Assembly (NCBI GenBank): GCA_035764935.1
Contig: DASTYK010000089.1
Span: 10,732 to 74,731, forward strand
Length of the DNA: 64,000 bases
Origin: Longimicrobiales bacterium
Lineage (GTDB): Bacteria > Gemmatimonadota > Gemmatimonadetes > Longimicrobiales > RSA9
Direction: 5' to 3'
In this document: one piece after another, positions 1 to 64,000 of the stretch
Layout of the letters: the number at the start of each line of letters is the position of its first letter
Numbering within the stretch: position 1 is the stretch's first letter
Notes under the pieces: generated by a model
What the model saw: only the letters and a program-made list of their open reading frames with translations
Databases searched by the model: none
Told to the model about the DNA's origin: nothing
Made by a program: the position numbers and the translations under genes

Positions 1-1482
1 CGCCAGGCGGACTACGCGCTGGCGCTGCTCCCCGAGATCGTGCTCTCGGTCTGGGGAATGCTCGTGCTGATGGTCGACGTCTTCCAGAAGGGCTCGCGTT
101 CCGGGCCATCCTGGCGGGGCCTCGGCTGGTTCACGCTCGTCGGGCTGGTGCTCGCCGCAGCGGCGAACTGGTGGCTGGGCGGAGTGAACGAGGCCAACCT
201 GGCCGGCAGCATCGCACTCGACTCGTTCCGCACCTTCAGCAACTACATCTTCCTGGCGTCGGGCGCGTTCTTCGTGCTCATCGCCGACCGCTACCTCGAC
301 GAGGAGCGGATGCTGCTGGGCGAGATCTACGCGCTCATCCTGTTCGCCACCGTCGGCATGATGACGTTTGCCGGCACGCGCGACCTGATGATCATGTTCA
401 TCGCGCTCGAGCTGATGTCCGTCTCCGTGTACGTGCTCACGGCGGCGAACCGGCGCGACCCGCGCGGTGCGGAGGGCGCCCTCAAGTACTTCCTCCTCGG
501 CGCCTTCGCGAGCGCGTTCTTCCTGTTCGGCATCGCGCTGGTCTACGGTGCGACGGGCACGACCAACCTGTCGGAGATCGCGGCGTCGATCGGCGTCGAT
601 GGCATCGGCGCGAGCCCGCTGCTGCTGCCGGCCATCGCGCTCATTGCCGTCGGCTTCGCGTTCAAGGTCTCGGCCGTACCGTTCCACATGTGGACGCCCG
701 ACGCCTACGAGGGTGCGCCCGTGCCGGTCACGACGTTCATGGCCGTGGGGGTCAAGTCCGCCGCGTTCGCGGCGTTCGTGCGCGTGTTCCTGACCGCGTT
801 CCCGGGCGTCTACGACTCGTGGGACGTGCTGGCGATCTGGCTGGCCATCCTGACCATGGTCGGCGCGAACCTGACCGCGCTGGTGCAGGGCGACGTCAAG
901 CGGATGCTCGCGTACTCCAGCGTCGCGCATGCCGGCTACCTGCTGGTCGGCCTCGCCGCGGCCAATGTGCTCGGGGCCGCCTCCGTGCTCTTCTACCTCG
1001 TCGTCTACACGTTCATGACCGCGGGGGCGTTCGCCGTGCTCATGGTCGTGGCCGGCAAGGGCGAGGGGCGCACGGGACTGGACTGGTTCAGCGGGCTCGG
1101 CTGGCGCTCACCCATGCTGGGCGCGGCGATGACGCTGTTCCTGCTGTCGCTGGCCGGCTTCCCGCTGACCGGCGGCTTCGTGGGCAAGGTGTTCATCCTG
1201 CGCGCGGCCATCGACCAGGGGCTGATCGGTCTTGCAGTCGCGCTGGTGCTCGCGTCCCTGATCTCCTACTACTACTACCTGCGCGTGGCGTGGTACATGT
1301 GGTTCCGGGAGCCGGATGGGGAGCCGCTCACGCTCACGATCTCGCCCGGGACCAGGGTCGCCATCGTCGCTGCAGTGATCGGCGTGCTCGTGCTCGGGAT
1401 CTTCCCGGGCGCACTGCTCGATGCGGCCGAGCGGAGCGCCGCCGCACTGATGCACGTGCCGACCATGCTCGGCCGCAACTGA
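1..1482 (+). CDS. nuoN: NADH-quinone oxidoreductase subunit N (5' end outside the window)
   Basis: Frame 1 is open from the window edge, and the listed ORF start at 40 is only the first in-frame GTG. The protein is polytopic and carries FKVSAVPFHMWTPDAYEGAPVP, typical of the NuoN/ND2 antiporter-like subunit. It is followed by a hairpin, consistent with the last gene of a nuo operon. Confidence 0.85.
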   Translation, partial: RQADYALALLPEIVLSVWGMLVLMVDVFQKGSRSGPSWRGLGWFTLVGLVLAAAANWWLGGVNEANLAGSIALDSFRTFSNYIFLASGAFFVLIADRYLDEERMLLGEIYALILFATVGMMTFAGTRDLMIMFIALELMSVSVYVLTAANRRDPRGAEGALKYFLLGAFASAFFLFGIALVYGATGTTNLSEIAASIGVDGIGASPLLLPAIALIAVGFAFKVSAVPFHMWTPDAYEGAPVPVTTFMAVGVKSAAFAAFVRVFLTAFPGVYDSWDVLAIWLAILTMVGANLTALVQGDVKRMLAYSSVAHAGYLLVGLAAANVLGAASVLFYLVVYTFMTAGAFAVLMVVAGKGEGRTGLDWFSGLGWRSPMLGAAMTLFLLSLAGFPLTGGFVGKVFILRAAIDQGLIGLAVALVLASLISYYYYLRVAWYMWFREPDGEPLTLTISPGTRVAIVAAVIGVLVLGIFPGALLDAAERSAAALMHVPTMLGRN

Positions 1483-1517
1483 GGCGGACCGGCCGCAGCA
1501 GGGTGCGGCGTACGGGC

Positions 1518-1560
1518 AACGAGGAGGCGGCGGCCGCAGTCGGCGCCGCCTCGTTCGTTC
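1518..1560 (+). terminator. Possible intrinsic terminator after nuoN
   Basis: Imperfect GC-rich hairpin with outer arms AACGAGG (1518-1524) and CCTCGTT (1549-1555) and internal CGGCG pairing. It is followed by the weak T-tail CGTTCC. Confidence 0.3.
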
Positions 1561-1580
1561 CGGTGCGCAACGTCAGGGCA

Positions 1581-1596
1581 GGGCATGCACATTGCG
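1581..1596 (+). promoter_or_regulatory. Sigma-54-like -24/-12 element (GGGCATGCACATTGCG)
   Basis: GG at 1582-1583 and GC at 1594-1595 have the exact consensus spacing, with a TTGC -12 box. It lies about 55 nt upstream of the ATG at 1651, which is preceded by the SD AGGTGA. Confidence 0.35.
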
Positions 1597-1650
1597 GCCG
1601 TGTGACGGTCAGACGCCGCACGCCGCGGCACATTCCACAGGTGATTCTAC

Positions 1651-3978
1651 ATGGCCAGACCGGATACGATCGAGGTTGACAGCGATCTTCTCGCGCAGGC
1701 GGAGGCGGGGATCGAGCAGTACCTGGAGCGCATGCGCGCGAGCGGTGAGCTCGCCGAAAACTACTACGATGCCGCCCGCAGCAACGTCTTCCCGAACCTT
1801 CGGCAGTGGGTGACCGATTCCGACATCCGCAGGCTGTCGCCGAACCTGGCAGGCGGTGTGATGGACGCGGTGCGCGAAGGCCGCTGGGAGGAGCTGGTCA
1901 ACGCGTTCGTGCGCGAGGTCAAGTTCGGCACCGGTGGCATCCGCTCGCTGATGGCGTTCCGCAAGGAGGACATCGAGCGCCTCGCCGCGGAGGGCGTCGA
2001 TGCGCGCATCCTGAAGGGCCCGAACACGATCAACAACATCATCGTGCTCAAGTGCGCCTACGGCGTCGCACGCTACCTGGTCGACACGATCCGCGACCGC
2101 ACGCCGCGCGTGGTCGTCGGCTTCGACAGCCGCATCCAGGGCGCCGCCTTTGCCCGCATCATTGCCGAAACGTTCCTCGCCGAGGGCGTCGAGGTATTCC
2201 TGTTCGACGAGGCGGTGCCGTACCCGGAGGTCACGTTCGCGATCCCCTCGATGAAGGCGGATGCGGGCGTGTTCATTTCAGCGAGTCACAACGACTACCG
2301 CTACAACGGCTTCAAGCTGTCGGGGCCCAACGGCTCGCAGTTCTCGCCCGAGGTGCGTGACCAGATCCTGGCGAAGTACATCGCGCCCGCGAAGCCGAAG
2401 GACATCCATCCCGTCGATCTCGACAGCGCCGACGAGGAAACGCTTTCGAATCTGCACTTCCTCGGTGGCAGCGAGCCGCTGCCGGACCACGAGTACTACG
2501 GTCGCGAGCTGGTCGACATGCACTCGCAGCACATCGCGCACATGCGCCGCTTCGTGCTGCGGCAACAGGAGCGTGACCCCGGGATCGCGCGCGACCTGAA
2601 GATCATCTATTCCGCGTTCAACGGCGCCGGCAGGCGGGCGATCCCGCGCCTGCTGAACGATCTCGGCTTCGAGACGATCTACCGCATCCGGAGCCTGGAC
2701 ACGCTGAACGGCCTGTTCCCCGCGTTCAAGAGCACGCCGGGCGAGGAGCAGCAGCCGGACCCGGGCGACTCGCGGGCTGCGGTGATCGCGCTGCGCGAGC
2801 TGGATGCCGAGGCGAAATCACCGCCGAAGGAGTGGGACCGCTATATCTCCTGGGATGATGCCGACCTGCTGGTCGCCACCGATCCCGATGCGGACCGCTC
2901 CGCCGTCATCGTGAAGCCGCCCGCAGGGCTGGTAACGGCGCTCGAGGGCAGACAGCGCCCCGGCATGCTGCGCTACAGCGACCGGCACGTGCTCGTCCCG
3001 GCCGACGACATGTGGACGCTGATCCTCTGGTACCGGATCAAGTTCGGTGCGATCAAGGATCCGGCGCGCAGCTTCATCGCGCTGAGTCATACGACGACGG
3101 ACATGATCGCGCGTCTCGCCGAGCGTGAAGGCCTCGGCTGGCTCAAGACGTGGGTTGGTTTCGGCTGGCTGTCGGCGGGTGTCGCGCACGCGTGGCGCGG
3201 TGCGGAGCTGCCGTCGATCCGCGACGGGCGTCCCGTCGGTGCGGATCCCGACGAGCGCAGCAAGTGTCACCAGATCTTCTTCGACACGACGGGCATGGAG
3301 CCGGGCGGCCGCACGTTCAACGCGGCGACTCTGGAGCAGAGCAACGGCTTCTCGATCCTGGGCGGTCCGCCCGCGGGCTTCCCGGCCGACGACCGTGCAC
3401 TCGGCACCGGCGGCCACGTGCGCGACAAGGACGGCACGTTCGCCACGCTGCTGACGACGGAGGTCGCCGCGTACGCGAAGGAGCAGGGCATCGACCTGAT
3501 GACGCTGCTCGCGCGCGAGATCTACGCGGATCCGGATGTCGGCCTGTTCGTGAACTACTACGAGCCCGACCCGTTCGACGGCGAGTACCCCGGCCTGGCG
3601 GGCGACTCCAAGAAGAAGGCCATCCTCGACAAGTGCATTGCGCTCTACGAGCGTGCGCAGAAGGAGTCTGTCAGCATTGGCGGGCGCGACGTGACCGACA
3701 CGCGCTACTACTGGACGGGCAAGTACGACGGCGCGAACTGGACCGGCTTCCCGGACGAGGGGCTCCGTTTCTACCTGGGCGACCGGCTGAGCTACATCAC
3801 GGTGCGTCCATCGGGAACGAGCAACTCGCTGCGCTTCCACGTCCAGCTCTACGGCGGCCCGGTGGGCGAGGAGCAGGCGTGGGTGCGCCGGCTCGAGCTC
3901 GAAGCCGAGGCGATCGGCATGATCGACGACCTGCGCGCGACGCTGGGCGCACCACGGGAGGCAAACGCGCAGTACTGA
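1651..3978 (+). CDS. Alpha-D-phosphohexomutase family protein (phosphoglucomutase/phosphomannomutase-like, unusually long at 775 aa)
   Basis: Carries a FGTGGIRS substrate-loop-like motif and the active-site serine motif in SASHNDYRYNGFK. The N-terminal region resembles PgcA-type enzymes. Confidence 0.75.
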   Translation: MARPDTIEVDSDLLAQAEAGIEQYLERMRASGELAENYYDAARSNVFPNLRQWVTDSDIRRLSPNLAGGVMDAVREGRWEELVNAFVREVKFGTGGIRSLMAFRKEDIERLAAEGVDARILKGPNTINNIIVLKCAYGVARYLVDTIRDRTPRVVVGFDSRIQGAAFARIIAETFLAEGVEVFLFDEAVPYPEVTFAIPSMKADAGVFISASHNDYRYNGFKLSGPNGSQFSPEVRDQILAKYIAPAKPKDIHPVDLDSADEETLSNLHFLGGSEPLPDHEYYGRELVDMHSQHIAHMRRFVLRQQERDPGIARDLKIIYSAFNGAGRRAIPRLLNDLGFETIYRIRSLDTLNGLFPAFKSTPGEEQQPDPGDSRAAVIALRELDAEAKSPPKEWDRYISWDDADLLVATDPDADRSAVIVKPPAGLVTALEGRQRPGMLRYSDRHVLVPADDMWTLILWYRIKFGAIKDPARSFIALSHTTTDMIARLAEREGLGWLKTWVGFGWLSAGVAHAWRGAELPSIRDGRPVGADPDERSKCHQIFFDTTGMEPGGRTFNAATLEQSNGFSILGGPPAGFPADDRALGTGGHVRDKDGTFATLLTTEVAAYAKEQGIDLMTLLAREIYADPDVGLFVNYYEPDPFDGEYPGLAGDSKKKAILDKCIALYERAQKESVSIGGRDVTDTRYYWTGKYDGANWTGFPDEGLRFYLGDRLSYITVRPSGTSNSLRFHVQLYGGPVGEEQAWVRRLELEAEAIGMIDDLRATLGAPREANAQY

Positions 3979-3993
3979 CGCGCGGAGCATCAC

Positions 3994-6738
3994 ATGCAGA
4001 CGGCGAGCAGCGCCCGGCTCAGGCGCATTCGACGGAGCACGGTGCGCTGGCTGCTCATCGCGGCCGGCGCACTGCTGGTCACGCTGCTCGTCGGCAGTGC
4101 GGTCGTTCGGCTGTACACCGAGGTGCTGTGGTACTCGGCGCTCGGCCAGGCGGGTGCGCTCTGGACGCGCATCACGACGCAGCTCGTGGTGCGCGCGGTG
4201 ACCGGCGCGATCGGCGCTGCGCTCGTGCTCGTCAACCTGCTGCACGTCGTGCGGCATCTCGGCCCGGTGCACCTGCGCCGGCGCTACGGCAATCTCGAGA
4301 TCGCGGAGCAGGTGCCGCGGGCGCACGTTCGCATCGGCATCTTCCTCGTGTCCGTGCTGGCGGGCTGGTGGATCTCCGGGATCCAGTTCGGCAGCCGGGC
4401 TTCGCTCGCCGTGCTCGCGTGGCTGCGCAGCGACGCGTGGGGCGTGAGCGACCCGCTCTTCGGCAACGACTTCTCCTTCTACGTGTTCGGCCTGCCGGTC
4501 CTCGAGCAGTTCCTGGGCTACCTCATGCTCGTGCTCGTGTGGACCACGCTGCTCGCCGCACTCGGCTACACCCTGCTCGGCGCGATCCGCCTCCGTGAGA
4601 ACCGGCTCGAGGTGGATGACGGTCCGCGCTTCCATTTCGCACTGCTGCTCGCGTCATTCATCGTCGTGCTCGGGGTGCACTACTGGATCGGCCGCTACGG
4701 CGTGTTGCTGAACGGCTCCGGCTTCGGCGGCACGGTCGGGTATGCCGACGTGCATGCGCGGTTACCGGCCCGCAGCATCATCGCCCTGTGCGCGCTGTTC
4801 GCGGCGGGCGCGATCGTCTACGGAGCGACGCGTCGCAACTGGCGTCCCGCGCTCGCCGCATCGGGTGTGTTGTTTCTCGCCAGCATCGTGGGCGGCGTCA
4901 TCTATCCGGCTGCCGTCCAGAAGCTGCAGGTCGAGCCGAACCAGCTCGAGCGCGAGCGCATGTACATCGACTGGCTGATCGAGTATACGCGCAGAGGGTT
5001 CGGTCTCGACGAGATCGAGCGGCGCCCCTGGGACCCGGCACGGCGCGCCTCGGAGATGCAGCTCGCCGGCATCGACTGGCTCGGTGACGTGACGCTGTGG
5101 GACCGCGACCAGCTCCAGACCGCGTTCGCCGAAGAGACGCGTCGCCAGTATTACGAGTTCAGCGACGTCGACTTCGACCGCTACCGTTCGGAGGGGAGCC
5201 CGCGCCACGTTGCGATCGCGGTGCGCGAGTTCAAGCGGAGCGGCCTGCCGGCCGATCGTCAGACGTGGCGCAACATCCACCTGGCGCCGACCTACACGCA
5301 CGGCATCGGCGCGGTCGTCACGCTCGCGAGCGAGGCCGCGCGGGGCAATCCGGTCTACTGGCTGACCAACGCGGACACGGTGGAACGCGACCGGCTTGCT
5401 CCTGCCGATCTGGAGCTGAGCGAGCCGCGCGTCTACTTCGGCGAGGGGATGGAGGAGTATGTCGTGCTCAATCCCGAAGCGGACACGGCCGGCCGCGTAG
5501 CGCCGCTCGAGGCCGTGAGCACCGGCATTCAGCTCGACTCCTTCCTGCGCATCCTCGCGTTCTCCTGGCGCTTCGGCGACAAGAACCTGCTGTTCTCGAC
5601 CGAGCGCGACGAGCGCAGCCGGCTGCTCTTCCGCCGCCCCGTCGTGCAGCGCGTGCGCCAGCTCGCGCCGTTCCTGGCATGGGACGACGACGCATACCCG
5701 GTGATCCACCGCGGGCGTATCGTGTGGTTCATCGACGGATACTCCTCGACGGCGAACTTCCCGCTTTCCGAGGCGCTCCCGATGGGGACTGGCTCGACCC
5801 GCTACCTGCGCAGCAGTGCCAAGGCACTGGTGGACGCCGTGAGCGGTGAAGTCACGATCTACTCACTGGATCCGGACGAGCCGTTGCTGGCGACATACCG
5901 GCGCATCTTCCCCGGCATGGTGCAGCCGCTGTCGGCAATGCCCTCCGAGCTGCAGGCGCACCTGCGCTACCCGCCCGCCCTCGCTGCGGCGCAGGCAGAC
6001 AAGCTCGCGCGCTTTCATGTCACGGAGGCGGACGTGTTCTACTCCGGGCAGAGCGCGTGGCAACGACCGGTGCAGGGCAGTGCGCAGGCGGGCCCGTACG
6101 AGCCGCTGTTCATGATGGCAGCACTGCCGGGGGCAACGCGCGCGGAGTTCCTGCTGAGCACGCCCTTCATTGCGGCGGACCGCCAGACCATGGCGGGACT
6201 GCTGCTGGTCCGGAACGATCCGCAGCACTACGGCGAAGCGCTGCTGCTGGAGCTGCCGAGCGCCGATGTCACGCGCGGTCCCAGCCAGATCATTGCACTG
6301 ATCGAGCAGGACGCCGGTATCAGTGCGCAGTTCTCCCTGTGGCGCAGCCCCGGCGTCGACCTGCAGCTCGGCCAGCTGCGCGTCGTCCCGCTGGACAGCG
6401 CCGTCCTGCACGTCGTGCCGCTCTACCTGTCCGCTGCGGGTACCGCGCTGCCGCAGCTGCAGCGCGTCATCGTGAGCGATGGCGTCAGTGTGAACATGGA
6501 GCCCACGCTGGCGGCCGCGATCGCGGGACTCGGCGGCGGACGCAGCGTTGCGGCGCGCGCCACGCAGCAGCCGTCACAGCCGGCGCTGCCCGCACCCTGG
6601 GCAGCCGAGGCGCTGCGCCTGCAGCAGGCTGCGGATCGAGCGCTGCGCGACGGTGATTTCGCTGCGTTCGGCCGCCACTGGAGCGAGCTGCAGGAGTTGT
6701 TGAGGCGCGCCGCGACAGAGCCGGAATCGCCCGACTGA
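3994..6738 (+). CDS. UPF0182 family large membrane protein
   Basis: 914 aa. The N-terminal multi-TM region carries LYTEVLWYSALG (compare the YTDWLWF motif of the UPF0182 family), followed by a long soluble region. Size and layout are typical of the family. Confidence 0.7.
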   Translation: MQTASSARLRRIRRSTVRWLLIAAGALLVTLLVGSAVVRLYTEVLWYSALGQAGALWTRITTQLVVRAVTGAIGAALVLVNLLHVVRHLGPVHLRRRYGNLEIAEQVPRAHVRIGIFLVSVLAGWWISGIQFGSRASLAVLAWLRSDAWGVSDPLFGNDFSFYVFGLPVLEQFLGYLMLVLVWTTLLAALGYTLLGAIRLRENRLEVDDGPRFHFALLLASFIVVLGVHYWIGRYGVLLNGSGFGGTVGYADVHARLPARSIIALCALFAAGAIVYGATRRNWRPALAASGVLFLASIVGGVIYPAAVQKLQVEPNQLERERMYIDWLIEYTRRGFGLDEIERRPWDPARRASEMQLAGIDWLGDVTLWDRDQLQTAFAEETRRQYYEFSDVDFDRYRSEGSPRHVAIAVREFKRSGLPADRQTWRNIHLAPTYTHGIGAVVTLASEAARGNPVYWLTNADTVERDRLAPADLELSEPRVYFGEGMEEYVVLNPEADTAGRVAPLEAVSTGIQLDSFLRILAFSWRFGDKNLLFSTERDERSRLLFRRPVVQRVRQLAPFLAWDDDAYPVIHRGRIVWFIDGYSSTANFPLSEALPMGTGSTRYLRSSAKALVDAVSGEVTIYSLDPDEPLLATYRRIFPGMVQPLSAMPSELQAHLRYPPALAAAQADKLARFHVTEADVFYSGQSAWQRPVQGSAQAGPYEPLFMMAALPGATRAEFLLSTPFIAADRQTMAGLLLVRNDPQHYGEALLLELPSADVTRGPSQIIALIEQDAGISAQFSLWRSPGVDLQLGQLRVVPLDSAVLHVVPLYLSAAGTALPQLQRVIVSDGVSVNMEPTLAAAIAGLGGGRSVAARATQQPSQPALPAPWAAEALRLQQAADRALRDGDFAAFGRHWSELQELLRRAATEPESPD

Positions 6739-6767
6739 TCAGCTTGCCGCCCCCCGGAGCCAATGGT

Positions 6768-7724
6768 ATGATTTCCCCGCTCGAGAGCGGTGGTACGCGC
6801 ACGATCGTCGTAGCGCTCGGAGGCAATGCGCTGCAGCCGCCGGGCGGACACGGTGACATCCACGAGCAGTTCGCGCACACGCGGGAGTCGCTGGGCGCGG
6901 TCGTCGCACTGGCACAGGCCGGCTGGCGGATCGTGGTCGTGCACGGCAACGGGCCACAGATCGGCGACGAGCTGCTGCGCAATGAGCTGGCGCGCTCGCG
7001 CCGGCCGCCCCTGCCGCTCGGCGTGCTCGTCGCCTCCACGGCCGGCTGGATCGGCTACATGATCCAGCAGTCGCTGCGCAACGCGCTGGACCGCGCCGGC
7101 GTCCGGCGTCCCGTGGTCTCGGTGATCACGCAGGTGCTGGTCGATGCGGCCGACCTCACGCCGCGCAAGCCGATCGGCCACACGATGCCGCGCGAGCAGG
7201 CCGAAGAGCTGGCCACGACGCTCGGCTGGGACATCGGCCCCGCGGACGGCGGCTGGCGGCGCATCGTGGCATCACCGCGGCCCCATACGGTCGTCGAAAG
7301 CGATCAGATCGAGCGACTGCTCGAGGGCGGTACGATCGTCATCGCATGCGGCGGCGGCGGAACACCGGTCTACCAGGATGACCGGCTCGGCCTCGAGGGC
7401 GTCGATGCGGTCGTCGACAAGGATCGCGCCGCCTGTATCCTGGCGCGTGATGTCCGTGCCGAGGTGCTGCTCATCCTGACCAATGTCGACGGCGCCTATC
7501 GCGGGTACGGCACACCCGCGCAGCAGCTGCTCGCGCAGGTGCCCGCGGGCGAGGCGGCCGCACTGCTCGAGGCCGGCGAGTTCGGGACGGGCAGCATGGG
7601 ACCGAAAGTCGAAGCCGCAATCGACTTCGTGCGCGGCGGAGGACGCCGCGCCATCATCGCACGGCTGGAGCGTGGGCTCGAGGCCGTGGAAGGCAGGACG
7701 GGAACGACCATCGTCCCCGAGTGA
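6768..7724 (+). CDS. arcC: Carbamate kinase
   Basis: Carries IVVALGGNAL, VVHGNGPQIG and CGGGGTPV motifs. The start is placed at the in-frame ATG (MISPLES) rather than the TTG at 6744. Confidence 0.85.
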   Translation: MISPLESGGTRTIVVALGGNALQPPGGHGDIHEQFAHTRESLGAVVALAQAGWRIVVVHGNGPQIGDELLRNELARSRRPPLPLGVLVASTAGWIGYMIQQSLRNALDRAGVRRPVVSVITQVLVDAADLTPRKPIGHTMPREQAEELATTLGWDIGPADGGWRRIVASPRPHTVVESDQIERLLEGGTIVIACGGGGTPVYQDDRLGLEGVDAVVDKDRAACILARDVRAEVLLILTNVDGAYRGYGTPAQQLLAQVPAGEAAALLEAGEFGTGSMGPKVEAAIDFVRGGGRRAIIARLERGLEAVEGRTGTTIVPE

Positions 7725-7727
7725 GGT

Positions 7728-7767
7728 GGCCGGGTGCGCGCACGGTGCCCCGGCCGCGTTTGTTTCC
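7728..7767 (+). terminator. Intrinsic terminator after arcC
   Basis: Hairpin GGCCGGG(7728-7734)...CCCCGGCC(7748-7755) is followed by GCGTTTGTTTCC. A second perfect hairpin, GGCTTCGC-acga-GCGAAGCC, sits at 7771-7790. Confidence 0.5.
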
Positions 7768-7809
7768 GCCGGCTTCGCACGAGCGAAGCCATGAACGTTA
7801 CGGAATGCA

Positions 7810-8949
7810 ATGAACATTCATGAGTACCAGGCGCGCGAGATCCTGACGGCGCACGGCGTGCCCGTTCCGGGAGGCACGGTTGCGAGCACGCCCGAGGAGG
7901 TCGAGCGCGCTGCACAGCAGTTCGGCTCGACCGTCGTCGTCAAGGCGCAGGTGCACGCGGGCGGCCGCGGCAAGGCGGGCGGCGTCAAGCTCGCGAAGTC
8001 GCCGGCCGAGGCCAAGGACGTCGCCGGGAAGATCATCGGCATGCGCATCAAGGACCTGCCCGTCGAGAAGGTCCTGGTTGCACCGGCCGAAGACATCGCG
8101 AGCGAGGCCTACGTCGGCATGATCCTCGACCGCGCGAGCAAGCGTGTCGTCGTGATGGTCAGCCGGGAGGGCGGCGTCGACATCGAGGAAGTCGCTGCCA
8201 CCAATCCCGACGCGATCCGCAAGCTCGCGGTCGATCCGCGCTACGGCCTGCTGCCGTTCCAGGCCTACGCCCTCGCCGTCACGCTGTACGACGACCTGAA
8301 GCAGCAGCGTGCGTGCGCGAAGATCCTGCAGCAGCTCTACGCCGCGTTCCTTTCGAGCGGTGCATCGCTGGCCGAGATCAATCCGCTGGTCACCACACCG
8401 GACGGTGAGGTGAAGGCACTCGATGCCAAGTTCAACATCGACGACAACGAGCTGTTCCGCCGCCCGAAGATCGAGGCGCTGCGCGATACGGCCGGCGAGC
8501 CGGAAGCGGAGATCCAGGCGCGCGAGGCGGGCCTGACCTTCATCAAGCTGGACGGCAACATCGGCGCGTGCGTGAACGGCGCCGGCCTCGCCATGGCGAC
8601 GATGGACCTGATCAAGTTCTACGGCGGCGAGCCCGCGAACTTCCTCGACATCGGCGGCAGCTCGAATCCCGAGAAGGTCGTCAACGCGCTGCGCATCATC
8701 ACCGCCGATCCGAACGTGAAGGTGATCTGCTTCAACATCTTCGGCGGCATCACCCGCTGCGACGACGTCGCCAACGGCATCGTCACGGCCACACAGCGCA
8801 TCAAGATCGACGTGCCGATCGTCATCCGGCTGACCGGTACCAACGAGAAGGAAGCACTGGAGATCCTGAAGAACGCCGGGTTCAGCGCGACGACGTCGAT
8901 GGACGAGGTCGTGCAGAAGGCGGTCGAGCTCGCGGGGGCGGGGAAGTAA
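7810..8949 (+). CDS. sucC: Succinyl-CoA synthetase beta subunit
   Basis: Has the canonical [13 protein letters not shown]-terminus, an ATP-grasp region and GGITRCD. Confidence 0.95.
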
Positions 8950-8950
8950 C

Positions 8951-9832
8951 ATGTCAATTTTCATCGACCAGAACACCAGGCTGCTGGTGCAGGGCATCAC
9001 GGGCCGCGACGGCTCGTTCCACGCACGGCAGATGATGGAGTACGGCACGCAGGTCGTGGGCGGCGTGACGCCCGGCAAGGGCGGCCAGACATTCGAGGGA
9101 CCGGCCGGCAGGTCCTGCCCGATCTTCGACACGATGGAGCAGGCGGTCGCCGAGACGGGCGCGAACGCCAGCGTGATCTACGTGCCGCCGGCGTTCGCCG
9201 CGGACGCGATCATGGAAGCCGCCGGCGCTGGCGTGCCGTTCGTCGTCGCGATCACCGAGGGCGTCCCGGTGCTCGACATGACGCGTGTCTACGCGTACGT
9301 GCAGGACGCGGGCGTGCGGCTGCTCGGACCGAACTGCCCCGGGCTGCTTTCGCCTGGCAAGTCCAAGGTCGGCATCCTGCCCGGCCAGATCGCTACACCC
9401 GGCCCGGTCGGCGTCGTGTCGCGCTCCGGCACGCTGACCTACGAGGTCGTCTACCAGCTCACCAACGCCGGCATCGGGCAGAGCACCTGCGTCGGCATCG
9501 GCGGCGACCCGATCAACGGCACCAACTTCATCGACTGCCTCGAGGCGTTCGAGAACGATCCGGAAACCAGGGCCGTCGTCATGATCGGCGAGATCGGCGG
9601 CACTGATGAGCAGCAGGCCGCGGAGTTCGTCAGCTCGAAGATGAGCAAGCCGGTCATCGGCTTCATCGCCGGGCAGACGGCGCCGCCCGGACGTCGCATG
9701 GGACACGCCGGCGCGATCATCAGCGGCAGCGAGGGAACGGCCGCGGAGAAGATCGAGACGTTCGAGCGCAACGGCATCGGCGTCGCGAAGAAGCCGAGCG
9801 ACGTCGTCGGTCTCATCCAGGGCGTGCTCTGA
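8951..9832 (+). CDS. sucD: Succinyl-CoA synthetase alpha subunit
   Basis: Carries [19 protein letters not shown] and the phosphohistidine loop MGHAGAII. It starts immediately downstream of sucC. Confidence 0.95.
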
Positions 9833-9837
9833 GGCCC

Positions 9838-10728
9838 ATGCCTGCCGGCACGCTGCTCACCGAGGTGCTCCCGCGCGAGCACATTGTCGTGCCGCTGCGC
9901 GCGACGACGCTGCGCGAGGCACTCGATCAGCTCGCAGCCCGGCTCGAGCAGACCGGCGCCGTGCGCGAACCCGCGGCACTGCGCCGTGCGATGGAGGCAC
10001 ACCGCGCGCGCGACATCGTGCAGATCGGGTCGCGCGCGCTGCTGCCGCACTACCGCACAGAGGCCGTGGACCGGCTTGCGGTCGCGTTCGGCGTGACCGA
10101 GCAGCCACTGGTCGTCGACGGGGGACCCACGCGGGGCGTGCGCATCGTCGTCCTGATCCTCGCACCCGCGACCGCGGCCACACTGTACCTGCAGACGATC
10201 GCCGCACTCGCCCGCCTCTTCCACGACGACGCGCTCACCGAGCGCATCGTGCACGCCACATCCGCCGACGAGGTTCTCGACCTCGCGGAGATCTCGTCCC
10301 TCCGCATCGAGCCGCGCCTGACCGTGCGTGACCTCATGATCCACAGCGCCGACCACGTCAGCGTCGACCAGTCGGTGCGCGAGGCCGTCGACGTCATGGT
10401 CCGCAAGCGCGTGCGCGCACTGCCCGTGGTCAACGAGCAGCGCGAGGTAGTTGGAATCGTCAGCGAATGGGACGTGATGCGCGCGCTGCTGCCGCAGATC
10501 CCGCGCGCCGGCGACGAGGAAGACGACGCCGCGCAGCCCCAGCAGCCGCTGCGCGTCCGCGACGTCATGACCCGCTCCGTCCTCTGCATCTCCGAGGACA
10601 TGGGGCTCGTCGAAGCCGCCAATATGATGCTCAACAAGGACGTCGAGCAGTTTCCCGTGGTGAGCGAGGGCAAGTTCAGCGGCCTGCTCACCCGCAGTGA
10701 CATCATCCGCAAACTCTTTGGACGATAG
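9838..10728 (+). CDS. PTS EIIA type-2 (PtsN-like) domain fused to a CBS-domain pair
   Basis: The N-terminal 150 aa or so has EIIA-2-like layout with a LLPHYR histidine segment. The C-terminal half has two CBS repeats (VRDLM...ALPVV, VRDVM...QFPVV). Confidence 0.55.
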   Translation: MPAGTLLTEVLPREHIVVPLRATTLREALDQLAARLEQTGAVREPAALRRAMEAHRARDIVQIGSRALLPHYRTEAVDRLAVAFGVTEQPLVVDGGPTRGVRIVVLILAPATAATLYLQTIAALARLFHDDALTERIVHATSADEVLDLAEISSLRIEPRLTVRDLMIHSADHVSVDQSVREAVDVMVRKRVRALPVVNEQREVVGIVSEWDVMRALLPQIPRAGDEEDDAAQPQQPLRVRDVMTRSVLCISEDMGLVEAANMMLNKDVEQFPVVSEGKFSGLLTRSDIIRKLFGR

Positions 10729-10733
10729 GATCC

Positions 10734-11162
10734 ATGGCAGGCAACTACACGCTCACGATCATCAAGCCCGACGCCTTCGGCCGCAACCTCGCCGGCCGCA
10801 TCCTCGCCCACCTCGAGGAGCAGGGCTTCCGCATCCGCGCCGCCCGCACCATGCGCATGACCGAGGCGCAGGCAAAGGCATTCTACGAGGTTCACAAGGA
10901 GCGCCCCTTCTACGGCTCCCTCGTCAGCTTCATGACCAGCGGCCCCTGCATGCCCGTCGTCCTCGAGAAGGACGACGCCGTCGCAGCGCTCCGCAAGGCC
11001 ATCGGCGCGACCGACCCCGCCGAGGCCGACGACGGCACCGTCCGCAAGCTGTACGCGGAATCCAAGGAGCGGAACGCGATCCACGCCTCGGACTCCGATG
11101 AGAACGCTGCGCGCGAGGCCCGGTTCTTCTTTGCGGAGGCGGATGTGCTGGGGGCTTCCTAG
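10734..11162 (+). CDS. ndk: Nucleoside diphosphate kinase
   Basis: Carries TLTIIKPDAF and the NAIHASDS active-site histidine motif. Length is 142 aa. Confidence 0.95.
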   Translation: MAGNYTLTIIKPDAFGRNLAGRILAHLEEQGFRIRAARTMRMTEAQAKAFYEVHKERPFYGSLVSFMTSGPCMPVVLEKDDAVAALRKAIGATDPAEADDGTVRKLYAESKERNAIHASDSDENAAREARFFFAEADVLGAS

Positions 11163-11171
11163 AGTAGTGAA

Positions 11172-11335
11172 GCGGGCCCGGGCCTGGGCCTGGGCCCGGG
11201 GCCCGGTGGAACGGCGGGTGAGCGGCGCATGCTGCTCGCACTCGACACGGCGCCGTCGGTGCGGAGGCCGGACAGGGGGGCTGGACGTTCTGGGCCACCC
11301 CGGCCCCGGGCCCACGGCCCCGGGCCCCGGCCCGC
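11172..11335. repeat. Pair of imperfect inverted GGGCCC-rich low-complexity arms flanking about 90 nt
   Basis: Left arm is GCGGGCCCGGGCCTGGGCCTGGGCCCGGGGCCCGG (11172-11206). Right arm is CCCCGGCCCCGGGCCCACGGCCCCGGGCCCCGGCCCGC (11298-11335). The reverse complement of the right arm aligns to the left arm with a few indels, and both arms contain four or more G3/C3 runs. Confidence 0.7.
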
Positions 11336-11394
11336 CTCAGCACCGAGGGCATCAGACGCCCAGCCTTGCCCATACGTTTCCACCCGCCAACTCA

Positions 11395-11423
11395 TTGACA
11401 CTCCACGAGAAATCCAGCAAATT
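11395..11423 (+). promoter_or_regulatory. Possible sigma-70-type promoter for the yceD-rpmF-plsX-fab operon
   Basis: Perfect -35 TTGACA (11395-11400), a 17-nt spacer and a weak -10 CAAATT (11418-11423). The ATG at 11432 has no SD, so the transcript could be leaderless or near-leaderless. Confidence 0.3.
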
Positions 11424-11431
11424 ACACGACT

Positions 11432-11941
11432 ATGCTGACAGTCGATCTGGGCCGGCTGCAGCGGTCGGTGAAGCTGGAGATCGAGGGGCAGCTGGACCCG
11501 GACGACCCCGCGCTCGCGGATCTGAATCTCCGGCTGGCGGAGCCGCTGCAGGTGAGGCTCGAGGCGCACCAGGCAGGGCCCGACGTGCTGGTCCGGGGGC
11601 GTATGCGGGGTGAGCTGGAGCTCGAGTGTGCGCGCTGCCTGAAGCCGGTACGCCACACGCTGGATGAAGAGGTCACCTTCCTCTACGTCGAGGGGGTCGA
11701 CGAGACGGCCGCGGAGGACCAGGAAGTGTATCCGCTGCCGGAGACGGGCTGGACGCTGGATCTCGGACCGGCGCTGCGTGAGCACCTGGTGCTTGCGGCG
11801 CCGGCACATGTCTTGTGCCGCGAAGAGTGCAGAGGGCTCTGCCCGACGTGCGGCACGGATCGCAACGAGGCGCCGTGCGAATGCGAGGCGTCGGACGTGG
11901 ACGATCGCTGGGCTGCGCTCCGGCGGCTCGGCTCCGAATAG
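11432..11941 (+). CDS. yceD: YceD/DUF177 family protein (large-subunit rRNA accumulation protein)
   Basis: Acidic 169-aa protein with C-terminal cysteine clusters CREECRGLCPTCG...APCEC. It holds the canonical position directly upstream of rpmF. Confidence 0.8.
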   Translation: MLTVDLGRLQRSVKLEIEGQLDPDDPALADLNLRLAEPLQVRLEAHQAGPDVLVRGRMRGELELECARCLKPVRHTLDEEVTFLYVEGVDETAAEDQEVYPLPETGWTLDLGPALREHLVLAAPAHVLCREECRGLCPTCGTDRNEAPCECEASDVDDRWAALRRLGSE

Positions 11942-11959
11942 ACGGAGAGGACGAGGACG

Positions 11960-12142
11960 ATGGCGGTACCGAAGAAGAAGGTCTCGAAGCAGCGGAGGCG
12001 GAAGCGTCGCGGCGCGATGAAGGCCGAGATGCCCTCCGTGCAGCGCTGCCCGAAGTGCGGTGATCCGAAGATGCCGCACCGGGTGTGCCCGACGTGCGGG
12101 ACGTACAAGGGCGAGCAGGTCTTCGAGGTCGAAGAGATCTGA
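11960..12142 (+). CDS. rpmF: 50S ribosomal protein L32
   Basis: MAVPKKKVSKQRRRKRR N-terminus and a CPKCG...CPTCG zinc ribbon. Length is 60 aa. Confidence 0.95.
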   Translation: MAVPKKKVSKQRRRKRRGAMKAEMPSVQRCPKCGDPKMPHRVCPTCGTYKGEQVFEVEEI

Positions 12143-12153
12143 GGGAGGGCGCC

Positions 12154-13146
12154 TTGCGCATCGCGCTGGACGCGATGGGCACGGATCGCCACCCGGACAT
12201 CGAGGTGGCGGGTGCCCTGCAGGCCCTGCGCGAGCTGCCGGCGGATTTCGAGCTGCTGCTGGTCGGCGACGAGCCGCGCATCGCCAGGTCGCTGGCGGAG
12301 CAGGAGCCGGCGCCGGCGGGCAGGCTGCACATCGTGCATGCCGAGGAGACGGTAGCTCCGGGGGAGCCGCCGGCTTCGGCCGTACGCCGTAAGCGGAAGA
12401 GCTCGATTGCGGTGGGGCTGGGGCTGCAGAAGGAGAACAGGGCGGACGCCTTCGTGAGTGCCGGGTCGACCGGCGCGGTCATGGCGGCGTCCCTTTTTCT
12501 TTTGGGCCCGGTGCCGGGTGTCGACCGGCCGGCGGTTGCGACACCGCTGCCGACGTCGGGGGAGCCGCTGCTGCTGATCGACGCGGGCGCAAACGTGGAT
12601 ACCAAGCCGCATCACCTGGCGCAGTTCGCGCACCTCGCGGCCATTTACGTCGAGGACGTGTGGCAGCGCCCGCGCCCGCGCGTCGGCCTGCTGAACATCG
12701 GCGAAGAGCCGGAGAAGGGCGACGAGCTGGCGGTCGAGACGTACAGCCTGCTCGAGAAGAGCGGCCTGAACTTCATCGGCAACGTCGAGGGACGCGACGT
12801 GATCCGCGGGGTCTGCGACGTGCTCGTCGCGGACGGGTTCGTGGGCAACGTGCTGCTGAAGTTCTACGAGTCGATCATGGTGTTCATGGCCGGGCTGCTG
12901 GAGCGGGAGTTCGCGGCGAACGGGGTCGCGATGGACGTGAGCCGGCTGCTGCGCGGTTTCGACTATACGGAGTACGGTGGTGCGCCGCTGCTGGGCGTGA
13001 ACGGCGTTTCGATCATCTGTCATGGTGGCTCGCCGCCGCGTGCGATTGCCAATGCGATCCGGGTGGCCCGCCAGGCGGTGCATACGAAGATGGTGGGACA
13101 CATTGCGCGGGAAGTGACTGCGCACGCTGGCGCTGCACATGAGTAA
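12154..13146 (+). CDS. plsX: Phosphate acyltransferase PlsX
   Basis: Begins LRIALDAMGTD and carries GSTGAVMAA and GFVGNVLLK motifs. The start is placed at the TTG at 12154, behind the SD GAGGGAGGG; the listed ORF start at 12085 would overlap rpmF. Confidence 0.9.
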   Translation: MRIALDAMGTDRHPDIEVAGALQALRELPADFELLLVGDEPRIARSLAEQEPAPAGRLHIVHAEETVAPGEPPASAVRRKRKSSIAVGLGLQKENRADAFVSAGSTGAVMAASLFLLGPVPGVDRPAVATPLPTSGEPLLLIDAGANVDTKPHHLAQFAHLAAIYVEDVWQRPRPRVGLLNIGEEPEKGDELAVETYSLLEKSGLNFIGNVEGRDVIRGVCDVLVADGFVGNVLLKFYESIMVFMAGLLEREFAANGVAMDVSRLLRGFDYTEYGGAPLLGVNGVSIICHGGSPPRAIANAIRVARQAVHTKMVGHIAREVTAHAGAAHE

Positions 13147-13176
13147 GCGTGCGGCGGGACTGAGAGGAAAGACCGG

Positions 13177-14169
13177 ATGAAGTCACCCAAGCCCATCATC
13201 GAGGTCGTATCGACCGGCCGTTACCTGCCGGAGCGCGTTCTGACGAACGCGGACCTCGAGAAGATGGTGGAAACGACGGACGAGTGGATCCGCGAACGCA
13301 CCGGCATCAGTGAGCGCCGGATCGCAGGCGACGACATGGGGGCCGCGGAGATGGGGGCCAATGCGTCGCGCATCGCGATGGAGCGCGCGGGCGTGCATCC
13401 GGGCGAGGTCGACCTGATCGTGCTCTCGACGGCGACGCCGGACCGGCTGCTTCCGTCCACCGCGTGCGACATGCAGGCGCTGCTCGGCGCGACCAATGCG
13501 GCCGCGTTCGACGTGAGCGCCGCGTGCTCCGGATTTCTCTACGCGCTTACCGTCGCAGAGGGCTACATCGCGGCCGGTCGTGGCGAGATCGCGCTCGTGG
13601 TGTCCACCGAGAAGATGAGCGGCATCGTCGACTGGGGCGACCGCTCGACGTGCGTGCTCTTCGGTGACGGCGCAGGTGCGGCCATCGTGCGCAGGGCGCA
13701 GAACGGCCGCGGCGTGCTTTCCAGCTTCATGCGCTCCGACGGCACGCTGGCCGAGCTGCTCTGGCGGCCCGCGGGCGGTGTGAAGGTGCCGATGGACATC
13801 GCGGTGCTGGACGAGAAGTCGCACCTGGTGAAGATGGCGGGGCGCGAAGTCTTCAAGGCCGCGGTCCGCTCCATGGCGGAGGCGGCGGACCAGGCGCTGC
13901 TGCGCGCAGGGCTGACCGGCGACGACATCGACCTGCTGATCCCGCACCAGGCGAACATCCGGATCATCGAGGCGACGGCGCGCTATGCGGACGTGCCGAT
14001 GGAGAAGGTCTTCGTGAACGTGGACCGCTACGGCAACATGAGCTCCGCGACCGTGCCCGTCGCGCTGGACGAGGCCGTCGAGCAGGGGCGCATCAAGCCG
14101 GGCGACAACGTGCTGATGGTCGCGTTCGGCGCTGGCTTCACATGGGGTTCGGGGGTGATCCGGTGGTAG
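13177..14169 (+). CDS. fabH: 3-oxoacyl-ACP synthase III
   Basis: AACSGFLYAL active-site cysteine, HQANIRII, GNMSSATVP and FGAGFTWG motifs. Confidence 0.95.
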   Translation: MKSPKPIIEVVSTGRYLPERVLTNADLEKMVETTDEWIRERTGISERRIAGDDMGAAEMGANASRIAMERAGVHPGEVDLIVLSTATPDRLLPSTACDMQALLGATNAAAFDVSAACSGFLYALTVAEGYIAAGRGEIALVVSTEKMSGIVDWGDRSTCVLFGDGAGAAIVRRAQNGRGVLSSFMRSDGTLAELLWRPAGGVKVPMDIAVLDEKSHLVKMAGREVFKAAVRSMAEAADQALLRAGLTGDDIDLLIPHQANIRIIEATARYADVPMEKVFVNVDRYGNMSSATVPVALDEAVEQGRIKPGDNVLMVAFGAGFTWGSGVIRW

Positions 14170-15080
14170 GGCTGCTGTTCCCGGGACAGGGCTCGCAGTT
14201 CGTCGGCATGGGCCGCGACCTGGCGGCGTCGAGCGACGCTGCACGCCGCACGTTCGAGGAAGCGGACGAGGTGCTCGGCTTCGCGCTTTCGCAGCTCTGC
14301 TGGGAGGGGCCGGAAGAGGAGCTGACGGCGACCAGCAATGCGCAGCCCGCGATCCTGGTGCACTCCGTTGCGGCATACCGTGCAGCGGTCGATTCGATCG
14401 GCGACGTAGCACTCGCTGCCGGCCACTCGCTGGGCGAGTTCAGCGCCTGGGTGACCGCGGGCGCGGTTTCCTTTGCGGACGGCGTTCGCACCGTGCGCCG
14501 GCGCGGCGAGCTCATGTACGAGGGCGGGCAGGCGCGGCCCGGGACGATGGCCGCGCTGCTGGGACTCGACGACGCCGAAGCAGAGCGCGTCTGCCGCGAG
14601 GCGAGCGGCGCGGACGGCGAGTGCGTACCGGCCAACTACAACTCGCCCGGCCAGATCGTGATCTCGGGTGACGTCGCGGCTGTCGAGCGCGCCATGGTCC
14701 TCGCGAAGGACGCGGGTGCAAAGCGCGCGCTCCGCCTGAACGTATCCGGCGCATTCCACTCGCCGCTGATGCGCGTCGCCGAGGACGGGCTGCGTGCGCA
14801 GCTCGACTCCGTCGAGATCGGCGCTCCGGCATTTCCGGTGGTATCCAACGTCACGGCGGAGCCGGTTACGAACGCTGCCGACGCACGCCGGTTGCTCGTC
14901 GAGCAGCTCACCTCGCCCGTGCGCTGGACGGAGAGCGTCCGCACCATGGTTGCCCAGGGGGTGACCAGCTTCGTGGAGGTCGGCCCGGGGTCGGTGCTCA
15001 GCGGGCTGGTCCGGCGCATCGAGAAGGGTGTGCCCACGCGGACGATCGGCACCGCAGCCGAGCTGGAGGCGCTGACATGA
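14142..15080 (+). CDS. fabD: Malonyl-CoA:ACP transacylase
   Basis: LFPGQGSQ, GHSLGEFSA and SGAFHSPLM motifs. The true start may be the in-frame GTG at 14163, which would overlap fabH by only 7 nt. Confidence 0.9.
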   Translation: MGFGGDPVVGLLFPGQGSQFVGMGRDLAASSDAARRTFEEADEVLGFALSQLCWEGPEEELTATSNAQPAILVHSVAAYRAAVDSIGDVALAAGHSLGEFSAWVTAGAVSFADGVRTVRRRGELMYEGGQARPGTMAALLGLDDAEAERVCREASGADGECVPANYNSPGQIVISGDVAAVERAMVLAKDAGAKRALRLNVSGAFHSPLMRVAEDGLRAQLDSVEIGAPAFPVVSNVTAEPVTNAADARRLLVEQLTSPVRWTESVRTMVAQGVTSFVEVGPGSVLSGLVRRIEKGVPTRTIGTAAELEALT

Positions 15081-15820
15081 GCGCACGCGAGCTGGAGGGG
15101 AACGTCGCGCTCGTCACGGGCGCCACGCGCGGCATCGGCCGCACGATCGCCGAGCATCTGGCCAGGGCAGGCGCCCGCGTCGCGGTCGTCGGCCGCACGG
15201 CGGAGCGCGCGGAGGAGGCCGCGGACTCGCTTGCCGGCGTGGGCCATCGCGGTTATGCCTGCAACGTCGCTGATCCGGCGGCGGCGGCCGCACTCGTGAA
15301 GCAGGTCGAGGAGGACCTTGGCGGCCTCGACATCCTCGTGAACAATGCGGGCATCACGGAGGACAACCTGCTCATGCGCCTCAGCGACGAGGCCTGGGAC
15401 CGTGTGCTCGAGACCAATCTGAAGGGCCCGTTCAATCTGATCCGCGCCGCCGCGCGCGGCATGATGCGCCGCAGGAGCGGGCGTATCATCAACATCACGA
15501 GCGTGGTCGGATTGATGGGCAATCCGGGGCAGGCCAACTATGCGGCCTCCAAGGCCGGCCTGATCGGGCTGACGAAGACGGTGGCGCGGGAGCTGGCCTC
15601 GCGGGGCATTCTGTGCAACGCGGTGGCGCCCGGATTCATCGAGTCGGACATGACGGCGGCGCTGCCCGAGGCGACGCGCGCGTCATTGCAGGAGCAGATT
15701 GCGCTCGGGCGCCTCGGCACCGGTGACGACGTGGCGAGCGTCGTGCGCTTTCTTGCCGGACCGGGGGCGGGCTACATTACCGGCCAGACCATCGTCGTCG
15801 ATGGCGGCATGGTGATTTAA
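15077..15820 (+). CDS. fabG: 3-oxoacyl-ACP reductase
   Basis: SDR motifs [14 protein letters not shown] and YAASKAG. Has an ATGA overlap with fabD. Confidence 0.92.
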
Positions 15821-15840
15821 CAACTCACAGCGAGGACATC

Positions 15841-16080
15841 ATGGCGGATACCGAAGCGAAGGTGAAGGAGATCATCATCAACGAGCTGGGCGTGGAGCCG
15901 GAGAAGGTCACGCTCGATGCGTCGTTCGTAGAGGATCTCGGCGCCGACTCGCTGGATACCGTTGAGCTCGTGATGGCGTTCGAAGAGGAGTTCGGGATCG
16001 AGATTCCGGACGAGGACGCCGAAAAGCTGCAGAAGGTCGGCGACGCCGTGAAGTACCTGCAGGAGAAGGGCGTCGAGTAG
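15841..16080 (+). CDS. acpP: Acyl carrier protein
   Basis: 79 aa with the [13 protein letters not shown] phosphopantetheine attachment motif. Confidence 0.97.
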
Positions 16081-16099
16081 CCCTGCTGCTCGAGACATC

Positions 16100-17365
<1,266 letters not shown>

Positions 17366-17404
17366 CCGACCCGCAGGGATGCCGACCCGGGGCACCCCGA
17401 GAGA

Positions 17405-17440
17405 CCCCGCGCCATCGTCGTATGGCGCGGGGTTTTCGCT
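17405..17440 (+). terminator. Rho-independent terminator after fabF
   Basis: Perfect 11-bp stem CCCCGCGCCAT / ATGGCGCGGGG with a 6-nt loop, followed by TTTTCGCTT. Confidence 0.85.
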
Positions 17441-17473
17441 TGCAGCGGGTCATTCCCGCGCCTATTCTACCCG

Positions 17474-18646
17474 GTGGAGAACCTGTTCCCTGAGCCGGAT
17501 TTGCTGATGACACCGGCACTCGCTGCCGAGCTGCACATAGCCCCGTCGGACCCGTCGCTGGCCCCGATCGCCGAAAAGGTGCTCGAGGGGGTGCGGCTGA
17601 CCAGGGAAGACGGCGTGGCACTCTTCGAATCGCGCGACCTGCTCGCCATCGGCGCAATGGCGGACTGGGTGAACCGCCGCAAGAACGGCGATCGCGTCTT
17701 CCTGTGCGCGAACCAGCACCTGAATCCGACCAACGTCTGCATCCTGCGCGCGACGTGCACCTTCTGCTCCTTTGCGCGCCGCCCGAAGGAAGATGGCGCG
17801 TACACGATGGAGCTGGAGGAGGCCTTCCACGAGGCGTCGCTCGCGCGTGACACACCGGTGCGCGAGTTCCACATCGTCGGTGGGCTGCACCCGAAGCTGC
17901 GGGTCTCGTACTACGAGGAGCTGATTCGCGGGTTGAAGGAGCGTCATCCGGGTGTCGAGATCAAGGCGCTCACGGCTGTCGAGATCGCGCACCTCGCACG
18001 CATCGAGAAGACCACGGTCGAGGACGTGCTGCAGCGGCTGGTCGACGCCGGACTCGACACGCTGCCGGGCGGCGGTGCCGAAGTGTTCGCCAAGGGCGTG
18101 CGTGCGACGATCGCCGAGCGCAAGCTCGCGGCGGAGGAGTGGATCGACGTGCACCGTCGTGCGCATCGCATGGGCGTGCGCAGCAACGCGACCATGCTCT
18201 ACGGTCACGTCGAGACGTACGAGGACCGTGTCGACCACCTGGCCATGCTGCGCGAGCTGCAGGACGAGACGGGCGGGTTCCTGGCGTACATCCCGCTGGC
18301 GTACCACCCGGACAACAATGAGCTGGGCGAGCAGCTCGGCCGCACCGGCACGGCGACGACCGGTTTCGACGACCTGAAGAACCTCGCAATCGGGCGGCTG
18401 TTCCTGGACAACTTCCGCCACATCAAGACGCACTGGATCATGAACACGGCGAAGGTCAGCCAGATCGCGCTGCACTTCGGGGTCGACGATCTCGAGGGCA
18501 CGGTGCGGCGCGAGCGGATCTATCATGACGCCGGTGCACACACCCCTGAGGGCATGACGTTCGCCGAGATCGTGCGGCTGATCCGCGATGCGGGCAGGCG
18601 GCCGGTCGAGCGCAACGTGCAGTACGAGGAGGTGCGGGAATGGTGA
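17474..18646 (+). CDS. mqnE: Radical SAM enzyme of the futalosine menaquinone pathway, probably aminofutalosine synthase MqnE
   Basis: CILRATCTFCSF (CxxxCxxC) cluster motif and CofH/ThiH-like layout. The segment IKALTAVEIAHL...AGLDTLPGGGAEVF resembles MqnE as I recall the family. The MqnE versus MqnC assignment is not certain, and the start could be the ATG at 17507. Confidence 0.6.
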   Translation: MENLFPEPDLLMTPALAAELHIAPSDPSLAPIAEKVLEGVRLTREDGVALFESRDLLAIGAMADWVNRRKNGDRVFLCANQHLNPTNVCILRATCTFCSFARRPKEDGAYTMELEEAFHEASLARDTPVREFHIVGGLHPKLRVSYYEELIRGLKERHPGVEIKALTAVEIAHLARIEKTTVEDVLQRLVDAGLDTLPGGGAEVFAKGVRATIAERKLAAEEWIDVHRRAHRMGVRSNATMLYGHVETYEDRVDHLAMLRELQDETGGFLAYIPLAYHPDNNELGEQLGRTGTATTGFDDLKNLAIGRLFLDNFRHIKTHWIMNTAKVSQIALHFGVDDLEGTVRRERIYHDAGAHTPEGMTFAEIVRLIRDAGRRPVERNVQYEEVREW

Positions 18647-19977
18647 GCCCGAACGGGTCGGGCGACGCCGAACAGCGGCGTCCGGGCATCCGCCTCGTCG
18701 ACAGTGGCGGTGTCGTTGCGACCGGTGAGCGCGTGATTCCGGACGAGCAGCGGCGCCTCCCGATCCTGCAGACAGTATCGCCGCGCCGGCGCGAGCCGAG
18801 TGCGGCCGGCTCGCTGGGCTCGCAGCGGCAGGCACCGGCTCCGGACTACGTGCCGGCACCCGTGCACGCGCGGCCGCACGGCGCCGAGATCGCCGAGTGG
18901 CTCGAGGTGAAGCAGACGACGTCGCTGCTCGAGCTGGGCGCACGCGCCGATGCAGTCCGGCAGCAGAAGCACCCCGAAGGCGTCGTCAGCTACATCGTCG
19001 ATCGCAACATCAACTACTCGAACGTGTGCGTGACCGACTGCCGGTTCTGCGCGTTCTACCGCCGCCCCAAGGACGACGAGGCGTACGTCCTCTCGTACGA
19101 GGAGATCGGCGCCAAGATCGACGAGACGAAGGCGCTCGGTGGTGTGCAGATCCTGATGCAGGGTGGTCACAACCCGTACCTGCCGCTCGACTGGTACACC
19201 GGGCTGCTGCGCTACATCAAGGAGCACCATCCGATCCACGTGCACGGCTTCAGTGCATCGGAGATCGAGATGATCTCCAAGGTGTCGAAGCTGCCCGTCG
19301 ATGAAGTGCTGCTGCAGCTCAGGCAGGCCGGGCTCGACTCGATGCCGGGCGCGGGCGCGGAGATCCTGGTCGATGCGGTGCGCGATTTCATTGCGCCGAA
19401 GAAGATCGACTCGAGCCGGTGGATCGAGATCCACGAGGCGGCGCACGAGGTCGGACTGCTGACCACGGCCACGATGATGTACGGTGTCGGGGAAGCGTGG
19501 GAGGACAGGCTGGAGCACATGCTCAAGCTGCGGGCAGCGCAGGAGCGCAGCCTGAAGCGCGGCGCCGGTCGGTTCACCGCGTTCATCACGTGGTCGTTCC
19601 AGCCGTCACACACGGAGATGGAGAGCTGGGATCTCGAGCTCGGCACCGGGATGGACTACCTCGTAACGACCGCACTGGGCCGGCTCGTGCTGGACAACTT
19701 CGACAACGTGCAGGTCTCGTACGTGACGCAGGGGCCGAAGATGGCGCAGGTCGCGCTGCGCTTCGGCGCAAACGATTTCGGCTCACTCATGATCGAGGAG
19801 AACGTGGTGAGCGCGACCGGCATCGACTTCATCATGCCGGAAACGGAGATCGTGCGGCTGATCGAGGACGCGGGCTTCACGCCGCGTCGACGCTACCAGG
19901 ATTACACACTCGCAAACCAGGGCGACACGGGGTGCCCGTGCTGCGCGCAGCGCGCGACCGTGGCGGTGGAGGGTTGA
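18640..19977 (+). CDS. mqnC: Radical SAM enzyme of the futalosine pathway, probably cyclic dehypoxanthinyl futalosine synthase MqnC (start uncertain)
   Basis: NINYSNVCVTDCRFCAFYR cluster motif and HGFSASEI...AGLDSMPGAGAEIL. The first 80 codons or so (Arg/Pro/Ser-rich) look non-homologous, so the real start is probably an internal GTG near codon 80. Confidence 0.6.
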   Translation: MVSPNGSGDAEQRRPGIRLVDSGGVVATGERVIPDEQRRLPILQTVSPRRREPSAAGSLGSQRQAPAPDYVPAPVHARPHGAEIAEWLEVKQTTSLLELGARADAVRQQKHPEGVVSYIVDRNINYSNVCVTDCRFCAFYRRPKDDEAYVLSYEEIGAKIDETKALGGVQILMQGGHNPYLPLDWYTGLLRYIKEHHPIHVHGFSASEIEMISKVSKLPVDEVLLQLRQAGLDSMPGAGAEILVDAVRDFIAPKKIDSSRWIEIHEAAHEVGLLTTATMMYGVGEAWEDRLEHMLKLRAAQERSLKRGAGRFTAFITWSFQPSHTEMESWDLELGTGMDYLVTTALGRLVLDNFDNVQVSYVTQGPKMAQVALRFGANDFGSLMIEENVVSATGIDFIMPETEIVRLIEDAGFTPRRRYQDYTLANQGDTGCPCCAQRATVAVEG

Positions 19978-20384
19978 TGGCAAAGGTTCTGATCATGATG
20001 GGCTCGCAGTCCGACCGCGAGCGGATGGACAAGGCGGTGCCGATCCTCGAGGAGGCCGGTGTCCAGACGGAGGTCGTCGTTTCCAGCGCGCATCGCGACC
20101 CGGAGCAGACGGCGGCGATCGCGAGCACCGCCCAGGACAAGGGCTTCAGCGTCGTCATCTGCGGGGCAGGGCTTTCGGCCGCGCTGCCGGGCGTGGTTGC
20201 CGCGCACACGAAGCTGCCGGTCATCGGGGTGCCGCTGAACGCCGCGCTGGGCGGGCTGGACGCGCTGCTGTCGGTTGCGCAGATGCCCCCCGGCGTGCCC
20301 GTCGCGTGCGTCGGTATCGACAACGCCAAGAATGCGGCCCACCTCGCGCTGCGCATTCTGAGACTCGCAGGGCAGCTCGACTGA
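19977..20384 (+). CDS. purE: N5-carboxyaminoimidazole ribonucleotide mutase
   Basis: MAKVLIMMGSQSDRERM, SAHR and VIGVPL motifs. Overlaps the preceding stop in TGATG. Rather short at 135 aa. Confidence 0.85.
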   Translation: MAKVLIMMGSQSDRERMDKAVPILEEAGVQTEVVVSSAHRDPEQTAAIASTAQDKGFSVVICGAGLSAALPGVVAAHTKLPVIGVPLNAALGGLDALLSVAQMPPGVPVACVGIDNAKNAAHLALRILRLAGQLD

Positions 20385-20388
20385 CGCC

Positions 20389-20886
20389 ATGCGCGTCGGC
20401 ATCGGCTACGATTCCCACCGCTACGCCGCCGGGCGCGCTCTCGTGCTCGGCGGTGTTCGCATCGAATGGGAACAGGGGCTGGACGGTCACTCGGACGCGG
20501 ATGCGGTCGCGCACGCCGTGACCGACGCGCTGCTCGGTGCAGCGGCGCTGGGCGACATCGGCACCCACTTCCCGCCGAGCGACGAGCGCTGGAAGGATGC
20601 CGACTCCATCGGGCTGCTCGCCGCCGCACGCGATCTGCTCGAGGAAGTCAACTACCAGGTCGTCAACGTGGACGTCACCGTGATCTGCGACGGCCCGCGC
20701 ATCGGTCCACATGCCATGGGGATGCGCGAGCGCCTCGCGGGTGCGCTCGGGATCTCGCCCGCTCACGTCTCGGTGAAGGGCAAGACGAACGAGGGCATGG
20801 GCTGGATCGGCCGCAACGAAGGCATCGCTGCCATGGCCGTTGCGCTGATCGACACGGTCCCCGAGATCCCGCCCTTCGCGGCCTGA
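20389..20886 (+). CDS. ispF: 2-C-methyl-D-erythritol 2,4-cyclodiphosphate synthase
   Basis: MRVGIGYDSHR and GHSDADAVAHAVTDALLGAAALGDIG, the canonical zinc and substrate motifs. Confidence 0.95.
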   Translation: MRVGIGYDSHRYAAGRALVLGGVRIEWEQGLDGHSDADAVAHAVTDALLGAAALGDIGTHFPPSDERWKDADSIGLLAAARDLLEEVNYQVVNVDVTVICDGPRIGPHAMGMRERLAGALGISPAHVSVKGKTNEGMGWIGRNEGIAAMAVALIDTVPEIPPFAA

Positions 20887-20959
20887 GTCGACGCCCCCGG
20901 AGGGCCCCATCGAAGGCATCATCAACACGCTCGCCGGGCTGCCGCCCGTACTGCTCTAC

Positions 20960-21520
20960 GTGGCGATCGGAGCGGGCGCGGCGATCGAGAACATCGTACC
21001 GCCGATCCCGGCCGACACGTTCGTCCTGCTGGGCGCCTTCCTGGCCGCCGCGGGGCATGCCGACCTGTGGCTGGTGTTCGCGTGCACGCTCGTCCCCAAC
21101 GTCGCGTCGGCCACGTTCACCTACTGGCTGGCCCGCCGCCACGGCACGCGCTTTTTCGGCGGACGCGTCGGTCGCTGGCTGCTGAACGAGCGGCAGCTCG
21201 AGCACGTCGGGACGTTCTACCGGCGATGGGGCACCCCCGCGATCTTCGTCAGCAGGTTCCTGCCCGCGCTGCGGGCGGTCGTGCCGATCTTCGCGGGTGT
21301 GACCGACGTGTCCGCCCCGCGGCTGATCATCCCGCTGGTGCTGGCCTCCGCGCTCTGGTACGGTGCGCTCGTCTACATCGGTGGCGTGGTCGGCCGCAAC
21401 TGGGAGCAGATCATGGCGATCATGGACCAGGCGAGTGGCTGGCTGCTGGCGGTCGCCCTCGTGTTCATGGCCGCGATCGCCTGGTGGTGGATCAGGACAC
21501 GGCGCCACGAGCCGCGATGA
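20960..21520 (+). CDS. dedA: DedA/VTT-domain family membrane protein (N-terminus probably longer)
   Basis: IENIVPPIPADT and SRFLPALRAVVPIFAG motifs with several TM segments. The in-frame upstream sequence (EGIINTLAGLPPVLLY) looks like part of the protein but contains no ATG/GTG/TTG. Confidence 0.75.
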   Translation: MAIGAGAAIENIVPPIPADTFVLLGAFLAAAGHADLWLVFACTLVPNVASATFTYWLARRHGTRFFGGRVGRWLLNERQLEHVGTFYRRWGTPAIFVSRFLPALRAVVPIFAGVTDVSAPRLIIPLVLASALWYGALVYIGGVVGRNWEQIMAIMDQASGWLLAVALVFMAAIAWWWIRTRRHEPR

Positions 21521-22401
21521 AGGAGATCGACGCCTTTCTCGACCATCTCACGCTGGAGCGTGGGCTCTCACCGCGCACGATCGACGCGTACCGTCGCGAT
21601 CTGAGCGGCTGCTTCGCGTGGCTCGCGGAGCGCGGCGTGCAACGGCCGGGCGACGTCGGCGCGACCGAGCTGCGCGAGTACGTCTACCACCTCAAGGATC
21701 GGGGCCTGCAACCGACGTCGATCCGCCGTGCGCTGTCCGCCCTGCGCACGTTCTACGGCTGGCTCGTGGGCGAAGGCCTCGCGCTCATGGATCCGACGGA
21801 GCGTGTCGAGCTGCCGCGTACGTGGCGGCGACTGCCCGGCGCGCTGGCCCGCGAGGAGGTCGAACGGCTGCTGGAATCGCCGGATCCGGCCGAGAAGCTG
21901 TACTGGCGTGACAAGGCGATGCTGGAGTTTGCGTACGCATCCGGTGTGCGCGTGGGGGAACTGACCACCATCAAGGTGCGCGACGTCCTGTTCGAGGACG
22001 GCCTGGCCGTCGTGTTCGGCAAGGGCTCGAAAGAGCGGCTCGTGCCGGTCGGCCGGGCCGCGCTGCGCGCACTGGACGTCTACCTGCGCGAGATCCGGCC
22101 GCGCCTCGCGCGCGGCGACACGCAGGGCGTAATCTTCCTCAATGCGCGCGGGCAGCCGCTTTCGCGCATGGGCGTATGGAAGATCCTGCGCAAGCACGTC
22201 AGGCGCGCCAACATCCGCAAGCGGGTCACACCGCACACGCTGCGGCACTCGTTCGCGACCCACCTGCTGGAGGGGGGCGCCGACCTTGCCGCCGTGCAGG
22301 AAATGCTCGGCCACGCCGACATCGCGACCACGCAGGTGTACACGCACGTCGAGAGGGAGTACCTGCGACAGGTTCACCGCGAATTTCACCCACGGGCCTG
22401 A
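21517..22401 (+). CDS. xerD: Tyrosine recombinase XerC/XerD
   Basis: N-terminal SAM-like domain ([26 protein letters not shown]). The catalytic region carries [24 protein letters not shown] and a terminal HPRA. Confidence 0.85.
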
Positions 22402-22402
22402 G

Positions 22403-22981
22403 ATGCTGCTGGTCATAGACAACTACGACTCCTTCACCTTCAACCTGGTCCAGTACCTGGGCGAGCTGGGGGTCGAGCCGGTGGTCCGGCGCAATGATGC
22501 GCTGAGCGTGGACGAGATCGAGGCACTCGCGCCGGAACGGATCGTGATCTCGCCCGGCCCCTGCACCCCGGCCGAGGCGGGCGTCAGCGTGGACGTGGTC
22601 CGGAGGCTCGGCAGCAGCACCCCGATCCTGGGGGTCTGCCTGGGGCACCAGGCGATCGGTGCCGCTTACGGTGCGGAAGTTGTAAGGAACCGTCGAACCA
22701 TGCACGGAAAGGTGTCGGCAATCCGGCATTCCGGTACGGGCATCTTCGAGGGACTTCCGTCACCACTGCGGGTGACGCGCTACCATTCCCTGGGTATCGC
22801 GCCGCACACTGTGCCGGCGGACCTGGAGGTCATTGCGGTCACGGATGAGGATGGATGGGAAGACGAGATCCAGGCGGTGAGGCACCGCAGGCATCCGGTG
22901 TGGGGCGTGCAGTTCCACCCGGAATCGATCGCGAGCGAGTCGGGGCACGCGCTGCTGCGAAACTTTCTGACGCTTTCCTGA
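22403..22981 (+). CDS. trpG: Anthranilate/aminodeoxychorismate synthase component II (class I glutamine amidotransferase)
   Basis: [29 protein letters not shown] and QFHPES motifs. Confidence 0.88.
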
Positions 22982-22986
22982 CCCGC

Positions 22987-24486
22987 ATGCGCGCCCGCGC
23001 CACCGCGGTCGTGCTGCTCGGCGTGCTCGCGACCGCGGCGTCGCAGGCGGCCGCGCAGCAGGTCGAGCGCACGGGCCGCGGGCTCCACGGCTACGATCAG
23101 CAGCTCGACAGCGTCCTGGCCGGGAGCTACACGCTGGTGTCCGCCAACCGCCTGATCGAGAACGGCGAGACCGTGCGCGGCACCGTGCTCGTTGCCGGTG
23201 CAACGCTGCGCGTCAACGGCACGATCGACGGCGACGTATGGATTGTTGACGGCAACGTCTTTCTGCGGCCGACCGCCGTCGTAACCGGCACCGTGTATAA
23301 CCTGGGCGGCGGGTACTTCCCGAGCGAGCAGGCGCGCGTGGCGGGCGTGCAGGACGAGCCGTTCGCGCCCTACGAGGTCGAGCGCCGCGAAGACGGCTCG
23401 CTCCGCATCGTCGGCACGCGTCAGCGCTCCATGCTCGTGCTGGACGGGTTCCGCGGCGTGCGACTCCCCACGTACGATCGCGTCGATGGCCTCACGCTCG
23501 GCATGGGCGCCGGGTTCCTCACGCCGCCGATCGGCTCCATCGAACCGATGCTGCGCGGCCGGGTCGAGTACCGCTTCGAGCGAGGCGAGTTCACCGGTGG
23601 CGGCGAAGCGAGCGCGACCAGGGGGCGCACTACTCTCGCCGTCGGTGCGGAGCGCACCACCGCCACCGAGGACCGGTGGATCCGCGGTGACCTGACGAAC
23701 AGCATTTCCGTGCTCTGGGACGGCGACGATCACCGCAACTACTACCAGAGCGATCGCGGCTGGGTCGAGCTCAGGCGCGTGCTCGAGGAGCGGCCGCACC
23801 GCGATACGGACGCGTTCGTCCGGCTCCAGGTCGAGGACGCAACCTCACTCGAGGCCGGTGACCCGTGGATGATCCGCGAGCCCGACTCGATCCGTCCGAA
23901 TCCCGCGGTGCCGGAGATCCGGATCACCAGCATCGTCGCGGGCGGCCTCATGTCCTGGGAGCAGCCACGACTCGATGCAGAGCTCGAGGCGGAAGCAGAG
24001 TTCGCCATCGACGCGTTTGACGGCGAGCGCAGCTTCAACCGCTTCGTGATCAATGGCGCCGCAGCCGTGCCCGCACTGGCAGATCACACGATCTCGCTGC
24101 AGGTCCACTGGCGCGCTCCGCTTCCCGGCACCGACTCGCTGCCGCGGCAGCGCTGGAGCATGGTCGGCGGATCCGGAACGCTGCCCACGTTCGACATCGG
24201 CGAGTTCCAGGGCGACCGCGTCGTGTTTGCCGAGATCCGCTACATGATCCCGCTGCCCGAATACCTGCGCATCCCCTACGTGGGCGTTCCCAGCTTCAAC
24301 CTGCTGCACGCGTCGGGCACTGCATGGACCTACGAGCAGTCGCGTGCCGTCCGACACAACTTCGGGGCCGAGCTCCGCTGGCCCTTCTTCTACGCCCGCG
24401 CCCTCTTCGACCCCGAGGAGATCGACGACCCCAAGCTGAACGTGGGCGTTTCCTTCCCGCGCCGGTCGCTGCCGTGGACCCGCTGA
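22987..24486 (+). CDS. Secreted hypothetical protein with an N-terminal bactofilin-like beta-helix segment and an Omp85-like C-terminal region
   Basis: Signal peptide MRARATAVVLLGVLATAASQAAAQQ. The segment GTVLVAGATLRVNGTIDGDVWIVDGNVFLRPTAVVTGTVYNLGG resembles polymer-forming (bactofilin-type) repeats. The C-terminus GGSGTLPTFDIGEFQGDRVVFAEIRYMIPLP...LLHASGTAW resembles the Omp85 barrel motif. Confidence 0.4.
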   Translation: MRARATAVVLLGVLATAASQAAAQQVERTGRGLHGYDQQLDSVLAGSYTLVSANRLIENGETVRGTVLVAGATLRVNGTIDGDVWIVDGNVFLRPTAVVTGTVYNLGGGYFPSEQARVAGVQDEPFAPYEVERREDGSLRIVGTRQRSMLVLDGFRGVRLPTYDRVDGLTLGMGAGFLTPPIGSIEPMLRGRVEYRFERGEFTGGGEASATRGRTTLAVGAERTTATEDRWIRGDLTNSISVLWDGDDHRNYYQSDRGWVELRRVLEERPHRDTDAFVRLQVEDATSLEAGDPWMIREPDSIRPNPAVPEIRITSIVAGGLMSWEQPRLDAELEAEAEFAIDAFDGERSFNRFVINGAAAVPALADHTISLQVHWRAPLPGTDSLPRQRWSMVGGSGTLPTFDIGEFQGDRVVFAEIRYMIPLPEYLRIPYVGVPSFNLLHASGTAWTYEQSRAVRHNFGAELRWPFFYARALFDPEEIDDPKLNVGVSFPRRSLPWTR

Positions 24487-24575
24487 GCGGCACCGCCTGA
24501 GCGGACCGGCAGCGGGGCAGCGCCATCCTTTCGAGGGTGCGGGCTGCCCAGCCTGCCGGGATGATGCAGCGCCTT

Positions 24576-24604
24576 TTGACACCGTCCGCCCCGCCGGTTA
24601 CATT
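24576..24604 (+). promoter_or_regulatory. Sigma-70-type promoter upstream of the kdsB-pyrG operon
   Basis: TTGACA (24576-24581), an exact 17-nt spacer and TACATT (24599-24604). Confidence 0.55.
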
Positions 24605-24619
24605 CGGAGTTGGTCTGTA

Positions 24620-24655
24620 CGGCGCGGATCTTGCGTACGCGCCGCCCCTTTTTTT
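24620..24655 (+). terminator. Leader hairpin plus T7 run (attenuator/terminator candidate), which also matches GGC-N7-TTGC
   Basis: Stem CGGCGCG (24620-24626) / CGCGCCG (24638-24644) with an 11-nt loop, then CCCC and TTTTTTT (24649-24655). It lies between the 24576 promoter and the kdsB GTG at 24682. The same bases read CGGCGCGGATCTTGCG, which is -24/-12-like. Confidence 0.4.
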
Positions 24656-24681
24656 GTGGACACCGGGAGGTCCGGAACGAC

Positions 24682-25464
24682 GTGAGCGGAGGACGTGTGC
24701 TCGGCGTCATTCCGGCCAGGCTGGGCTCGGAGCGGCTGCCGCGAAAGCCGCTGCACCTGCTGGCCGGGCGCCCGCTGATCGAGTGGGTGTGGCGCCGTGT
24801 CTCCGCGATGGACGTGCTGGACGCCTGCGTGGTCGCGACGGACTCGGAGGAAGTGGCTGCGGCGTGTCGAACGGTGGGCGCGGACGTCGTCCTGACGGCG
24901 GCGTCGCATCCCTCCGGTACCGACCGTGTGGCCGAAGTTGCGGCGCGGCCCGAATACACGGATGTTCGCGTCGTCGTGAATGTGCAGGGGGACGAGCCGT
25001 TCGTGGCAGCGTCCCACGTGGCGGCTGCGGTCGCGCTGGTCGATGCGGGCTGGCCGGTGGGGACGGTCGCAGCACCGTTGCGCGAGACGCGCGCGTACAG
25101 GGACTCGGCAGTCGTGAAGGTCGTGCGGCGCCCGGACGGCGCCGCACTTTATTTTTCCAGGTCCGCGGTTCCGCATGTCCGAGGGCGCGAGCCGACCGAC
25201 GACGAGCTTGCCTCGGCGCGCTTTCTTCGCCACATCGGGTTGTACGCATACTCGCCTGATGCACTGCGCCGCTGGGTCGACCTGGAGCCGAGTGGGCTGG
25301 AGGAGCTGGAGCGACTGGAGCAGCTTCGTCCGCTGGAAGCGGGCATTGCGATCGGAGTTGCCGTCGTCGATGGAGCGGAGGGCGGCGTGGACACGCCGGA
25401 AGACGCGCGGGTTGCTGAAGAGCGCCTGCTCAGGATGGAACCGGAAACACCAACCGTGCGCTGA
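24682..25464 (+). CDS. kdsB: 3-deoxy-manno-octulosonate cytidylyltransferase (CMP-KDO synthetase)
   Basis: VLGVIPARLGSERLPRKPL and VNVQGDEP motifs. The start is placed at the GTG at 24682, behind the SD GGGAGG. Confidence 0.9.
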   Translation: MSGGRVLGVIPARLGSERLPRKPLHLLAGRPLIEWVWRRVSAMDVLDACVVATDSEEVAAACRTVGADVVLTAASHPSGTDRVAEVAARPEYTDVRVVVNVQGDEPFVAASHVAAAVALVDAGWPVGTVAAPLRETRAYRDSAVVKVVRRPDGAALYFSRSAVPHVRGREPTDDELASARFLRHIGLYAYSPDALRRWVDLEPSGLEELERLEQLRPLEAGIAIGVAVVDGAEGGVDTPEDARVAEERLLRMEPETPTVR

Positions 25465-27975
<2,511 letters not shown>

Positions 27976-27983
<8 letters not shown>

Positions 27984-28560
27984 GACGACGCACACGTCCG
28001 GCATGCCGCGTGACCTGGCAGCGCGCGTGCGCCTCGTCATCTTCGACGTCGACGGCGTGCTCACCGATGCGGGCGTCTACCTCGGACACACCGGGTCCGG
28101 CGAGCCGATCGAGCTGAAGCGCTTCGACATCGTGGACGGTCTCGGCCTGCACCTCCTGCTCTATGCGGGTCTGCGTGTCGGCATCGTGAGCGGTCGCGTC
28201 TCCTCGGCCAACCGCCTGCGCGCCGAGGAGCTCGGCCTGCCGTACCACGAGGGGCCGGGCGGCCACAAGCTGCAGGCGGCGGAGGCGCTGATCGCGCACG
28301 AGAACGTCGGCTGGGACGAGGTCGCCGTGCTCTGCGACGACCTGCCCGATCTGCCGCTGCTCAAGCGCGCCGTTCTCCCCGCGGCGGTGGCGAACGCCGT
28401 ACCCGAGGTGCACGCGCTCGCACGCTGGCGCACGACCAGGCTCGGCGGACGGGGCGCTGCGCGCGAGTTCTGCGACGCACTCCTGCACGCGCGTGGCGAC
28501 TACGAACGTGCGCTCGCGCGCTACACCAGCGAGCGCGACGCGGAGGCGGCGACGCGATGA
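27976..28560 (+). CDS. kdsC: KDO-8-phosphate phosphatase (HAD superfamily)
   Basis: Carries the FDVDGVLTD HAD motif I. Its size (194 aa) and its position between kdsA and kdsD fit the call. Confidence 0.8.
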
Positions 28561-29576
28561 CTGCGCGCGACCCGCACCCGACCCACGCGGCCGCCGTTGC
28601 CGACGCACCGCCGTCCGGGCCCGAGCTGCTGGAGGCCGCACGGCGGGTGGTGCGGCAGGAGGCCGCAGCCGTCGGTGCCCTCGAAGCGCGCATCGATGGC
28701 GCGTTCCACGATGCCGTGGAGCGCATCGCCGCGGCGAAGGGACGTGTCGTGGTGAGCGGGATCGGCAAGAGCGGCATCATCGCGCGCAAGATCGCCGCGA
28801 CCATGACGTCCACAGGGACGCCCGCGATCTTCCTTCACCCGGTCGAGGGGCTGCACGGCGACCTGGGCATCGTCGGCCGCGACGATGTCGCGATCCTGCT
28901 TTCCAAGAGCGGTGAATCCGGCGAGCTGAACGCCCTGATCGAGGTGTTCGAGCGGCTGGGAGTCACGACGATTGCCCTGACCGGACGGCTGGACTCGTCG
29001 CTCGCGCGCAGTGCGGACATCGTGCTCGACTGCTCGGTGAGCGAGGAGGCGTGCCCGCACGACCTGGCGCCCACGACGTCCACCACCGTCACCCTGGTGA
29101 TGGGCGACGCACTCGCCGTGGCCCTGCTGCTCCGGCGCGGGTTCAGCCGCGAGGATTTCGCCCAGCTGCATCCGGGCGGGCTGCTCGGCCGCAAGCTCAC
29201 GGTCCGGGTGCGTGACGTGATGCTCGACGATGAGCTGCCGCTGCTCTCGCCCGAAGCCAGCATGCGCACCTGCGTCGTCGCCCTCGCCGAGAAGCGTGGC
29301 ACGGTGGCCGTCGTGGACGGCGCACGCCGCCTGGTCGGTGTCGTCACCGCCGGCGACCTGACCCGGCTCATGGAGCGTGAGCAGGACGTCTTCGGTATCC
29401 GGGTCGAGGAAGTGATGAACCGCTCACCCAAGACCACGGAGCCGGATGCGCTGGCTGCCTCCGCCGTGTACGTGATGGAGACACACGGCGTCATGGCGCT
29501 CCCCGTGATCGATGCGGAACGACGGGTCGTCGGAATCGTGCACCTGCACGACCTTCTCAGGGCCAGCGTGGTATAA
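28557..29576 (+). CDS. kdsD: Arabinose-5-phosphate isomerase (KpsF/GutQ family, SIS domain plus two CBS domains)
   Basis: SGIGKSGIIARKIAATMTSTGTPA SIS motif and a C-terminal CBS pair. Confidence 0.9.
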   Translation: MTARDPHPTHAAAVADAPPSGPELLEAARRVVRQEAAAVGALEARIDGAFHDAVERIAAAKGRVVVSGIGKSGIIARKIAATMTSTGTPAIFLHPVEGLHGDLGIVGRDDVAILLSKSGESGELNALIEVFERLGVTTIALTGRLDSSLARSADIVLDCSVSEEACPHDLAPTTSTTVTLVMGDALAVALLLRRGFSREDFAQLHPGGLLGRKLTVRVRDVMLDDELPLLSPEASMRTCVVALAEKRGTVAVVDGARRLVGVVTAGDLTRLMEREQDVFGIRVEEVMNRSPKTTEPDALAASAVYVMETHGVMALPVIDAERRVVGIVHLHDLLRASVV

Positions 29577-30124
29577 TGAGAGGTATGAAGCACTTACGCC
29601 TTCTCGCCTGGCTCGCTTTCGCACCCGTCGCGCTGGCCTGCGAGGCCGATGCCGGGCCGGTCGGCGCGGGCTTTCAGCCGCTGCCCTCCGACGTCGTGCT
29701 GACCGACGTGACGCACAACATCACGTCGGAAGGCGTGCGTTACGCGAAGCTCGTCTCTGATTCGGTCTACCAGTACCAGGACAGCTCGACGGTCGCACTC
29801 TTCGGCGTGGACCTGACGCTGTACGACGCCAGCGGGAACGTGTCGGCCACGGTGACCTCGCTCTTCGGCGACCTGAACGAGCGAACCAACGAGATGGTCG
29901 CGCGCGGCAATGTCGTGGTGCTGCGCGCCAATGACACCGAGCGGATCGAGACGGACGAGCTGCACTACAATCCGCAGACGCATCGGATCTGGAGCGACGT
30001 CCACACGACGCGCACGGTGGATGGCTGCACGCAGGAGGGTGACGGCGTGCAGACCGACGACCAGTTCCGGTCCGTTACGCTGGAGAACGCGCGCGGCTGT
30101 CTGCCGGGGAACATCGTCTTCTGA
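29576..30124 (+). CDS. lptC: LptC-like LPS export protein
   Basis: 182 aa with an N-terminal hydrophobic anchor/signal (LLAWLAFAPVALAC). It is beta-rich and sits in the conserved position between kdsD and lptA/lptB. The call rests mainly on synteny. Confidence 0.55.
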   Translation: MRGMKHLRLLAWLAFAPVALACEADAGPVGAGFQPLPSDVVLTDVTHNITSEGVRYAKLVSDSVYQYQDSSTVALFGVDLTLYDASGNVSATVTSLFGDLNERTNEMVARGNVVVLRANDTERIETDELHYNPQTHRIWSDVHTTRTVDGCTQEGDGVQTDDQFRSVTLENARGCLPGNIVF

Positions 30125-31602
30125 TGTGGGTGCGCTGCGTCCTTCCGGTCTGCGTGCTGCTCGCGCTCCCCGTCGCTGCGTACGCGCAGCAGGGCAGGGG
30201 CTGCGAGCTGGTGCGCTCACAGGGGACGACGCGCTCGTTCAACCTGAATACGCCCTTCCAGGTCGACCACATTCCGTATCCCGTCTTTTCCTGCGAAGGC
30301 GGACTCAGGATCTCGGCGGACAGCGCGGTGTTCATGCACAGCACCCGCCAGGTCTCGCTCTTCCGGAACGTTCTGTACGCTGACACGACCCGCTCGCTGG
30401 TGGCCGACCGCGCGCAGTACAACAGCGCTCAGCGTCACCTCGCCGCCGAGGGCAGCGTCGTACTCCTCGATCTGGCCACAGGCTCGCGCATCGATTCGCC
30501 GACCCTGGACTACTTCGAGGCCATGGAGGGGCGTCCGCAGTCGACTGTCGAGATCTACAGCGGCCGGCCGCGCACCAGCGTGGTGCGCGAGGTGGTGGAC
30601 GAGGGTCTGCCGCGCAGCGACACGACTGTGGTCGATGCCGATGCCCTGACCATCGTGGGCGAGGATGCGTTCCACTACCGTGGCAACGTCGTGATCACCG
30701 GGACGGACCTGCACGCCACGAGCGGCTTCGCCGACTTCCTCCAGGGCGGTGCGCGTGTCGAGCTCAGGACGGGCGCGCGCGTCACGTCGGAGGACGTGGT
30801 GCTGAACGGCGACACCATCATTGCGCTGCAGGACACCATTGCGGGTGAGCTGCGGGAAGTGGATGCACGGGGCAGTGCGCGTCTCGACTCCGAGGAGATC
30901 GACGTCGCGGCGCCCGCGATCCGGACATACTTCGAAGAGGGCGCCGTGAACCGGCTCGTGGCGCTGGGTCGCGGCGGTGCGCCCGGCGCAGCAATCGAGC
31001 AGGCGTATGCGTTTTCCGAGCAGTTCAACCTGAACGCTGACTCGATCGATGCGCTGCTTCCCGGTCAGCGAATCGAGGAAGTCACCGCGGTGGGCAACGC
31101 CTACGGTGAGCGGCTCGCCGAGGACGACTCGACACGCATCCAGGTCGCACCCGTCACGCCGCAGGACTCCGCCGTTGCACGGCTGCTCGCCCACGACTGG
31201 GTGCGCGGCGACACGATCCGCGCGTTCTTCGCGGACGCCGCGCCCGCCGATTCAGCGGGGGCAGCGATCGGCCTGGTGGCTGCGGCTGACACGGGCGCGG
31301 CGTTGCCGGACTCGCTTGCGCGGGTCATCGCGGGCGAGCCGGTGGCGACACCGGCCGACACGACAGAGCGCGTGCTCGAGCGCATCATCGCCCTCGGCGC
31401 GCCCGCCCGCGCCGCGAACCGCATGGTGAACGAGGATCGTCCCGACGAGCCGGCGGGGATCAGCTACATCACCGCGCAGCGCATCACGGTCGAGATCCGC
31501 GACGGTGCGATCGACACCGTGGAGGCGGAGGGGGATGTGAAGGGCGTGTACCTGCAGCCTCCGGGAAACCAGGGCACCGTTGCGTCAGGAGGGCGACCGT
31601 GA
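30124..31602 (+). CDS. lptA: OstA/LptA-like periplasmic protein (extended, 492 aa)
   Basis: Signal peptide [23 protein letters not shown] and repeated OstA-like beta-jellyroll-type segments. It sits immediately upstream of lptB. Confidence 0.5.
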
Positions 31603-32813
31603 CGCTGGATCGCTTCCTCGAGACGCTCAGTCCTCATGACGCTTCGGTCGCGCTCGCCCTGCGGGAGCTGGTCCGCCGCGCGGACGGCACCGGCTGCCTG
31701 GAGCGCGGTGAGTGGATCGCGGCTGTACTGGCCGCCCATGCCAACCTGCCGGGTGCGCATCCGACCATCGCGGATTCCGCCGCGAGCGGCGACCTTCCCG
31801 ATCCCGGCGAGCTGGACCGGTACCTCGAGGAGCACGTCCTTGGGCGTCTCACGGCGGACGGACTCGCACTGGCGCAGCCCGCGACGGATGCATGGGAGCG
31901 GGTGTGCCTGCAGGGCGTCGCCCTCGACGCCCTCGCCGCCCGCGACGCGTGGGTCGAGCGACTGGACGGTGCGGTAAGGAACTTGCTCGAAGGCGACGGG
32001 CGCCAGTCCGGGGGGGGGCGGCCGATTGAGCCGCGCCACGTGGAGGACGGCAGCCGCCTCTCGGCCAGCGGGCTGGTCAAGATCTACCGCAAGCGGCGCG
32101 TCGTCGCGGACGTGGACGTGGAGGTGCGGCAGGGCGAGATCGTCGGGCTGCTGGGGCCGAACGGGGCGGGGAAGACGACGACGTTCTACATGATCGTCGG
32201 ACTGATCTCGCCGGACGGCGGGCAGGTGTTCCTGGACGACAGGGAGCTGACCAGGCTTCCGATGTACCGGCGCGCGCGCCTGGGGATCGGCTACCTTGCG
32301 CAGGAGCCCTCGATCTTCCGCCGGCTGACGGTGGAGGAGAACATCCTGGCGATTCTGGAGACGATGAAGCTGTCGCGCTCGCAGCGGAAGCAGCGGCTGG
32401 ACGGGCTGCTCGACGAGCTGGGGCTGCGGCACCTCCGGAAATCAAAGGCGTACTCGCTCTCGGGCGGAGAGCGTCGCAGGCTGGAGATCACGCGCGCGCT
32501 GGTCACGCAGCCGAAGTTCATGCTGCTGGACGAGCCGTTTGCGGGTGTCGACCCGATCGCGGTGCACGACATCCAGCAGATCGTCGCGGACCTGCGGCAT
32601 CGCGGGATCGGCGTGATCATCAGCGATCACAACGTCGAGCAGACGCTCGACATCGTGGATCGCGCCTACATCATGTATGACGGGCACGTCCGTGTCTCGG
32701 GCACGGTGCAGGAGCTGGTCTGGAACGACGAGGTGGCCGAGATCTATTTCGGCCCGACACTCACGGCGCGCATGCGCCAGCGATATCAACGTCCTGAAGT
32801 GGCAGCCGTATGA
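31599..32813 (+). CDS. lptB: LPS export ABC transporter ATP-binding protein LptB, as one ORF with a roughly 147-codon N-terminal extension
   Basis: From about codon 155: [12 protein letters not shown] (Walker A), [11 protein letters not shown] (signature) and [11 protein letters not shown] (Walker B). An alternative start, the GTG at 32040, gives a canonical 257-aa LptB. A G9 run at 32010-32018 separates the two parts. Confidence 0.85.
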
Positions 32814-34279
32814 GCTCGATGAAGACTGGTCTCTACCAGGGGACACAGCTCAAGCAGGAGATGAAGATCAATCCACGCCTGTACCAGGCGATGGATCTCC
32901 TGTACATGCCGCTGCTCGACCTGCAGCAGCATATCAAGCAGGAAATGCTGAACAACCCCTTCCTCGACCTGGAGGAGCCGCAGGTCACGGAGGAGGAAAC
33001 GCAGGTCAAGGACGAGCAGAAGGAGCGCGAGAAGGAAAAGGAGCAGGAGGAGATCGACTGGGAGGAGATTCTCCTGGACGGTTTCGAGGCCGGCGGCCGG
33101 CGCGCGGAGTACGAGGACAAGGAGTACTACGAGCCGGTGCCGGTCGACACGCGGGACCTCTACGACCACCTGCGCGACCAGCTCATGCTGATGCCGCTGC
33201 CGCAGCGCGACATCCTGCTGGGCGAGGAGTTCATCGGCAACATCGACGAGAACGGCTACCTGACCTGTCCCGTGGAGGACGTGGTCACGGGGTTGAACAC
33301 GTGGGTGGCCGAGCACGGTGCCGCGTGGGAGCAGGACTCGGGCGAGCCGCTTCGGCCCTTCACGCTCGGTGAGGGCGAGAAGATGCTGAAGGTGATCCAG
33401 GACTTCGATCCGCCCGGCATCGGCGCCCGCGACCTGCGCGAGTGCCTGCTGCTGCAGATGCTGGACGAGGAGCTGGAGGACACGCTCGCCTACCGGATCG
33501 TGCACGACTATTTCGACCAGCTCATCAATCACCGCTGGTCGGAGATCTCCAAGGAGCTGTCGATCACGCCGCGCGACGTGCAGAGCGCCGCGGACGAGAT
33601 TGCCAAGCTGGACCCGAAGCCGGGGCTGAAGTACGCGGCGCCGGGCGACAACTACATCACGCCGGACCTGATCGTCGACAAGATCGACGGCGAGTACCTG
33701 GTCTTCCTGAACGACACGAGCCTGCCGCGCCTGAAGCTGTCACGGGCGTACCGCGAGATCGCCAGGGACAAATCCAAGTTCAAGGGCGAGAACAAGGAGT
33801 TCATCTCCAACAAGCTGAACTCCGCGAACTGGATGATCCAGGCGATCGAGCAGCGCCGCCAGACGATGCTGAAAGTTATGAACTTCATCGTCGACCGGCA
33901 GCGCGAGTTCTTCGAAAAGGGTGTGCAGTACCTGAAGCCGCTGACGCTGCGTGAAGTCGCCGAGGTCATCAACATGCACGAGTCGACGGTCTCGCGCGTG
34001 ACCAACGAGAAGTTCGTGCAGACGCCCCGCGGCGTGCTGCCGCTCAAGTTCTTCTTCTCGAGCGGCCTCTCGACGACATCGGGCGAGGACGTGAGCGCGC
34101 GCGGCATCAAGGCGAAGATCCAGAAGCTGGTCGACGAGGAGGAGCCGAAGAAGCCGCTGACCGACCAGGCGATCGTGAACATCCTGAAGCAGGAAGGCAT
34201 TCAGATCGCGCGTCGCACGGTCGCCAAGTACCGCGACCAGCTCGGCATCCTGTCGGCTCGCATGCGCAAGCGGGTGTGA
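32810..34279 (+). CDS. rpoN: RNA polymerase sigma-54 factor
   Basis: Region I ([18 protein letters not shown]), an acidic region II, and a C-terminal HTH and RpoN box ([14 protein letters not shown]). Sits in the conserved position after lptB. Confidence 0.95.
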
Positions 34280-34287
34280 TTCATCCT

Positions 34288-34313
34288 GCGCCGCACCGCA
34301 CGTGGTGCGGCGC
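34288..34313 (+). terminator. Hairpin after rpoN (possible terminator)
   Basis: Perfect 10-bp stem GCGCCGCACC / GGTGCGGCGC with a 6-nt loop. The T tail is weak (TCGTTCATCC). Flanked by the direct repeat TTCATCC. Confidence 0.45.
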
Positions 34314-34330
34314 TCGTTCATCCCGGATCC

Positions 34331-35347
34331 ATGGCCACGACGCTGGGTGAGCAGACGACGGTGAAGCAGCCGCAGCTGTCGGAGCGGATGCGGCACGACT
34401 TCGCCATTGTCGTTCCCGCATACAACGAGGTGGAGAACGTCCCCGAGCTCGTGAGCGAGCTGCGGCAGACGTTCGAGCGGCACGGCCTCTCGGGCGAGGT
34501 GCTGCTGGTCGACGACGGCTCGACGGACGGCACGGGCGACCTTGCGCGGAGGGAAGCCGAGCACTGGCCGGCGCTGCGCGTGCTCTCGCACCGTCGCAAC
34601 TTCGGCAAGACAGAGGCGATGCTGACCGCCGCCGAGGCGACCACCAGGACGTGGCTGGTCCTGTTCGACGCCGACCTGCAGCACGGCACGGAGGAGATCC
34701 CGCGGTTCCTGGCGAAGGCAGAGGAGGGGTGGGACATCGTGTGCGGCCGCAAGGTCGGGCGCTACGAGAAGGCGGCCGTCTCGAGCATCTACAACCGGCT
34801 GAGCCGCGCGGTCTTCGACATCCCGGTCAGCGACACGAACTCGATGAAGGCGTTCCGCCGCGAGATTCTGGAGGAGGTGCGGCTGCGCCACGACTGGCAC
34901 CGCTTCTTCGTGGTGCTCGCGTACGCGCGCGGCTACTCGGCCACCGAGATCGACATCGAGCTGCTGCCGCGCCGGCATGGTGTCGCGAAGTACTCGGGTC
35001 GAGGCCGCATCCTGGTCGGTGTCCTCGACCTGGTATCCGTGGCGTTCTTCCTGTTCTTCTCCCGCAAGCCGCTCATCCTGTTCGGTGCGAGCGGTCTCAT
35101 CATGGCCGCGCTCGGCATCCTGGTCGGGCTCGTGACCATCGTGCTGCGCATCGGGCACTGGATGCCGCCCTTCGGCTTCCGGCCGCTGCTGTACCTCGTG
35201 ATCCTGCTCGAGGTGCTCGGCTTCCTGCTGGTCGGCTTCGGCTTTGTCGCGGAGCTGGTCGCGCAGCAGCAGGCGGAGCTGGACGCGCTGCAACGGAAGC
35301 TGTCACGCGCACTGCGCGGTGAACACAGCGACGACGGCCGGGCGTGA
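34331..35347 (+). CDS. Family 2 glycosyltransferase with C-terminal TM helices (polyprenyl-phosphate glycosyltransferase, GtrB/DPM1-like)
   Basis: Carries the motifs VVPAYNEVENV, VDDGSTDGT and DADLQH. The C-terminal region has two or more hydrophobic helices. Confidence 0.8.
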   Translation: MATTLGEQTTVKQPQLSERMRHDFAIVVPAYNEVENVPELVSELRQTFERHGLSGEVLLVDDGSTDGTGDLARREAEHWPALRVLSHRRNFGKTEAMLTAAEATTRTWLVLFDADLQHGTEEIPRFLAKAEEGWDIVCGRKVGRYEKAAVSSIYNRLSRAVFDIPVSDTNSMKAFRREILEEVRLRHDWHRFFVVLAYARGYSATEIDIELLPRRHGVAKYSGRGRILVGVLDLVSVAFFLFFSRKPLILFGASGLIMAALGILVGLVTIVLRIGHWMPPFGFRPLLYLVILLEVLGFLLVGFGFVAELVAQQQAELDALQRKLSRALRGEHSDDGRA

Positions 35348-36513
35348 GCAGAAAGCAGCGGAAGCCGCGTGTGCTCGTGGTCGCCGGGACGCGTCCCGAG
35401 GCGATCAAGCTTGCGCCCGTGATGGAGGCGCTCGTCGCACGCGACGAGGTGGAGACGCGTCTCGCGCTCACGGGCCAGCACACGGACCTCGTCGACCAGG
35501 TGCTGGAGGTCTTCGGTCTCGAGCCGAGCTGGGACCTCGGCATCATGCGCGAGGGGCAGTCGCTCTACGACGTCGCCGCAGGCTGTCTCACCGAGCTGCG
35601 CGCCGTGTATGCGGAGTACGAGCCGAACCTGGTGCTCGTCCAGGGCGACACGGCGAGCGTGTTCTTCGGCTCGCTCACCGGCTTCTTCGAGAAGACCCGG
35701 GTCGGTCATGTCGAAGCGGGACTGCGCAGCCATGACAAGTGGCGGCCGTACCCCGAGGAGGTGCTGCGTCGGCTGACCAGTGTCGTCGCCGACATGCACT
35801 TCGCGCCGACGCCACTCGCCCGCGAGAACCTGCTCGCGGAGGGCGTTCCCGACGACATCGTGTACGTCACCGGCAACACCGTTGTCGACGCACTCGGCCG
35901 CATTGCCGCGCGCGAGCGGCCGGTGCGCGATCCTGTGCTGCGCAACGTGCTCGCGGACCGCCGGCGGCTGGTGCTGCTGACCGCGCACCGGCGCGAGTCC
36001 TTCGGAGCACCACTGCGCGAGGCGTTCGACGCCGTGCGCGACGTGGCGGACGCGCACGAGGACATCGTCGTCGTGTACCCGGTGCACCCGAACCCGCAGG
36101 TGAAAGCGACCGCCGAGGCGACGCTCGCAGGTCACCCGCGTGTCCGGCTCGTACCGCCGCTCGACTACTTCGACCTGATCCAGGCACTGCGCGCGTCCAC
36201 GCTCGTGATCACCGATTCGGGCGGAATCCAGGAGGAAGCGCCCAGCTTCGAGACGCCCGTGCTGGTGCTGCGTGAGGTCACGGAGCGGCCCGAGGGCGTG
36301 AACGCGGGCGTGGCGGAGCTGGTCGGCACCGACGGTGACGCCATCCGCACCCGTGCCGCCGCGCTCCTCGCCGACCCGGGCGTCGCCGAGCGGCTGCGGA
36401 CGGTGGGGAACCCGTACGGCGACGGACGGGCTGGCCAGCGCATCGCCGACATCGTCGTGCACCGGCTGACCGGCGCGGAGCGACGCACCAGCGACTGGAA
36501 CCCGGCCGCATGA
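35344..36513 (+). CDS. wecB: UDP-N-acetylglucosamine 2-epimerase (non-hydrolysing)
   Basis: VVAGTRPEAIKLAPV, VQGDTASV and DSGGIQEEAP motifs. Confidence 0.9.
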   Translation: MSRKQRKPRVLVVAGTRPEAIKLAPVMEALVARDEVETRLALTGQHTDLVDQVLEVFGLEPSWDLGIMREGQSLYDVAAGCLTELRAVYAEYEPNLVLVQGDTASVFFGSLTGFFEKTRVGHVEAGLRSHDKWRPYPEEVLRRLTSVVADMHFAPTPLARENLLAEGVPDDIVYVTGNTVVDALGRIAARERPVRDPVLRNVLADRRRLVLLTAHRRESFGAPLREAFDAVRDVADAHEDIVVVYPVHPNPQVKATAEATLAGHPRVRLVPPLDYFDLIQALRASTLVITDSGGIQEEAPSFETPVLVLREVTERPEGVNAGVAELVGTDGDAIRTRAAALLADPGVAERLRTVGNPYGDGRAGQRIADIVVHRLTGAERRTSDWNPAA

Positions 36514-37619
36514 AGGTCCTGCAGCAGTGCATCTACTTTCCACCCGAGGTCGGAGGGCTGGAAAGTCACGCCTGGTATCTCTGTCGCGAGCTGGTGCGCA
36601 TGGGCGACGATGTCACCATGGTGACGTCGCTGTCGCAGCCGGGGCTGAAGAGGGACGAGGTGAGGGAGGGCGTGCGCGTGGTGCGGCGCTGGATGCCCGG
36701 GCGCACGCCGGCCGGGTGGATCGCCCACACGAGCGCGACGTTTCCCGCCTACCTGCGCCTGGCACGCCACGCGGACGTCCTGCACGCGCAGACCTTCGCG
36801 TCCGCGCCGCCGGGCATGCTCGCGAAGCGGCTCTATGGTCACCCCCTCGTGCTCACGCTCCATACGTCGCATTTTCTCCGGCTGGCGGGACAGCCGCGCT
36901 GGCAGCCCGTGCTCCGCGGGATCATCCGCGCCGCGGACTGGCTGCTCGCCGCGAGTACGGAGATCCGCGACGTCGCACTCGGGCTGTACGAGCATCCGCG
37001 CGCGGAGGCGCTCACGAACGGCGTCGACACCACGATGTTCGCGCCCGGTCCTGCAGCGCCTGTGCCGGCCGGGCGACGACGCCTGATCGTGCCGCGCCGG
37101 CTGTTCGAGAAGAATGGCGTCGAATACTTCATCCGTGCGCTGCCGCTCGTGCGCGAGCGGCTGGACGTGGAGGCGGTGCTCGTGGGCGACGGGCCGGAAC
37201 GAGCGAAGCTGGAGGCGCTCACGCAGTCGCTCGGCGTCAGGGAAGTCGTCACGTTCCTCGGTGCGCGCCCGAACACGGAGCTGCCCGGGCTGCTCGCGTC
37301 AGCGGAGGTGGCGGTGTTCCCGTCGCTCATGGAGGCGACCAGCGTGGCGGCGCTCGAGGCGATGAGCTGCGGTGTGCCGGTCGCCGCGTCACGCGTGGGC
37401 GGGCTTCCGGAGATCGTGGACGAGAGCGTCGGGACGCTGTTCGAGCCGGCCAACCCGCAGGACCTGGCGGCGCGGCTCGTCGCATTGCTGCAGAGCGGGG
37501 AGCTGGAGGAGCGTGGCCGGCGCGCGCGTGAGCGCGTGGTCGCGAACTGGAGCGTGCGGCGGCTGGCGGAGCGACATCGCGAGATCTATCAGACCCTGCT
37601 GGACGAGAGACGGACGTGA
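36510..37619 (+). CDS. Family 4 (GT-B) glycosyltransferase
   Basis: Carries the typical GT4 C-terminal motif PSLMEATSVAALEAMSCGVPVAASRVGGLPEIV. Confidence 0.85.
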   Translation: MKVLQQCIYFPPEVGGLESHAWYLCRELVRMGDDVTMVTSLSQPGLKRDEVREGVRVVRRWMPGRTPAGWIAHTSATFPAYLRLARHADVLHAQTFASAPPGMLAKRLYGHPLVLTLHTSHFLRLAGQPRWQPVLRGIIRAADWLLAASTEIRDVALGLYEHPRAEALTNGVDTTMFAPGPAAPVPAGRRRLIVPRRLFEKNGVEYFIRALPLVRERLDVEAVLVGDGPERAKLEALTQSLGVREVVTFLGARPNTELPGLLASAEVAVFPSLMEATSVAALEAMSCGVPVAASRVGGLPEIVDESVGTLFEPANPQDLAARLVALLQSGELEERGRRARERVVANWSVRRLAERHREIYQTLLDERRT

Positions 37620-40126
37620 ACGCAACGAAGGCCCGTACGGCGAAAAGAGCGACGGCGCCCGCATCCGCAGTGGAGCGCGTGCCGGCATGGGCGCCGCCCG
37701 TGCTCTACGCGCTCGCTACGCTGCTGCTGTTCCGCGAGGCCGTCTTCACGGGTGCCGGGATCCTCGGCATCGACACGATGGCGTTGAGCTACTTCGCACG
37801 CGACTTCTACACGGACGTCGTGAGGAGCGGCACGTTCCCGCTGTGGAATCCGCTGATCCTGGGCGGGCTGCCCTTCGTCGAGGGGATGCACGGCGACATC
37901 TTCTACCCGTTCTCGCTCGCGTTCTTCTTTCTCGACCCGCTGCACTTCTGGACCGTGAAGATGGCCGGCCACGTATTCCTGGCCGGTGTGTTCACGTACC
38001 TGTGGCTGCGCCGCGGGCTGGACGTGCGGCGCGGGCCCGCCATGTTCGGCGGCCTGGTCTTCATGATGGGCGCGGACCTGGTCAGCCTCGTCTACCCGGG
38101 CGGCGACGGGAAGCTGTTCGTATCTGCGCTCGCACCCCTCGTCTTCCTGCTGGCCGAGCGGTGCATGCGACACCGCCGCGTGAGTGACTTCGCGTTCTTC
38201 GCGCTCGGCATCGCGCTCGTGATGTTCACGTCGCACATGCAGCTCGCCTACTTCACCGTCTGGGGCGTGTCGTTGTACATGGTGTTCCGGGCGGTGCAGA
38301 TCGGCCGGGTGGAGGGTGCAGGGAAGGGCGCCGCGCTGTTCGGCGCCTTCGCGCTGGTCGGCGTGCTGGGCGTCGCCGCCGCGGCCGTGCAGTTCCTGCC
38401 GCCGCTCCAGTACCTGCAGGAGTGGTCGCAGCGCGCGGACCGGACAGCGTCCGAGACCGGCGACGCGTATGAGTACGCGACCTCCTTCTCGCTGCACCCC
38501 GAGGAGATCATGTCCCTCGTGGTGCCGGAGTTCGTCGGCGACAACGCGCAGACGGAGACGCGCAGCGGCAACACGTACTGGGGCCGCAACCCGATGAAGC
38601 TGAACCACGAGTACGCCGGCTTCATCCCGCTGCTGCTCGCGCCCATCCTGTTCCTGCGCAGGCGTGACGCGCGCGCATGGTTCTTCGCCGGCCTGGCACT
38701 GCTTTCCCTGGTGTATGCGCTCGGCGCCAATACGCCGTTGTTCCGGCTGTTCTACCTGCTGCCGGGCGTGTCGCTCTTCCGCGCACCGTCGCTGATCATC
38801 TTCCTGTACGGCCTGAGCGTCGCAACACTCGGCGCGCTCGCGTTGCAGCGCATGCTCGACTGGGCACACGGTTCGGTCGACGAACAGCGGGCGGTGACGA
38901 AGTACCTGCTGATCGCGACGGCCGCCTTCGGGTTGCTTGCACTGGTCGAGTTCGCCGGCGGGGTCACGTCGCTCTGGCGTGCACTACTCTACAGCGACCT
39001 CGCACCGCCACGGCTGCAGGCGCTCGCTGCCAACGCCGACAACATCCAGCTCGGCTTCTGGCTGACGTTCCTGTTCGCCGCCATCGTAACCGGGCTCTGG
39101 TACGGCCTGTCCCGCAAGCTGTACGGCCCCGTGCTCGCGCTCTGGCTGCTGGTCGGTGTCGCCGCACTCGACGAGTACCGTGTCGGCCGGCCCTTCATCC
39201 GCGCCACGGTGCTGCTGAACCGCTTCGCGATGGATCCCGTCATGCTGCAACCGGACGAGTCGATCCGCTTCCTGCAGCAGCGCCAGGCCGCCGGTGAGGT
39301 CTTCCGCGTGCACGACCTCGGCTACGCCCTCGGCCAGGCGACATACGGCAGCAACATCCTCGCGATCCACGGCATCGAACAGGTCGGCGGGCATCACGGC
39401 AACGAGATGCGCTACTACGACCGGTTGATCGGCAGGCAGGACCAGGTGCCCAACGCCGTCCGCATCCTGCAGACGCCAGAGGGAGCCCAGGTCGAGGACT
39501 TCAGCCTGCTGCAACGCACCAATGCGGAGTACGTGGTCACGCCCGGACGCATCCAGCACCCGATGCTCGAGGAGGTGTTCGTCGGTTCGCGCAGCGCCGT
39601 GTACCGGTTGCAGGGTGTGCTGCCGCGCGCGTTCCTGGTGGGCAATGCCGAGGTCGTCTCCGATGATGTCGCGCTGGAGCGAATGCTCGACCCGGCGTTC
39701 GACGTCACCGGCACCGCGCTGCTTGCCACGCCGCTCGCGTCGGCGCAGTCGGGCGCCGGGGCGGTGCAGGGCAGCGTGGAGATCGCCGGGCGCGGACTGG
39801 ACGAGATGACCCTGCGCGTGCAGACCGACGCGCCCGCCGTGCTGGTCGTGCTCGACAACTACTTTCCGGCATGGCATGCATGGGTCGACGGGGAGGAGGT
39901 TCAGGTGGTGCGAGCGAACCTGGCGTTCCGCGCACTGCCGGTCCCTGCAGGCGAGCACACCGTCACCATGCGCTACGTGCCGGAGTCGCTGCACGCCGGT
40001 GTAATGACCTCGGTCGGGTTGATCCTGCTGCTCACCGTCGTCGGTGTGGGTGGACTGGTGCTGGCCCGACGCCGCGACGGACGCGCTGCCCACAGCGTCG
40101 CTGATGCCGCGACTGCCGCGGACTGA
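37616..40126 (+). CDS. Large polytopic membrane protein, YfhO-like/GT-C-like putative glycosyltransferase
   Basis: 836 aa with at least 10 predicted TM helices. Carries FPLWNPLILGGLPFVEGMHGDIFYP near the N-terminus, a large soluble C-terminal domain and a final TM helix. Confidence 0.45.
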   Translation: MNATKARTAKRATAPASAVERVPAWAPPVLYALATLLLFREAVFTGAGILGIDTMALSYFARDFYTDVVRSGTFPLWNPLILGGLPFVEGMHGDIFYPFSLAFFFLDPLHFWTVKMAGHVFLAGVFTYLWLRRGLDVRRGPAMFGGLVFMMGADLVSLVYPGGDGKLFVSALAPLVFLLAERCMRHRRVSDFAFFALGIALVMFTSHMQLAYFTVWGVSLYMVFRAVQIGRVEGAGKGAALFGAFALVGVLGVAAAAVQFLPPLQYLQEWSQRADRTASETGDAYEYATSFSLHPEEIMSLVVPEFVGDNAQTETRSGNTYWGRNPMKLNHEYAGFIPLLLAPILFLRRRDARAWFFAGLALLSLVYALGANTPLFRLFYLLPGVSLFRAPSLIIFLYGLSVATLGALALQRMLDWAHGSVDEQRAVTKYLLIATAAFGLLALVEFAGGVTSLWRALLYSDLAPPRLQALAANADNIQLGFWLTFLFAAIVTGLWYGLSRKLYGPVLALWLLVGVAALDEYRVGRPFIRATVLLNRFAMDPVMLQPDESIRFLQQRQAAGEVFRVHDLGYALGQATYGSNILAIHGIEQVGGHHGNEMRYYDRLIGRQDQVPNAVRILQTPEGAQVEDFSLLQRTNAEYVVTPGRIQHPMLEEVFVGSRSAVYRLQGVLPRAFLVGNAEVVSDDVALERMLDPAFDVTGTALLATPLASAQSGAGAVQGSVEIAGRGLDEMTLRVQTDAPAVLVVLDNYFPAWHAWVDGEEVQVVRANLAFRALPVPAGEHTVTMRYVPESLHAGVMTSVGLILLLTVVGVGGLVLARRRDGRAAHSVADAATAAD

Positions 40127-40132
40127 GCGCAG

Positions 40133-40831
40133 ATGAGCGGACGAACCGCGTACGACGTCGCCGGCCACTACGACGCCGGCTACTACCAGGACCTCGCGGC
40201 ACGCTACCGCACACGCAACCGGTTCGCACGACAGCGTATCGCCAACGTGCTGTCGCTGCTGCCGCCACTGGACGGCCGCGTGCTGGTCGACATCGGGTGC
40301 GGCATGGGCACCTTCACGGTGGAAGCGGCACGGCGCGGGGCGCGCGCGCTCGGCGTGGACTTCGCACCGGAAGCACTGCCGGCGGCCGCGGCCGTCGCGC
40401 GCGCGGAGGGTGCGGAGCAGGCGTGGTTCACGCGCGCCGACGCCGTGCGCATGCCGCTCCGCGACCAGAGCGCCGACGTGGTCGTTGCGGCCGACATCAC
40501 CGAGCATCTCGATGATGCGACGCTGCGCGGCGTGCTCGGCGACGTGCGGCGCGTGCTGCGCAGTGGCGGCTCGCTCGTCGTATACACGCCGGAGAACAGT
40601 CACATCTTCGAACGACTGCGTGACGCCGGCGTGATGAAGCAGGATCCGTCGCACATCGGTGTGCGCAGCGCACAGCAGCTTGCGGACGAAGTGCGCGCGG
40701 CCGGGCTCGCCGTGGTCGACGTGCGCTGGCTCCCGTCGCACCTGCCGGTCCTCAACCTGCTCGAGCGCGGGCTCGCGCGCTGGGTGCCGCTGCTCCGTCG
40801 CCGGATCGGAATCGTGGCGCGCAAATCATGA
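40133..40831 (+). CDS. Class I SAM-dependent methyltransferase
   Basis: Carries the SAM-binding motif I, VLVDIGCGMGTF, with an acidic loop and motif II downstream. Confidence 0.8.
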   Translation: MSGRTAYDVAGHYDAGYYQDLAARYRTRNRFARQRIANVLSLLPPLDGRVLVDIGCGMGTFTVEAARRGARALGVDFAPEALPAAAAVARAEGAEQAWFTRADAVRMPLRDQSADVVVAADITEHLDDATLRGVLGDVRRVLRSGGSLVVYTPENSHIFERLRDAGVMKQDPSHIGVRSAQQLADEVRAAGLAVVDVRWLPSHLPVLNLLERGLARWVPLLRRRIGIVARKS

Positions 40832-41862
40832 GCGACGGGACGCGGGAAGTCGGCGCGGGGCGCGCACATCGGCCGCGTCTCCTGATGCGCTTTCTGCAGC
40901 TCGCCGTGCTCGTGCTGATCGCCTGGCTGGTTTGGCGCAGCCTGGCGCCGGAGCTCGCGCGGGTCACCCTGGAGGACTTCCTGCAGTGGCGCCCTGCGCT
41001 CACGCCGCTGCTGCTGTCGTTCCTGCTGCTGCTCGGGATGTACTCCGCACACGCGCTGCTCTGGAGACGCATCACCACCGACCTGCACGCACCGCGGGCT
41101 TCGCTGCGCACGATCTTTCGCGTCTACTTTCTCGCCAGCCTCGGGCGCTACGTGCCGGGGAAGGTCTGGCAGCTCGCCGGGCTGGCCGTGCTCGCGCAGC
41201 GTGCGGGGTTGCCCGCCGGTACGTCCATGGCGGCCGCCGTATTCGCACAGTTCGCCTTTCTGACTACCGGCCTGCTCCTGCTCGCCGTGCTGCTGCCCGG
41301 ATACGCCGAGTTCTGGCCGGCCGTGATCGCCGCGGGCCTGATCGCCGCCGGCGCTCTCGGTGGGTACCTGGTGGTGGCCACCCCGCTCGGGCACCGCGCG
41401 CGTGAAGCCGTGCTGCGGCGCGCGGGGCCCGGACGCGCCAGGCTGGAGACAGCGTTCTCGATCGCCGATCGCGTGCGCGTGTCGGACGCGGTGCGCTGGG
41501 AGCTCCTGTACGCGCTGACGTGGCTCGTGCTGGGCGGCGCGTTTGGGCTGTTCGTCGGTGCGTTCGTACCGGCAGCATCATCCCCGGCCGATGCCCGCTT
41601 TCATGCGGGCGTCGTGGCGGCGAGCTACCTCGCCGGGTACGTCGTGATGATCATGCCCGCGGGCGCAGGGGTACGTGAGCTGACCATGTCCGCGCTGCTG
41701 GCACAGCACCCGGCGATTCCCGCGAGCGCGGCGGTGCTCATTTCCGTCGCGTCCCGGGTATGGTTCACCGCGGCAGAGCTGCTGCCGCTCGCACTGGTGC
41801 CGGTGCTGCCGGACGGAGACCAGCACCGGCAGATCGAATCCGACGCCGTGAGGACCCGTTGA
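40828..41862 (+). CDS. Flippase-like membrane protein (lysyl-PG synthase TM-region / UPF0104 family)
   Basis: 344 aa and polytopic. The segment LGRYVPGKVWQLAGLAVLAQRAG resembles the UPF0104 signature. This family is commonly found next to Ppm1-type GT2 genes. Confidence 0.5.
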   Translation: MSDGTREVGAGRAHRPRLLMRFLQLAVLVLIAWLVWRSLAPELARVTLEDFLQWRPALTPLLLSFLLLLGMYSAHALLWRRITTDLHAPRASLRTIFRVYFLASLGRYVPGKVWQLAGLAVLAQRAGLPAGTSMAAAVFAQFAFLTTGLLLLAVLLPGYAEFWPAVIAAGLIAAGALGGYLVVATPLGHRAREAVLRRAGPGRARLETAFSIADRVRVSDAVRWELLYALTWLVLGGAFGLFVGAFVPAASSPADARFHAGVVAASYLAGYVVMIMPAGAGVRELTMSALLAQHPAIPASAAVLISVASRVWFTAAELLPLALVPVLPDGDQHRQIESDAVRTR

Positions 41863-42593
41863 TGGAGACACAGCGCCAGCGTGGGCTGGTGATCATTCCT
41901 ACATACAACGAGCGCGAGAACCTGCCGCGGATCGTCCCGCTGGTGCTCGAACAGGACGAACGCCTCGAGGTGCTCGTCATCGACGACGCCTCGCCTGACG
42001 GTACCGGCGCGATCGCGGACCAGCTCGCGGCGAGCTGCCCGCGCGTGCACGTCATGCACCGGGCAGGGAAGCTCGGACTGGGAACGGCCTACATCGCGGG
42101 GTTCCGCTGGGGGCTGGAGCGCGGCTACGACTGGCTGTTCGAGATGGACGCAGACTTCTCGCACGATCCGTCCCACCTGCCGCAGTTCCTCGCGCAGCTC
42201 GGGACCCACGACGTCGTCCTCGGTTCGCGCTACCTCGGCGGCCGCGTCACCGTGGTCAACTGGCCGATCGCGCGGCTGCTGCTTTCGTACTTCGCAAACG
42301 TATACGCGCGCAAGGTGACCGGACTGCCGGTGGCGGACGCGACCGGCGGCTTCAAGGCGTTCCGCAGGGACGTGCTCGAGGCAATCGACCTGGATCGCAT
42401 CCAGTCCAACGGCTACTCGTTCCAGATCGAGGTCAGCATGCGCGCCTGGAGGAAGGGCTTCCGCATCTGCGAGATCCCGATCGTCTTCGTCGATCGCAGC
42501 CAGGGCGAGTCGAAGATGTCCAAGAAGATCATCCGCGAGGCCGTCTGGCGGGTGTGGCAGCTCCGCTGGCTGTCCCTTACGGGCCGGATGTAG
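41862..42593 (+). CDS. Polyprenol-phosphate mannosyltransferase (Ppm1/DPM1-like GT2)
   Basis: VIIPTYNERENL, IDDASPDGT, MDADFSHDP and QGESKMS motifs. Confidence 0.85.
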   Translation: METQRQRGLVIIPTYNERENLPRIVPLVLEQDERLEVLVIDDASPDGTGAIADQLAASCPRVHVMHRAGKLGLGTAYIAGFRWGLERGYDWLFEMDADFSHDPSHLPQFLAQLGTHDVVLGSRYLGGRVTVVNWPIARLLLSYFANVYARKVTGLPVADATGGFKAFRRDVLEAIDLDRIQSNGYSFQIEVSMRAWRKGFRICEIPIVFVDRSQGESKMSKKIIREAVWRVWQLRWLSLTGRM

Positions 42594-43184
42594 ATGGCGA
42601 TCCGCGATCTCCTGTGGGCGTGTCCCGCGTGCGGCCAGCCGGAGAGCCTGGCGCGCGACGGGCGTGCCGAGAAATGCCGCGCATGCGGCGCGCGGCTCCG
42701 CAGGGGACGGCGTGCGACGATCGTGCTCGAGGTGGCTGGCAGGGCGCCGCAGGTCCGCGAGGCCCGGGAATGGGTCGATGCGCTCGGAGACCCCGATGAC
42801 GGACAGCGTGAGGTCAGCGCCCGTGTCGTCCTGCGCGACGTCGCGCGCTCCTGGCCGCTGCGGGAAGGCGGGGAACTGCTCGGGTTCGTGGAGCGGTTCG
42901 GCCCCGACATGACGGGAACGCTGGTCATGAGCACGGATGCGATCCGCTTTCAGCCGGACGCCGGCCCCCTCCGTGCGTGGCCGATCCTCGACGTCACGGC
43001 CGTGCAGCCCGCCTCCAGCAAGCTCCAGCTCAAGGTGAAAGGGCACGACGTCGTCACGCTCCGCTTCATCGACAGCTCCGTCCGCCTGTGGGAGGCGCGC
43101 ATCCAGCGCCGGCTGCGGGAAGCGTGGCGGGCAGCGGGTCGAGGGGAGATCATGGAATTTCAGCCGCGCGTGAGCGCCCGATGA
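42594..43184 (+). CDS. Hypothetical protein with an N-terminal zinc ribbon and a PH/GRAM-like C-terminal domain
   Basis: CPACG-x14-CRACG zinc ribbon. The C-terminal segment GTLVMSTDAIRFQPD...WPILDVTAVQ...LQLKV...LRFIDSS resembles a bacterial PH-like fold. Confidence 0.35.
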   Translation: MAIRDLLWACPACGQPESLARDGRAEKCRACGARLRRGRRATIVLEVAGRAPQVREAREWVDALGDPDDGQREVSARVVLRDVARSWPLREGGELLGFVERFGPDMTGTLVMSTDAIRFQPDAGPLRAWPILDVTAVQPASSKLQLKVKGHDVVTLRFIDSSVRLWEARIQRRLREAWRAAGRGEIMEFQPRVSAR

Positions 43185-43873
43185 GGCGCGGCTACGCGTT
43201 CTACCACCTCGCGGCGTTCCTCGCGCGCAACCTTTTCCGGCTGGCCGGTCGCCTCGAGGTCCACGGGCTCGGCAACATCCCGCAGACCGGACCCTTTCTG
43301 CTTCTCGCCAACCACGAGAGCATCCTCGATCCGATCCTGATCCAGGCGGTCTGCCCACGGCCGGTGCACACCATGGCCAAGAGTACCCAGTTCGCCACTC
43401 CATTGATGAGCTGGGTCATGCGACACGTGAAATCGTTCCCGGTTCGGCGCTACCAGGTCGACCCCCAGTCCGTCCGCATGGTCCTGCGGCGACTCGAGCA
43501 GGGCGAAGCGGTCGGAATCTATCCGGAGGGCGAGCGCAGCTGGGACGGTCGGCTCCAGGAACCGCGCCGGGGAACCATCCGGCTGGTCCTCCGGGCCGAC
43601 GTCCCGATCATCCCGTGCACCATCGCCGGCAGCTACGACGTCTGGCCTCGCTGGGACCGGGGGATCCGCCGCGGCAACGTCCGTATCGATTTCGGGGAGG
43701 CCTTCCGCCTGCCGCCCGCCCGGGACAGAGCAGCGCGGGAAGCGGCTCTGCCCATGGCCACCAGCCGGATCATGGGCACCCTCCAGCGACAGCTCGAGGC
43801 TGCAGGCGGAGGGACGTCGAAGTCCGACGTCCACATTCCATCCACACCCGTTTCCACGCTCGAATCAACATGA
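43181..43873 (+). CDS. plsC: 1-acyl-sn-glycerol-3-phosphate acyltransferase family protein
   Basis: NHESILD (HX4D) and IYPEGERS motifs. Confidence 0.8.
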   Translation: MRRGYAFYHLAAFLARNLFRLAGRLEVHGLGNIPQTGPFLLLANHESILDPILIQAVCPRPVHTMAKSTQFATPLMSWVMRHVKSFPVRRYQVDPQSVRMVLRRLEQGEAVGIYPEGERSWDGRLQEPRRGTIRLVLRADVPIIPCTIAGSYDVWPRWDRGIRRGNVRIDFGEAFRLPPARDRAAREAALPMATSRIMGTLQRQLEAAGGGTSKSDVHIPSTPVSTLEST

Positions 43874-44209
43874 GATGCAAAGTGCTAACGCATTGTGGTG
43901 GTCTCAGTTAGCCACTCATAGCTCGGGTTTTCCACCAGCACGCTCTCCCCAGTATCAACGCTTTCCACAAGCCCTCGTTCGTCGACGGCTCCACGCACGG
44001 GTGCGGCTCTTGCTCGCCGCGCGGCGCAGGGCAGGTCCACGACCGCGGAGACGGATGTGGCAGAGAGCGGGACGGTCCTGGAGCATCGCAGGCGAGCTGG
44101 CATCGTCGTGCTCGCCGCGGTCGCGTATGTGACGGCTCACCGGCATCGACGGCGTCGCGCACCTCGGGTGGGTTGCCGCCGGCGTTCCGCATCGCACCCC
44201 TCGGCCAGC

Positions 44210-44225
44210 TGGCGGTGTCGTTGCC
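44210..44225 (+). promoter_or_regulatory. Sigma-54-like -24/-12 element (TGGCGGTGTCGTTGCC)
   Basis: Exact TGGC-N7-TTGC spacing inside the roughly 530-bp non-coding region, about 180 nt upstream of the ligD ATG. Confidence 0.3.
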
Positions 44226-44367
44226 TCGGCCGCGTGCCGGCCGCGCTGGATCGACCTGTGGCTGCCTGCGTTGTCTGTCGGCTCCGTGCCGACGCCGGCG
44301 GAGCAGGGACAGCGTCGCGTCGTACGAGAGCCTTGAGTTTTCCACGGTTTCCCACAACGCAAGTTTA

Positions 44368-44383
44368 CATAATGCATATTATG
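44368..44383. promoter_or_regulatory. AT-rich inverted repeat CATAAT-GCAT-ATTATG (operator or -10 candidate)
   Basis: Perfect 6-bp arms 20 nt upstream of the ligD ATG. This is the most AT-rich spot in the window, and each arm is a -10-like hexamer. Confidence 0.35.
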
Positions 44384-44403
44384 CGAAGTTCTGGGCGGGC
44401 GGG

Positions 44404-46353
44404 ATGACACCCTCGCTGCGCGTGCCTCGGCCACAGCTCGCCACCCTCGTCGACGCCGCTCCCGAGGGCGATGACTGGCTGCACGAGATCAAGTACGACG
44501 GCTACCGACTCCTCGCGGTGCTCGAAGGTGGAGACGTCCGCCTGATCACCCGGAACGGCAAGGACTGGACGACGCCGTATCGCGCTGTCGCGGACGAGCT
44601 GGCGGAGCTTCCCGCGGACACGGCCATCGTCGACGGCGAGGTCGTGGTGGTGCTGCCGGACGGCCGGACCAGCTTCCAGGCGCTGCAGAACGTGCAGTCC
44701 GGCGGATCCGGCGTCCTGCGCTTCATGGCCTTCGACCTCCTCCATCTGGACGGTGTGGACGTCTCGCAGGAGCCGCTGGACGACCGCAAGGCGCTGCTGG
44801 ATACGGTGCTGGGAGGTCTGCCCGGCGATGTCGTGCACTACAGCGATCACGTCGAGGGCCAGGGTCCGGCCTTCCATCGCCAGGCCTGTCGGCTGCACCT
44901 CGAGGGGATCATTTCCAAGCGCCGGAGCGCGCCGTATTCGCCCGGGAGAGGACGTGAATGGGTGAAGGTCAAGTGCTTGCGGGAACAGGAGTTCGTCGTT
45001 GTCGGCTATACGGCTCCGCAGGGCTCCCGGACGGGGTTCGGGGCGCTCTGGCTTGCGGCGCACGACGAGGATGGAAGGCTCGTCCAGGTCGGCAAGGTGG
45101 GCACGGGGTTCGACGAGGCGGCTCTGCGCGCGCTGCATCGCACGCTCCGAGCGATCCAGGTGTCTGCCCCACCGGTTGTGAATCCGCCCCGAGGTGCCTC
45201 GGCGCGCGGCGTGCAATGGGTGAGACCGGAGCTTGTCGCGCAGGTAGCCTACACGGAGATGACGGCGGATCGCAGCCTGCGGCACCCCACGTTCCGCGGC
45301 CTGCGCGATGACAAGGCGGCCGGGGACGTCGGCTTCGAGTTCCCCGCCCCGCTTCGCCCGCCTTCGTCCTCTGGAGGTGACATGGCTTCGGGAAAGGCGC
45401 GTGCGCGCCGGAGTGCTTCGGCAGGAACGTCGTCTGGCCGTTCGCAGTCCAAGCGGTCGCCGCGAGACCGCGTGGAGATCGCCGGCATTTCGCTGAGCAA
45501 CCCTGACAAGGTGCTGTACGCGGACTCCGGGGTCACCAAGCTGGACCTGGCGAACTACTACGAGTCAGTTGCCGAGTGGATCCTTCCGCACATCGAAGAT
45601 CGTCCGCTGACGCTGGTCCGGTGCCCTTCGGGTCGCGGCGACTGTTTTTACCAGAAGCACATCGGGGACAGTGCCCACCCGGCGATCCTGCGTGTCGCGA
45701 TTCCGGGCGACCCGGAGCCGTACGGCGCCGTTCGCAACGTGACGGGTCTGATCGCCCTGGCTCAGCTCGGCGTTCTGGAGCTGCATACCTGGGGAGCCAG
45801 GCGAGATCGCGTGGAACAGCCGGATCGGATCGTCCTGGACCTGGACCCGGACCCTGCCGTCCCGTGGGATCGAGTGGTGGAAGCCGCACGGCAGGTACGC
45901 GAGGCGTTTTCGCTTCTCGATTTCGAGAGCTTCGTCAAGACGACGGGCGGCAAGGGGCTGCACGTGGTGGTCCCGTTCCGGCGCGGGCCGGGCTGGGACG
46001 AGGTGAAGGCGTTTTCGCGCGCGGTCGCGGAAGCCGTATCCGGCGCCAGTCCTGGCGAGTATACGCTCAATATCTCCAAGGCGAAGCGGCGGGACCGGAT
46101 CCTGATCGACTACCTGCGCAACGGTCGTGGCGCGACTGCGATCGAGGCGTACTCGACGCGGGCGCGTTCCGGTGCGCCCGTGGCCGTCCCCCTGTCGTGG
46201 GACGAACTGGGGCCGGACGTCCGCGAGGATCACTTCACCATCCGCAACGTGGCGAAGCGTCTCGGGTCATTGAAGCAGGATCCGTGGAAAGACTACGCCG
46301 CCGTGAAGCAGTCGATCACGGCGGCGGTGCGCAGGAAGGTCAAGTCGTTGTAG
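44404..46353 (+). CDS. ligD: ATP-dependent DNA ligase LigD, ligase plus polymerase/primase domains (no phosphoesterase domain seen)
   Basis: N-terminal ligase domain with the LHEIKYDGYR adenylation motif. The C-terminal LigD Pol domain carries ISLSNPDKVLY, VLDLDPDP and TTGGKGLHVVVP. The start is placed at MTPSLRVP; the listed ORF start at 44173 extends into non-coding-looking sequence. Confidence 0.9.
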   Translation: MTPSLRVPRPQLATLVDAAPEGDDWLHEIKYDGYRLLAVLEGGDVRLITRNGKDWTTPYRAVADELAELPADTAIVDGEVVVVLPDGRTSFQALQNVQSGGSGVLRFMAFDLLHLDGVDVSQEPLDDRKALLDTVLGGLPGDVVHYSDHVEGQGPAFHRQACRLHLEGIISKRRSAPYSPGRGREWVKVKCLREQEFVVVGYTAPQGSRTGFGALWLAAHDEDGRLVQVGKVGTGFDEAALRALHRTLRAIQVSAPPVVNPPRGASARGVQWVRPELVAQVAYTEMTADRSLRHPTFRGLRDDKAAGDVGFEFPAPLRPPSSSGGDMASGKARARRSASAGTSSGRSQSKRSPRDRVEIAGISLSNPDKVLYADSGVTKLDLANYYESVAEWILPHIEDRPLTLVRCPSGRGDCFYQKHIGDSAHPAILRVAIPGDPEPYGAVRNVTGLIALAQLGVLELHTWGARRDRVEQPDRIVLDLDPDPAVPWDRVVEAARQVREAFSLLDFESFVKTTGGKGLHVVVPFRRGPGWDEVKAFSRAVAEAVSGASPGEYTLNISKAKRRDRILIDYLRNGRGATAIEAYSTRARSGAPVAVPLSWDELGPDVREDHFTIRNVAKRLGSLKQDPWKDYAAVKQSITAAVRRKVKSL

Positions 46354-46359
46354 CGGCCG

Positions 46360-47163
46360 TCAGGTCGACGTCGTATCCCCTGCGGCGGCGGTGTCGGCAG
46401 CGGCCGGTACTGCGGCGCCGGTGGCGGTGCCTGTTGTATCTGCTGCGAGCGGTGCCGGCGGTGCCGCGTTGGACGGAGCCCCCCCGGTCTGCAGCTCCGC
46501 GATGCGCATCTCGTAGAAGCCGCGCTCGGCGGCGTTCTCGTCGATGAGGTCGAGGATCCGCTCGAAGGAGGCGATGGCCGAGGCCGCGTCGCCGGTGGCG
46601 GCCTGGACGCGTGCGGCCTCCTCGTAACCGGCGATCTGCTGGAACAGGAACCGACTGTCGCGACCGATGCGTGTGTAGGTCTGGATCGCCTGCTCGGCCT
46701 GGCCGGCGGCTTCGTAGGCCGCACCGATCAGCATGGCCGCGTTGAAGCCGAGCGGTGCGTCGACATCGCGACTCAGCGGCGCGAGCACCTCTGACGCCTG
46801 CTGCGGCTGGTTCGCCTGCAGGTAGAGCTCGCCGAGCAGCAGGCGCGCCTCGTCTGCCGACTCGGTCCCGCCGTACCGCGACACGAGTGCTTCCCCGTCA
46901 CGCAGTGCGAGCGGAACGTTGCCGGACGCGACGGTCGTACGCAGGTCGTTCAGCGCGTTGGCCGCGCCGGTTTCCCTGGCGCTGCTGTAGTTGCGGTAGA
47001 CCAGAAAGCCGACGAGGAGTGCGACGACGACAGCACCCGCGATGACGAGGGTGCGCGCGTTCTCGCGCGCCCATGCGCCACCCTCGAGGACGCCGTGAAC
47101 GAACTTGTCGTCGTCGGCCGCCGGTGCGTTGTGCGGCCTGCGTCGGGCTGAATGCCTGCTCAT
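46360..47163 (-). CDS. Membrane-anchored TPR-like protein (YfgM-like architecture)
   Basis: Basic N-terminus, a single TM helix (LVIAGAVVVALLVGFLVY), a helical repeat region and an Ala/Thr/Pro-rich tail. The start is placed at the ATG at 47163 (MSRHSARRRP). Confidence 0.5.
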   Translation of the reverse strand: MSRHSARRRPHNAPAADDDKFVHGVLEGGAWARENARTLVIAGAVVVALLVGFLVYRNYSSARETGAANALNDLRTTVASGNVPLALRDGEALVSRYGGTESADEARLLLGELYLQANQPQQASEVLAPLSRDVDAPLGFNAAMLIGAAYEAAGQAEQAIQTYTRIGRDSRFLFQQIAGYEEAARVQAATGDAASAIASFERILDLIDENAAERGFYEMRIAELQTGGAPSNAAPPAPLAADTTGTATGAAVPAAADTAAAGDTTST

Positions 47164-47366
47164 GCGTATCGGGATCGAAGGTGCGACTTCGCCGCGAACG
47201 GCACCGCCCGCGGCCGACGGCGCGCGGGCGGATCCTACAGGGCCGCGACAATAGCGGAGAAACGTAGGGGCACCGCGGAATCGCGTCAACCCGATACCGC
47301 GGCAGATCCAGCGCGGTGTGAATGGCGCGCACACCAGGAAAACGCGCGCAGGCACGTGCCAGCGGC

Positions 47367-47382
47367 TGGCGTATGGCTTGCA
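47367..47382 (+). promoter_or_regulatory. Sigma-54-like -24/-12 element (TGGCGTATGGCTTGCA)
   Basis: Exact TGGC-N7-TTGCA, about 43 nt upstream of the Omp85-family ATG at 47424. Confidence 0.4.
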
Positions 47383-47401
47383 TTGGCCGGCAGCCAATGC
47401 A
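47379..47401. promoter_or_regulatory. Perfect inverted repeat TGCATTGGC-N5-GCCAATGCA (operator candidate)
   Basis: 9-bp arms whose left arm overlaps the -12 TTGCA box. A separate 10-bp palindrome, GGCACGTGCC, lies at 47351-47360. Confidence 0.4.
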
Positions 47402-47423
47402 GATCGAGCCGGCTGCTGTTCCG

Positions 47424-49592
47424 ATGCTGACCTTCTTCAGGTCCTGGCGGCGCGCGCGGAGTGCGTGCGGCGCCCTCGTGCTTCTGGGGATCACCGGTGT
47501 GACCGGCGGATGCGCCGCCCGCGGTGGGCCAGCTGAGCTGTACCCGGAGCTGGTCGAGTACGAGAACCGGCGGATCAGCGACGTCGACTTCCTCAACAGC
47601 GAGCCCTTCCGCGAGGACTCGCTGCTTTCGATCACGGTCACCCGTGAGTCGCGCTGCAGCCTGCTTGGCCTTCCGATCTGCGTTCCGTTCACGAGCATCG
47701 GTCGCGAGACGCACCGGCTGAGCGTCGGCACGGTCGCGTCGGACGTGCGGCGGCTCGAGCTCTTCTACCGCGGGCAGGGGTTCTTCGGTACGGCGGTCGC
47801 GCCGGACGTGGAAGACGATGGAGAGGACGTGCGCGTCATCTTCACGATCGATCGCGGCGATGCCGTGCTGCTCGACACGATCGGCGTCGCCGGGACGGAG
47901 CCTGCATTCACGCCGGACTCGATCCTGCCCTTTCTTCCGCTCGCACCCGGAGACACGTTCCGGCTGCCCGAGTTCGCCGCCGCTGCGGACTCGGTGCTTT
48001 TTGCGATGCAGTCGCACGGCCATGCGTGGGCGCAGGTGCTGCGGAACTACGGCGTGGACACGGTTTCAAACCGGGCGAGTGCGTTCATCGAAGCGGTACC
48101 GGGACCGCGCGCGGTCGTGGACTCGATCATCGTGCGGGGCGCGGAGAACCTGGGCTCGGCGGCCGCGCGCCGGCAGCTCACGCTGCGCGAAGGCGAGGTG
48201 CTGCGCCGCAGGACGCTGGTGGAGTCGCAGCGCAACCTGTACAGCCTGGAGCTGGTGCAGTTCGCGAGCGTCTCGATTGCGCCCGACTCCCTGCAGCTCA
48301 CACCCGCGGACAGCACGACAGCCACCATCATCGTCGGCGTGGCCGAGGCCCCGGTTCACCAGGTCGATGCGTCGGTCGGGTACGGGACGGTGGAGTGCGG
48401 TCGCGCGGAAGTGCGCTGGGTCAACCGCAGCTTCCTCGGTGGAGCCCGGCGCCTGGCGCTGAGCGGCTCCGTCAGCAAGCTGGGCGTTGGCGTGGACCGG
48501 GTGAGCGAATCGGTGTGCGGTGCCTTCGAGCGGGGCGACACGTCGATCGCCCGGGGTCTCGATTACCGTTTCACCGCGACGCTCACGCAGCCCTACTTCC
48601 TGAGTCCCAATAACCGCATCACGACGACGCTGTACGCGGACCGGATCTCCGAGCCGATGGTGTACCAGCGCGAGGCGGAGGGTGGCCAGTTCGTCTTCAC
48701 ACGGCGGCTCGGCGACCGCACGTTCTTCAGTCCCGATCTCGAGATCGTGCGTACGCGCACCCTCGCGTCGCCAGCGCTCTACTGCGTCGCGTTCCAGGTA
48801 TGCCTGCCTGCGACGATCGATTCGCTCGCGCAGTCACAGTGGCGGAACTCGCTCGGCACGACCTTCACGCACGACCGCACGGACAACGCGCTCAATCCGA
48901 CACGCGGGTTCCGGCTGAACGCGACGACGACGTGGGCGTCACAGGCACTCGGGTCGGACCTCGAATACCTCCGGTTCACCGCCGACGGCACGGTGGTGCG
49001 CACGCTGCGGCCGGGCTGGGTCGGCGCCGTGATCCTGAGACTCGGCAGCTTCTTCTCCACGGCGTCGCTCGACCCGACGCGCAGCTTCCTGCCGCCGGAG
49101 GAGCGCTTCTATGCGGGCGGCCAGAACACGGTGCGCGGCTATTCCCGCAACGCGCTGGGCCCGGGGGTGTACGTCACGTCGGAGACGGATTCGCTCGGCA
49201 ATCCGCTTGTCGGTGCGGCGGAGTTCGTGCCCGTCGGCGGTACCGCGCTGACAGTCGCGTCCGCTGAGGTGCGCTTCCCTTCACCCTTCCTGCCCCAGTT
49301 TCTGCGACTCGCCGCGTTCGTCGATGCGGGCAACGTCGGCTACGGCAACTTCTGGGACCTCGCGCGGCAGGGATGGCGCGTCACGCCCGGCGTCGGACTG
49401 CGCCTGAGCACGCCCGTCGGCCCGGTGCGCCTCGATCTCGGCTTCAATCCGCACGGGCCGCAGACGGAGCCGCTCTATTACGCGGACGCGGAAACGGGCA
49501 CGCTGGTCCAGATCCGGAGTGCGTTCACGCCCGACCCGCCTTCTTTCCTCGATCGGCTGCGGCTGCACATTGCCGTGGGCCAGCCGTTCTGA
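47424..49592 (+). CDS. tamA: Omp85-family outer membrane protein (TamA/BamA-like)
   Basis: Signal/anchor LVLLGITGVTGGCAA and POTRA-like N-terminal repeats. The C-terminal barrel carries FYAGGQNTVRGYSRNALGP and AAFVDAGNVG. Followed 3 nt later by tamB. The start could instead be at 47397 or 47322. Confidence 0.8.
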   Translation: MLTFFRSWRRARSACGALVLLGITGVTGGCAARGGPAELYPELVEYENRRISDVDFLNSEPFREDSLLSITVTRESRCSLLGLPICVPFTSIGRETHRLSVGTVASDVRRLELFYRGQGFFGTAVAPDVEDDGEDVRVIFTIDRGDAVLLDTIGVAGTEPAFTPDSILPFLPLAPGDTFRLPEFAAAADSVLFAMQSHGHAWAQVLRNYGVDTVSNRASAFIEAVPGPRAVVDSIIVRGAENLGSAAARRQLTLREGEVLRRRTLVESQRNLYSLELVQFASVSIAPDSLQLTPADSTTATIIVGVAEAPVHQVDASVGYGTVECGRAEVRWVNRSFLGGARRLALSGSVSKLGVGVDRVSESVCGAFERGDTSIARGLDYRFTATLTQPYFLSPNNRITTTLYADRISEPMVYQREAEGGQFVFTRRLGDRTFFSPDLEIVRTRTLASPALYCVAFQVCLPATIDSLAQSQWRNSLGTTFTHDRTDNALNPTRGFRLNATTTWASQALGSDLEYLRFTADGTVVRTLRPGWVGAVILRLGSFFSTASLDPTRSFLPPEERFYAGGQNTVRGYSRNALGPGVYVTSETDSLGNPLVGAAEFVPVGGTALTVASAEVRFPSPFLPQFLRLAAFVDAGNVGYGNFWDLARQGWRVTPGVGLRLSTPVGPVRLDLGFNPHGPQTEPLYYADAETGTLVQIRSAFTPDPPSFLDRLRLHIAVGQPF

Positions 49593-49594
49593 CG

Positions 49595-52500
49595 ATGAGC
49601 AACGGCGAGGTACGCCGCTCCGACGTAGTCGCCGCGCTGCTCGCCGGCCTTGCGATCGGCTTCGTACTGATCGGGCTCTGGCTGACCGCGCGGCCGGGGC
49701 CGGACACCGCGACGCTCGCCGATCCGGATTCGACTGCCCGGAGCGAGCGCAGGATCGAGGCGACCACGGATACGGTCGCAGCCGACGAGGCGCGCGGCGG
49801 ATACGGCATGATCGCGCGTACCGATCGGCGGGTCGCCGAGCGCCTCGCCGCCGATCCCGTCCGCACGGCCCCGCTCCAGGGGGCGCTCCGGATCCGCGCG
49901 CGTGACGTCCGCTGGCTGGAGTCGGGCGGTCGCCAGTGGGCGACAGCGCCCGCACTCTCGGGGGTGCTCGACGCGAACGCCTTCCGCGGCGGGGATGTCG
50001 TCCTGCGCAACGTCGTGCTCGAGCGTGCCGACATCCTGTTGACGCAGACCGCCGAAGGCGCGCCATGGAACTACGAGCGCGTCCTCGAGGAGATGCTGGG
50101 TTCCGACGGCAGGCAGAGCGGCCCGTCGCGGCGCTTCGAGATCCACGGGCTGCGCGTGGTCGACGCGCGCATAGACGTCCGCCTGCCCGATCGTCGCATG
50201 CTCTTCCAGGACCTCAGCGCCACGGCATCCAGGGTGCGCCTGGCCGGGCCCGGCCTGAATGATCCTGACCTGCAGATCGCGCAGCTCGCAACCACACTCG
50301 TGCTGCCCGCGCAGGACGGCGACACGCGCCTCGCGATCACCGGCGCAGACGCGGAGCTGCGCATCGTCGACAATGGCGTTGCCTTCGACATCGCGCGCGC
50401 GGGCATCGATGATACGCAGCTCGCCGAGCTGAGCGGCGTCTGGGCGAATGACCTGCCCGGCTACGGGGTGCGCGCAACCGGCCGGGCACTGGACGTACGC
50501 TTTGCGGACATCCGCTTTCTCGCGCCCGAGCGCATCCCCGAGAACGGCACAGCCTCCTTCCGTTTTGCAGTCGATCCCGTCGACGACGTGCGCACCGCGA
50601 TCGAGCTGTCGGAGATCGATGCCTCGTCGGGCGATTCGCGGGTGAGCGGTGCGATCGACGCCATGCTGCGCAGCGACGGCTTCGCAGTGCAGAGCGCCGA
50701 TCTGCGTGTCGATCCGCTGTCCCTTGCGCTGCTGGAGCAGCTGCTGGGTCGCGAGCTGCCGTACGGCGGCACGCTGGCCGGCACGATCCGTGGCAGCGGC
50801 GGAGACATCCGCTTCGATCTCGACGCGCGCCTGACGAGCGATGCGACGACGACACCTCTCGTCACCAACCTTGCCGGCAACGTCTTCTTCGGTGACGACG
50901 GCTTCGCGTTGCGTGGCCTGGTGGCGACGCTGGACGATGCACCGCTCGCGGCGCTGCGCGCCGTGGTGCCCGGGCTGCCCTTCGGCGGCACGGTCAGCGG
51001 CCGCGTGGCTCTCGAGGGCATGCCCGGGGATGCGCCGCTGAACCTGGACGTGCGGCTGACGCTGGCGGAGGGGGTATTCAACGTCCAGGGCGTCGTCGAC
51101 CTCACGTCGTCGGTGCCCAGCTACGATCTCGAGGGCACGATCCTCGGCGTGAACCTGCAGACGGTGTTCACGACGTTCGCGCCCCCTGCCCTGCTCACGG
51201 GCCGCTTCACGCTCGATGGTCGCGGCTTCGACCCGGCCACGGCAAATGCACGCGTGTCGCTCGGTGGTCGCTTCACGGGCTGGGAGACGGGAGCAAACGA
51301 CGTCGTGCGCGCGAGCGCCGTGGTCGCGGGCGGTGCGGTGCGCATCGATACACTCACGATGCGCCTGGCGACGCTCACGCTCGCCGGCGCCGGACGATGG
51401 CAGTTCGTTTCGCCGCAGCAGGGCGCGATCACCTACGATTTTGCGATCAGCTCACTGCGCCCGTGGGCGCCGTACCTGCCGATGGCGGACTCCATGGCAT
51501 CGGGGTCGCTGGCGTCGCGCGGCACCGTGAACGGTCCGCTGGATGCGATCCGCATTGCAGGCACGCTGAACGGCTCTGAGCTGGAGCTCGGCACGGGCTG
51601 GTCGGCGCGCAGCCTGGAGGCCGAGTACGACGCCACCATCGGTCCCGCGGTTCCGCGCGTGCAGGTGCTGGCGACTGCACGGGAGCTGGGTACACCGACG
51701 GCCGGCATGTTCTACCTGATCACGGCGGACGTGGACCTGGCGTCGCCCGACTTTGCGCTGGAGCTGAGTGGTTTGCGCCAGGAAGACCAGGCGGAAGCGG
51801 TCGAGCTCATCGCAACGGGAAGCGTCCCGTACGAAGGGCTGCGCTCCATCGTCGTGGAGCGCGCACACCTCGACGTGGCGGACGGGCTCTGGCGTCTTGC
51901 GCAGCCCGCGACCATCGCGTGGGGTGGCGGTGACGGCGTGCACGTATCCGGCCTCGAGTTCCGCAACGAGGAGGGCGGTGGTCTCGTTGCCGTGAATGGA
52001 CGCGTGCTTCCACTCGAGCGCGCAGACGTGACGCTCGACGTGGAGAATCTTCCGGCGGCGGAGGTGCAGCAGCTCCTCGGACGCGACCCGATCCTCACGG
52101 GCGATCTCTGGGCGAGTGGCACGATCCGCGACCTGGGCACGGCGCCGGACGTCGATCTCACGTTCCGGCTCGACAGCGGCGCAGTCATGGACGTCGCGCT
52201 CTCGCGCTTCGCCGGCGACGTCGAGTACCGCAACGGGGCGCTGGTGACCACTGCGGAGGCGGTGTTCGATACGGCCGGTGTGATCGACATGGAGCTCGCG
52301 CTTCCGCTGCGCCTGGACGTTGCCGACTCGGTGGCTGTCGGCATGGGCGAGAGCGGCGCCGTGCGCGGTCGCATCGTCGCAGACCGGGTGCTGCTCACGC
52401 CATTCGAGCCGCTCTTCCGTGGCGTATACGACCTGCAGGGCTACGTCTCCGGCGCGGTCGTGATCGGTGGCACCGTCGACGATCCGCAGCTCGAGGGCAG

Positions 52501-53770
52501 CGCGCAGATCGTGCAGGGTGCCGCCACCTTCACCCCGGTCAACAAGCGCTACACGGAGATCCAGGGACAGCTCACGCTTGCAGACGACCGCATCGTGATC
52601 GATTCGCTCAGCGCACTCTCCGACGGTACGGCGCTGGTTACCGGAGTCATCACGCTCGAGCAGCTCGACGAGCCCGTGTTCGACCTCGCGGCGAACCTGA
52701 ACGACTTCGAGGTCATGGGCGTCGATAACGAGACGGATGCGGAAATGCGTGGCACGCTCGAGCTGACCGGTCCCATCGATGGGCTGCTGCTCACGGGCAC
52801 CGTCGGCGTAACGGACGGCGCCGTGCTGATCCCGCAGTTTACGCAGTCGACGCTGGACGAGGAGCTGTTCCTTTCCCCGGGCGAGACCTTCGACGATCCG
52901 CTGGCGCCGGCTTCGAGCTCACTGCTGGCGAACCTCACCATCAGCAACCTGCGCGTGGAGATCTATCCCGATACGTGGGTCGTGGTGCAGAACCAGGCAC
53001 GGGCGCAGCTGGGAGGTACGCTCCTGGTCAACAAACAGGGCGACGTGTGGCGCGTCCTCGGCGAGCTGGAAGGCGAGCGTGGCACCTACACGCTCGCTGC
53101 CGGGCCCGTGCTGCGGCAGTTCGAAATCAGCTATGCGCGTCTGCTCTTCCGCGGCGATGAGGAGCTGAATCCCGCGATCGAGATCACTGCGACGCGCACG
53201 ATCATCGACCAGAGCGGTCGACCGGTCGAGATCGACGTCAACATTGGCGGAACGATGCGGCAGCCTTCGCTCGGGCTGGCCAGCGGCAACGCGGCCAATG
53301 TCCCCGAGTCGGAGCTGCTCAGCTTCCTGTTCTTTGGACAGCCCAGCTACGCGCTCGGCGGAGGGGGAATCGCCAGTGGTGCACTGCTCGGTGGTGTCGC
53401 GGAGTTCCTGAGCCTCGGCATCGGTGAATCCTTCGCGGAGGCCGGGCTGCCGTTCGACCTGTTCCAGCTCAGGCTGGCGGGGATCGGCGGCGCGGGTGAT
53501 CCCACGGCCAGCCTCGTGATCGGCCGCGAGATCGTCGACGATGTGTTCCTGACCGTGGAGTCGTACCTGAACGCGCTGTTCGGCGGGAGCTCGACCGGCT
53601 ACGACGCCTGGGCGATCAGGCTCGAGTGGGCGTTCGACCGCCGCTCGAGCCTGAGCACTGGTGTCGAGCCGGTGAACAGCGCGCTACTGCTGCGGGGCGC
53701 GGGACTCGACCCGGCTATCTCTCCAAGACAACAATTCTTTGTCTCGCTCCGTCGCCGCTGGCTGTACTGA
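49595..53770 (+). CDS. tamB: Translocation and assembly module protein TamB (DUF490 C-terminus)
   Basis: 1391 aa with a single N-terminal TM anchor (VVAALLAGLAIGFVLIGLWL) and a long beta-rich repetitive body. The C-terminal region (LTVESYLN...WAIRLEWAF...RRRWLY) is TamB-like. Paired with an Omp85 gene. Confidence 0.75.
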   Translation: MSNGEVRRSDVVAALLAGLAIGFVLIGLWLTARPGPDTATLADPDSTARSERRIEATTDTVAADEARGGYGMIARTDRRVAERLAADPVRTAPLQGALRIRARDVRWLESGGRQWATAPALSGVLDANAFRGGDVVLRNVVLERADILLTQTAEGAPWNYERVLEEMLGSDGRQSGPSRRFEIHGLRVVDARIDVRLPDRRMLFQDLSATASRVRLAGPGLNDPDLQIAQLATTLVLPAQDGDTRLAITGADAELRIVDNGVAFDIARAGIDDTQLAELSGVWANDLPGYGVRATGRALDVRFADIRFLAPERIPENGTASFRFAVDPVDDVRTAIELSEIDASSGDSRVSGAIDAMLRSDGFAVQSADLRVDPLSLALLEQLLGRELPYGGTLAGTIRGSGGDIRFDLDARLTSDATTTPLVTNLAGNVFFGDDGFALRGLVATLDDAPLAALRAVVPGLPFGGTVSGRVALEGMPGDAPLNLDVRLTLAEGVFNVQGVVDLTSSVPSYDLEGTILGVNLQTVFTTFAPPALLTGRFTLDGRGFDPATANARVSLGGRFTGWETGANDVVRASAVVAGGAVRIDTLTMRLATLTLAGAGRWQFVSPQQGAITYDFAISSLRPWAPYLPMADSMASGSLASRGTVNGPLDAIRIAGTLNGSELELGTGWSARSLEAEYDATIGPAVPRVQVLATARELGTPTAGMFYLITADVDLASPDFALELSGLRQEDQAEAVELIATGSVPYEGLRSIVVERAHLDVADGLWRLAQPATIAWGGGDGVHVSGLEFRNEEGGGLVAVNGRVLPLERADVTLDVENLPAAEVQQLLGRDPILTGDLWASGTIRDLGTAPDVDLTFRLDSGAVMDVALSRFAGDVEYRNGALVTTAEAVFDTAGVIDMELALPLRLDVADSVAVGMGESGAVRGRIVADRVLLTPFEPLFRGVYDLQGYVSGAVVIGGTVDDPQLEGSAQIVQGAATFTPVNKRYTEIQGQLTLADDRIVIDSLSALSDGTALVTGVITLEQLDEPVFDLAANLNDFEVMGVDNETDAEMRGTLELTGPIDGLLLTGTVGVTDGAVLIPQFTQSTLDEELFLSPGETFDDPLAPASSSLLANLTISNLRVEIYPDTWVVVQNQARAQLGGTLLVNKQGDVWRVLGELEGERGTYTLAAGPVLRQFEISYARLLFRGDEELNPAIEITATRTIIDQSGRPVEIDVNIGGTMRQPSLGLASGNAANVPESELLSFLFFGQPSYALGGGGIASGALLGGVAEFLSLGIGESFAEAGLPFDLFQLRLAGIGGAGDPTASLVIGREIVDDVFLTVESYLNALFGGSSTGYDAWAIRLEWAFDRRSSLSTGVEPVNSALLLRGAGLDPAISPRQQFFVSLRRRWLY

Positions 53771-54710
53771 TCGGCTGCGTCGACAGGGCGCGCATGGCCG
53801 CGTCGAGGATGGCACTGCGAACACGCACGATGCTCTCGTCTGCCACGCAGCGACCCGGCGTGATCGGGTTGTGCTCGCGCAGTTCCCGCTCGACGGCGCG
53901 CGGCGTGCCCGGCCAGATCAGGATGGCGTCCGCATCGCGTGCGGCTGCACGGGCGCCATCGACGCCGTGCTCCACGCGGACGTTTGCAGCGACGTCCTGC
54001 CCCACGACTTCGCCGTGCTCGATCGCGCGGCGCAGCCGCTCGGCGGCATCCGCGGTCGGCGCGACGATGAGCAGGCGGCCGGACGTCGAATGCTGCCGTA
54101 GCTCCTCGACCACCTCGCGGGCGCAGGAGACTTCCACGACCTGCCGGCTGCCGGCGATCCTGCGCACCGTGCTGCCGTGGTATGGGGTAGTCACGAGGAA
54201 GGGTGCGGTCGCGACGAGCGGCTCCGTCGGATCAATGCCCTCGAGCTGCACGGGGACCGCGTTGACGCCGAGGCGCTCCGCGATCTCGAGCGCGATCGCT
54301 TCCGCCTGCGCGGCGTCATGCTCGAGCACCGGAATGCGTTGCTTCTCGATGAGCGCGACGGCCTGGATCAGCTTCAGCATCGTCGACGTGTCGAGTCCGA
54401 TGGCGCGCGCGCCCTCGTAGGCGTTCTCGAGCCAGCGGCGATGCAGACGCTCGAGCGGGCCGCCGGTCCGCTCCGGCTCCGAACCGCGGAGGTAGACGCC
54501 CGAGCGCGGCCGCACGCGTACCAGACCTTCCATCTGCAGGCGACGATAGGCAGCGGCGGCCGTCTTGCGGTCTACATTTTCAGCGTCCGCGACGTCGCGG
54601 ATGCTCGGCAGCCGTTCACCGGGTGCCCAGCGTCCGAGATAGAGGCCGGAAACAATCCGATCGCGGAGCTGATCCACGATCATCGAACCGGCGGCCTGCT
54701 GACGAGCCAT
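53715..54710 (-). CDS. GntR-family transcriptional regulator with an atypical roughly 250-aa C-terminal domain
   Basis: Winged helix LPSIRDVADAENVDRKTAAAAYRRLQMEGLVRVRPRSGVYL. The start is the ATG at 54710, behind the SD GGAGG. The 3' end overlaps tamB by 56 nt (convergent). Confidence 0.8.
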   Translation of the reverse strand: MARQQAAGSMIVDQLRDRIVSGLYLGRWAPGERLPSIRDVADAENVDRKTAAAAYRRLQMEGLVRVRPRSGVYLRGSEPERTGGPLERLHRRWLENAYEGARAIGLDTSTMLKLIQAVALIEKQRIPVLEHDAAQAEAIALEIAERLGVNAVPVQLEGIDPTEPLVATAPFLVTTPYHGSTVRRIAGSRQVVEVSCAREVVEELRQHSTSGRLLIVAPTADAAERLRRAIEHGEVVGQDVAANVRVEHGVDGARAAARDADAILIWPGTPRAVERELREHNPITPGRCVADESIVRVRSAILDAAMRALSTQPISTASGDGARQRIVVLER

Positions 54711-54753
54711 ACATTGCCTCCGTGATACGTGAAGCGTAATCAGTGACACGGGT

Positions 54754-54769
54754 TGCAAGATCGGCACCA
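54754..54769 (-). promoter_or_regulatory. Sigma-54-like -24/-12 element (TGGTGCCGATCTTGCA on the minus strand)
   Basis: GG-N10-GC spacing with a TTGCA -12 box, about 45 nt upstream of the gntR ATG. Confidence 0.3.
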
Positions 54770-54785
54770 GACGGCGAGGTGGGGC

Positions 54786-56549
54786 ATGGCGACAGGAGTT
54801 CTGGCGTTGTTGCTGCTGGTCAGCCAGCAGGCACAGCCCGCCCCGGAGGCGATCCGGGAGGATGCCCGACGCGTGGAGGCCGCCTACGAGCGGGCAGCGC
54901 GTCGCTTCGCGCCGGTCGTCGGACAGCGCACGGCCGACAGCCGCTGTGACGAGATCGTCGGCCGCTTCTGCATCAATTTCGATGTCGAGCCCGGCAAGCC
55001 GCCGGATGAGCCCGCCCGCATCACCGACGCGCGTCGCGAGGCGATCGACAGCCTGCGCCGGCAGTTCTCCGTGGTGCCCGGGGACCCCGCCATAGCGGGG
55101 CCGCTGGTCCGCCTGCTGATCGAAGACGCCCGGCCTTCCGAGGCAGTCGCTGCTGCACTGACGTTCGACGTCGAGACCACCGACTCCGTGTACGGCCCGC
55201 TCCTGGCCGGCTTTGCCCTGCACAACGCCGGGGAGGACAGCGTGGCGGACGCGTATTTCGCGCGTGCCATCGAGCACATGGACGCGACGCAGCGGCAGCG
55301 CGTGCGCTCCCTCGACTGGCTGCTCCGTGACGACGAGCGCGACCGCTATCACGAGCTCTCCCCCGCCGCGCGCGCGTCGTACGAGCAGACGGTGTGGACG
55401 CTTTCGGATCCGCTGTACCTCACGGCCGCCAACGAGCTGTGGCTGGAACATGTCGCCCGCCACACCTACAGCCGGCTCATGGAGCGCGTGCGGGTCGTGC
55501 GTGACATGGTGAGCTGGAGACGCGATCTCGAGCAGCTCACGATCCGCTACGGCATGCCGTACCGGCGTGGCCGCTATCACGGCGTCCGCTTCGATCAGTC
55601 CGGGATCGTCGAGTATTTCCATCCGGAGCAGCTCACCTACATGGTGAGCGATTTTCTGACCAGGGGGATGCCGCCGCAGCCGCCGCCGGGTGAGACGTGG
55701 CCGCTCGATCCGGACCGTCCGCGGTCCGCGTTCGCGCCGCCCGCCGTGCGCAGCATGGACGCGCTGCCGCACCAGGTCTCCCGCATCCCGATGGCAGATG
55801 GCTGGGTGGTGCGCGTGGACGGCGCGTTCGGACTGGACACGCTCGCTCGCGTGGCCCCGCCGCCCCTACCCGGCGACACCGCGCAGCCGCCACCACCGGA
55901 TCCGTCCACGGTCGACGGTGGGCTGTGGCTGCTCGACATGAATCGCAATGCGCAGCAAGCGGGGAGTGCACGTGCGGTGAGCCCGCTGAACGGCGACACC
56001 GCACACGTTACCCTCGCCGTCGCCGCCGTGCCGGGCGAGTACGTGTACTCGTTCGAAGGCCTCGAACCTGAGACGCGCACTGCTCGCAGGGCTCGGTACG
56101 CACTGAGCATCGAGGAGCCGGAGTCGGGACTGCGCGTGAGCGACGTGATCATCACCCGTCCCTTCGACGGCGATCTCCCCGAAAACCAGGACAGCCTCGC
56201 CGATCTGCCGCTCGCCGATCTCTCGCTGGAACGCGACACCCAGGTCGGCATTTTCGCGCAGGCGGCCGATCCCGGCCCGGGCAGCTACGAGGTCGAGATC
56301 GCCATACGCCCCGCCGACCGTGGATCCCTCCCCGGCCGCTTTTTGCGGTGGCTGGGACGCTCGCTCGGCCTGAGTGACGAGCCGGTGCCGCCGCGCGTCT
56401 CGTGGCGCGTCGTGCACGACGAGGGGCCGCTCGTGCTCGCCACCGACCTCACGCTGACCGGCACGCGCACCGGGCTGCAGATCATCGAGGTGGCGATCGA
56501 GGGGGAGCGCGGCCGCGGCGTCGGCAGACGGCTGGTCAGGATCGAATAA
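54786..56549 (+). CDS. Secreted protein with a divergent GWxTD-like domain
   Basis: Signal-like MATGVLALLLLVSQQAQPAP. The central segment YEQTVWTLSDPLYLTAANELWLEHVARHTYSRL ... SWRRDLEQLTIRYGMPY parallels the FW..DP..T..NE...R / GWxTD...YG.P pattern. Confidence 0.45.
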   Translation: MATGVLALLLLVSQQAQPAPEAIREDARRVEAAYERAARRFAPVVGQRTADSRCDEIVGRFCINFDVEPGKPPDEPARITDARREAIDSLRRQFSVVPGDPAIAGPLVRLLIEDARPSEAVAAALTFDVETTDSVYGPLLAGFALHNAGEDSVADAYFARAIEHMDATQRQRVRSLDWLLRDDERDRYHELSPAARASYEQTVWTLSDPLYLTAANELWLEHVARHTYSRLMERVRVVRDMVSWRRDLEQLTIRYGMPYRRGRYHGVRFDQSGIVEYFHPEQLTYMVSDFLTRGMPPQPPPGETWPLDPDRPRSAFAPPAVRSMDALPHQVSRIPMADGWVVRVDGAFGLDTLARVAPPPLPGDTAQPPPPDPSTVDGGLWLLDMNRNAQQAGSARAVSPLNGDTAHVTLAVAAVPGEYVYSFEGLEPETRTARRARYALSIEEPESGLRVSDVIITRPFDGDLPENQDSLADLPLADLSLERDTQVGIFAQAADPGPGSYEVEIAIRPADRGSLPGRFLRWLGRSLGLSDEPVPPRVSWRVVHDEGPLVLATDLTLTGTRTGLQIIEVAIEGERGRGVGRRLVRIE

Positions 56550-56666
56550 CGGGCGAGTCGGAGCAGTGGCTGCGTGTCGGGGCAAGCTTCGGCGGGCCAT
56601 CCGCGGGTGCAGCTTTCCGGGTTGCCTCGGCCTGGCCCGGCGTGGACCTGCGACCCGAGCTGACGC

Positions 56667-57443
56667 TCAGCTGCCCGGCGTGAAAAGCGGCACGGTCAGG
56701 CCGATCATCAGCCGCACGCCGCTCGTGTAGCCGACCTCATCCACGCGCGATTCCGCCTCGGGATCGGGCACCGCACGCGGCACGGCCGATTCCGAGATCG
56801 GGGTGCGCGCGATGTGGCTGCTCAGCTCGAAGTTGAGCAGCAGCCGGTGCCGCTCGAGCGGGATCACCGCACCCACGCCCAGCACGCCAGCCAGGCGCCG
56901 TTGCCGGTCGCCGTTGAACGCCATCTCTGCCGGCTCCGGCACGACCTCTTCTTCGCCGGTTCTCAGTCGATACTCGATTGCGCCGAGCCCGGCCACCGCG
57001 TACGGCTCCACGCGGCCGAGTGAAAGCGGGAGCCGGAACAGCAGGTCGACGTCGTACATCCAGACGTCGAGGCGCGACAGCGTCGGTGCAGTGTCCTCGT
57101 TGCTCTCGCCCAGCGCGGTGTACGTCTCCGTGCTGCGCAGCTCGAAGCGCGTCGGGGTCCATGCCCCCTGCACCCGCACCGCAACGCGCCGCCCGAGCCA
57201 GGCAGAAACCGCAGCCGAGCCGAGCACGCTCGTACTTGCCGAAAGGCGCTGCTCGAAGGGCTGGTCAGGACCAAGCCATTCTGCTTCCCTGCGGAAATCA
57301 CTGAACGCGATGCCGCCGCCGAACACGCTCAGCGCGACAACGCCTCGATGGAAGAGATAGTCGGCGGAAACCGCCTGGGCCTGCCCGCTCTGCGGCAGCG
57401 CCCCGAAACAGCAGCAGAGCAGGATCGCGATACGGCAGCGCAC
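56667..57443 (-). CDS. Outer-membrane beta-barrel protein (OmpA-like/porin-type 8-10 strand barrel)
   Basis: Signal peptide MRCRIAILLCCCFGALPQSGQAQA and an alternating hydrophobic beta-strand pattern. Has the strong SD GAGGAG. Confidence 0.55.
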   Translation of the reverse strand: MRCRIAILLCCCFGALPQSGQAQAVSADYLFHRGVVALSVFGGGIAFSDFRREAEWLGPDQPFEQRLSASTSVLGSAAVSAWLGRRVAVRVQGAWTPTRFELRSTETYTALGESNEDTAPTLSRLDVWMYDVDLLFRLPLSLGRVEPYAVAGLGAIEYRLRTGEEEVVPEPAEMAFNGDRQRRLAGVLGVGAVIPLERHRLLLNFELSSHIARTPISESAVPRAVPDPEAESRVDEVGYTSGVRLMIGLTVPLFTPGS

Positions 57444-57475
57444 TGGTTCTCCTCGCCGGTGACAGGACGGCGTGG

Positions 57476-57491
57476 GGCAAGCGGCGGGCCA
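57476..57491 (-). promoter_or_regulatory. Sigma-54-like -24/-12 element (TGGCCCGCCGCTTGCC on the minus strand)
   Basis: Exact TGGC-N7-TTGC, about 34 nt upstream of the barrel-protein ATG at 57443. Confidence 0.4.
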
Positions 57492-57537
57492 GTCCCGGCG
57501 CGCGCCGCCGAGGGTCTTCAGGGCAGGCCGCGCGGGC

Positions 57538-57645
57538 GTTCCCTTCCCTGCGCTCCCGCGGTCAGCGGCCGGGCGGCGTGGGCTGTCCCTTTCCTGCGCT
57601 CCCGGCCGTCAGCGGCCGGCCGCCGCGGCTTTTCCCTTCGCTGCG
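57538..57645. repeat. About 2.3 tandem copies of a 46-47-bp unit spanning the lgt stop codon
   Basis: Unit A (57538-57584), unit B (57585-57630, roughly 80% identical) and a partial third copy (57631-57645). Each full unit contains TCAGCGGCC, which in unit B is the reverse complement of the lgt stop codon and its last codons. Confidence 0.7.
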
Positions 57646-58469
57646 TTTGCGGGTGCTGCGCGGAACGGCGGCACGTTCGCCTGCTTGAACCACAGGGCGA
57701 GTGCGATGATGACCAGCAGGATGCTGACACCCTGGGACGTGGAAAGGCCGAACAGGAAGCGGTCGTCCTTGGCACGCACGAATTCGATGAGGAAACGCTC
57801 GATCGCGTACAGCCCGAGGAACAGCGAGAACAGGCGTCCCGGCGGCATCGCCTTCCTGCCCAGGTGCCACAGCAGTGCGAACAGAGGCAGGACGAGCGCG
57901 ATCTCGTAGAGCTGGGTGGGATGCACGGCAAGCACGGCTTCGTTCGGGAGGCCGGGGGGCACGTCCACACCAATTGCACGGAAGTGCCCGGCCGTGCTGG
58001 GCGGCGCGCCATTCGGGAACGCCACGCCGTACCAGCCGTCGGTGGGATTGCCGTAGTCGTCACCGACCAGGAAACAGCCCATCCGACCGATCGCGATCGA
58101 CAGGAAGAGCGCCGGTGCTGTCGCGTCGAACATCGGCGCGACCGGCAATCCGCGGCGCCTGACCTGCCAGTAGTACGCGAGGACGCCACCGATCAGGCCG
58201 CCGTACCAGACGAGGCCACCCCGGCTGAAGATCTCGCCCACGGGGTTCGCCGCGACGTCGTCCAGGTGCAGCAGCAGGTAGTAGATCTTGGCGCCGAGGA
58301 TGCCGCCGATCGCGATGCCCGCGAGCATGTCCCAGATCAGCTCACGCTCCAGGCCATAGCGTTCGAGCTGCCGCCCCGTCGCCCACGCACCGGCTATGAA
58401 CGAGAGGAACATCATGACGCCGAAGGACGTCACGACGAAGTCGCCGATGCGAAACAGCTCTGGGAACAT
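57609..58469 (-). CDS. lgt: Prolipoprotein diacylglyceryl transferase
   Basis: FGVMMFLSFIAG, GGLVWYGGLIGG and IGRMGCFLVGDDYG motifs. Confidence 0.92.
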   Translation of the reverse strand: MFPELFRIGDFVVTSFGVMMFLSFIAGAWATGRQLERYGLERELIWDMLAGIAIGGILGAKIYYLLLHLDDVAANPVGEIFSRGGLVWYGGLIGGVLAYYWQVRRRGLPVAPMFDATAPALFLSIAIGRMGCFLVGDDYGNPTDGWYGVAFPNGAPPSTAGHFRAIGVDVPPGLPNEAVLAVHPTQLYEIALVLPLFALLWHLGRKAMPPGRLFSLFLGLYAIERFLIEFVRAKDDRFLFGLSTSQGVSILLVIIALALWFKQANVPPFRAAPANAAKGKAAAAGR

Positions 58470-58517
58470 GCACTCGATCCGGGTCCGGGACGCGCGCCCT
58501 CGTGGCGCAGGCGGCCT

Positions 58518-58546
58518 AACATAGCGGCGCCCGCAGGTCGCCTCAA
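58518..58546 (-). promoter_or_regulatory. Possible sigma-70-type promoter for lgt
   Basis: On the minus strand: TTGAGG (58546-58541), a 17-nt spacer and TATGTT (58523-58518). Confidence 0.35.
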
Positions 58547-58548
58547 CG

Positions 58549-58564
58549 TGGCAGCGCCCTTGCG
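58549..58564 (+). promoter_or_regulatory. Sigma-54-like -24/-12 element (TGGCAGCGCCCTTGCG)
   Basis: The closest match to TGGCAC-N5-TTGC in the window. About 69 nt upstream of the nadE ATG, which has the SD GGAGG. Confidence 0.4.
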
Positions 58565-58631
58565 CCGTCCCGAGCGCCGGTTACCATAGCCCCGCGCCGT
58601 CGCAGGCGGCGCGTGCACGCAACGGAGGCGC

Positions 58632-60368
58632 ATGAGCACGCTCCGCATCGGGCTCGCCCAGATCAACCCGACCGTCGGCGACTTCGACGGCAATCTTTCC
58701 ATCATCGAGGGCTGCCTCGAGCAGGCGCGGGAGCACGCGGTCGATCTCGTCGCGTTTCCCGAGCTCGCCCTTTGTGGCTATCCGCCCGAGGACCTGTTGC
58801 TCAAGCCGTCGTTCGCGGCCGCGAACCGCCGCTCGCTCGAGCGGCTGGCGGCCGGCAGCGGTGGCATGACCGTCGTCACAGGCTTCGTCGACCGGCAGAC
58901 GGACCTCTTCAATGCCGCCGCCGTGCTCCACGACGGCCAGCACATCGCGACGTACCACAAGCAGCGGCTTCCCAACTACGGCGTCTTCGACGAGCTGCGC
59001 TACTTCAAGCCTGGCACCGGGGAGGTCCTCGTGCGGGTGCGGGGCGCGTGGGTTGGAGTCACCGTCTGCGAGGACATCTGGCTCCCGGGCGGACCGGTCG
59101 GCCGCCTCGCGCGGGCCGGCGCAGACGTGATCGTCAACATCAATGCGTCGCCGTTTCATCGCGGCAAAGCCGCCGCGCGCCACCGGATGCTCGGCACCCG
59201 CGCCTTCGATCACGCCTGTTTCCTTGCCTACGTCAACATGGTCGGCGGGCAGGACGAGCTCGTGTTCGACGGCGACTCCAGCATCTACGACCCCGAGGGC
59301 GACCTGCTCGCCGAGGCGACTCCCTTCACCGAGGAGCTGCTCGTCGCAGACCTCGAGCTGGAGCAGGTCTTTCGCGCACGACTGCACGACCCGCGGCGCC
59401 GTCACACGATGCGGCAGGAGCCGGACAGCGTGGTCCGCCATTCACCCGCGCAGCCACCCGCGCCTGACACGCGCCCGGAAGCACCGCCCACGGCGATCGT
59501 CGTGCACGACGAGCTGGCCGAGGTCTACCAGGCACTCGTCGTCGGAACGCGCGACTACCTCCGGAAGAATGGATTCCAGCACGTCCTGCTCGGCCTTTCC
59601 GGCGGACTCGACTCGGCACTCGTCGCCACCATCGCGGTGGACGCACTCGGCGCGGACTGCGTCACCGGCGTGCTGCTGCCTTCCCCGTACTCGAGCGAAC
59701 ACTCGCGCAGCGATGCTCTCGCACTGAGCGGCAACCTGGGCATCGACACACTCACGATCCCGATCGAGGGGCCCTTTGCCGCTTTGAAAGAGGCCCTCGC
59801 ACCCGCGTTCCAGGGTCGAGAGCCCGACGTGACCGAAGAGAACCTGCAGGCCCGCGTCCGCGGTGTCCTGCTCATGGCGCTCTCGAACAAGTTCGGCTGG
59901 CTGCTTCTCACCACGGGCAACAAGAGCGAGCTCGCAACCGGCTATGCAACGCTGTACGGTGACATGGCAGGCGGTTTCGCGGTGCTCAAGGACGTCCCCA
60001 AGACCCTCGTGCAGGCGCTCGCACGCTGGCGCAACGAGCGTGACGGAGACGACGCCGACGGGCCGATCCCGCGCAACACGATCGAGAAGCCGCCCTCCGC
60101 AGAGCTCCGCCCCGACCAGTACGACACGGATTCACTCCCGCCGTACGCGGTGCTCGACCCCATCCTGGAACGCTACGTCGAGCAGGACTGGTCCATCCCC
60201 GAGATCATTGCCGAGGGCCACGACCCCGACGTCGTCCGGCGCGTTGCACGGCTCGTCGACACCAGCGAGTACAAGCGACGCCAGGCACCGCCCGGCGTGA
60301 AAATCACCGAGCGCGCCTTCGGCAAGGATCGCCGCGTGCCGATTACGTCGCGGTTCCGCAGCGAATAG
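58632..60368 (+). CDS. nadE: Glutamine-dependent NAD+ synthetase
   Basis: N-terminal CN-hydrolase domain (FPELALCGYPPEDL, VCEDIW) and a C-terminal synthetase domain (LGLSGGLDSAL, GNKSELATGY). Confidence 0.93.
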   Translation: MSTLRIGLAQINPTVGDFDGNLSIIEGCLEQAREHAVDLVAFPELALCGYPPEDLLLKPSFAAANRRSLERLAAGSGGMTVVTGFVDRQTDLFNAAAVLHDGQHIATYHKQRLPNYGVFDELRYFKPGTGEVLVRVRGAWVGVTVCEDIWLPGGPVGRLARAGADVIVNINASPFHRGKAAARHRMLGTRAFDHACFLAYVNMVGGQDELVFDGDSSIYDPEGDLLAEATPFTEELLVADLELEQVFRARLHDPRRRHTMRQEPDSVVRHSPAQPPAPDTRPEAPPTAIVVHDELAEVYQALVVGTRDYLRKNGFQHVLLGLSGGLDSALVATIAVDALGADCVTGVLLPSPYSSEHSRSDALALSGNLGIDTLTIPIEGPFAALKEALAPAFQGREPDVTEENLQARVRGVLLMALSNKFGWLLLTTGNKSELATGYATLYGDMAGGFAVLKDVPKTLVQALARWRNERDGDDADGPIPRNTIEKPPSAELRPDQYDTDSLPPYAVLDPILERYVEQDWSIPEIIAEGHDPDVVRRVARLVDTSEYKRRQAPPGVKITERAFGKDRRVPITSRFRSE

Positions 60369-60411
60369 CCGTTTCCTCCACCGTTCTCGGTGGCCTCTGT
60401 GCGCTCCGTGG

Positions 60412-60448
60412 TAGAAAAGAAAGGCGGCGGCCGGAGATGGCCGCCGCC
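60412..60448 (-). terminator. Rho-independent terminator of lemA (minus strand)
   Basis: Perfect 10-bp stem GGCGGCGGCC / GGCCGCCGCC with a 6-nt loop. On the minus strand it is followed by TTTCTTTTCT. Confidence 0.75.
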
Positions 60449-60457
60449 CAGGCGAGG

Positions 60458-61051
60458 CTAGTTCTGGAACTCGACCTGTGGTGCCTGTCGCGCCGACTCG
60501 GGGGCTTCGAACGGCTCCTTGCGATCGGCGCCGATCACTTTCGCCGTGATCACCTGCGGGAACTGCCGTACGTACGTGTTGTAGGTCGCGACTGCCTCGT
60601 TGTAGTCGCGTCGAGAGACGGCGAGGCGGTTCTCCGTCTCGGTCAGCTCGTCCTGCAGCGCGCGGAAATTCTGGTTCGCGTTGAGCTGCGGGTATGCTTC
60701 GACCGCGACGTTGATGAACAGGCGGAGCTGCTCGCTGACCGCGTCGGCGGCCGCGCTCAGCTCGTCCGCTTCTGCGTCTCCCTGCACCGCCTGCTGCAGC
60801 TGTTCGCGCGCGCCGTTGAGACCGCTGCGGGCCTGCGCGACCTGCGTGAACGTCTCCTGCTCGAACTCTGCCGCCTCCTCGACGGTGCGCACGAGGTTCG
60901 GGATCAGGTCGTTGCGCCGCATCAGCTCCGTCTCGATGTTGGCGCGGTTCTGCTCCGTCAGCTCATCGAGCTGCTGGATCCGGTTGTAGCCGCATCCGCT
61001 GAGGGTGAACAGCAGAGGCAGCAGGACCAGGGTACGCTTCATCCGCGTCAC
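60458..61051 (-). CDS. lemA: LemA family protein
   Basis: Lipoprotein-like signal LLFTLSGCGYN and the typical LemA helices (RRNDLIPNLVRTV, YPQLNANQNF, RRDYNEAV). Confidence 0.9.
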   Translation of the reverse strand: MTRMKRTLVLLPLLFTLSGCGYNRIQQLDELTEQNRANIETELMRRNDLIPNLVRTVEEAAEFEQETFTQVAQARSGLNGAREQLQQAVQGDAEADELSAAADAVSEQLRLFINVAVEAYPQLNANQNFRALQDELTETENRLAVSRRDYNEAVATYNTYVRQFPQVITAKVIGADRKEPFEAPESARQAPQVEFQN

Positions 61052-61758
61052 TCCTTGAAGGCGTCCACGTACGCCGCGGTCCGCTCCGCGGCGTGATGAT
61101 ACGACTCGACCAGCTCGTCGGTCAGGCGCAGGCGCAGTGTGCTCCTGCCGACGCGTGCGCGATGGGCGGCAAGCAGCGCGTCCGGTCGGGCGCCCACGAG
61201 GCGTGTGCCTGCCGCGATGACGTCCTCCATGTGCCCGGGCACCGTCTCGCCGGCCAACCGGAGCGCAGCGCGCAGGTACGTAGCAAGCGACGGCAGCGTT
61301 GCCATCAGCAGCCCACCGATCAGCTCGGGCTCACCCGCCGCCGCGAGCAGGCCGCTGCGCAACTGCATGACCTTACCTCGGAGCTCGTGCTCCGCCTGTG
61401 TTCGCAGTGCACCCCGATCGACGGCGTGCTGCGTAACCGGGTCCTCGCCTGCCAGCACCTCGTGCGCGTCGTGCATGTCGGCGATCTCGATCGCGAAGAC
61501 GTCCGCCGCCCGCTGCCATTCGTGCGCTTCCAGGAGCAGCGGAACCGCGCCCGTTTCGCGCCAGCGTTTCGCGTGGAAAACGGCCCGCTCCAGCAGCGCC
61601 GCATTGAGGTCGTCGAGCAGCACGAGCAGGTTGATGTTGCTCACGCCATCGATGTGCTCGCCCCGCGCGACGGAGCCGAAGAGAAGGACGCTCTTCAGGT
61701 TCGAGCCGAAGTCCCGCTCCAGCTCGCGCGCGATCGCGAGTGCTTGCTCATTCACCAT
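61048..61758 (-). CDS. Nucleotidyltransferase-fold protein (Pol-beta superfamily) with a helical C-terminal domain and altered catalytic acidic residues
   Basis: LLFGSVARGEHIDGVSNINLLVLL matches hG[GS]-x11-[D]h[DE]h except that both acidic positions are Asn. The start is the ATG at 61758. Overlaps lemA by 4 nt. Confidence 0.65.
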   Translation of the reverse strand: MVNEQALAIARELERDFGSNLKSVLLFGSVARGEHIDGVSNINLLVLLDDLNAALLERAVFHAKRWRETGAVPLLLEAHEWQRAADVFAIEIADMHDAHEVLAGEDPVTQHAVDRGALRTQAEHELRGKVMQLRSGLLAAAGEPELIGGLLMATLPSLATYLRAALRLAGETVPGHMEDVIAAGTRLVGARPDALLAAHRARVGRSTLRLRLTDELVESYHHAAERTAAYVDAFKE

Positions 61759-61769
61759 TCCCGATCTCC

Positions 61770-62642
61770 TCACCAGCTGCGGCCGGCGCCGCCGCCGCCG
61801 AAGCCGCCACCGCCGCCGAATCCGCCAAAGCCGCCACCGAACCCACCGCCACCGAAGCCGCCACCGAACCCACCGCGACCAAACCCGCCGCCTCTGCGGC
61901 CCGAGCCCAGGATGAGGGGCAGCAGCCACCAGGCGCTGCCGCCGCCGCCACGACCACCGCGCCCGCCACGACCACCGCGCCCCATGCTGCTCATGATCAG
62001 AAACACGAGTACGACGAGGAAGAAAACCAGGCCGCCGCCGCCGTCGTCGCCCCGCTGCGTCTGCGTCTGCGGGAGCTGAGGGAGGTCACCGGTCAGCTCG
62101 AACTCGAAACGCTCGGCATACATCTGGGCGAGTGCAATGACGCCCATCAGGATGCCCGTGCCGTAGTCCTGCCGCTGGAACTCGGGCACCATGAAGCGAT
62201 CGGCAACGCGACCCGCCTCCGCAGCGGTGATGAACGTCGTCGTTCCCGTGCCGGTTTCGATCTTCAGATGACCGCGTCCGTCGTCCGATGTTTCCTTCGG
62301 GATCACGAGCACGACGATGCCGGTGTTGCGGGTGGGGTCGCCGGGGTCGCCTTTCTGGCCCACGCCCCATTGCCGCCCGATCTCGAGTGCAAGCTCGTCC
62401 CGGGTGCGTCCCTGGAGTGTCGGCATGGTGACGACCGCGATCTCACCGCCCGACTTCGCGCGCACCTCCTCGACGATGCGCGTGATCTGCGTTTCCTGCT
62501 CGGCAGGAATCACGTTCGCGAAGTCGTTGACCATGCCGACGGGCGCGGGGATCTGCACCCGTTGTGCGTGCAGCAGCACCGGCGCGGGCAGCAGCAGGGC
62601 CGCGATGGCGGCAGCGCACAGAATGGATCGGAACCGTCTCAT
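61770..62642 (-). CDS. TPM-domain protein (YgcG-like) with a TM helix and a Gly/Arg/Phe-rich tail
   Basis: Signal peptide, then VNDFANVIPAEQETQITRIVEEVRAKSGGEIAVVTMPTL (TPM/phosphatase-like). This is followed by a TM helix and a GRGGRGG...GFGGGFGG tail. The start is the ATG at 62642. Confidence 0.8.
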   Translation of the reverse strand: MRRFRSILCAAAIAALLLPAPVLLHAQRVQIPAPVGMVNDFANVIPAEQETQITRIVEEVRAKSGGEIAVVTMPTLQGRTRDELALEIGRQWGVGQKGDPGDPTRNTGIVVLVIPKETSDDGRGHLKIETGTGTTTFITAAEAGRVADRFMVPEFQRQDYGTGILMGVIALAQMYAERFEFELTGDLPQLPQTQTQRGDDGGGGLVFFLVVLVFLIMSSMGRGGRGGRGGRGGGGSAWWLLPLILGSGRRGGGFGRGGFGGGFGGGGFGGGFGGFGGGGGFGGGGAGRSW

Positions 62643-62674
62643 CGAATTCGGATTCGCATGGGGGACGCAGGCGG

Positions 62675-62690
62675 TGCAAGCGTCGGGCCG
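62675..62690 (-). promoter_or_regulatory. Sigma-54-like -24/-12 element (CGGCCCGACGCTTGCA on the minus strand)
   Basis: GGC-N7-TTGCA, about 34 nt upstream of the TPM gene ATG at 62642. Confidence 0.35.
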
Positions 62691-62858
62691 GGGGCACGTG
62701 CAGATGTGGCAGGCTGCAGCCACGAAATGCGCTGACGGGCCGCCGCATTGGCGGCGACCCGCTGCAGATGGGTGAGGGCAAATGGAGCGGATCCCATGGC
62801 CGCTCGGGATGCAGACCGGGCGAGCGCAGGCGACGCCCGAGACCGCTGCGGGCGCGTG

Positions 62859-64000
62859 TCAATCGGGCGGGAGCAGCTCCGGCTGATTCGCTTCCGCCAG
62901 GGCGATGATTCGCTCGATCTCGTCCGCGGACGCTTTCTTCGCCTTCTTCCGCGCGGCAGGCCTGGCCGGCTGCTTCGGTGGCGGCGGCGGAAGCGGCGGA
63001 AGCGGCTGCGCGGCGACGGGCGCGTCGTCGTCATCCTCGTCGAGCAGGGGCAGCCCCTCCAGCGCCGGGTTCTGCCATTTCCTGCGCCGAGGCGGTTCGG
63101 CGGGGCTCGCTGTACCGCCCTCTGCAGTCGCCATGGAGTCCGCCGGTTCGAACGGCTGCACTGATTCGAGTGCGTCGACGGACGGGTCGGAATCCGCAGG
63201 TCCGCGCGACTCCGCTGATCCGGTTACGTCTTCCCGCTGGGCAGCTTCTGTCGGCGCGACCGCACCGGTCGCTTCGCCTGGCTGGCCGTGCCCCTCCTGG
63301 GCGTCTGGCTCCAGTGCCTGCATGGATTCCGCACGATCCACTGTGCCGTCGGACGTAGCCTGCCCTGTCCCGTCAACACCGCTGTCTCCAACGCCTGCGA
63401 GGCCGAACGACAGATCCAGCCCACTGGTCGTGGCAGTATCAACCGGCTTCGGCACCACGGCGGGTGCATCATCCGGGAGGTTCCAGTCATCGTCGGTATC
63501 TGCAATCGACGGCCGAGGGGCTTCGTCCTCGACAGGCGTCGGCGCCGCCGCCGAAAGCGGCTCCGCCGGCAGGGCGGGCATCGCCGTCAGATCGCTTTCG
63601 CCCGGCTGATCCGCTTCCTCCAGTGGCGGCACGCTCCAGTCGTCGTCCTGGCTCGAGCCCGGCGTCGCCTCCAGCCCGTCCACTGGCGGCAGGCTCCAGT
63701 CGTCGGTATCCGGTGCCGCCGAAGTTTCCAGGCCTTCGAGCGGCGTCACACTCCACGGCTCGTCGTCCGGAGCATTCCAGTCATCTGCCGCCGACGTCAC
63801 CTCGAAGCCCGGCAGCGCCCAGGGCTCGGAGGGCTCCGCGTCGGCAATGATTTCATCCGCGCCCGCGCTTCCGTCATCGAGCAGCGGCAGCGGGTCCGCG
63901 ACGTCCGGATCACTCTCGTGCGCAGCAACACCATCCGACGTCCCCGTATCGGCTGTGTCGGCAGCATCTGCTGGCTCGAGCGGGTCCGCCGCGCTGATGA
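62859..64000 (-). CDS. Highly acidic, low-complexity protein with repeated D-D-W-x-x-P motifs (N-terminus outside the window)
   Basis: The minus-strand frame is open from the window edge to the stop at 62859, and the listed GTG at 63800 is internal. Motifs include EPWALPGFE, DDWNAPDD, EPWSVTPLEGLE, DDWSLPPVDGLE, DDDWSVPPLEE and DDDWNLPDD. The C-terminus has a Pro-rich stretch and then a basic KKAKKASADEIERII segment. Confidence 0.6.
   Translation of the reverse strand, partial: ISAADPLEPADAADTADTGTSDGVAAHESDPDVADPLPLLDDGSAGADEIIADAEPSEPWALPGFEVTSAADDWNAPDDEPWSVTPLEGLETSAAPDTDDWSLPPVDGLEATPGSSQDDDWSVPPLEEADQPGESDLTAMPALPAEPLSAAAPTPVEDEAPRPSIADTDDDWNLPDDAPAVVPKPVDTATTSGLDLSFGLAGVGDSGVDGTGQATSDGTVDRAESMQALEPDAQEGHGQPGEATGAVAPTEAAQREDVTGSAESRGPADSDPSVDALESVQPFEPADSMATAEGGTASPAEPPRRRKWQNPALEGLPLLDEDDDDAPVAAQPLPPLPPPPPKQPARPAARKKAKKASADEIERIIALAEANQPELLPPD

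Follow-up and report, generated by a model that had tools for sequence, protein, structure and literature searches.

Promoters dependent on sigma-54 (RpoN) carry a -24/-12 element, TGGCACG-N4-TTGCW, in which the GG and GC doublets lie exactly one helical turn apart, and they are switched on by AAA+ activators. Genuine sites have been told apart by their proper orientation and by a distance of 0-200 nt to the start codon, and sigma-54 has been associated with genes for the biosynthesis of lipopolysaccharide, lipoproteins and the cell exterior, with rpoN itself linked to lptABC and kdsCD (PMC3162934). In E. coli, the sigma-54 holoenzyme is reported to occupy DNA in an inactive form (PMC4591121), and a 2025 regulon survey cites Myxococcus xanthus for broad sigma-54 use and for lethality of an rpoN deletion (PMC12316311). 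The phylum Gemmatimonadota is little studied. It appears in the main text of PMC3162934 only as Gemmatimonas in tables, the supplement giving Gemmatimonas aurantiaca T-27 sigma-54 and ~9-12 enhancer-binding protein homologues; it is unmentioned in PMC12316311, and the literature searched yielded no start-site, binding or expression data for any Gemmatimonadota.

Here we describe a 64-kb stretch of DNA (the window) from a soil Gemmatimonadota bacterium, in which a first-pass annotation had proposed ten sigma-54-type promoters in the company of rpoN. All ten 16-mers were found, each once and on the right strand at its listed position. Six or seven of them look like real, conserved sigma-54 elements, mostly before cell-envelope genes, and would belong to a sigma-54 regulon previously undescribed in this phylum. 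We consider it probable that two promoter classes, sigma-70 and sigma-54, exist side by side in this organism. The rpoN gene is indeed present, and its predicted product is a canonical and intact sigma-54 with region I, core-binding domain, HTH and an RpoN box (ARRTVAKYR) at residue 464. It is the last gene of the series kdsB-pyrG-kdsA-kdsC-kdsD-lptC-lptA-like-lptB-rpoN, where intergenic gaps range from -8 to +29 nt. Judged by motif and conservation, the sigma-54 reading holds for six elements that stand alone in front of their genes; these and rpoN are as follows.

1581-1596, + strand: GGGCATGCACATTGCG, sigma-54-type element before a 775-aa PGM/PMM-like gene (conservation)
32819-34279, + strand: rpoN (sigma-54), 486 aa (Pfam Sigma54_AID, Sigma54_CBD, Sigma54_DBD)
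43999-44014, + strand: GGGTGCGGCTCTTGCT, sigma-54-type element 394 nt upstream of ligD, target uncertain (conservation)
47367-47382, + strand: TGGCGTATGGCTTGCA, sigma-54-type -24/-12 element before tamA (Omp85)-tamB, the best site (consensus flanks 5/5)
54754-54769, - strand: TGGTGCCGATCTTGCA, sigma-54-type element before a GntR-family regulator gene, start corrected to 54710 (conservation)
57476-57491, - strand: TGGCCCGCCGCTTGCC, sigma-54-type element before a gene for a secreted 258-aa protein (conserved island, 5/5 loci)
62675-62690, - strand: CGGCCCGACGCTTGCA, sigma-54-type element before the TPM-nucleotidyltransferase-LemA operon (conservation; genes by Pfam)

The position of GG relative to TTGC was examined on a gene map of the window made from codon log-odds and Pfam matches. 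Among intergenic TTGC tetramers directed towards a gene, 10/17 (59%) had GG at offset -10/-9, or 10/16 once the gntR start was corrected, which is the count that had been reported. Intergenic tetramers facing away from genes had none (0/8), and the comparison with coding DNA that the first-pass annotation had suggested gave 14/119 in sense and 6/186 in antisense orientation (20/305 together). The gene-directed intergenic class thus differed strongly from all other TTGC (10/17 vs 20/313; Fisher's exact P = 1e-7), and the binomial P for 10/17 was 5e-6 even at p = 0.118. The enrichment was confined to offset -10, other offsets from -25 to +19 giving 0-3/17. Across the whole window GG-N8-TTGC occurred 30 times vs 30.35 expected from shuffles, indicating that the signal is one of where the motif lies and which way it faces, and not of how often it occurs. 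There were five full TGGC-N7-TTGC matches: the four intergenic ones counted before and one in coding DNA at 18705. The coding GGC-N7-TTGC previously noted at 2139-2153 was also present.

Sites were further scored on five flanking positions (T before GG, C after GG, TT before GC, A/T after GC). A score of at least 4/5 was reached by 6 sites in ~3 kb of gene-oriented intergenic DNA vs 10 in all coding DNA. The tamA element scored 5/5, those of gntR, the 258-aa protein gene and TPM 4/5 each, and those of PGM, ligD-upstream and kdsB (window copy) 3/5; the -24 halves of several sites are mediocre (GGGCAT, CGGCCC, GGGTGC). These densities describe one 64-kb window and its orthologues, and the high site density of the window may itself be why it was noticed. 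In 397 kb of more distant high-GC kdsB loci, the kdsB element apart, no enrichment was seen (13/126), so a genome-wide or phylum-wide excess cannot be claimed.

Conservation was then assessed upstream of orthologous genes, where the exact GG-N8-TTGC was retained at tamA in 8/8 loci, gntR in 7/7, the 258-aa protein gene in 5/5, PGM in 4/4, ligD-upstream in 4/5 and TPM in 3/3. Over the accepted sites, motif identity was 0.76-1.00 vs 0.27-0.58 in the upstream flanks. At tamA, CTGGCGTAT-N3-TTGCA was found in all eight loci, including relatives with 49-54% Omp85 identity (0.93 in the motif vs 0.34 in the flank). The tamA, gntR and 258-aa protein sites are still present in relatives with ~50% Omp85 identity, in which GG and TTGC are fixed and the spacer letters have changed. 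The gntR element reads TGG-N8-CTTGCA/G in 7/7 loci, with a different spacer in distant relatives (TGGACTTTTTCTTGCA), and its TTGC lies 46-50 nt before a conserved upstream ATG in the loci called there and in the window. Around the element of the 258-aa protein gene the flanks are only ~36% identical across five loci, and GGAG, a Shine-Dalgarno sequence, is found 3' of the predicted start site and ahead of the GTG. The protein, which had been called an 'OM barrel' (a putative fold only), has no Pfam or NCBIfam match. The PGM element is kept as GG-N8-TTGCGGCC in 4/4 loci, with TGGCCTCGCAATTGCG in L092 (0.76 vs 0.27), and the gene is followed by UPF0182 and others. The ligD-upstream element GGTGCGGCTCTTGCT is kept in L082, L087 and L088 (as GGTGCGCATCTTGCC) and is absent from the distant L094; the TPM element is the same in L001 and L093, the flanks of L001 having diverged.

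Sigma-70 promoters are readily recognised in this DNA, as 5/7 matches to a relaxed sigma-70 scan of the window lay in gene-oriented intergenic DNA. Predicted promoters with the pattern TTGnnn-N16-18-TAnnnT are found before kdsB, mqn, nadE, lgt and a TPR gene, and yceD would have a near-canonical variant. They account for two of the ten proposed sites, showing that GG at offset -10 is not diagnostic by itself. The positions concerned, together with one further site that was set aside, are listed here.

17429-17468, + strand: mqn sigma-70 promoter, TTGCAG at 17440-17445, N17, TATTCT at 17463-17468 (relaxed scan)
44210-44225, + strand: TGGCGGTGTCGTTGCC, probably a chance match (not conserved)
58549-58587, + strand: nadE sigma-70 promoter, -35 TTGCGC at 58560-58565, N16, -10 TACCAT at 58582-58587 (relaxed scan)
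58546 to 58518, - strand: divergent lgt promoter, TTGAGG-N17-TATGTT (relaxed scan)

The nadE site was accordingly rejected as a sigma-54 promoter: its -10 box and spacer are kept in L001 and L087, L087 gains 1 nt between GG and TTGC, and of two distant relatives L094 lacks the full motif and L095 scores 2/5. The conserved CCTCAA adjoining the TGGC at nadE is the -35 box of the lgt promoter, so that the two promoters stand back-to-back. The mqn site (17429) was rejected likewise; the GTG start at 17474, 6 nt past the -10 box, would make this transcript leaderless. Site 44210, proposed for ligD, was not found in L082, L087, L088 or L094, and its 15-mer recurs in coding DNA at 18705. The conservation test upheld the six stand-alone sites and failed nadE and 44210.

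The element before kdsB calls for separate treatment, since a canonical sigma-70 promoter precedes it and it is not the simple sigma-54 promoter that had been assumed.

24576-24604, + strand: canonical sigma-70 promoter TTGACA-N17-TACATT of the kdsB...rpoN operon (sequence reading and relaxed scan)
24620-24635, + strand: CGGCGCGGATCTTGCG, sigma-54-consensus element at about +8 to +23 of the sigma-70-driven kdsB transcript (conservation)

At the kdsB position yTGGCGTG-N4-TTGCAT was found in 29 related metagenome loci, matching TGGCACGr-N3-TTGCW at ~14/16 positions. The element lacks the -12 C (TTGA/TTGT) in two more distant groups of loci and was found in none of roughly 30 low-GC loci. Equivalent -35/-10 pairs occur 5' of it in related loci, with the sigma-70 hexamers shifting register around the element between loci and the element itself kept across a phylum. 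In 12/14 high-GC loci with enough sequence, rpoN followed the element on the same strand at a distance of 8.5-9.9 kb. We read the kdsB element as a sigma-54 consensus of deep conservation, placed a short way past the canonical sigma-70 promoter. The operon that starts from this promoter ends in rpoN, an arrangement suggestive of autoregulation or a tandem promoter.

Could all ten sites be TTGC-type sigma-70 -35 boxes or chance matches, with a functionless upstream GG? Such an explanation is correct for nadE (TTGCGC-N16-TACCAT) and mqn (TTGCAG-N17-TATTCT), and the window total of the motif equals the shuffle expectation. As a general account we regard it as very improbable: GG would be expected by chance at ~2/17 TTGC, far fewer than the 10/17 observed, and GG with its exact spacing is kept where spacer and flanks have diverged. 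Moreover, the relaxed scan found no TAnnnT 16-18 nt past TTGC at any of the six accepted sites. A start codon lies 17-19 nt past TTGC at the 258-aa protein gene in distant loci and at tamA in four close loci, where a conserved ATG is called 18-19 nt past it (the window, L082, L087 and L088). These codons would be upstream of any start site specified by a -35 box, ruling out that role for TTGC there; initiation ~15 nt past the first T would agree with their position. It is also unlikely, though less so, that the motif is an operator for a small envelope regulon, bound by a winged-helix response regulator on T(G/T)GC direct repeats 11 bp apart or by the neighbouring GntR-family protein. TGGC-N7-TTGC is formally a direct repeat with a spacing of one helical turn, a GntR-family regulator gene is among the targets and itself carries a site, and neither an activator gene (window plus 912 kb of loci) nor an activator binding site was found. 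However, the asymmetric halves, TGGC upstream and TTGCw downstream, fit sigma-54 elements specifically, and the fit extends to TGGCrYG at kdsB and tamA. The sites are always co-oriented with their gene, no other promoter could be discerned at the six, and where a start codon follows after only 17-19 nt a -10 box would not fit in between. Operators of GntR proteins are as a rule palindromic, which counts against the GntR-family candidate.

For the kdsB site alone, the element might instead act in RNA: the sigma-70 transcript would begin with a hairpin, GGCGYG...CGCGCC, that stabilises or regulates it; we think this doubtful. In 29 loci the sigma-70 promoter does put the start of transcription at the element or immediately 5' of it, and in ~18/30 minimum-energy folds the 5' GGCGYG is paired to a CGCGCC-like segment further along, with U-G, U-A and C-G variants. 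In the window GCCCCTTTTTTT comes after the hairpin (24621-24656), and this copy could be an attenuator, given the T7 run. Yet compared with shuffles of the downstream part the folds show no gain in stability (mean z = -0.18), the loop wwwTTGCAT is conserved as much as the stem, no Rfam family was matched at gathering thresholds in the window and 12 loci, and other groups of loci have the 5' arm before the start site. The close fit to the sigma-54 consensus also speaks against this reading.

Under the preferred two-class model, the second class consists of RpoN-dependent promoters of the form yTGGC-N7-cTTGCw, standing alone in the intergenic DNA upstream of tamA-tamB, the 258-aa protein gene, TPM-NTase-LemA, the GntR-family regulator gene, the PGM-like phosphohexomutase operon and the target of the ligD-upstream element. 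RpoN-RNA polymerase would sit at these sites as a closed complex, and transcription would require remodelling by an AAA+ enhancer-binding protein from a gene elsewhere in the genome. Initiation ~12 nt downstream of GC would yield leaders of roughly 2-45 nt. As noted before, no enhancer-binding protein gene is visible: no ORF of the window has a Sigma54_activat match, GAFTGA is absent from all six reading frames, the 912 kb of fetched loci likewise held no such gene, and no upstream activator site common to the elements was found. The window sites resemble described -24/-12 promoters in the exact spacing of the doublets, to a degree that varies between sites (3/5 to 5/5) in the flanking letters such as the T before GG, the C after it and the A or T following TTGC, in co-orientation and in distance, with TTGC 17-59 nt ahead of the start codon at five accepted sites (394 nt at ligD-upstream falls outside the 0-200 nt range), and in the presence of rpoN. 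They differ in having no activator gene or binding site nearby, in some weak -24 halves and in several predicted leaders of just 2-5 nt.

At kdsB, sigma-54 holoenzyme would most likely either compete with or block sigma-70 transcription, giving negative feedback on the rpoN operon, or use the element as a tandem second promoter of that operon. A site in or beside a sigma-70 promoter recalls the silent or repressive holoenzyme binding of E. coli (PMC4591121, PMC4551910), but the kdsB element heads the operon of sigma-54 itself. The dense local sigma-54-type promoters before non-nitrogen, cell-envelope genes are reminiscent of Myxococcus xanthus, although Delta-proteobacteria, to which Myxococcus was assigned at the time, average ~33 activators (PMC3162934) vs the ~9-12 homologues of Gemmatimonas. 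Neither PMC3162934 nor PMC12316311 describes the targets predicted here, including tamAB and the site heading the rpoN operon. Of the housekeeping and envelope targets originally put forward, those that stand are mainly envelope genes and not arbitrary housekeeping genes. The predicted targets match the 'bacterial exterior' theme of 2011 (PMC3162934): rpoN lies within a kdsCD/lptCAB cluster, and the elements precede genes for tamAB outer-membrane assembly, a secreted protein, LemA/TPM membrane proteins, a sugar-phosphate mutase and the Kdo/Lpt operon.

The ten 16-mers of the form GG-N8-TTGC that the first-pass annotation had read as sigma-54 (RpoN) -24/-12 elements each occurred once in the window, at the position and on the strand reported. 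The total number of GG-N8-TTGC matches in the window (30; G+C content 68.5%) was close to the shuffle expectation (30.35), indicating that any signal lies in the position and orientation of the matches. A gene map was built from codon log-odds and checked with Pfam; most window genes lie on the + strand, and intergenic DNA amounts to only ~3.2 kb. On this map, GG was found at offset -10/-9 relative to TTGC in 10 of the 17 intergenic TTGC tetramers pointing towards a gene, compared with none of the eight directed away from genes. The motif was not equally dense in coding DNA, where the corresponding counts were 14/119 (sense) and 6/186 (antisense). The enrichment was confined to offset -10 (0-3/17 at other offsets from -25 to +19), and Fisher's test of GG placement gave P = 1e-7. 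Thus, despite a total at expectation, the offset profile and the comparison of sequence categories rule out chance or base composition, and the observation of a recurrent, gene-oriented sigma-54-type motif was confirmed. Francke et al. likewise relied on position and orientation to tell genuine sigma-54 promoters apart from background (PMC3162934).

Orthologous loci were compared from close relatives (L001 and L082-L093; 72-93% protein identity) and from two distant syntenic Gemmatimonadota (L094 and L095; 49% and 54% Omp85 identity, respectively). At six of the flagged sites the motif was kept upstream of orthologous genes, with an exact GG-N8-TTGC at the orthologous position:

1581, + strand, PGM-like gene: 4/4 loci
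43999, 394 nt upstream of ligD: 4/5 loci
47367, + strand, tamA: 8/8 loci
54769-54754, - strand, gntR: 7/7 loci
57491-57476, - strand, gene for a 258-aa secreted protein: 5/5 loci
62690-62675, - strand, TPM-NTase-LemA operon: 3/3 loci

With the motif as the anchor, the loci showed 0.76-1.00 identity to the window across the 17-nt element, compared with 0.27-0.58 for the upstream 33 nt and 0.27-0.66 for the downstream 35 nt; anchoring fixes six of the 17 positions, and the other eleven were still more conserved than the flanks. In distant loci the spacer has been rewritten with GG and TTGC retained, both at gntR (TGGTGCCGATCTTGCA vs TGGACTTTTTCTTGCA) and at tamA (TGGCGTATGGCTTGCA vs TGGCTTGTCGCTTGCA).

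At none of the six sites was a -10 box found at the distance required for TTGC to act as a -35 box. Moreover, at the tamA site an ATG that is the start used by the 731-aa homologues is conserved 18-19 nt past TTGC in four close loci (the window, L082, L087 and L088), and in distant loci the start codon of the 258-aa protein gene lies 17-19 nt after TTGC, so that a -35 box here would imply transcription beginning within the gene itself. Initiation by sigma-54, ~15 nt past the first T of TTGC, would leave a very short leader. Together, the six elements share the sequence-level definition of sigma-54 promoters, namely spacing, orientation, distance to the gene, an intact rpoN and conservation, and we consider it fairly likely that they are sigma-54 binding sites or promoters. 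The main rival explanation, in which the sites are an operator for some other regulator, appears improbable. In the window the tamA ATG falls 19 nt after TTGC (47378-47399), and the gene looks leaderless or nearly so.

As annotated, rpoN was located in the same window, at 32819-34279. Its product carries the activator-interacting region I, the core-binding domain, the HTH and the RpoN box ARRTVAKYR; with all of these domains present, it would be expected to bind the standard -24/-12 sequence and to depend on an AAA+ activator. An exact-sequence look-up of this protein returned no record. The first-pass annotation had seen no enhancer-binding protein gene in the window; activator genes were sought near the sites and none was found, either in the window or in any fetched locus. 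Likewise, a search for a common upstream activator site among seven sites found shared 9-mers to be no commoner than in shuffles. Gemmatimonas aurantiaca has sigma-54 and about 9-12 activator homologues (PMC3162934 supplement, Francke et al.).

The built-in sigma-70 scan gave two matches, neither intergenic, and was too strict at this GC content; a relaxed pattern (TTGnnn-N16-18-TAnnnT) was therefore applied to both strands. This matched only seven times in the window, with five matches in gene-oriented intergenic DNA:

24576, sigma-70 promoter of kdsB: TTGACA-N17-TACATT
minus strand, sigma-70 promoter of the TPR gene: TTGACG-N17-TACGTT
minus strand, sigma-70 promoter of lgt: TTGAGG-N17-TATGTT
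17440, sigma-70 promoter of mqn: TTGCAG-N17-TATTCT
58560, sigma-70 promoter of nadE: TTGCGC-N16-TACCAT

The flagged sites before nadE (58549) and mqn (17429) were reassigned accordingly, TTGC being the -35 box of such a promoter, a role accepted at these two sites only. At nadE the -10 box and its spacing are kept in relatives, and the bases conserved beside TGGC serve the divergent lgt promoter as its -35 box; furthermore, L087 has one extra base between GG and TTGC, and two distant relatives have no good match. By chance, GG is expected with about two of 17 TTGC, in agreement with the two reassigned sites. A third site, at 44210 before ligD, was not kept in relatives and is probably a chance match. 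The sigma-54 reading of the ten sites thus held for six and failed for these three, the remaining one, before kdsB, being real but differently placed.

Several minor features were observed at these loci. The mqn gene looks leaderless or nearly so, with GTG 6 nt past its TATTCT -10 box (17440-17476), and yceD (11395-11434) has a conserved TTGACA-N18-AAATTA with ATG ~9 nt beyond, such that it also looks leaderless or nearly so. The 15-mer TGGCGGTGTCGTTGC occurs twice in the window, within the second mqn gene (18705-18719) and upstream of ligD (44210-44224); on a rough estimate, 64 kb of such composition should contain several pairs of identical 15-mers by chance.

Scanning metagenomes with KdsB gave 80 loci. 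Of these, 29 with high GC (KdsB 47-65% identical) carry yTGGCGTG-N4-TTGCAT 45-77 nt before kdsB, fitting TGGCACGr-N3-TTGCW at ~14/16 positions; nothing comparable was found in ~30 low-GC loci of other lineages. In all 29 loci the element is preceded by a canonical sigma-70 promoter (TTGACA or TTGCCC, N17, TAnnTT) ending 2-3 nt before it (14 nt in the window, L005 and L009). The flagged kdsB site (24620) therefore does carry a conserved sigma-54 consensus, but it is placed at or just past the start site of a sigma-70 promoter. Two further locus groups keep a related yGGCACG-N4-TTG, with the sigma-70 hexamers shifted in register and the -12 C lost. In more distant high-GC loci (L033, L037, L041, L044-L049, L052 and L034, L039, L042, L051), CGGCACG-N4-TTG[AT] overlaps the sigma-70 hexamers of a leaderless kdsB promoter, and one distant group has an inverted repeat GGCACGG...CCGTGCC across the -10 box and the GTG start codon of kdsB.

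In the window, kdsB to rpoN is a run of nine genes with gaps of -8 to +29 nt. Among the 14 high-GC loci with enough sequence, 12 have rpoN on the same strand as kdsB, 8.5-9.9 kb downstream. Linkage of rpoN with lptABC and kdsCD has been reported (Francke et al., PMC3162934). We infer that sigma-54 holoenzyme would bind at the head of its own operon, where it might compete with or block sigma-70 RNA polymerase, or provide a tandem second promoter; a passage in PMC4591121 describes the holoenzyme as able to bind DNA while transcriptionally inactive. A sigma-54 consensus heading the operon for sigma-54 itself would offer a simple feedback circuit, and its placement at the sigma-70 promoter of that operon is possibly a new arrangement.

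The kdsB leader allows an RNA hairpin (GGCGYG...CGCGCC) to be drawn, but this reading was rejected: the fold is no stabler than shuffles (mean z = -0.18), and the leader matched no Rfam family. In the window alone (24621-24656), the element folds as GGCGCG and CGCGCC around an 11-nt loop, with GCCCC and a T7 run behind it, giving a terminator- or attenuator-like structure within the kdsB leader; the T run is absent from the closest metagenome relatives (L005 and L009).

Within the window, a promoter-like element was recognised in twelve intergenic regions, six sigma-70-type and six sigma-54-type, the latter concentrated at 44-63 kb, among the envelope genes that follow rpoN, with the PGM-like gene in addition. 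More distant high-GC loci, covering 397 kb around kdsB, showed no excess of GG at -10 once the kdsB element was left out (13/126, as at other offsets); because the window itself has only sigma-70 promoters around kdsB, this result is neither for nor against a genome-wide excess. Beyond the right window edge, 267 nt of new upstream DNA reached through the homologue L093 contained no motif. The local density of such sites may be what drew attention to the window. A TamB-based scan of species-representative genomes recovered one syntenic contig, from an uncultured Gemmatimonadaceae MAG, with ~80% nucleotide identity across 45466-63900, and homologues of the window Omp85 are labelled Gemmatimonadota or Longimicrobiales.

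The targets (TamA/TamB outer-membrane assembly, a secreted protein, LemA/TPM membrane proteins, a sugar-phosphate mutase and the Kdo/Lpt operon) fit the exterior theme of Francke et al. Gemmatimonadota are not dealt with in the text of PMC3162934 or in a 2025 sigma-54 regulon survey (PMC12316311), and a literature search found no relevant promoter, transcription start site or sigma-54/RpoN regulon data for the phylum. Read from sequence, the sigma-54 promoter architecture is an ordinary one; the phylum is unstudied, and some of the targets are new. More speculatively, and in our view doubtfully, sigma-54 of Gemmatimonadota could be a near co-equal, possibly essential sigma factor for the envelope and outer membrane (tamAB, a secreted/outer-membrane protein, LemA/TPM, sugar-phosphate supply), with elements kept since deep splits in the phylum and self-regulation through the site in the sigma-70 promoter/leader of kdsB-lpt-rpoN. 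Gemmatimonadota are abundant soil bacteria. Should these sites function as sigma-54 promoters, tamAB-type outer-membrane assembly genes would be under activator-gated transcription phylum-wide, the exterior theme would gain new targets, and deletion of rpoN might prove difficult or impossible. In this lineage both promoter classes are recognisable straight from sequence, which aids annotation of metagenome-assembled genomes.

The envelope-gene neighbourhood downstream of rpoN is unusually stable: L094, L095 and the window (34-60 kb) share the order glycosyltransferases, YfhO, methyltransferase, LPG-synthase-like, GT2, (ligD), TPR, tamA, tamB, gntR, 588-aa, 258-aa, lgt, nadE, with Omp85 only 49-54% identical. 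The 258-aa, 588-aa, 499-aa and 313-aa proteins received no name from NCBIfam or Pfam, so that "OM barrel", as the 258-aa protein had been called, is only a putative label. Between the TPR gene and tamA, every close relative keeps an inverted repeat CCGCCCGCG...CGCGGGCGG (47202-47231), which can still be made out in L094 and L095. For the divergent TPR gene, this repeat falls past the TTGACG-N17-TACGTT promoter and within the predicted 5′ leader; relative to tamA, it is 135-165 nt upstream of the sigma-54-type element. It could form a hairpin in the leader RNA or serve as a binding site for an activator.

Four of the six DnaA-box matches in the window (TTWTCCACA, up to one mismatch) fall in the gap between an acyltransferase gene and ligD (43874-44403), at 43928, 43961, 44338 and 44348, all in one orientation. 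Next comes an AT-rich block, GTTTACATAATGCATATTATGCGAAG (44363-44388), containing the inverted repeat CATAAT/ATTATG; this block and the adjoining TTTCCCACA are kept even in L094, a distant locus. GC skew shows no switch at this position, and the cluster is probably not oriC; the region may be a ligD promoter under the control of DnaA or a repressor.

Elsewhere, a PTS EIIA-2 (PtsN-like) domain is fused to a CBS pair in a gene at 9838-10728 (+), between sucD and ndk and away from rpoN, whereas Proteobacterial ptsN adjoins rpoN. In the TPM-domain protein, the last ~80 residues (61770-62000, -) are glycine-rich, with repeated GGFGG and GRGG after a hydrophobic segment. Finally, a conserved GC-rich hairpin GGCCGGG...CCCGGCC followed by GCGTTTGTTTCC (7728-7767, +), after an amino-acid kinase gene and also present in L090, is likely an intrinsic terminator before sucC.
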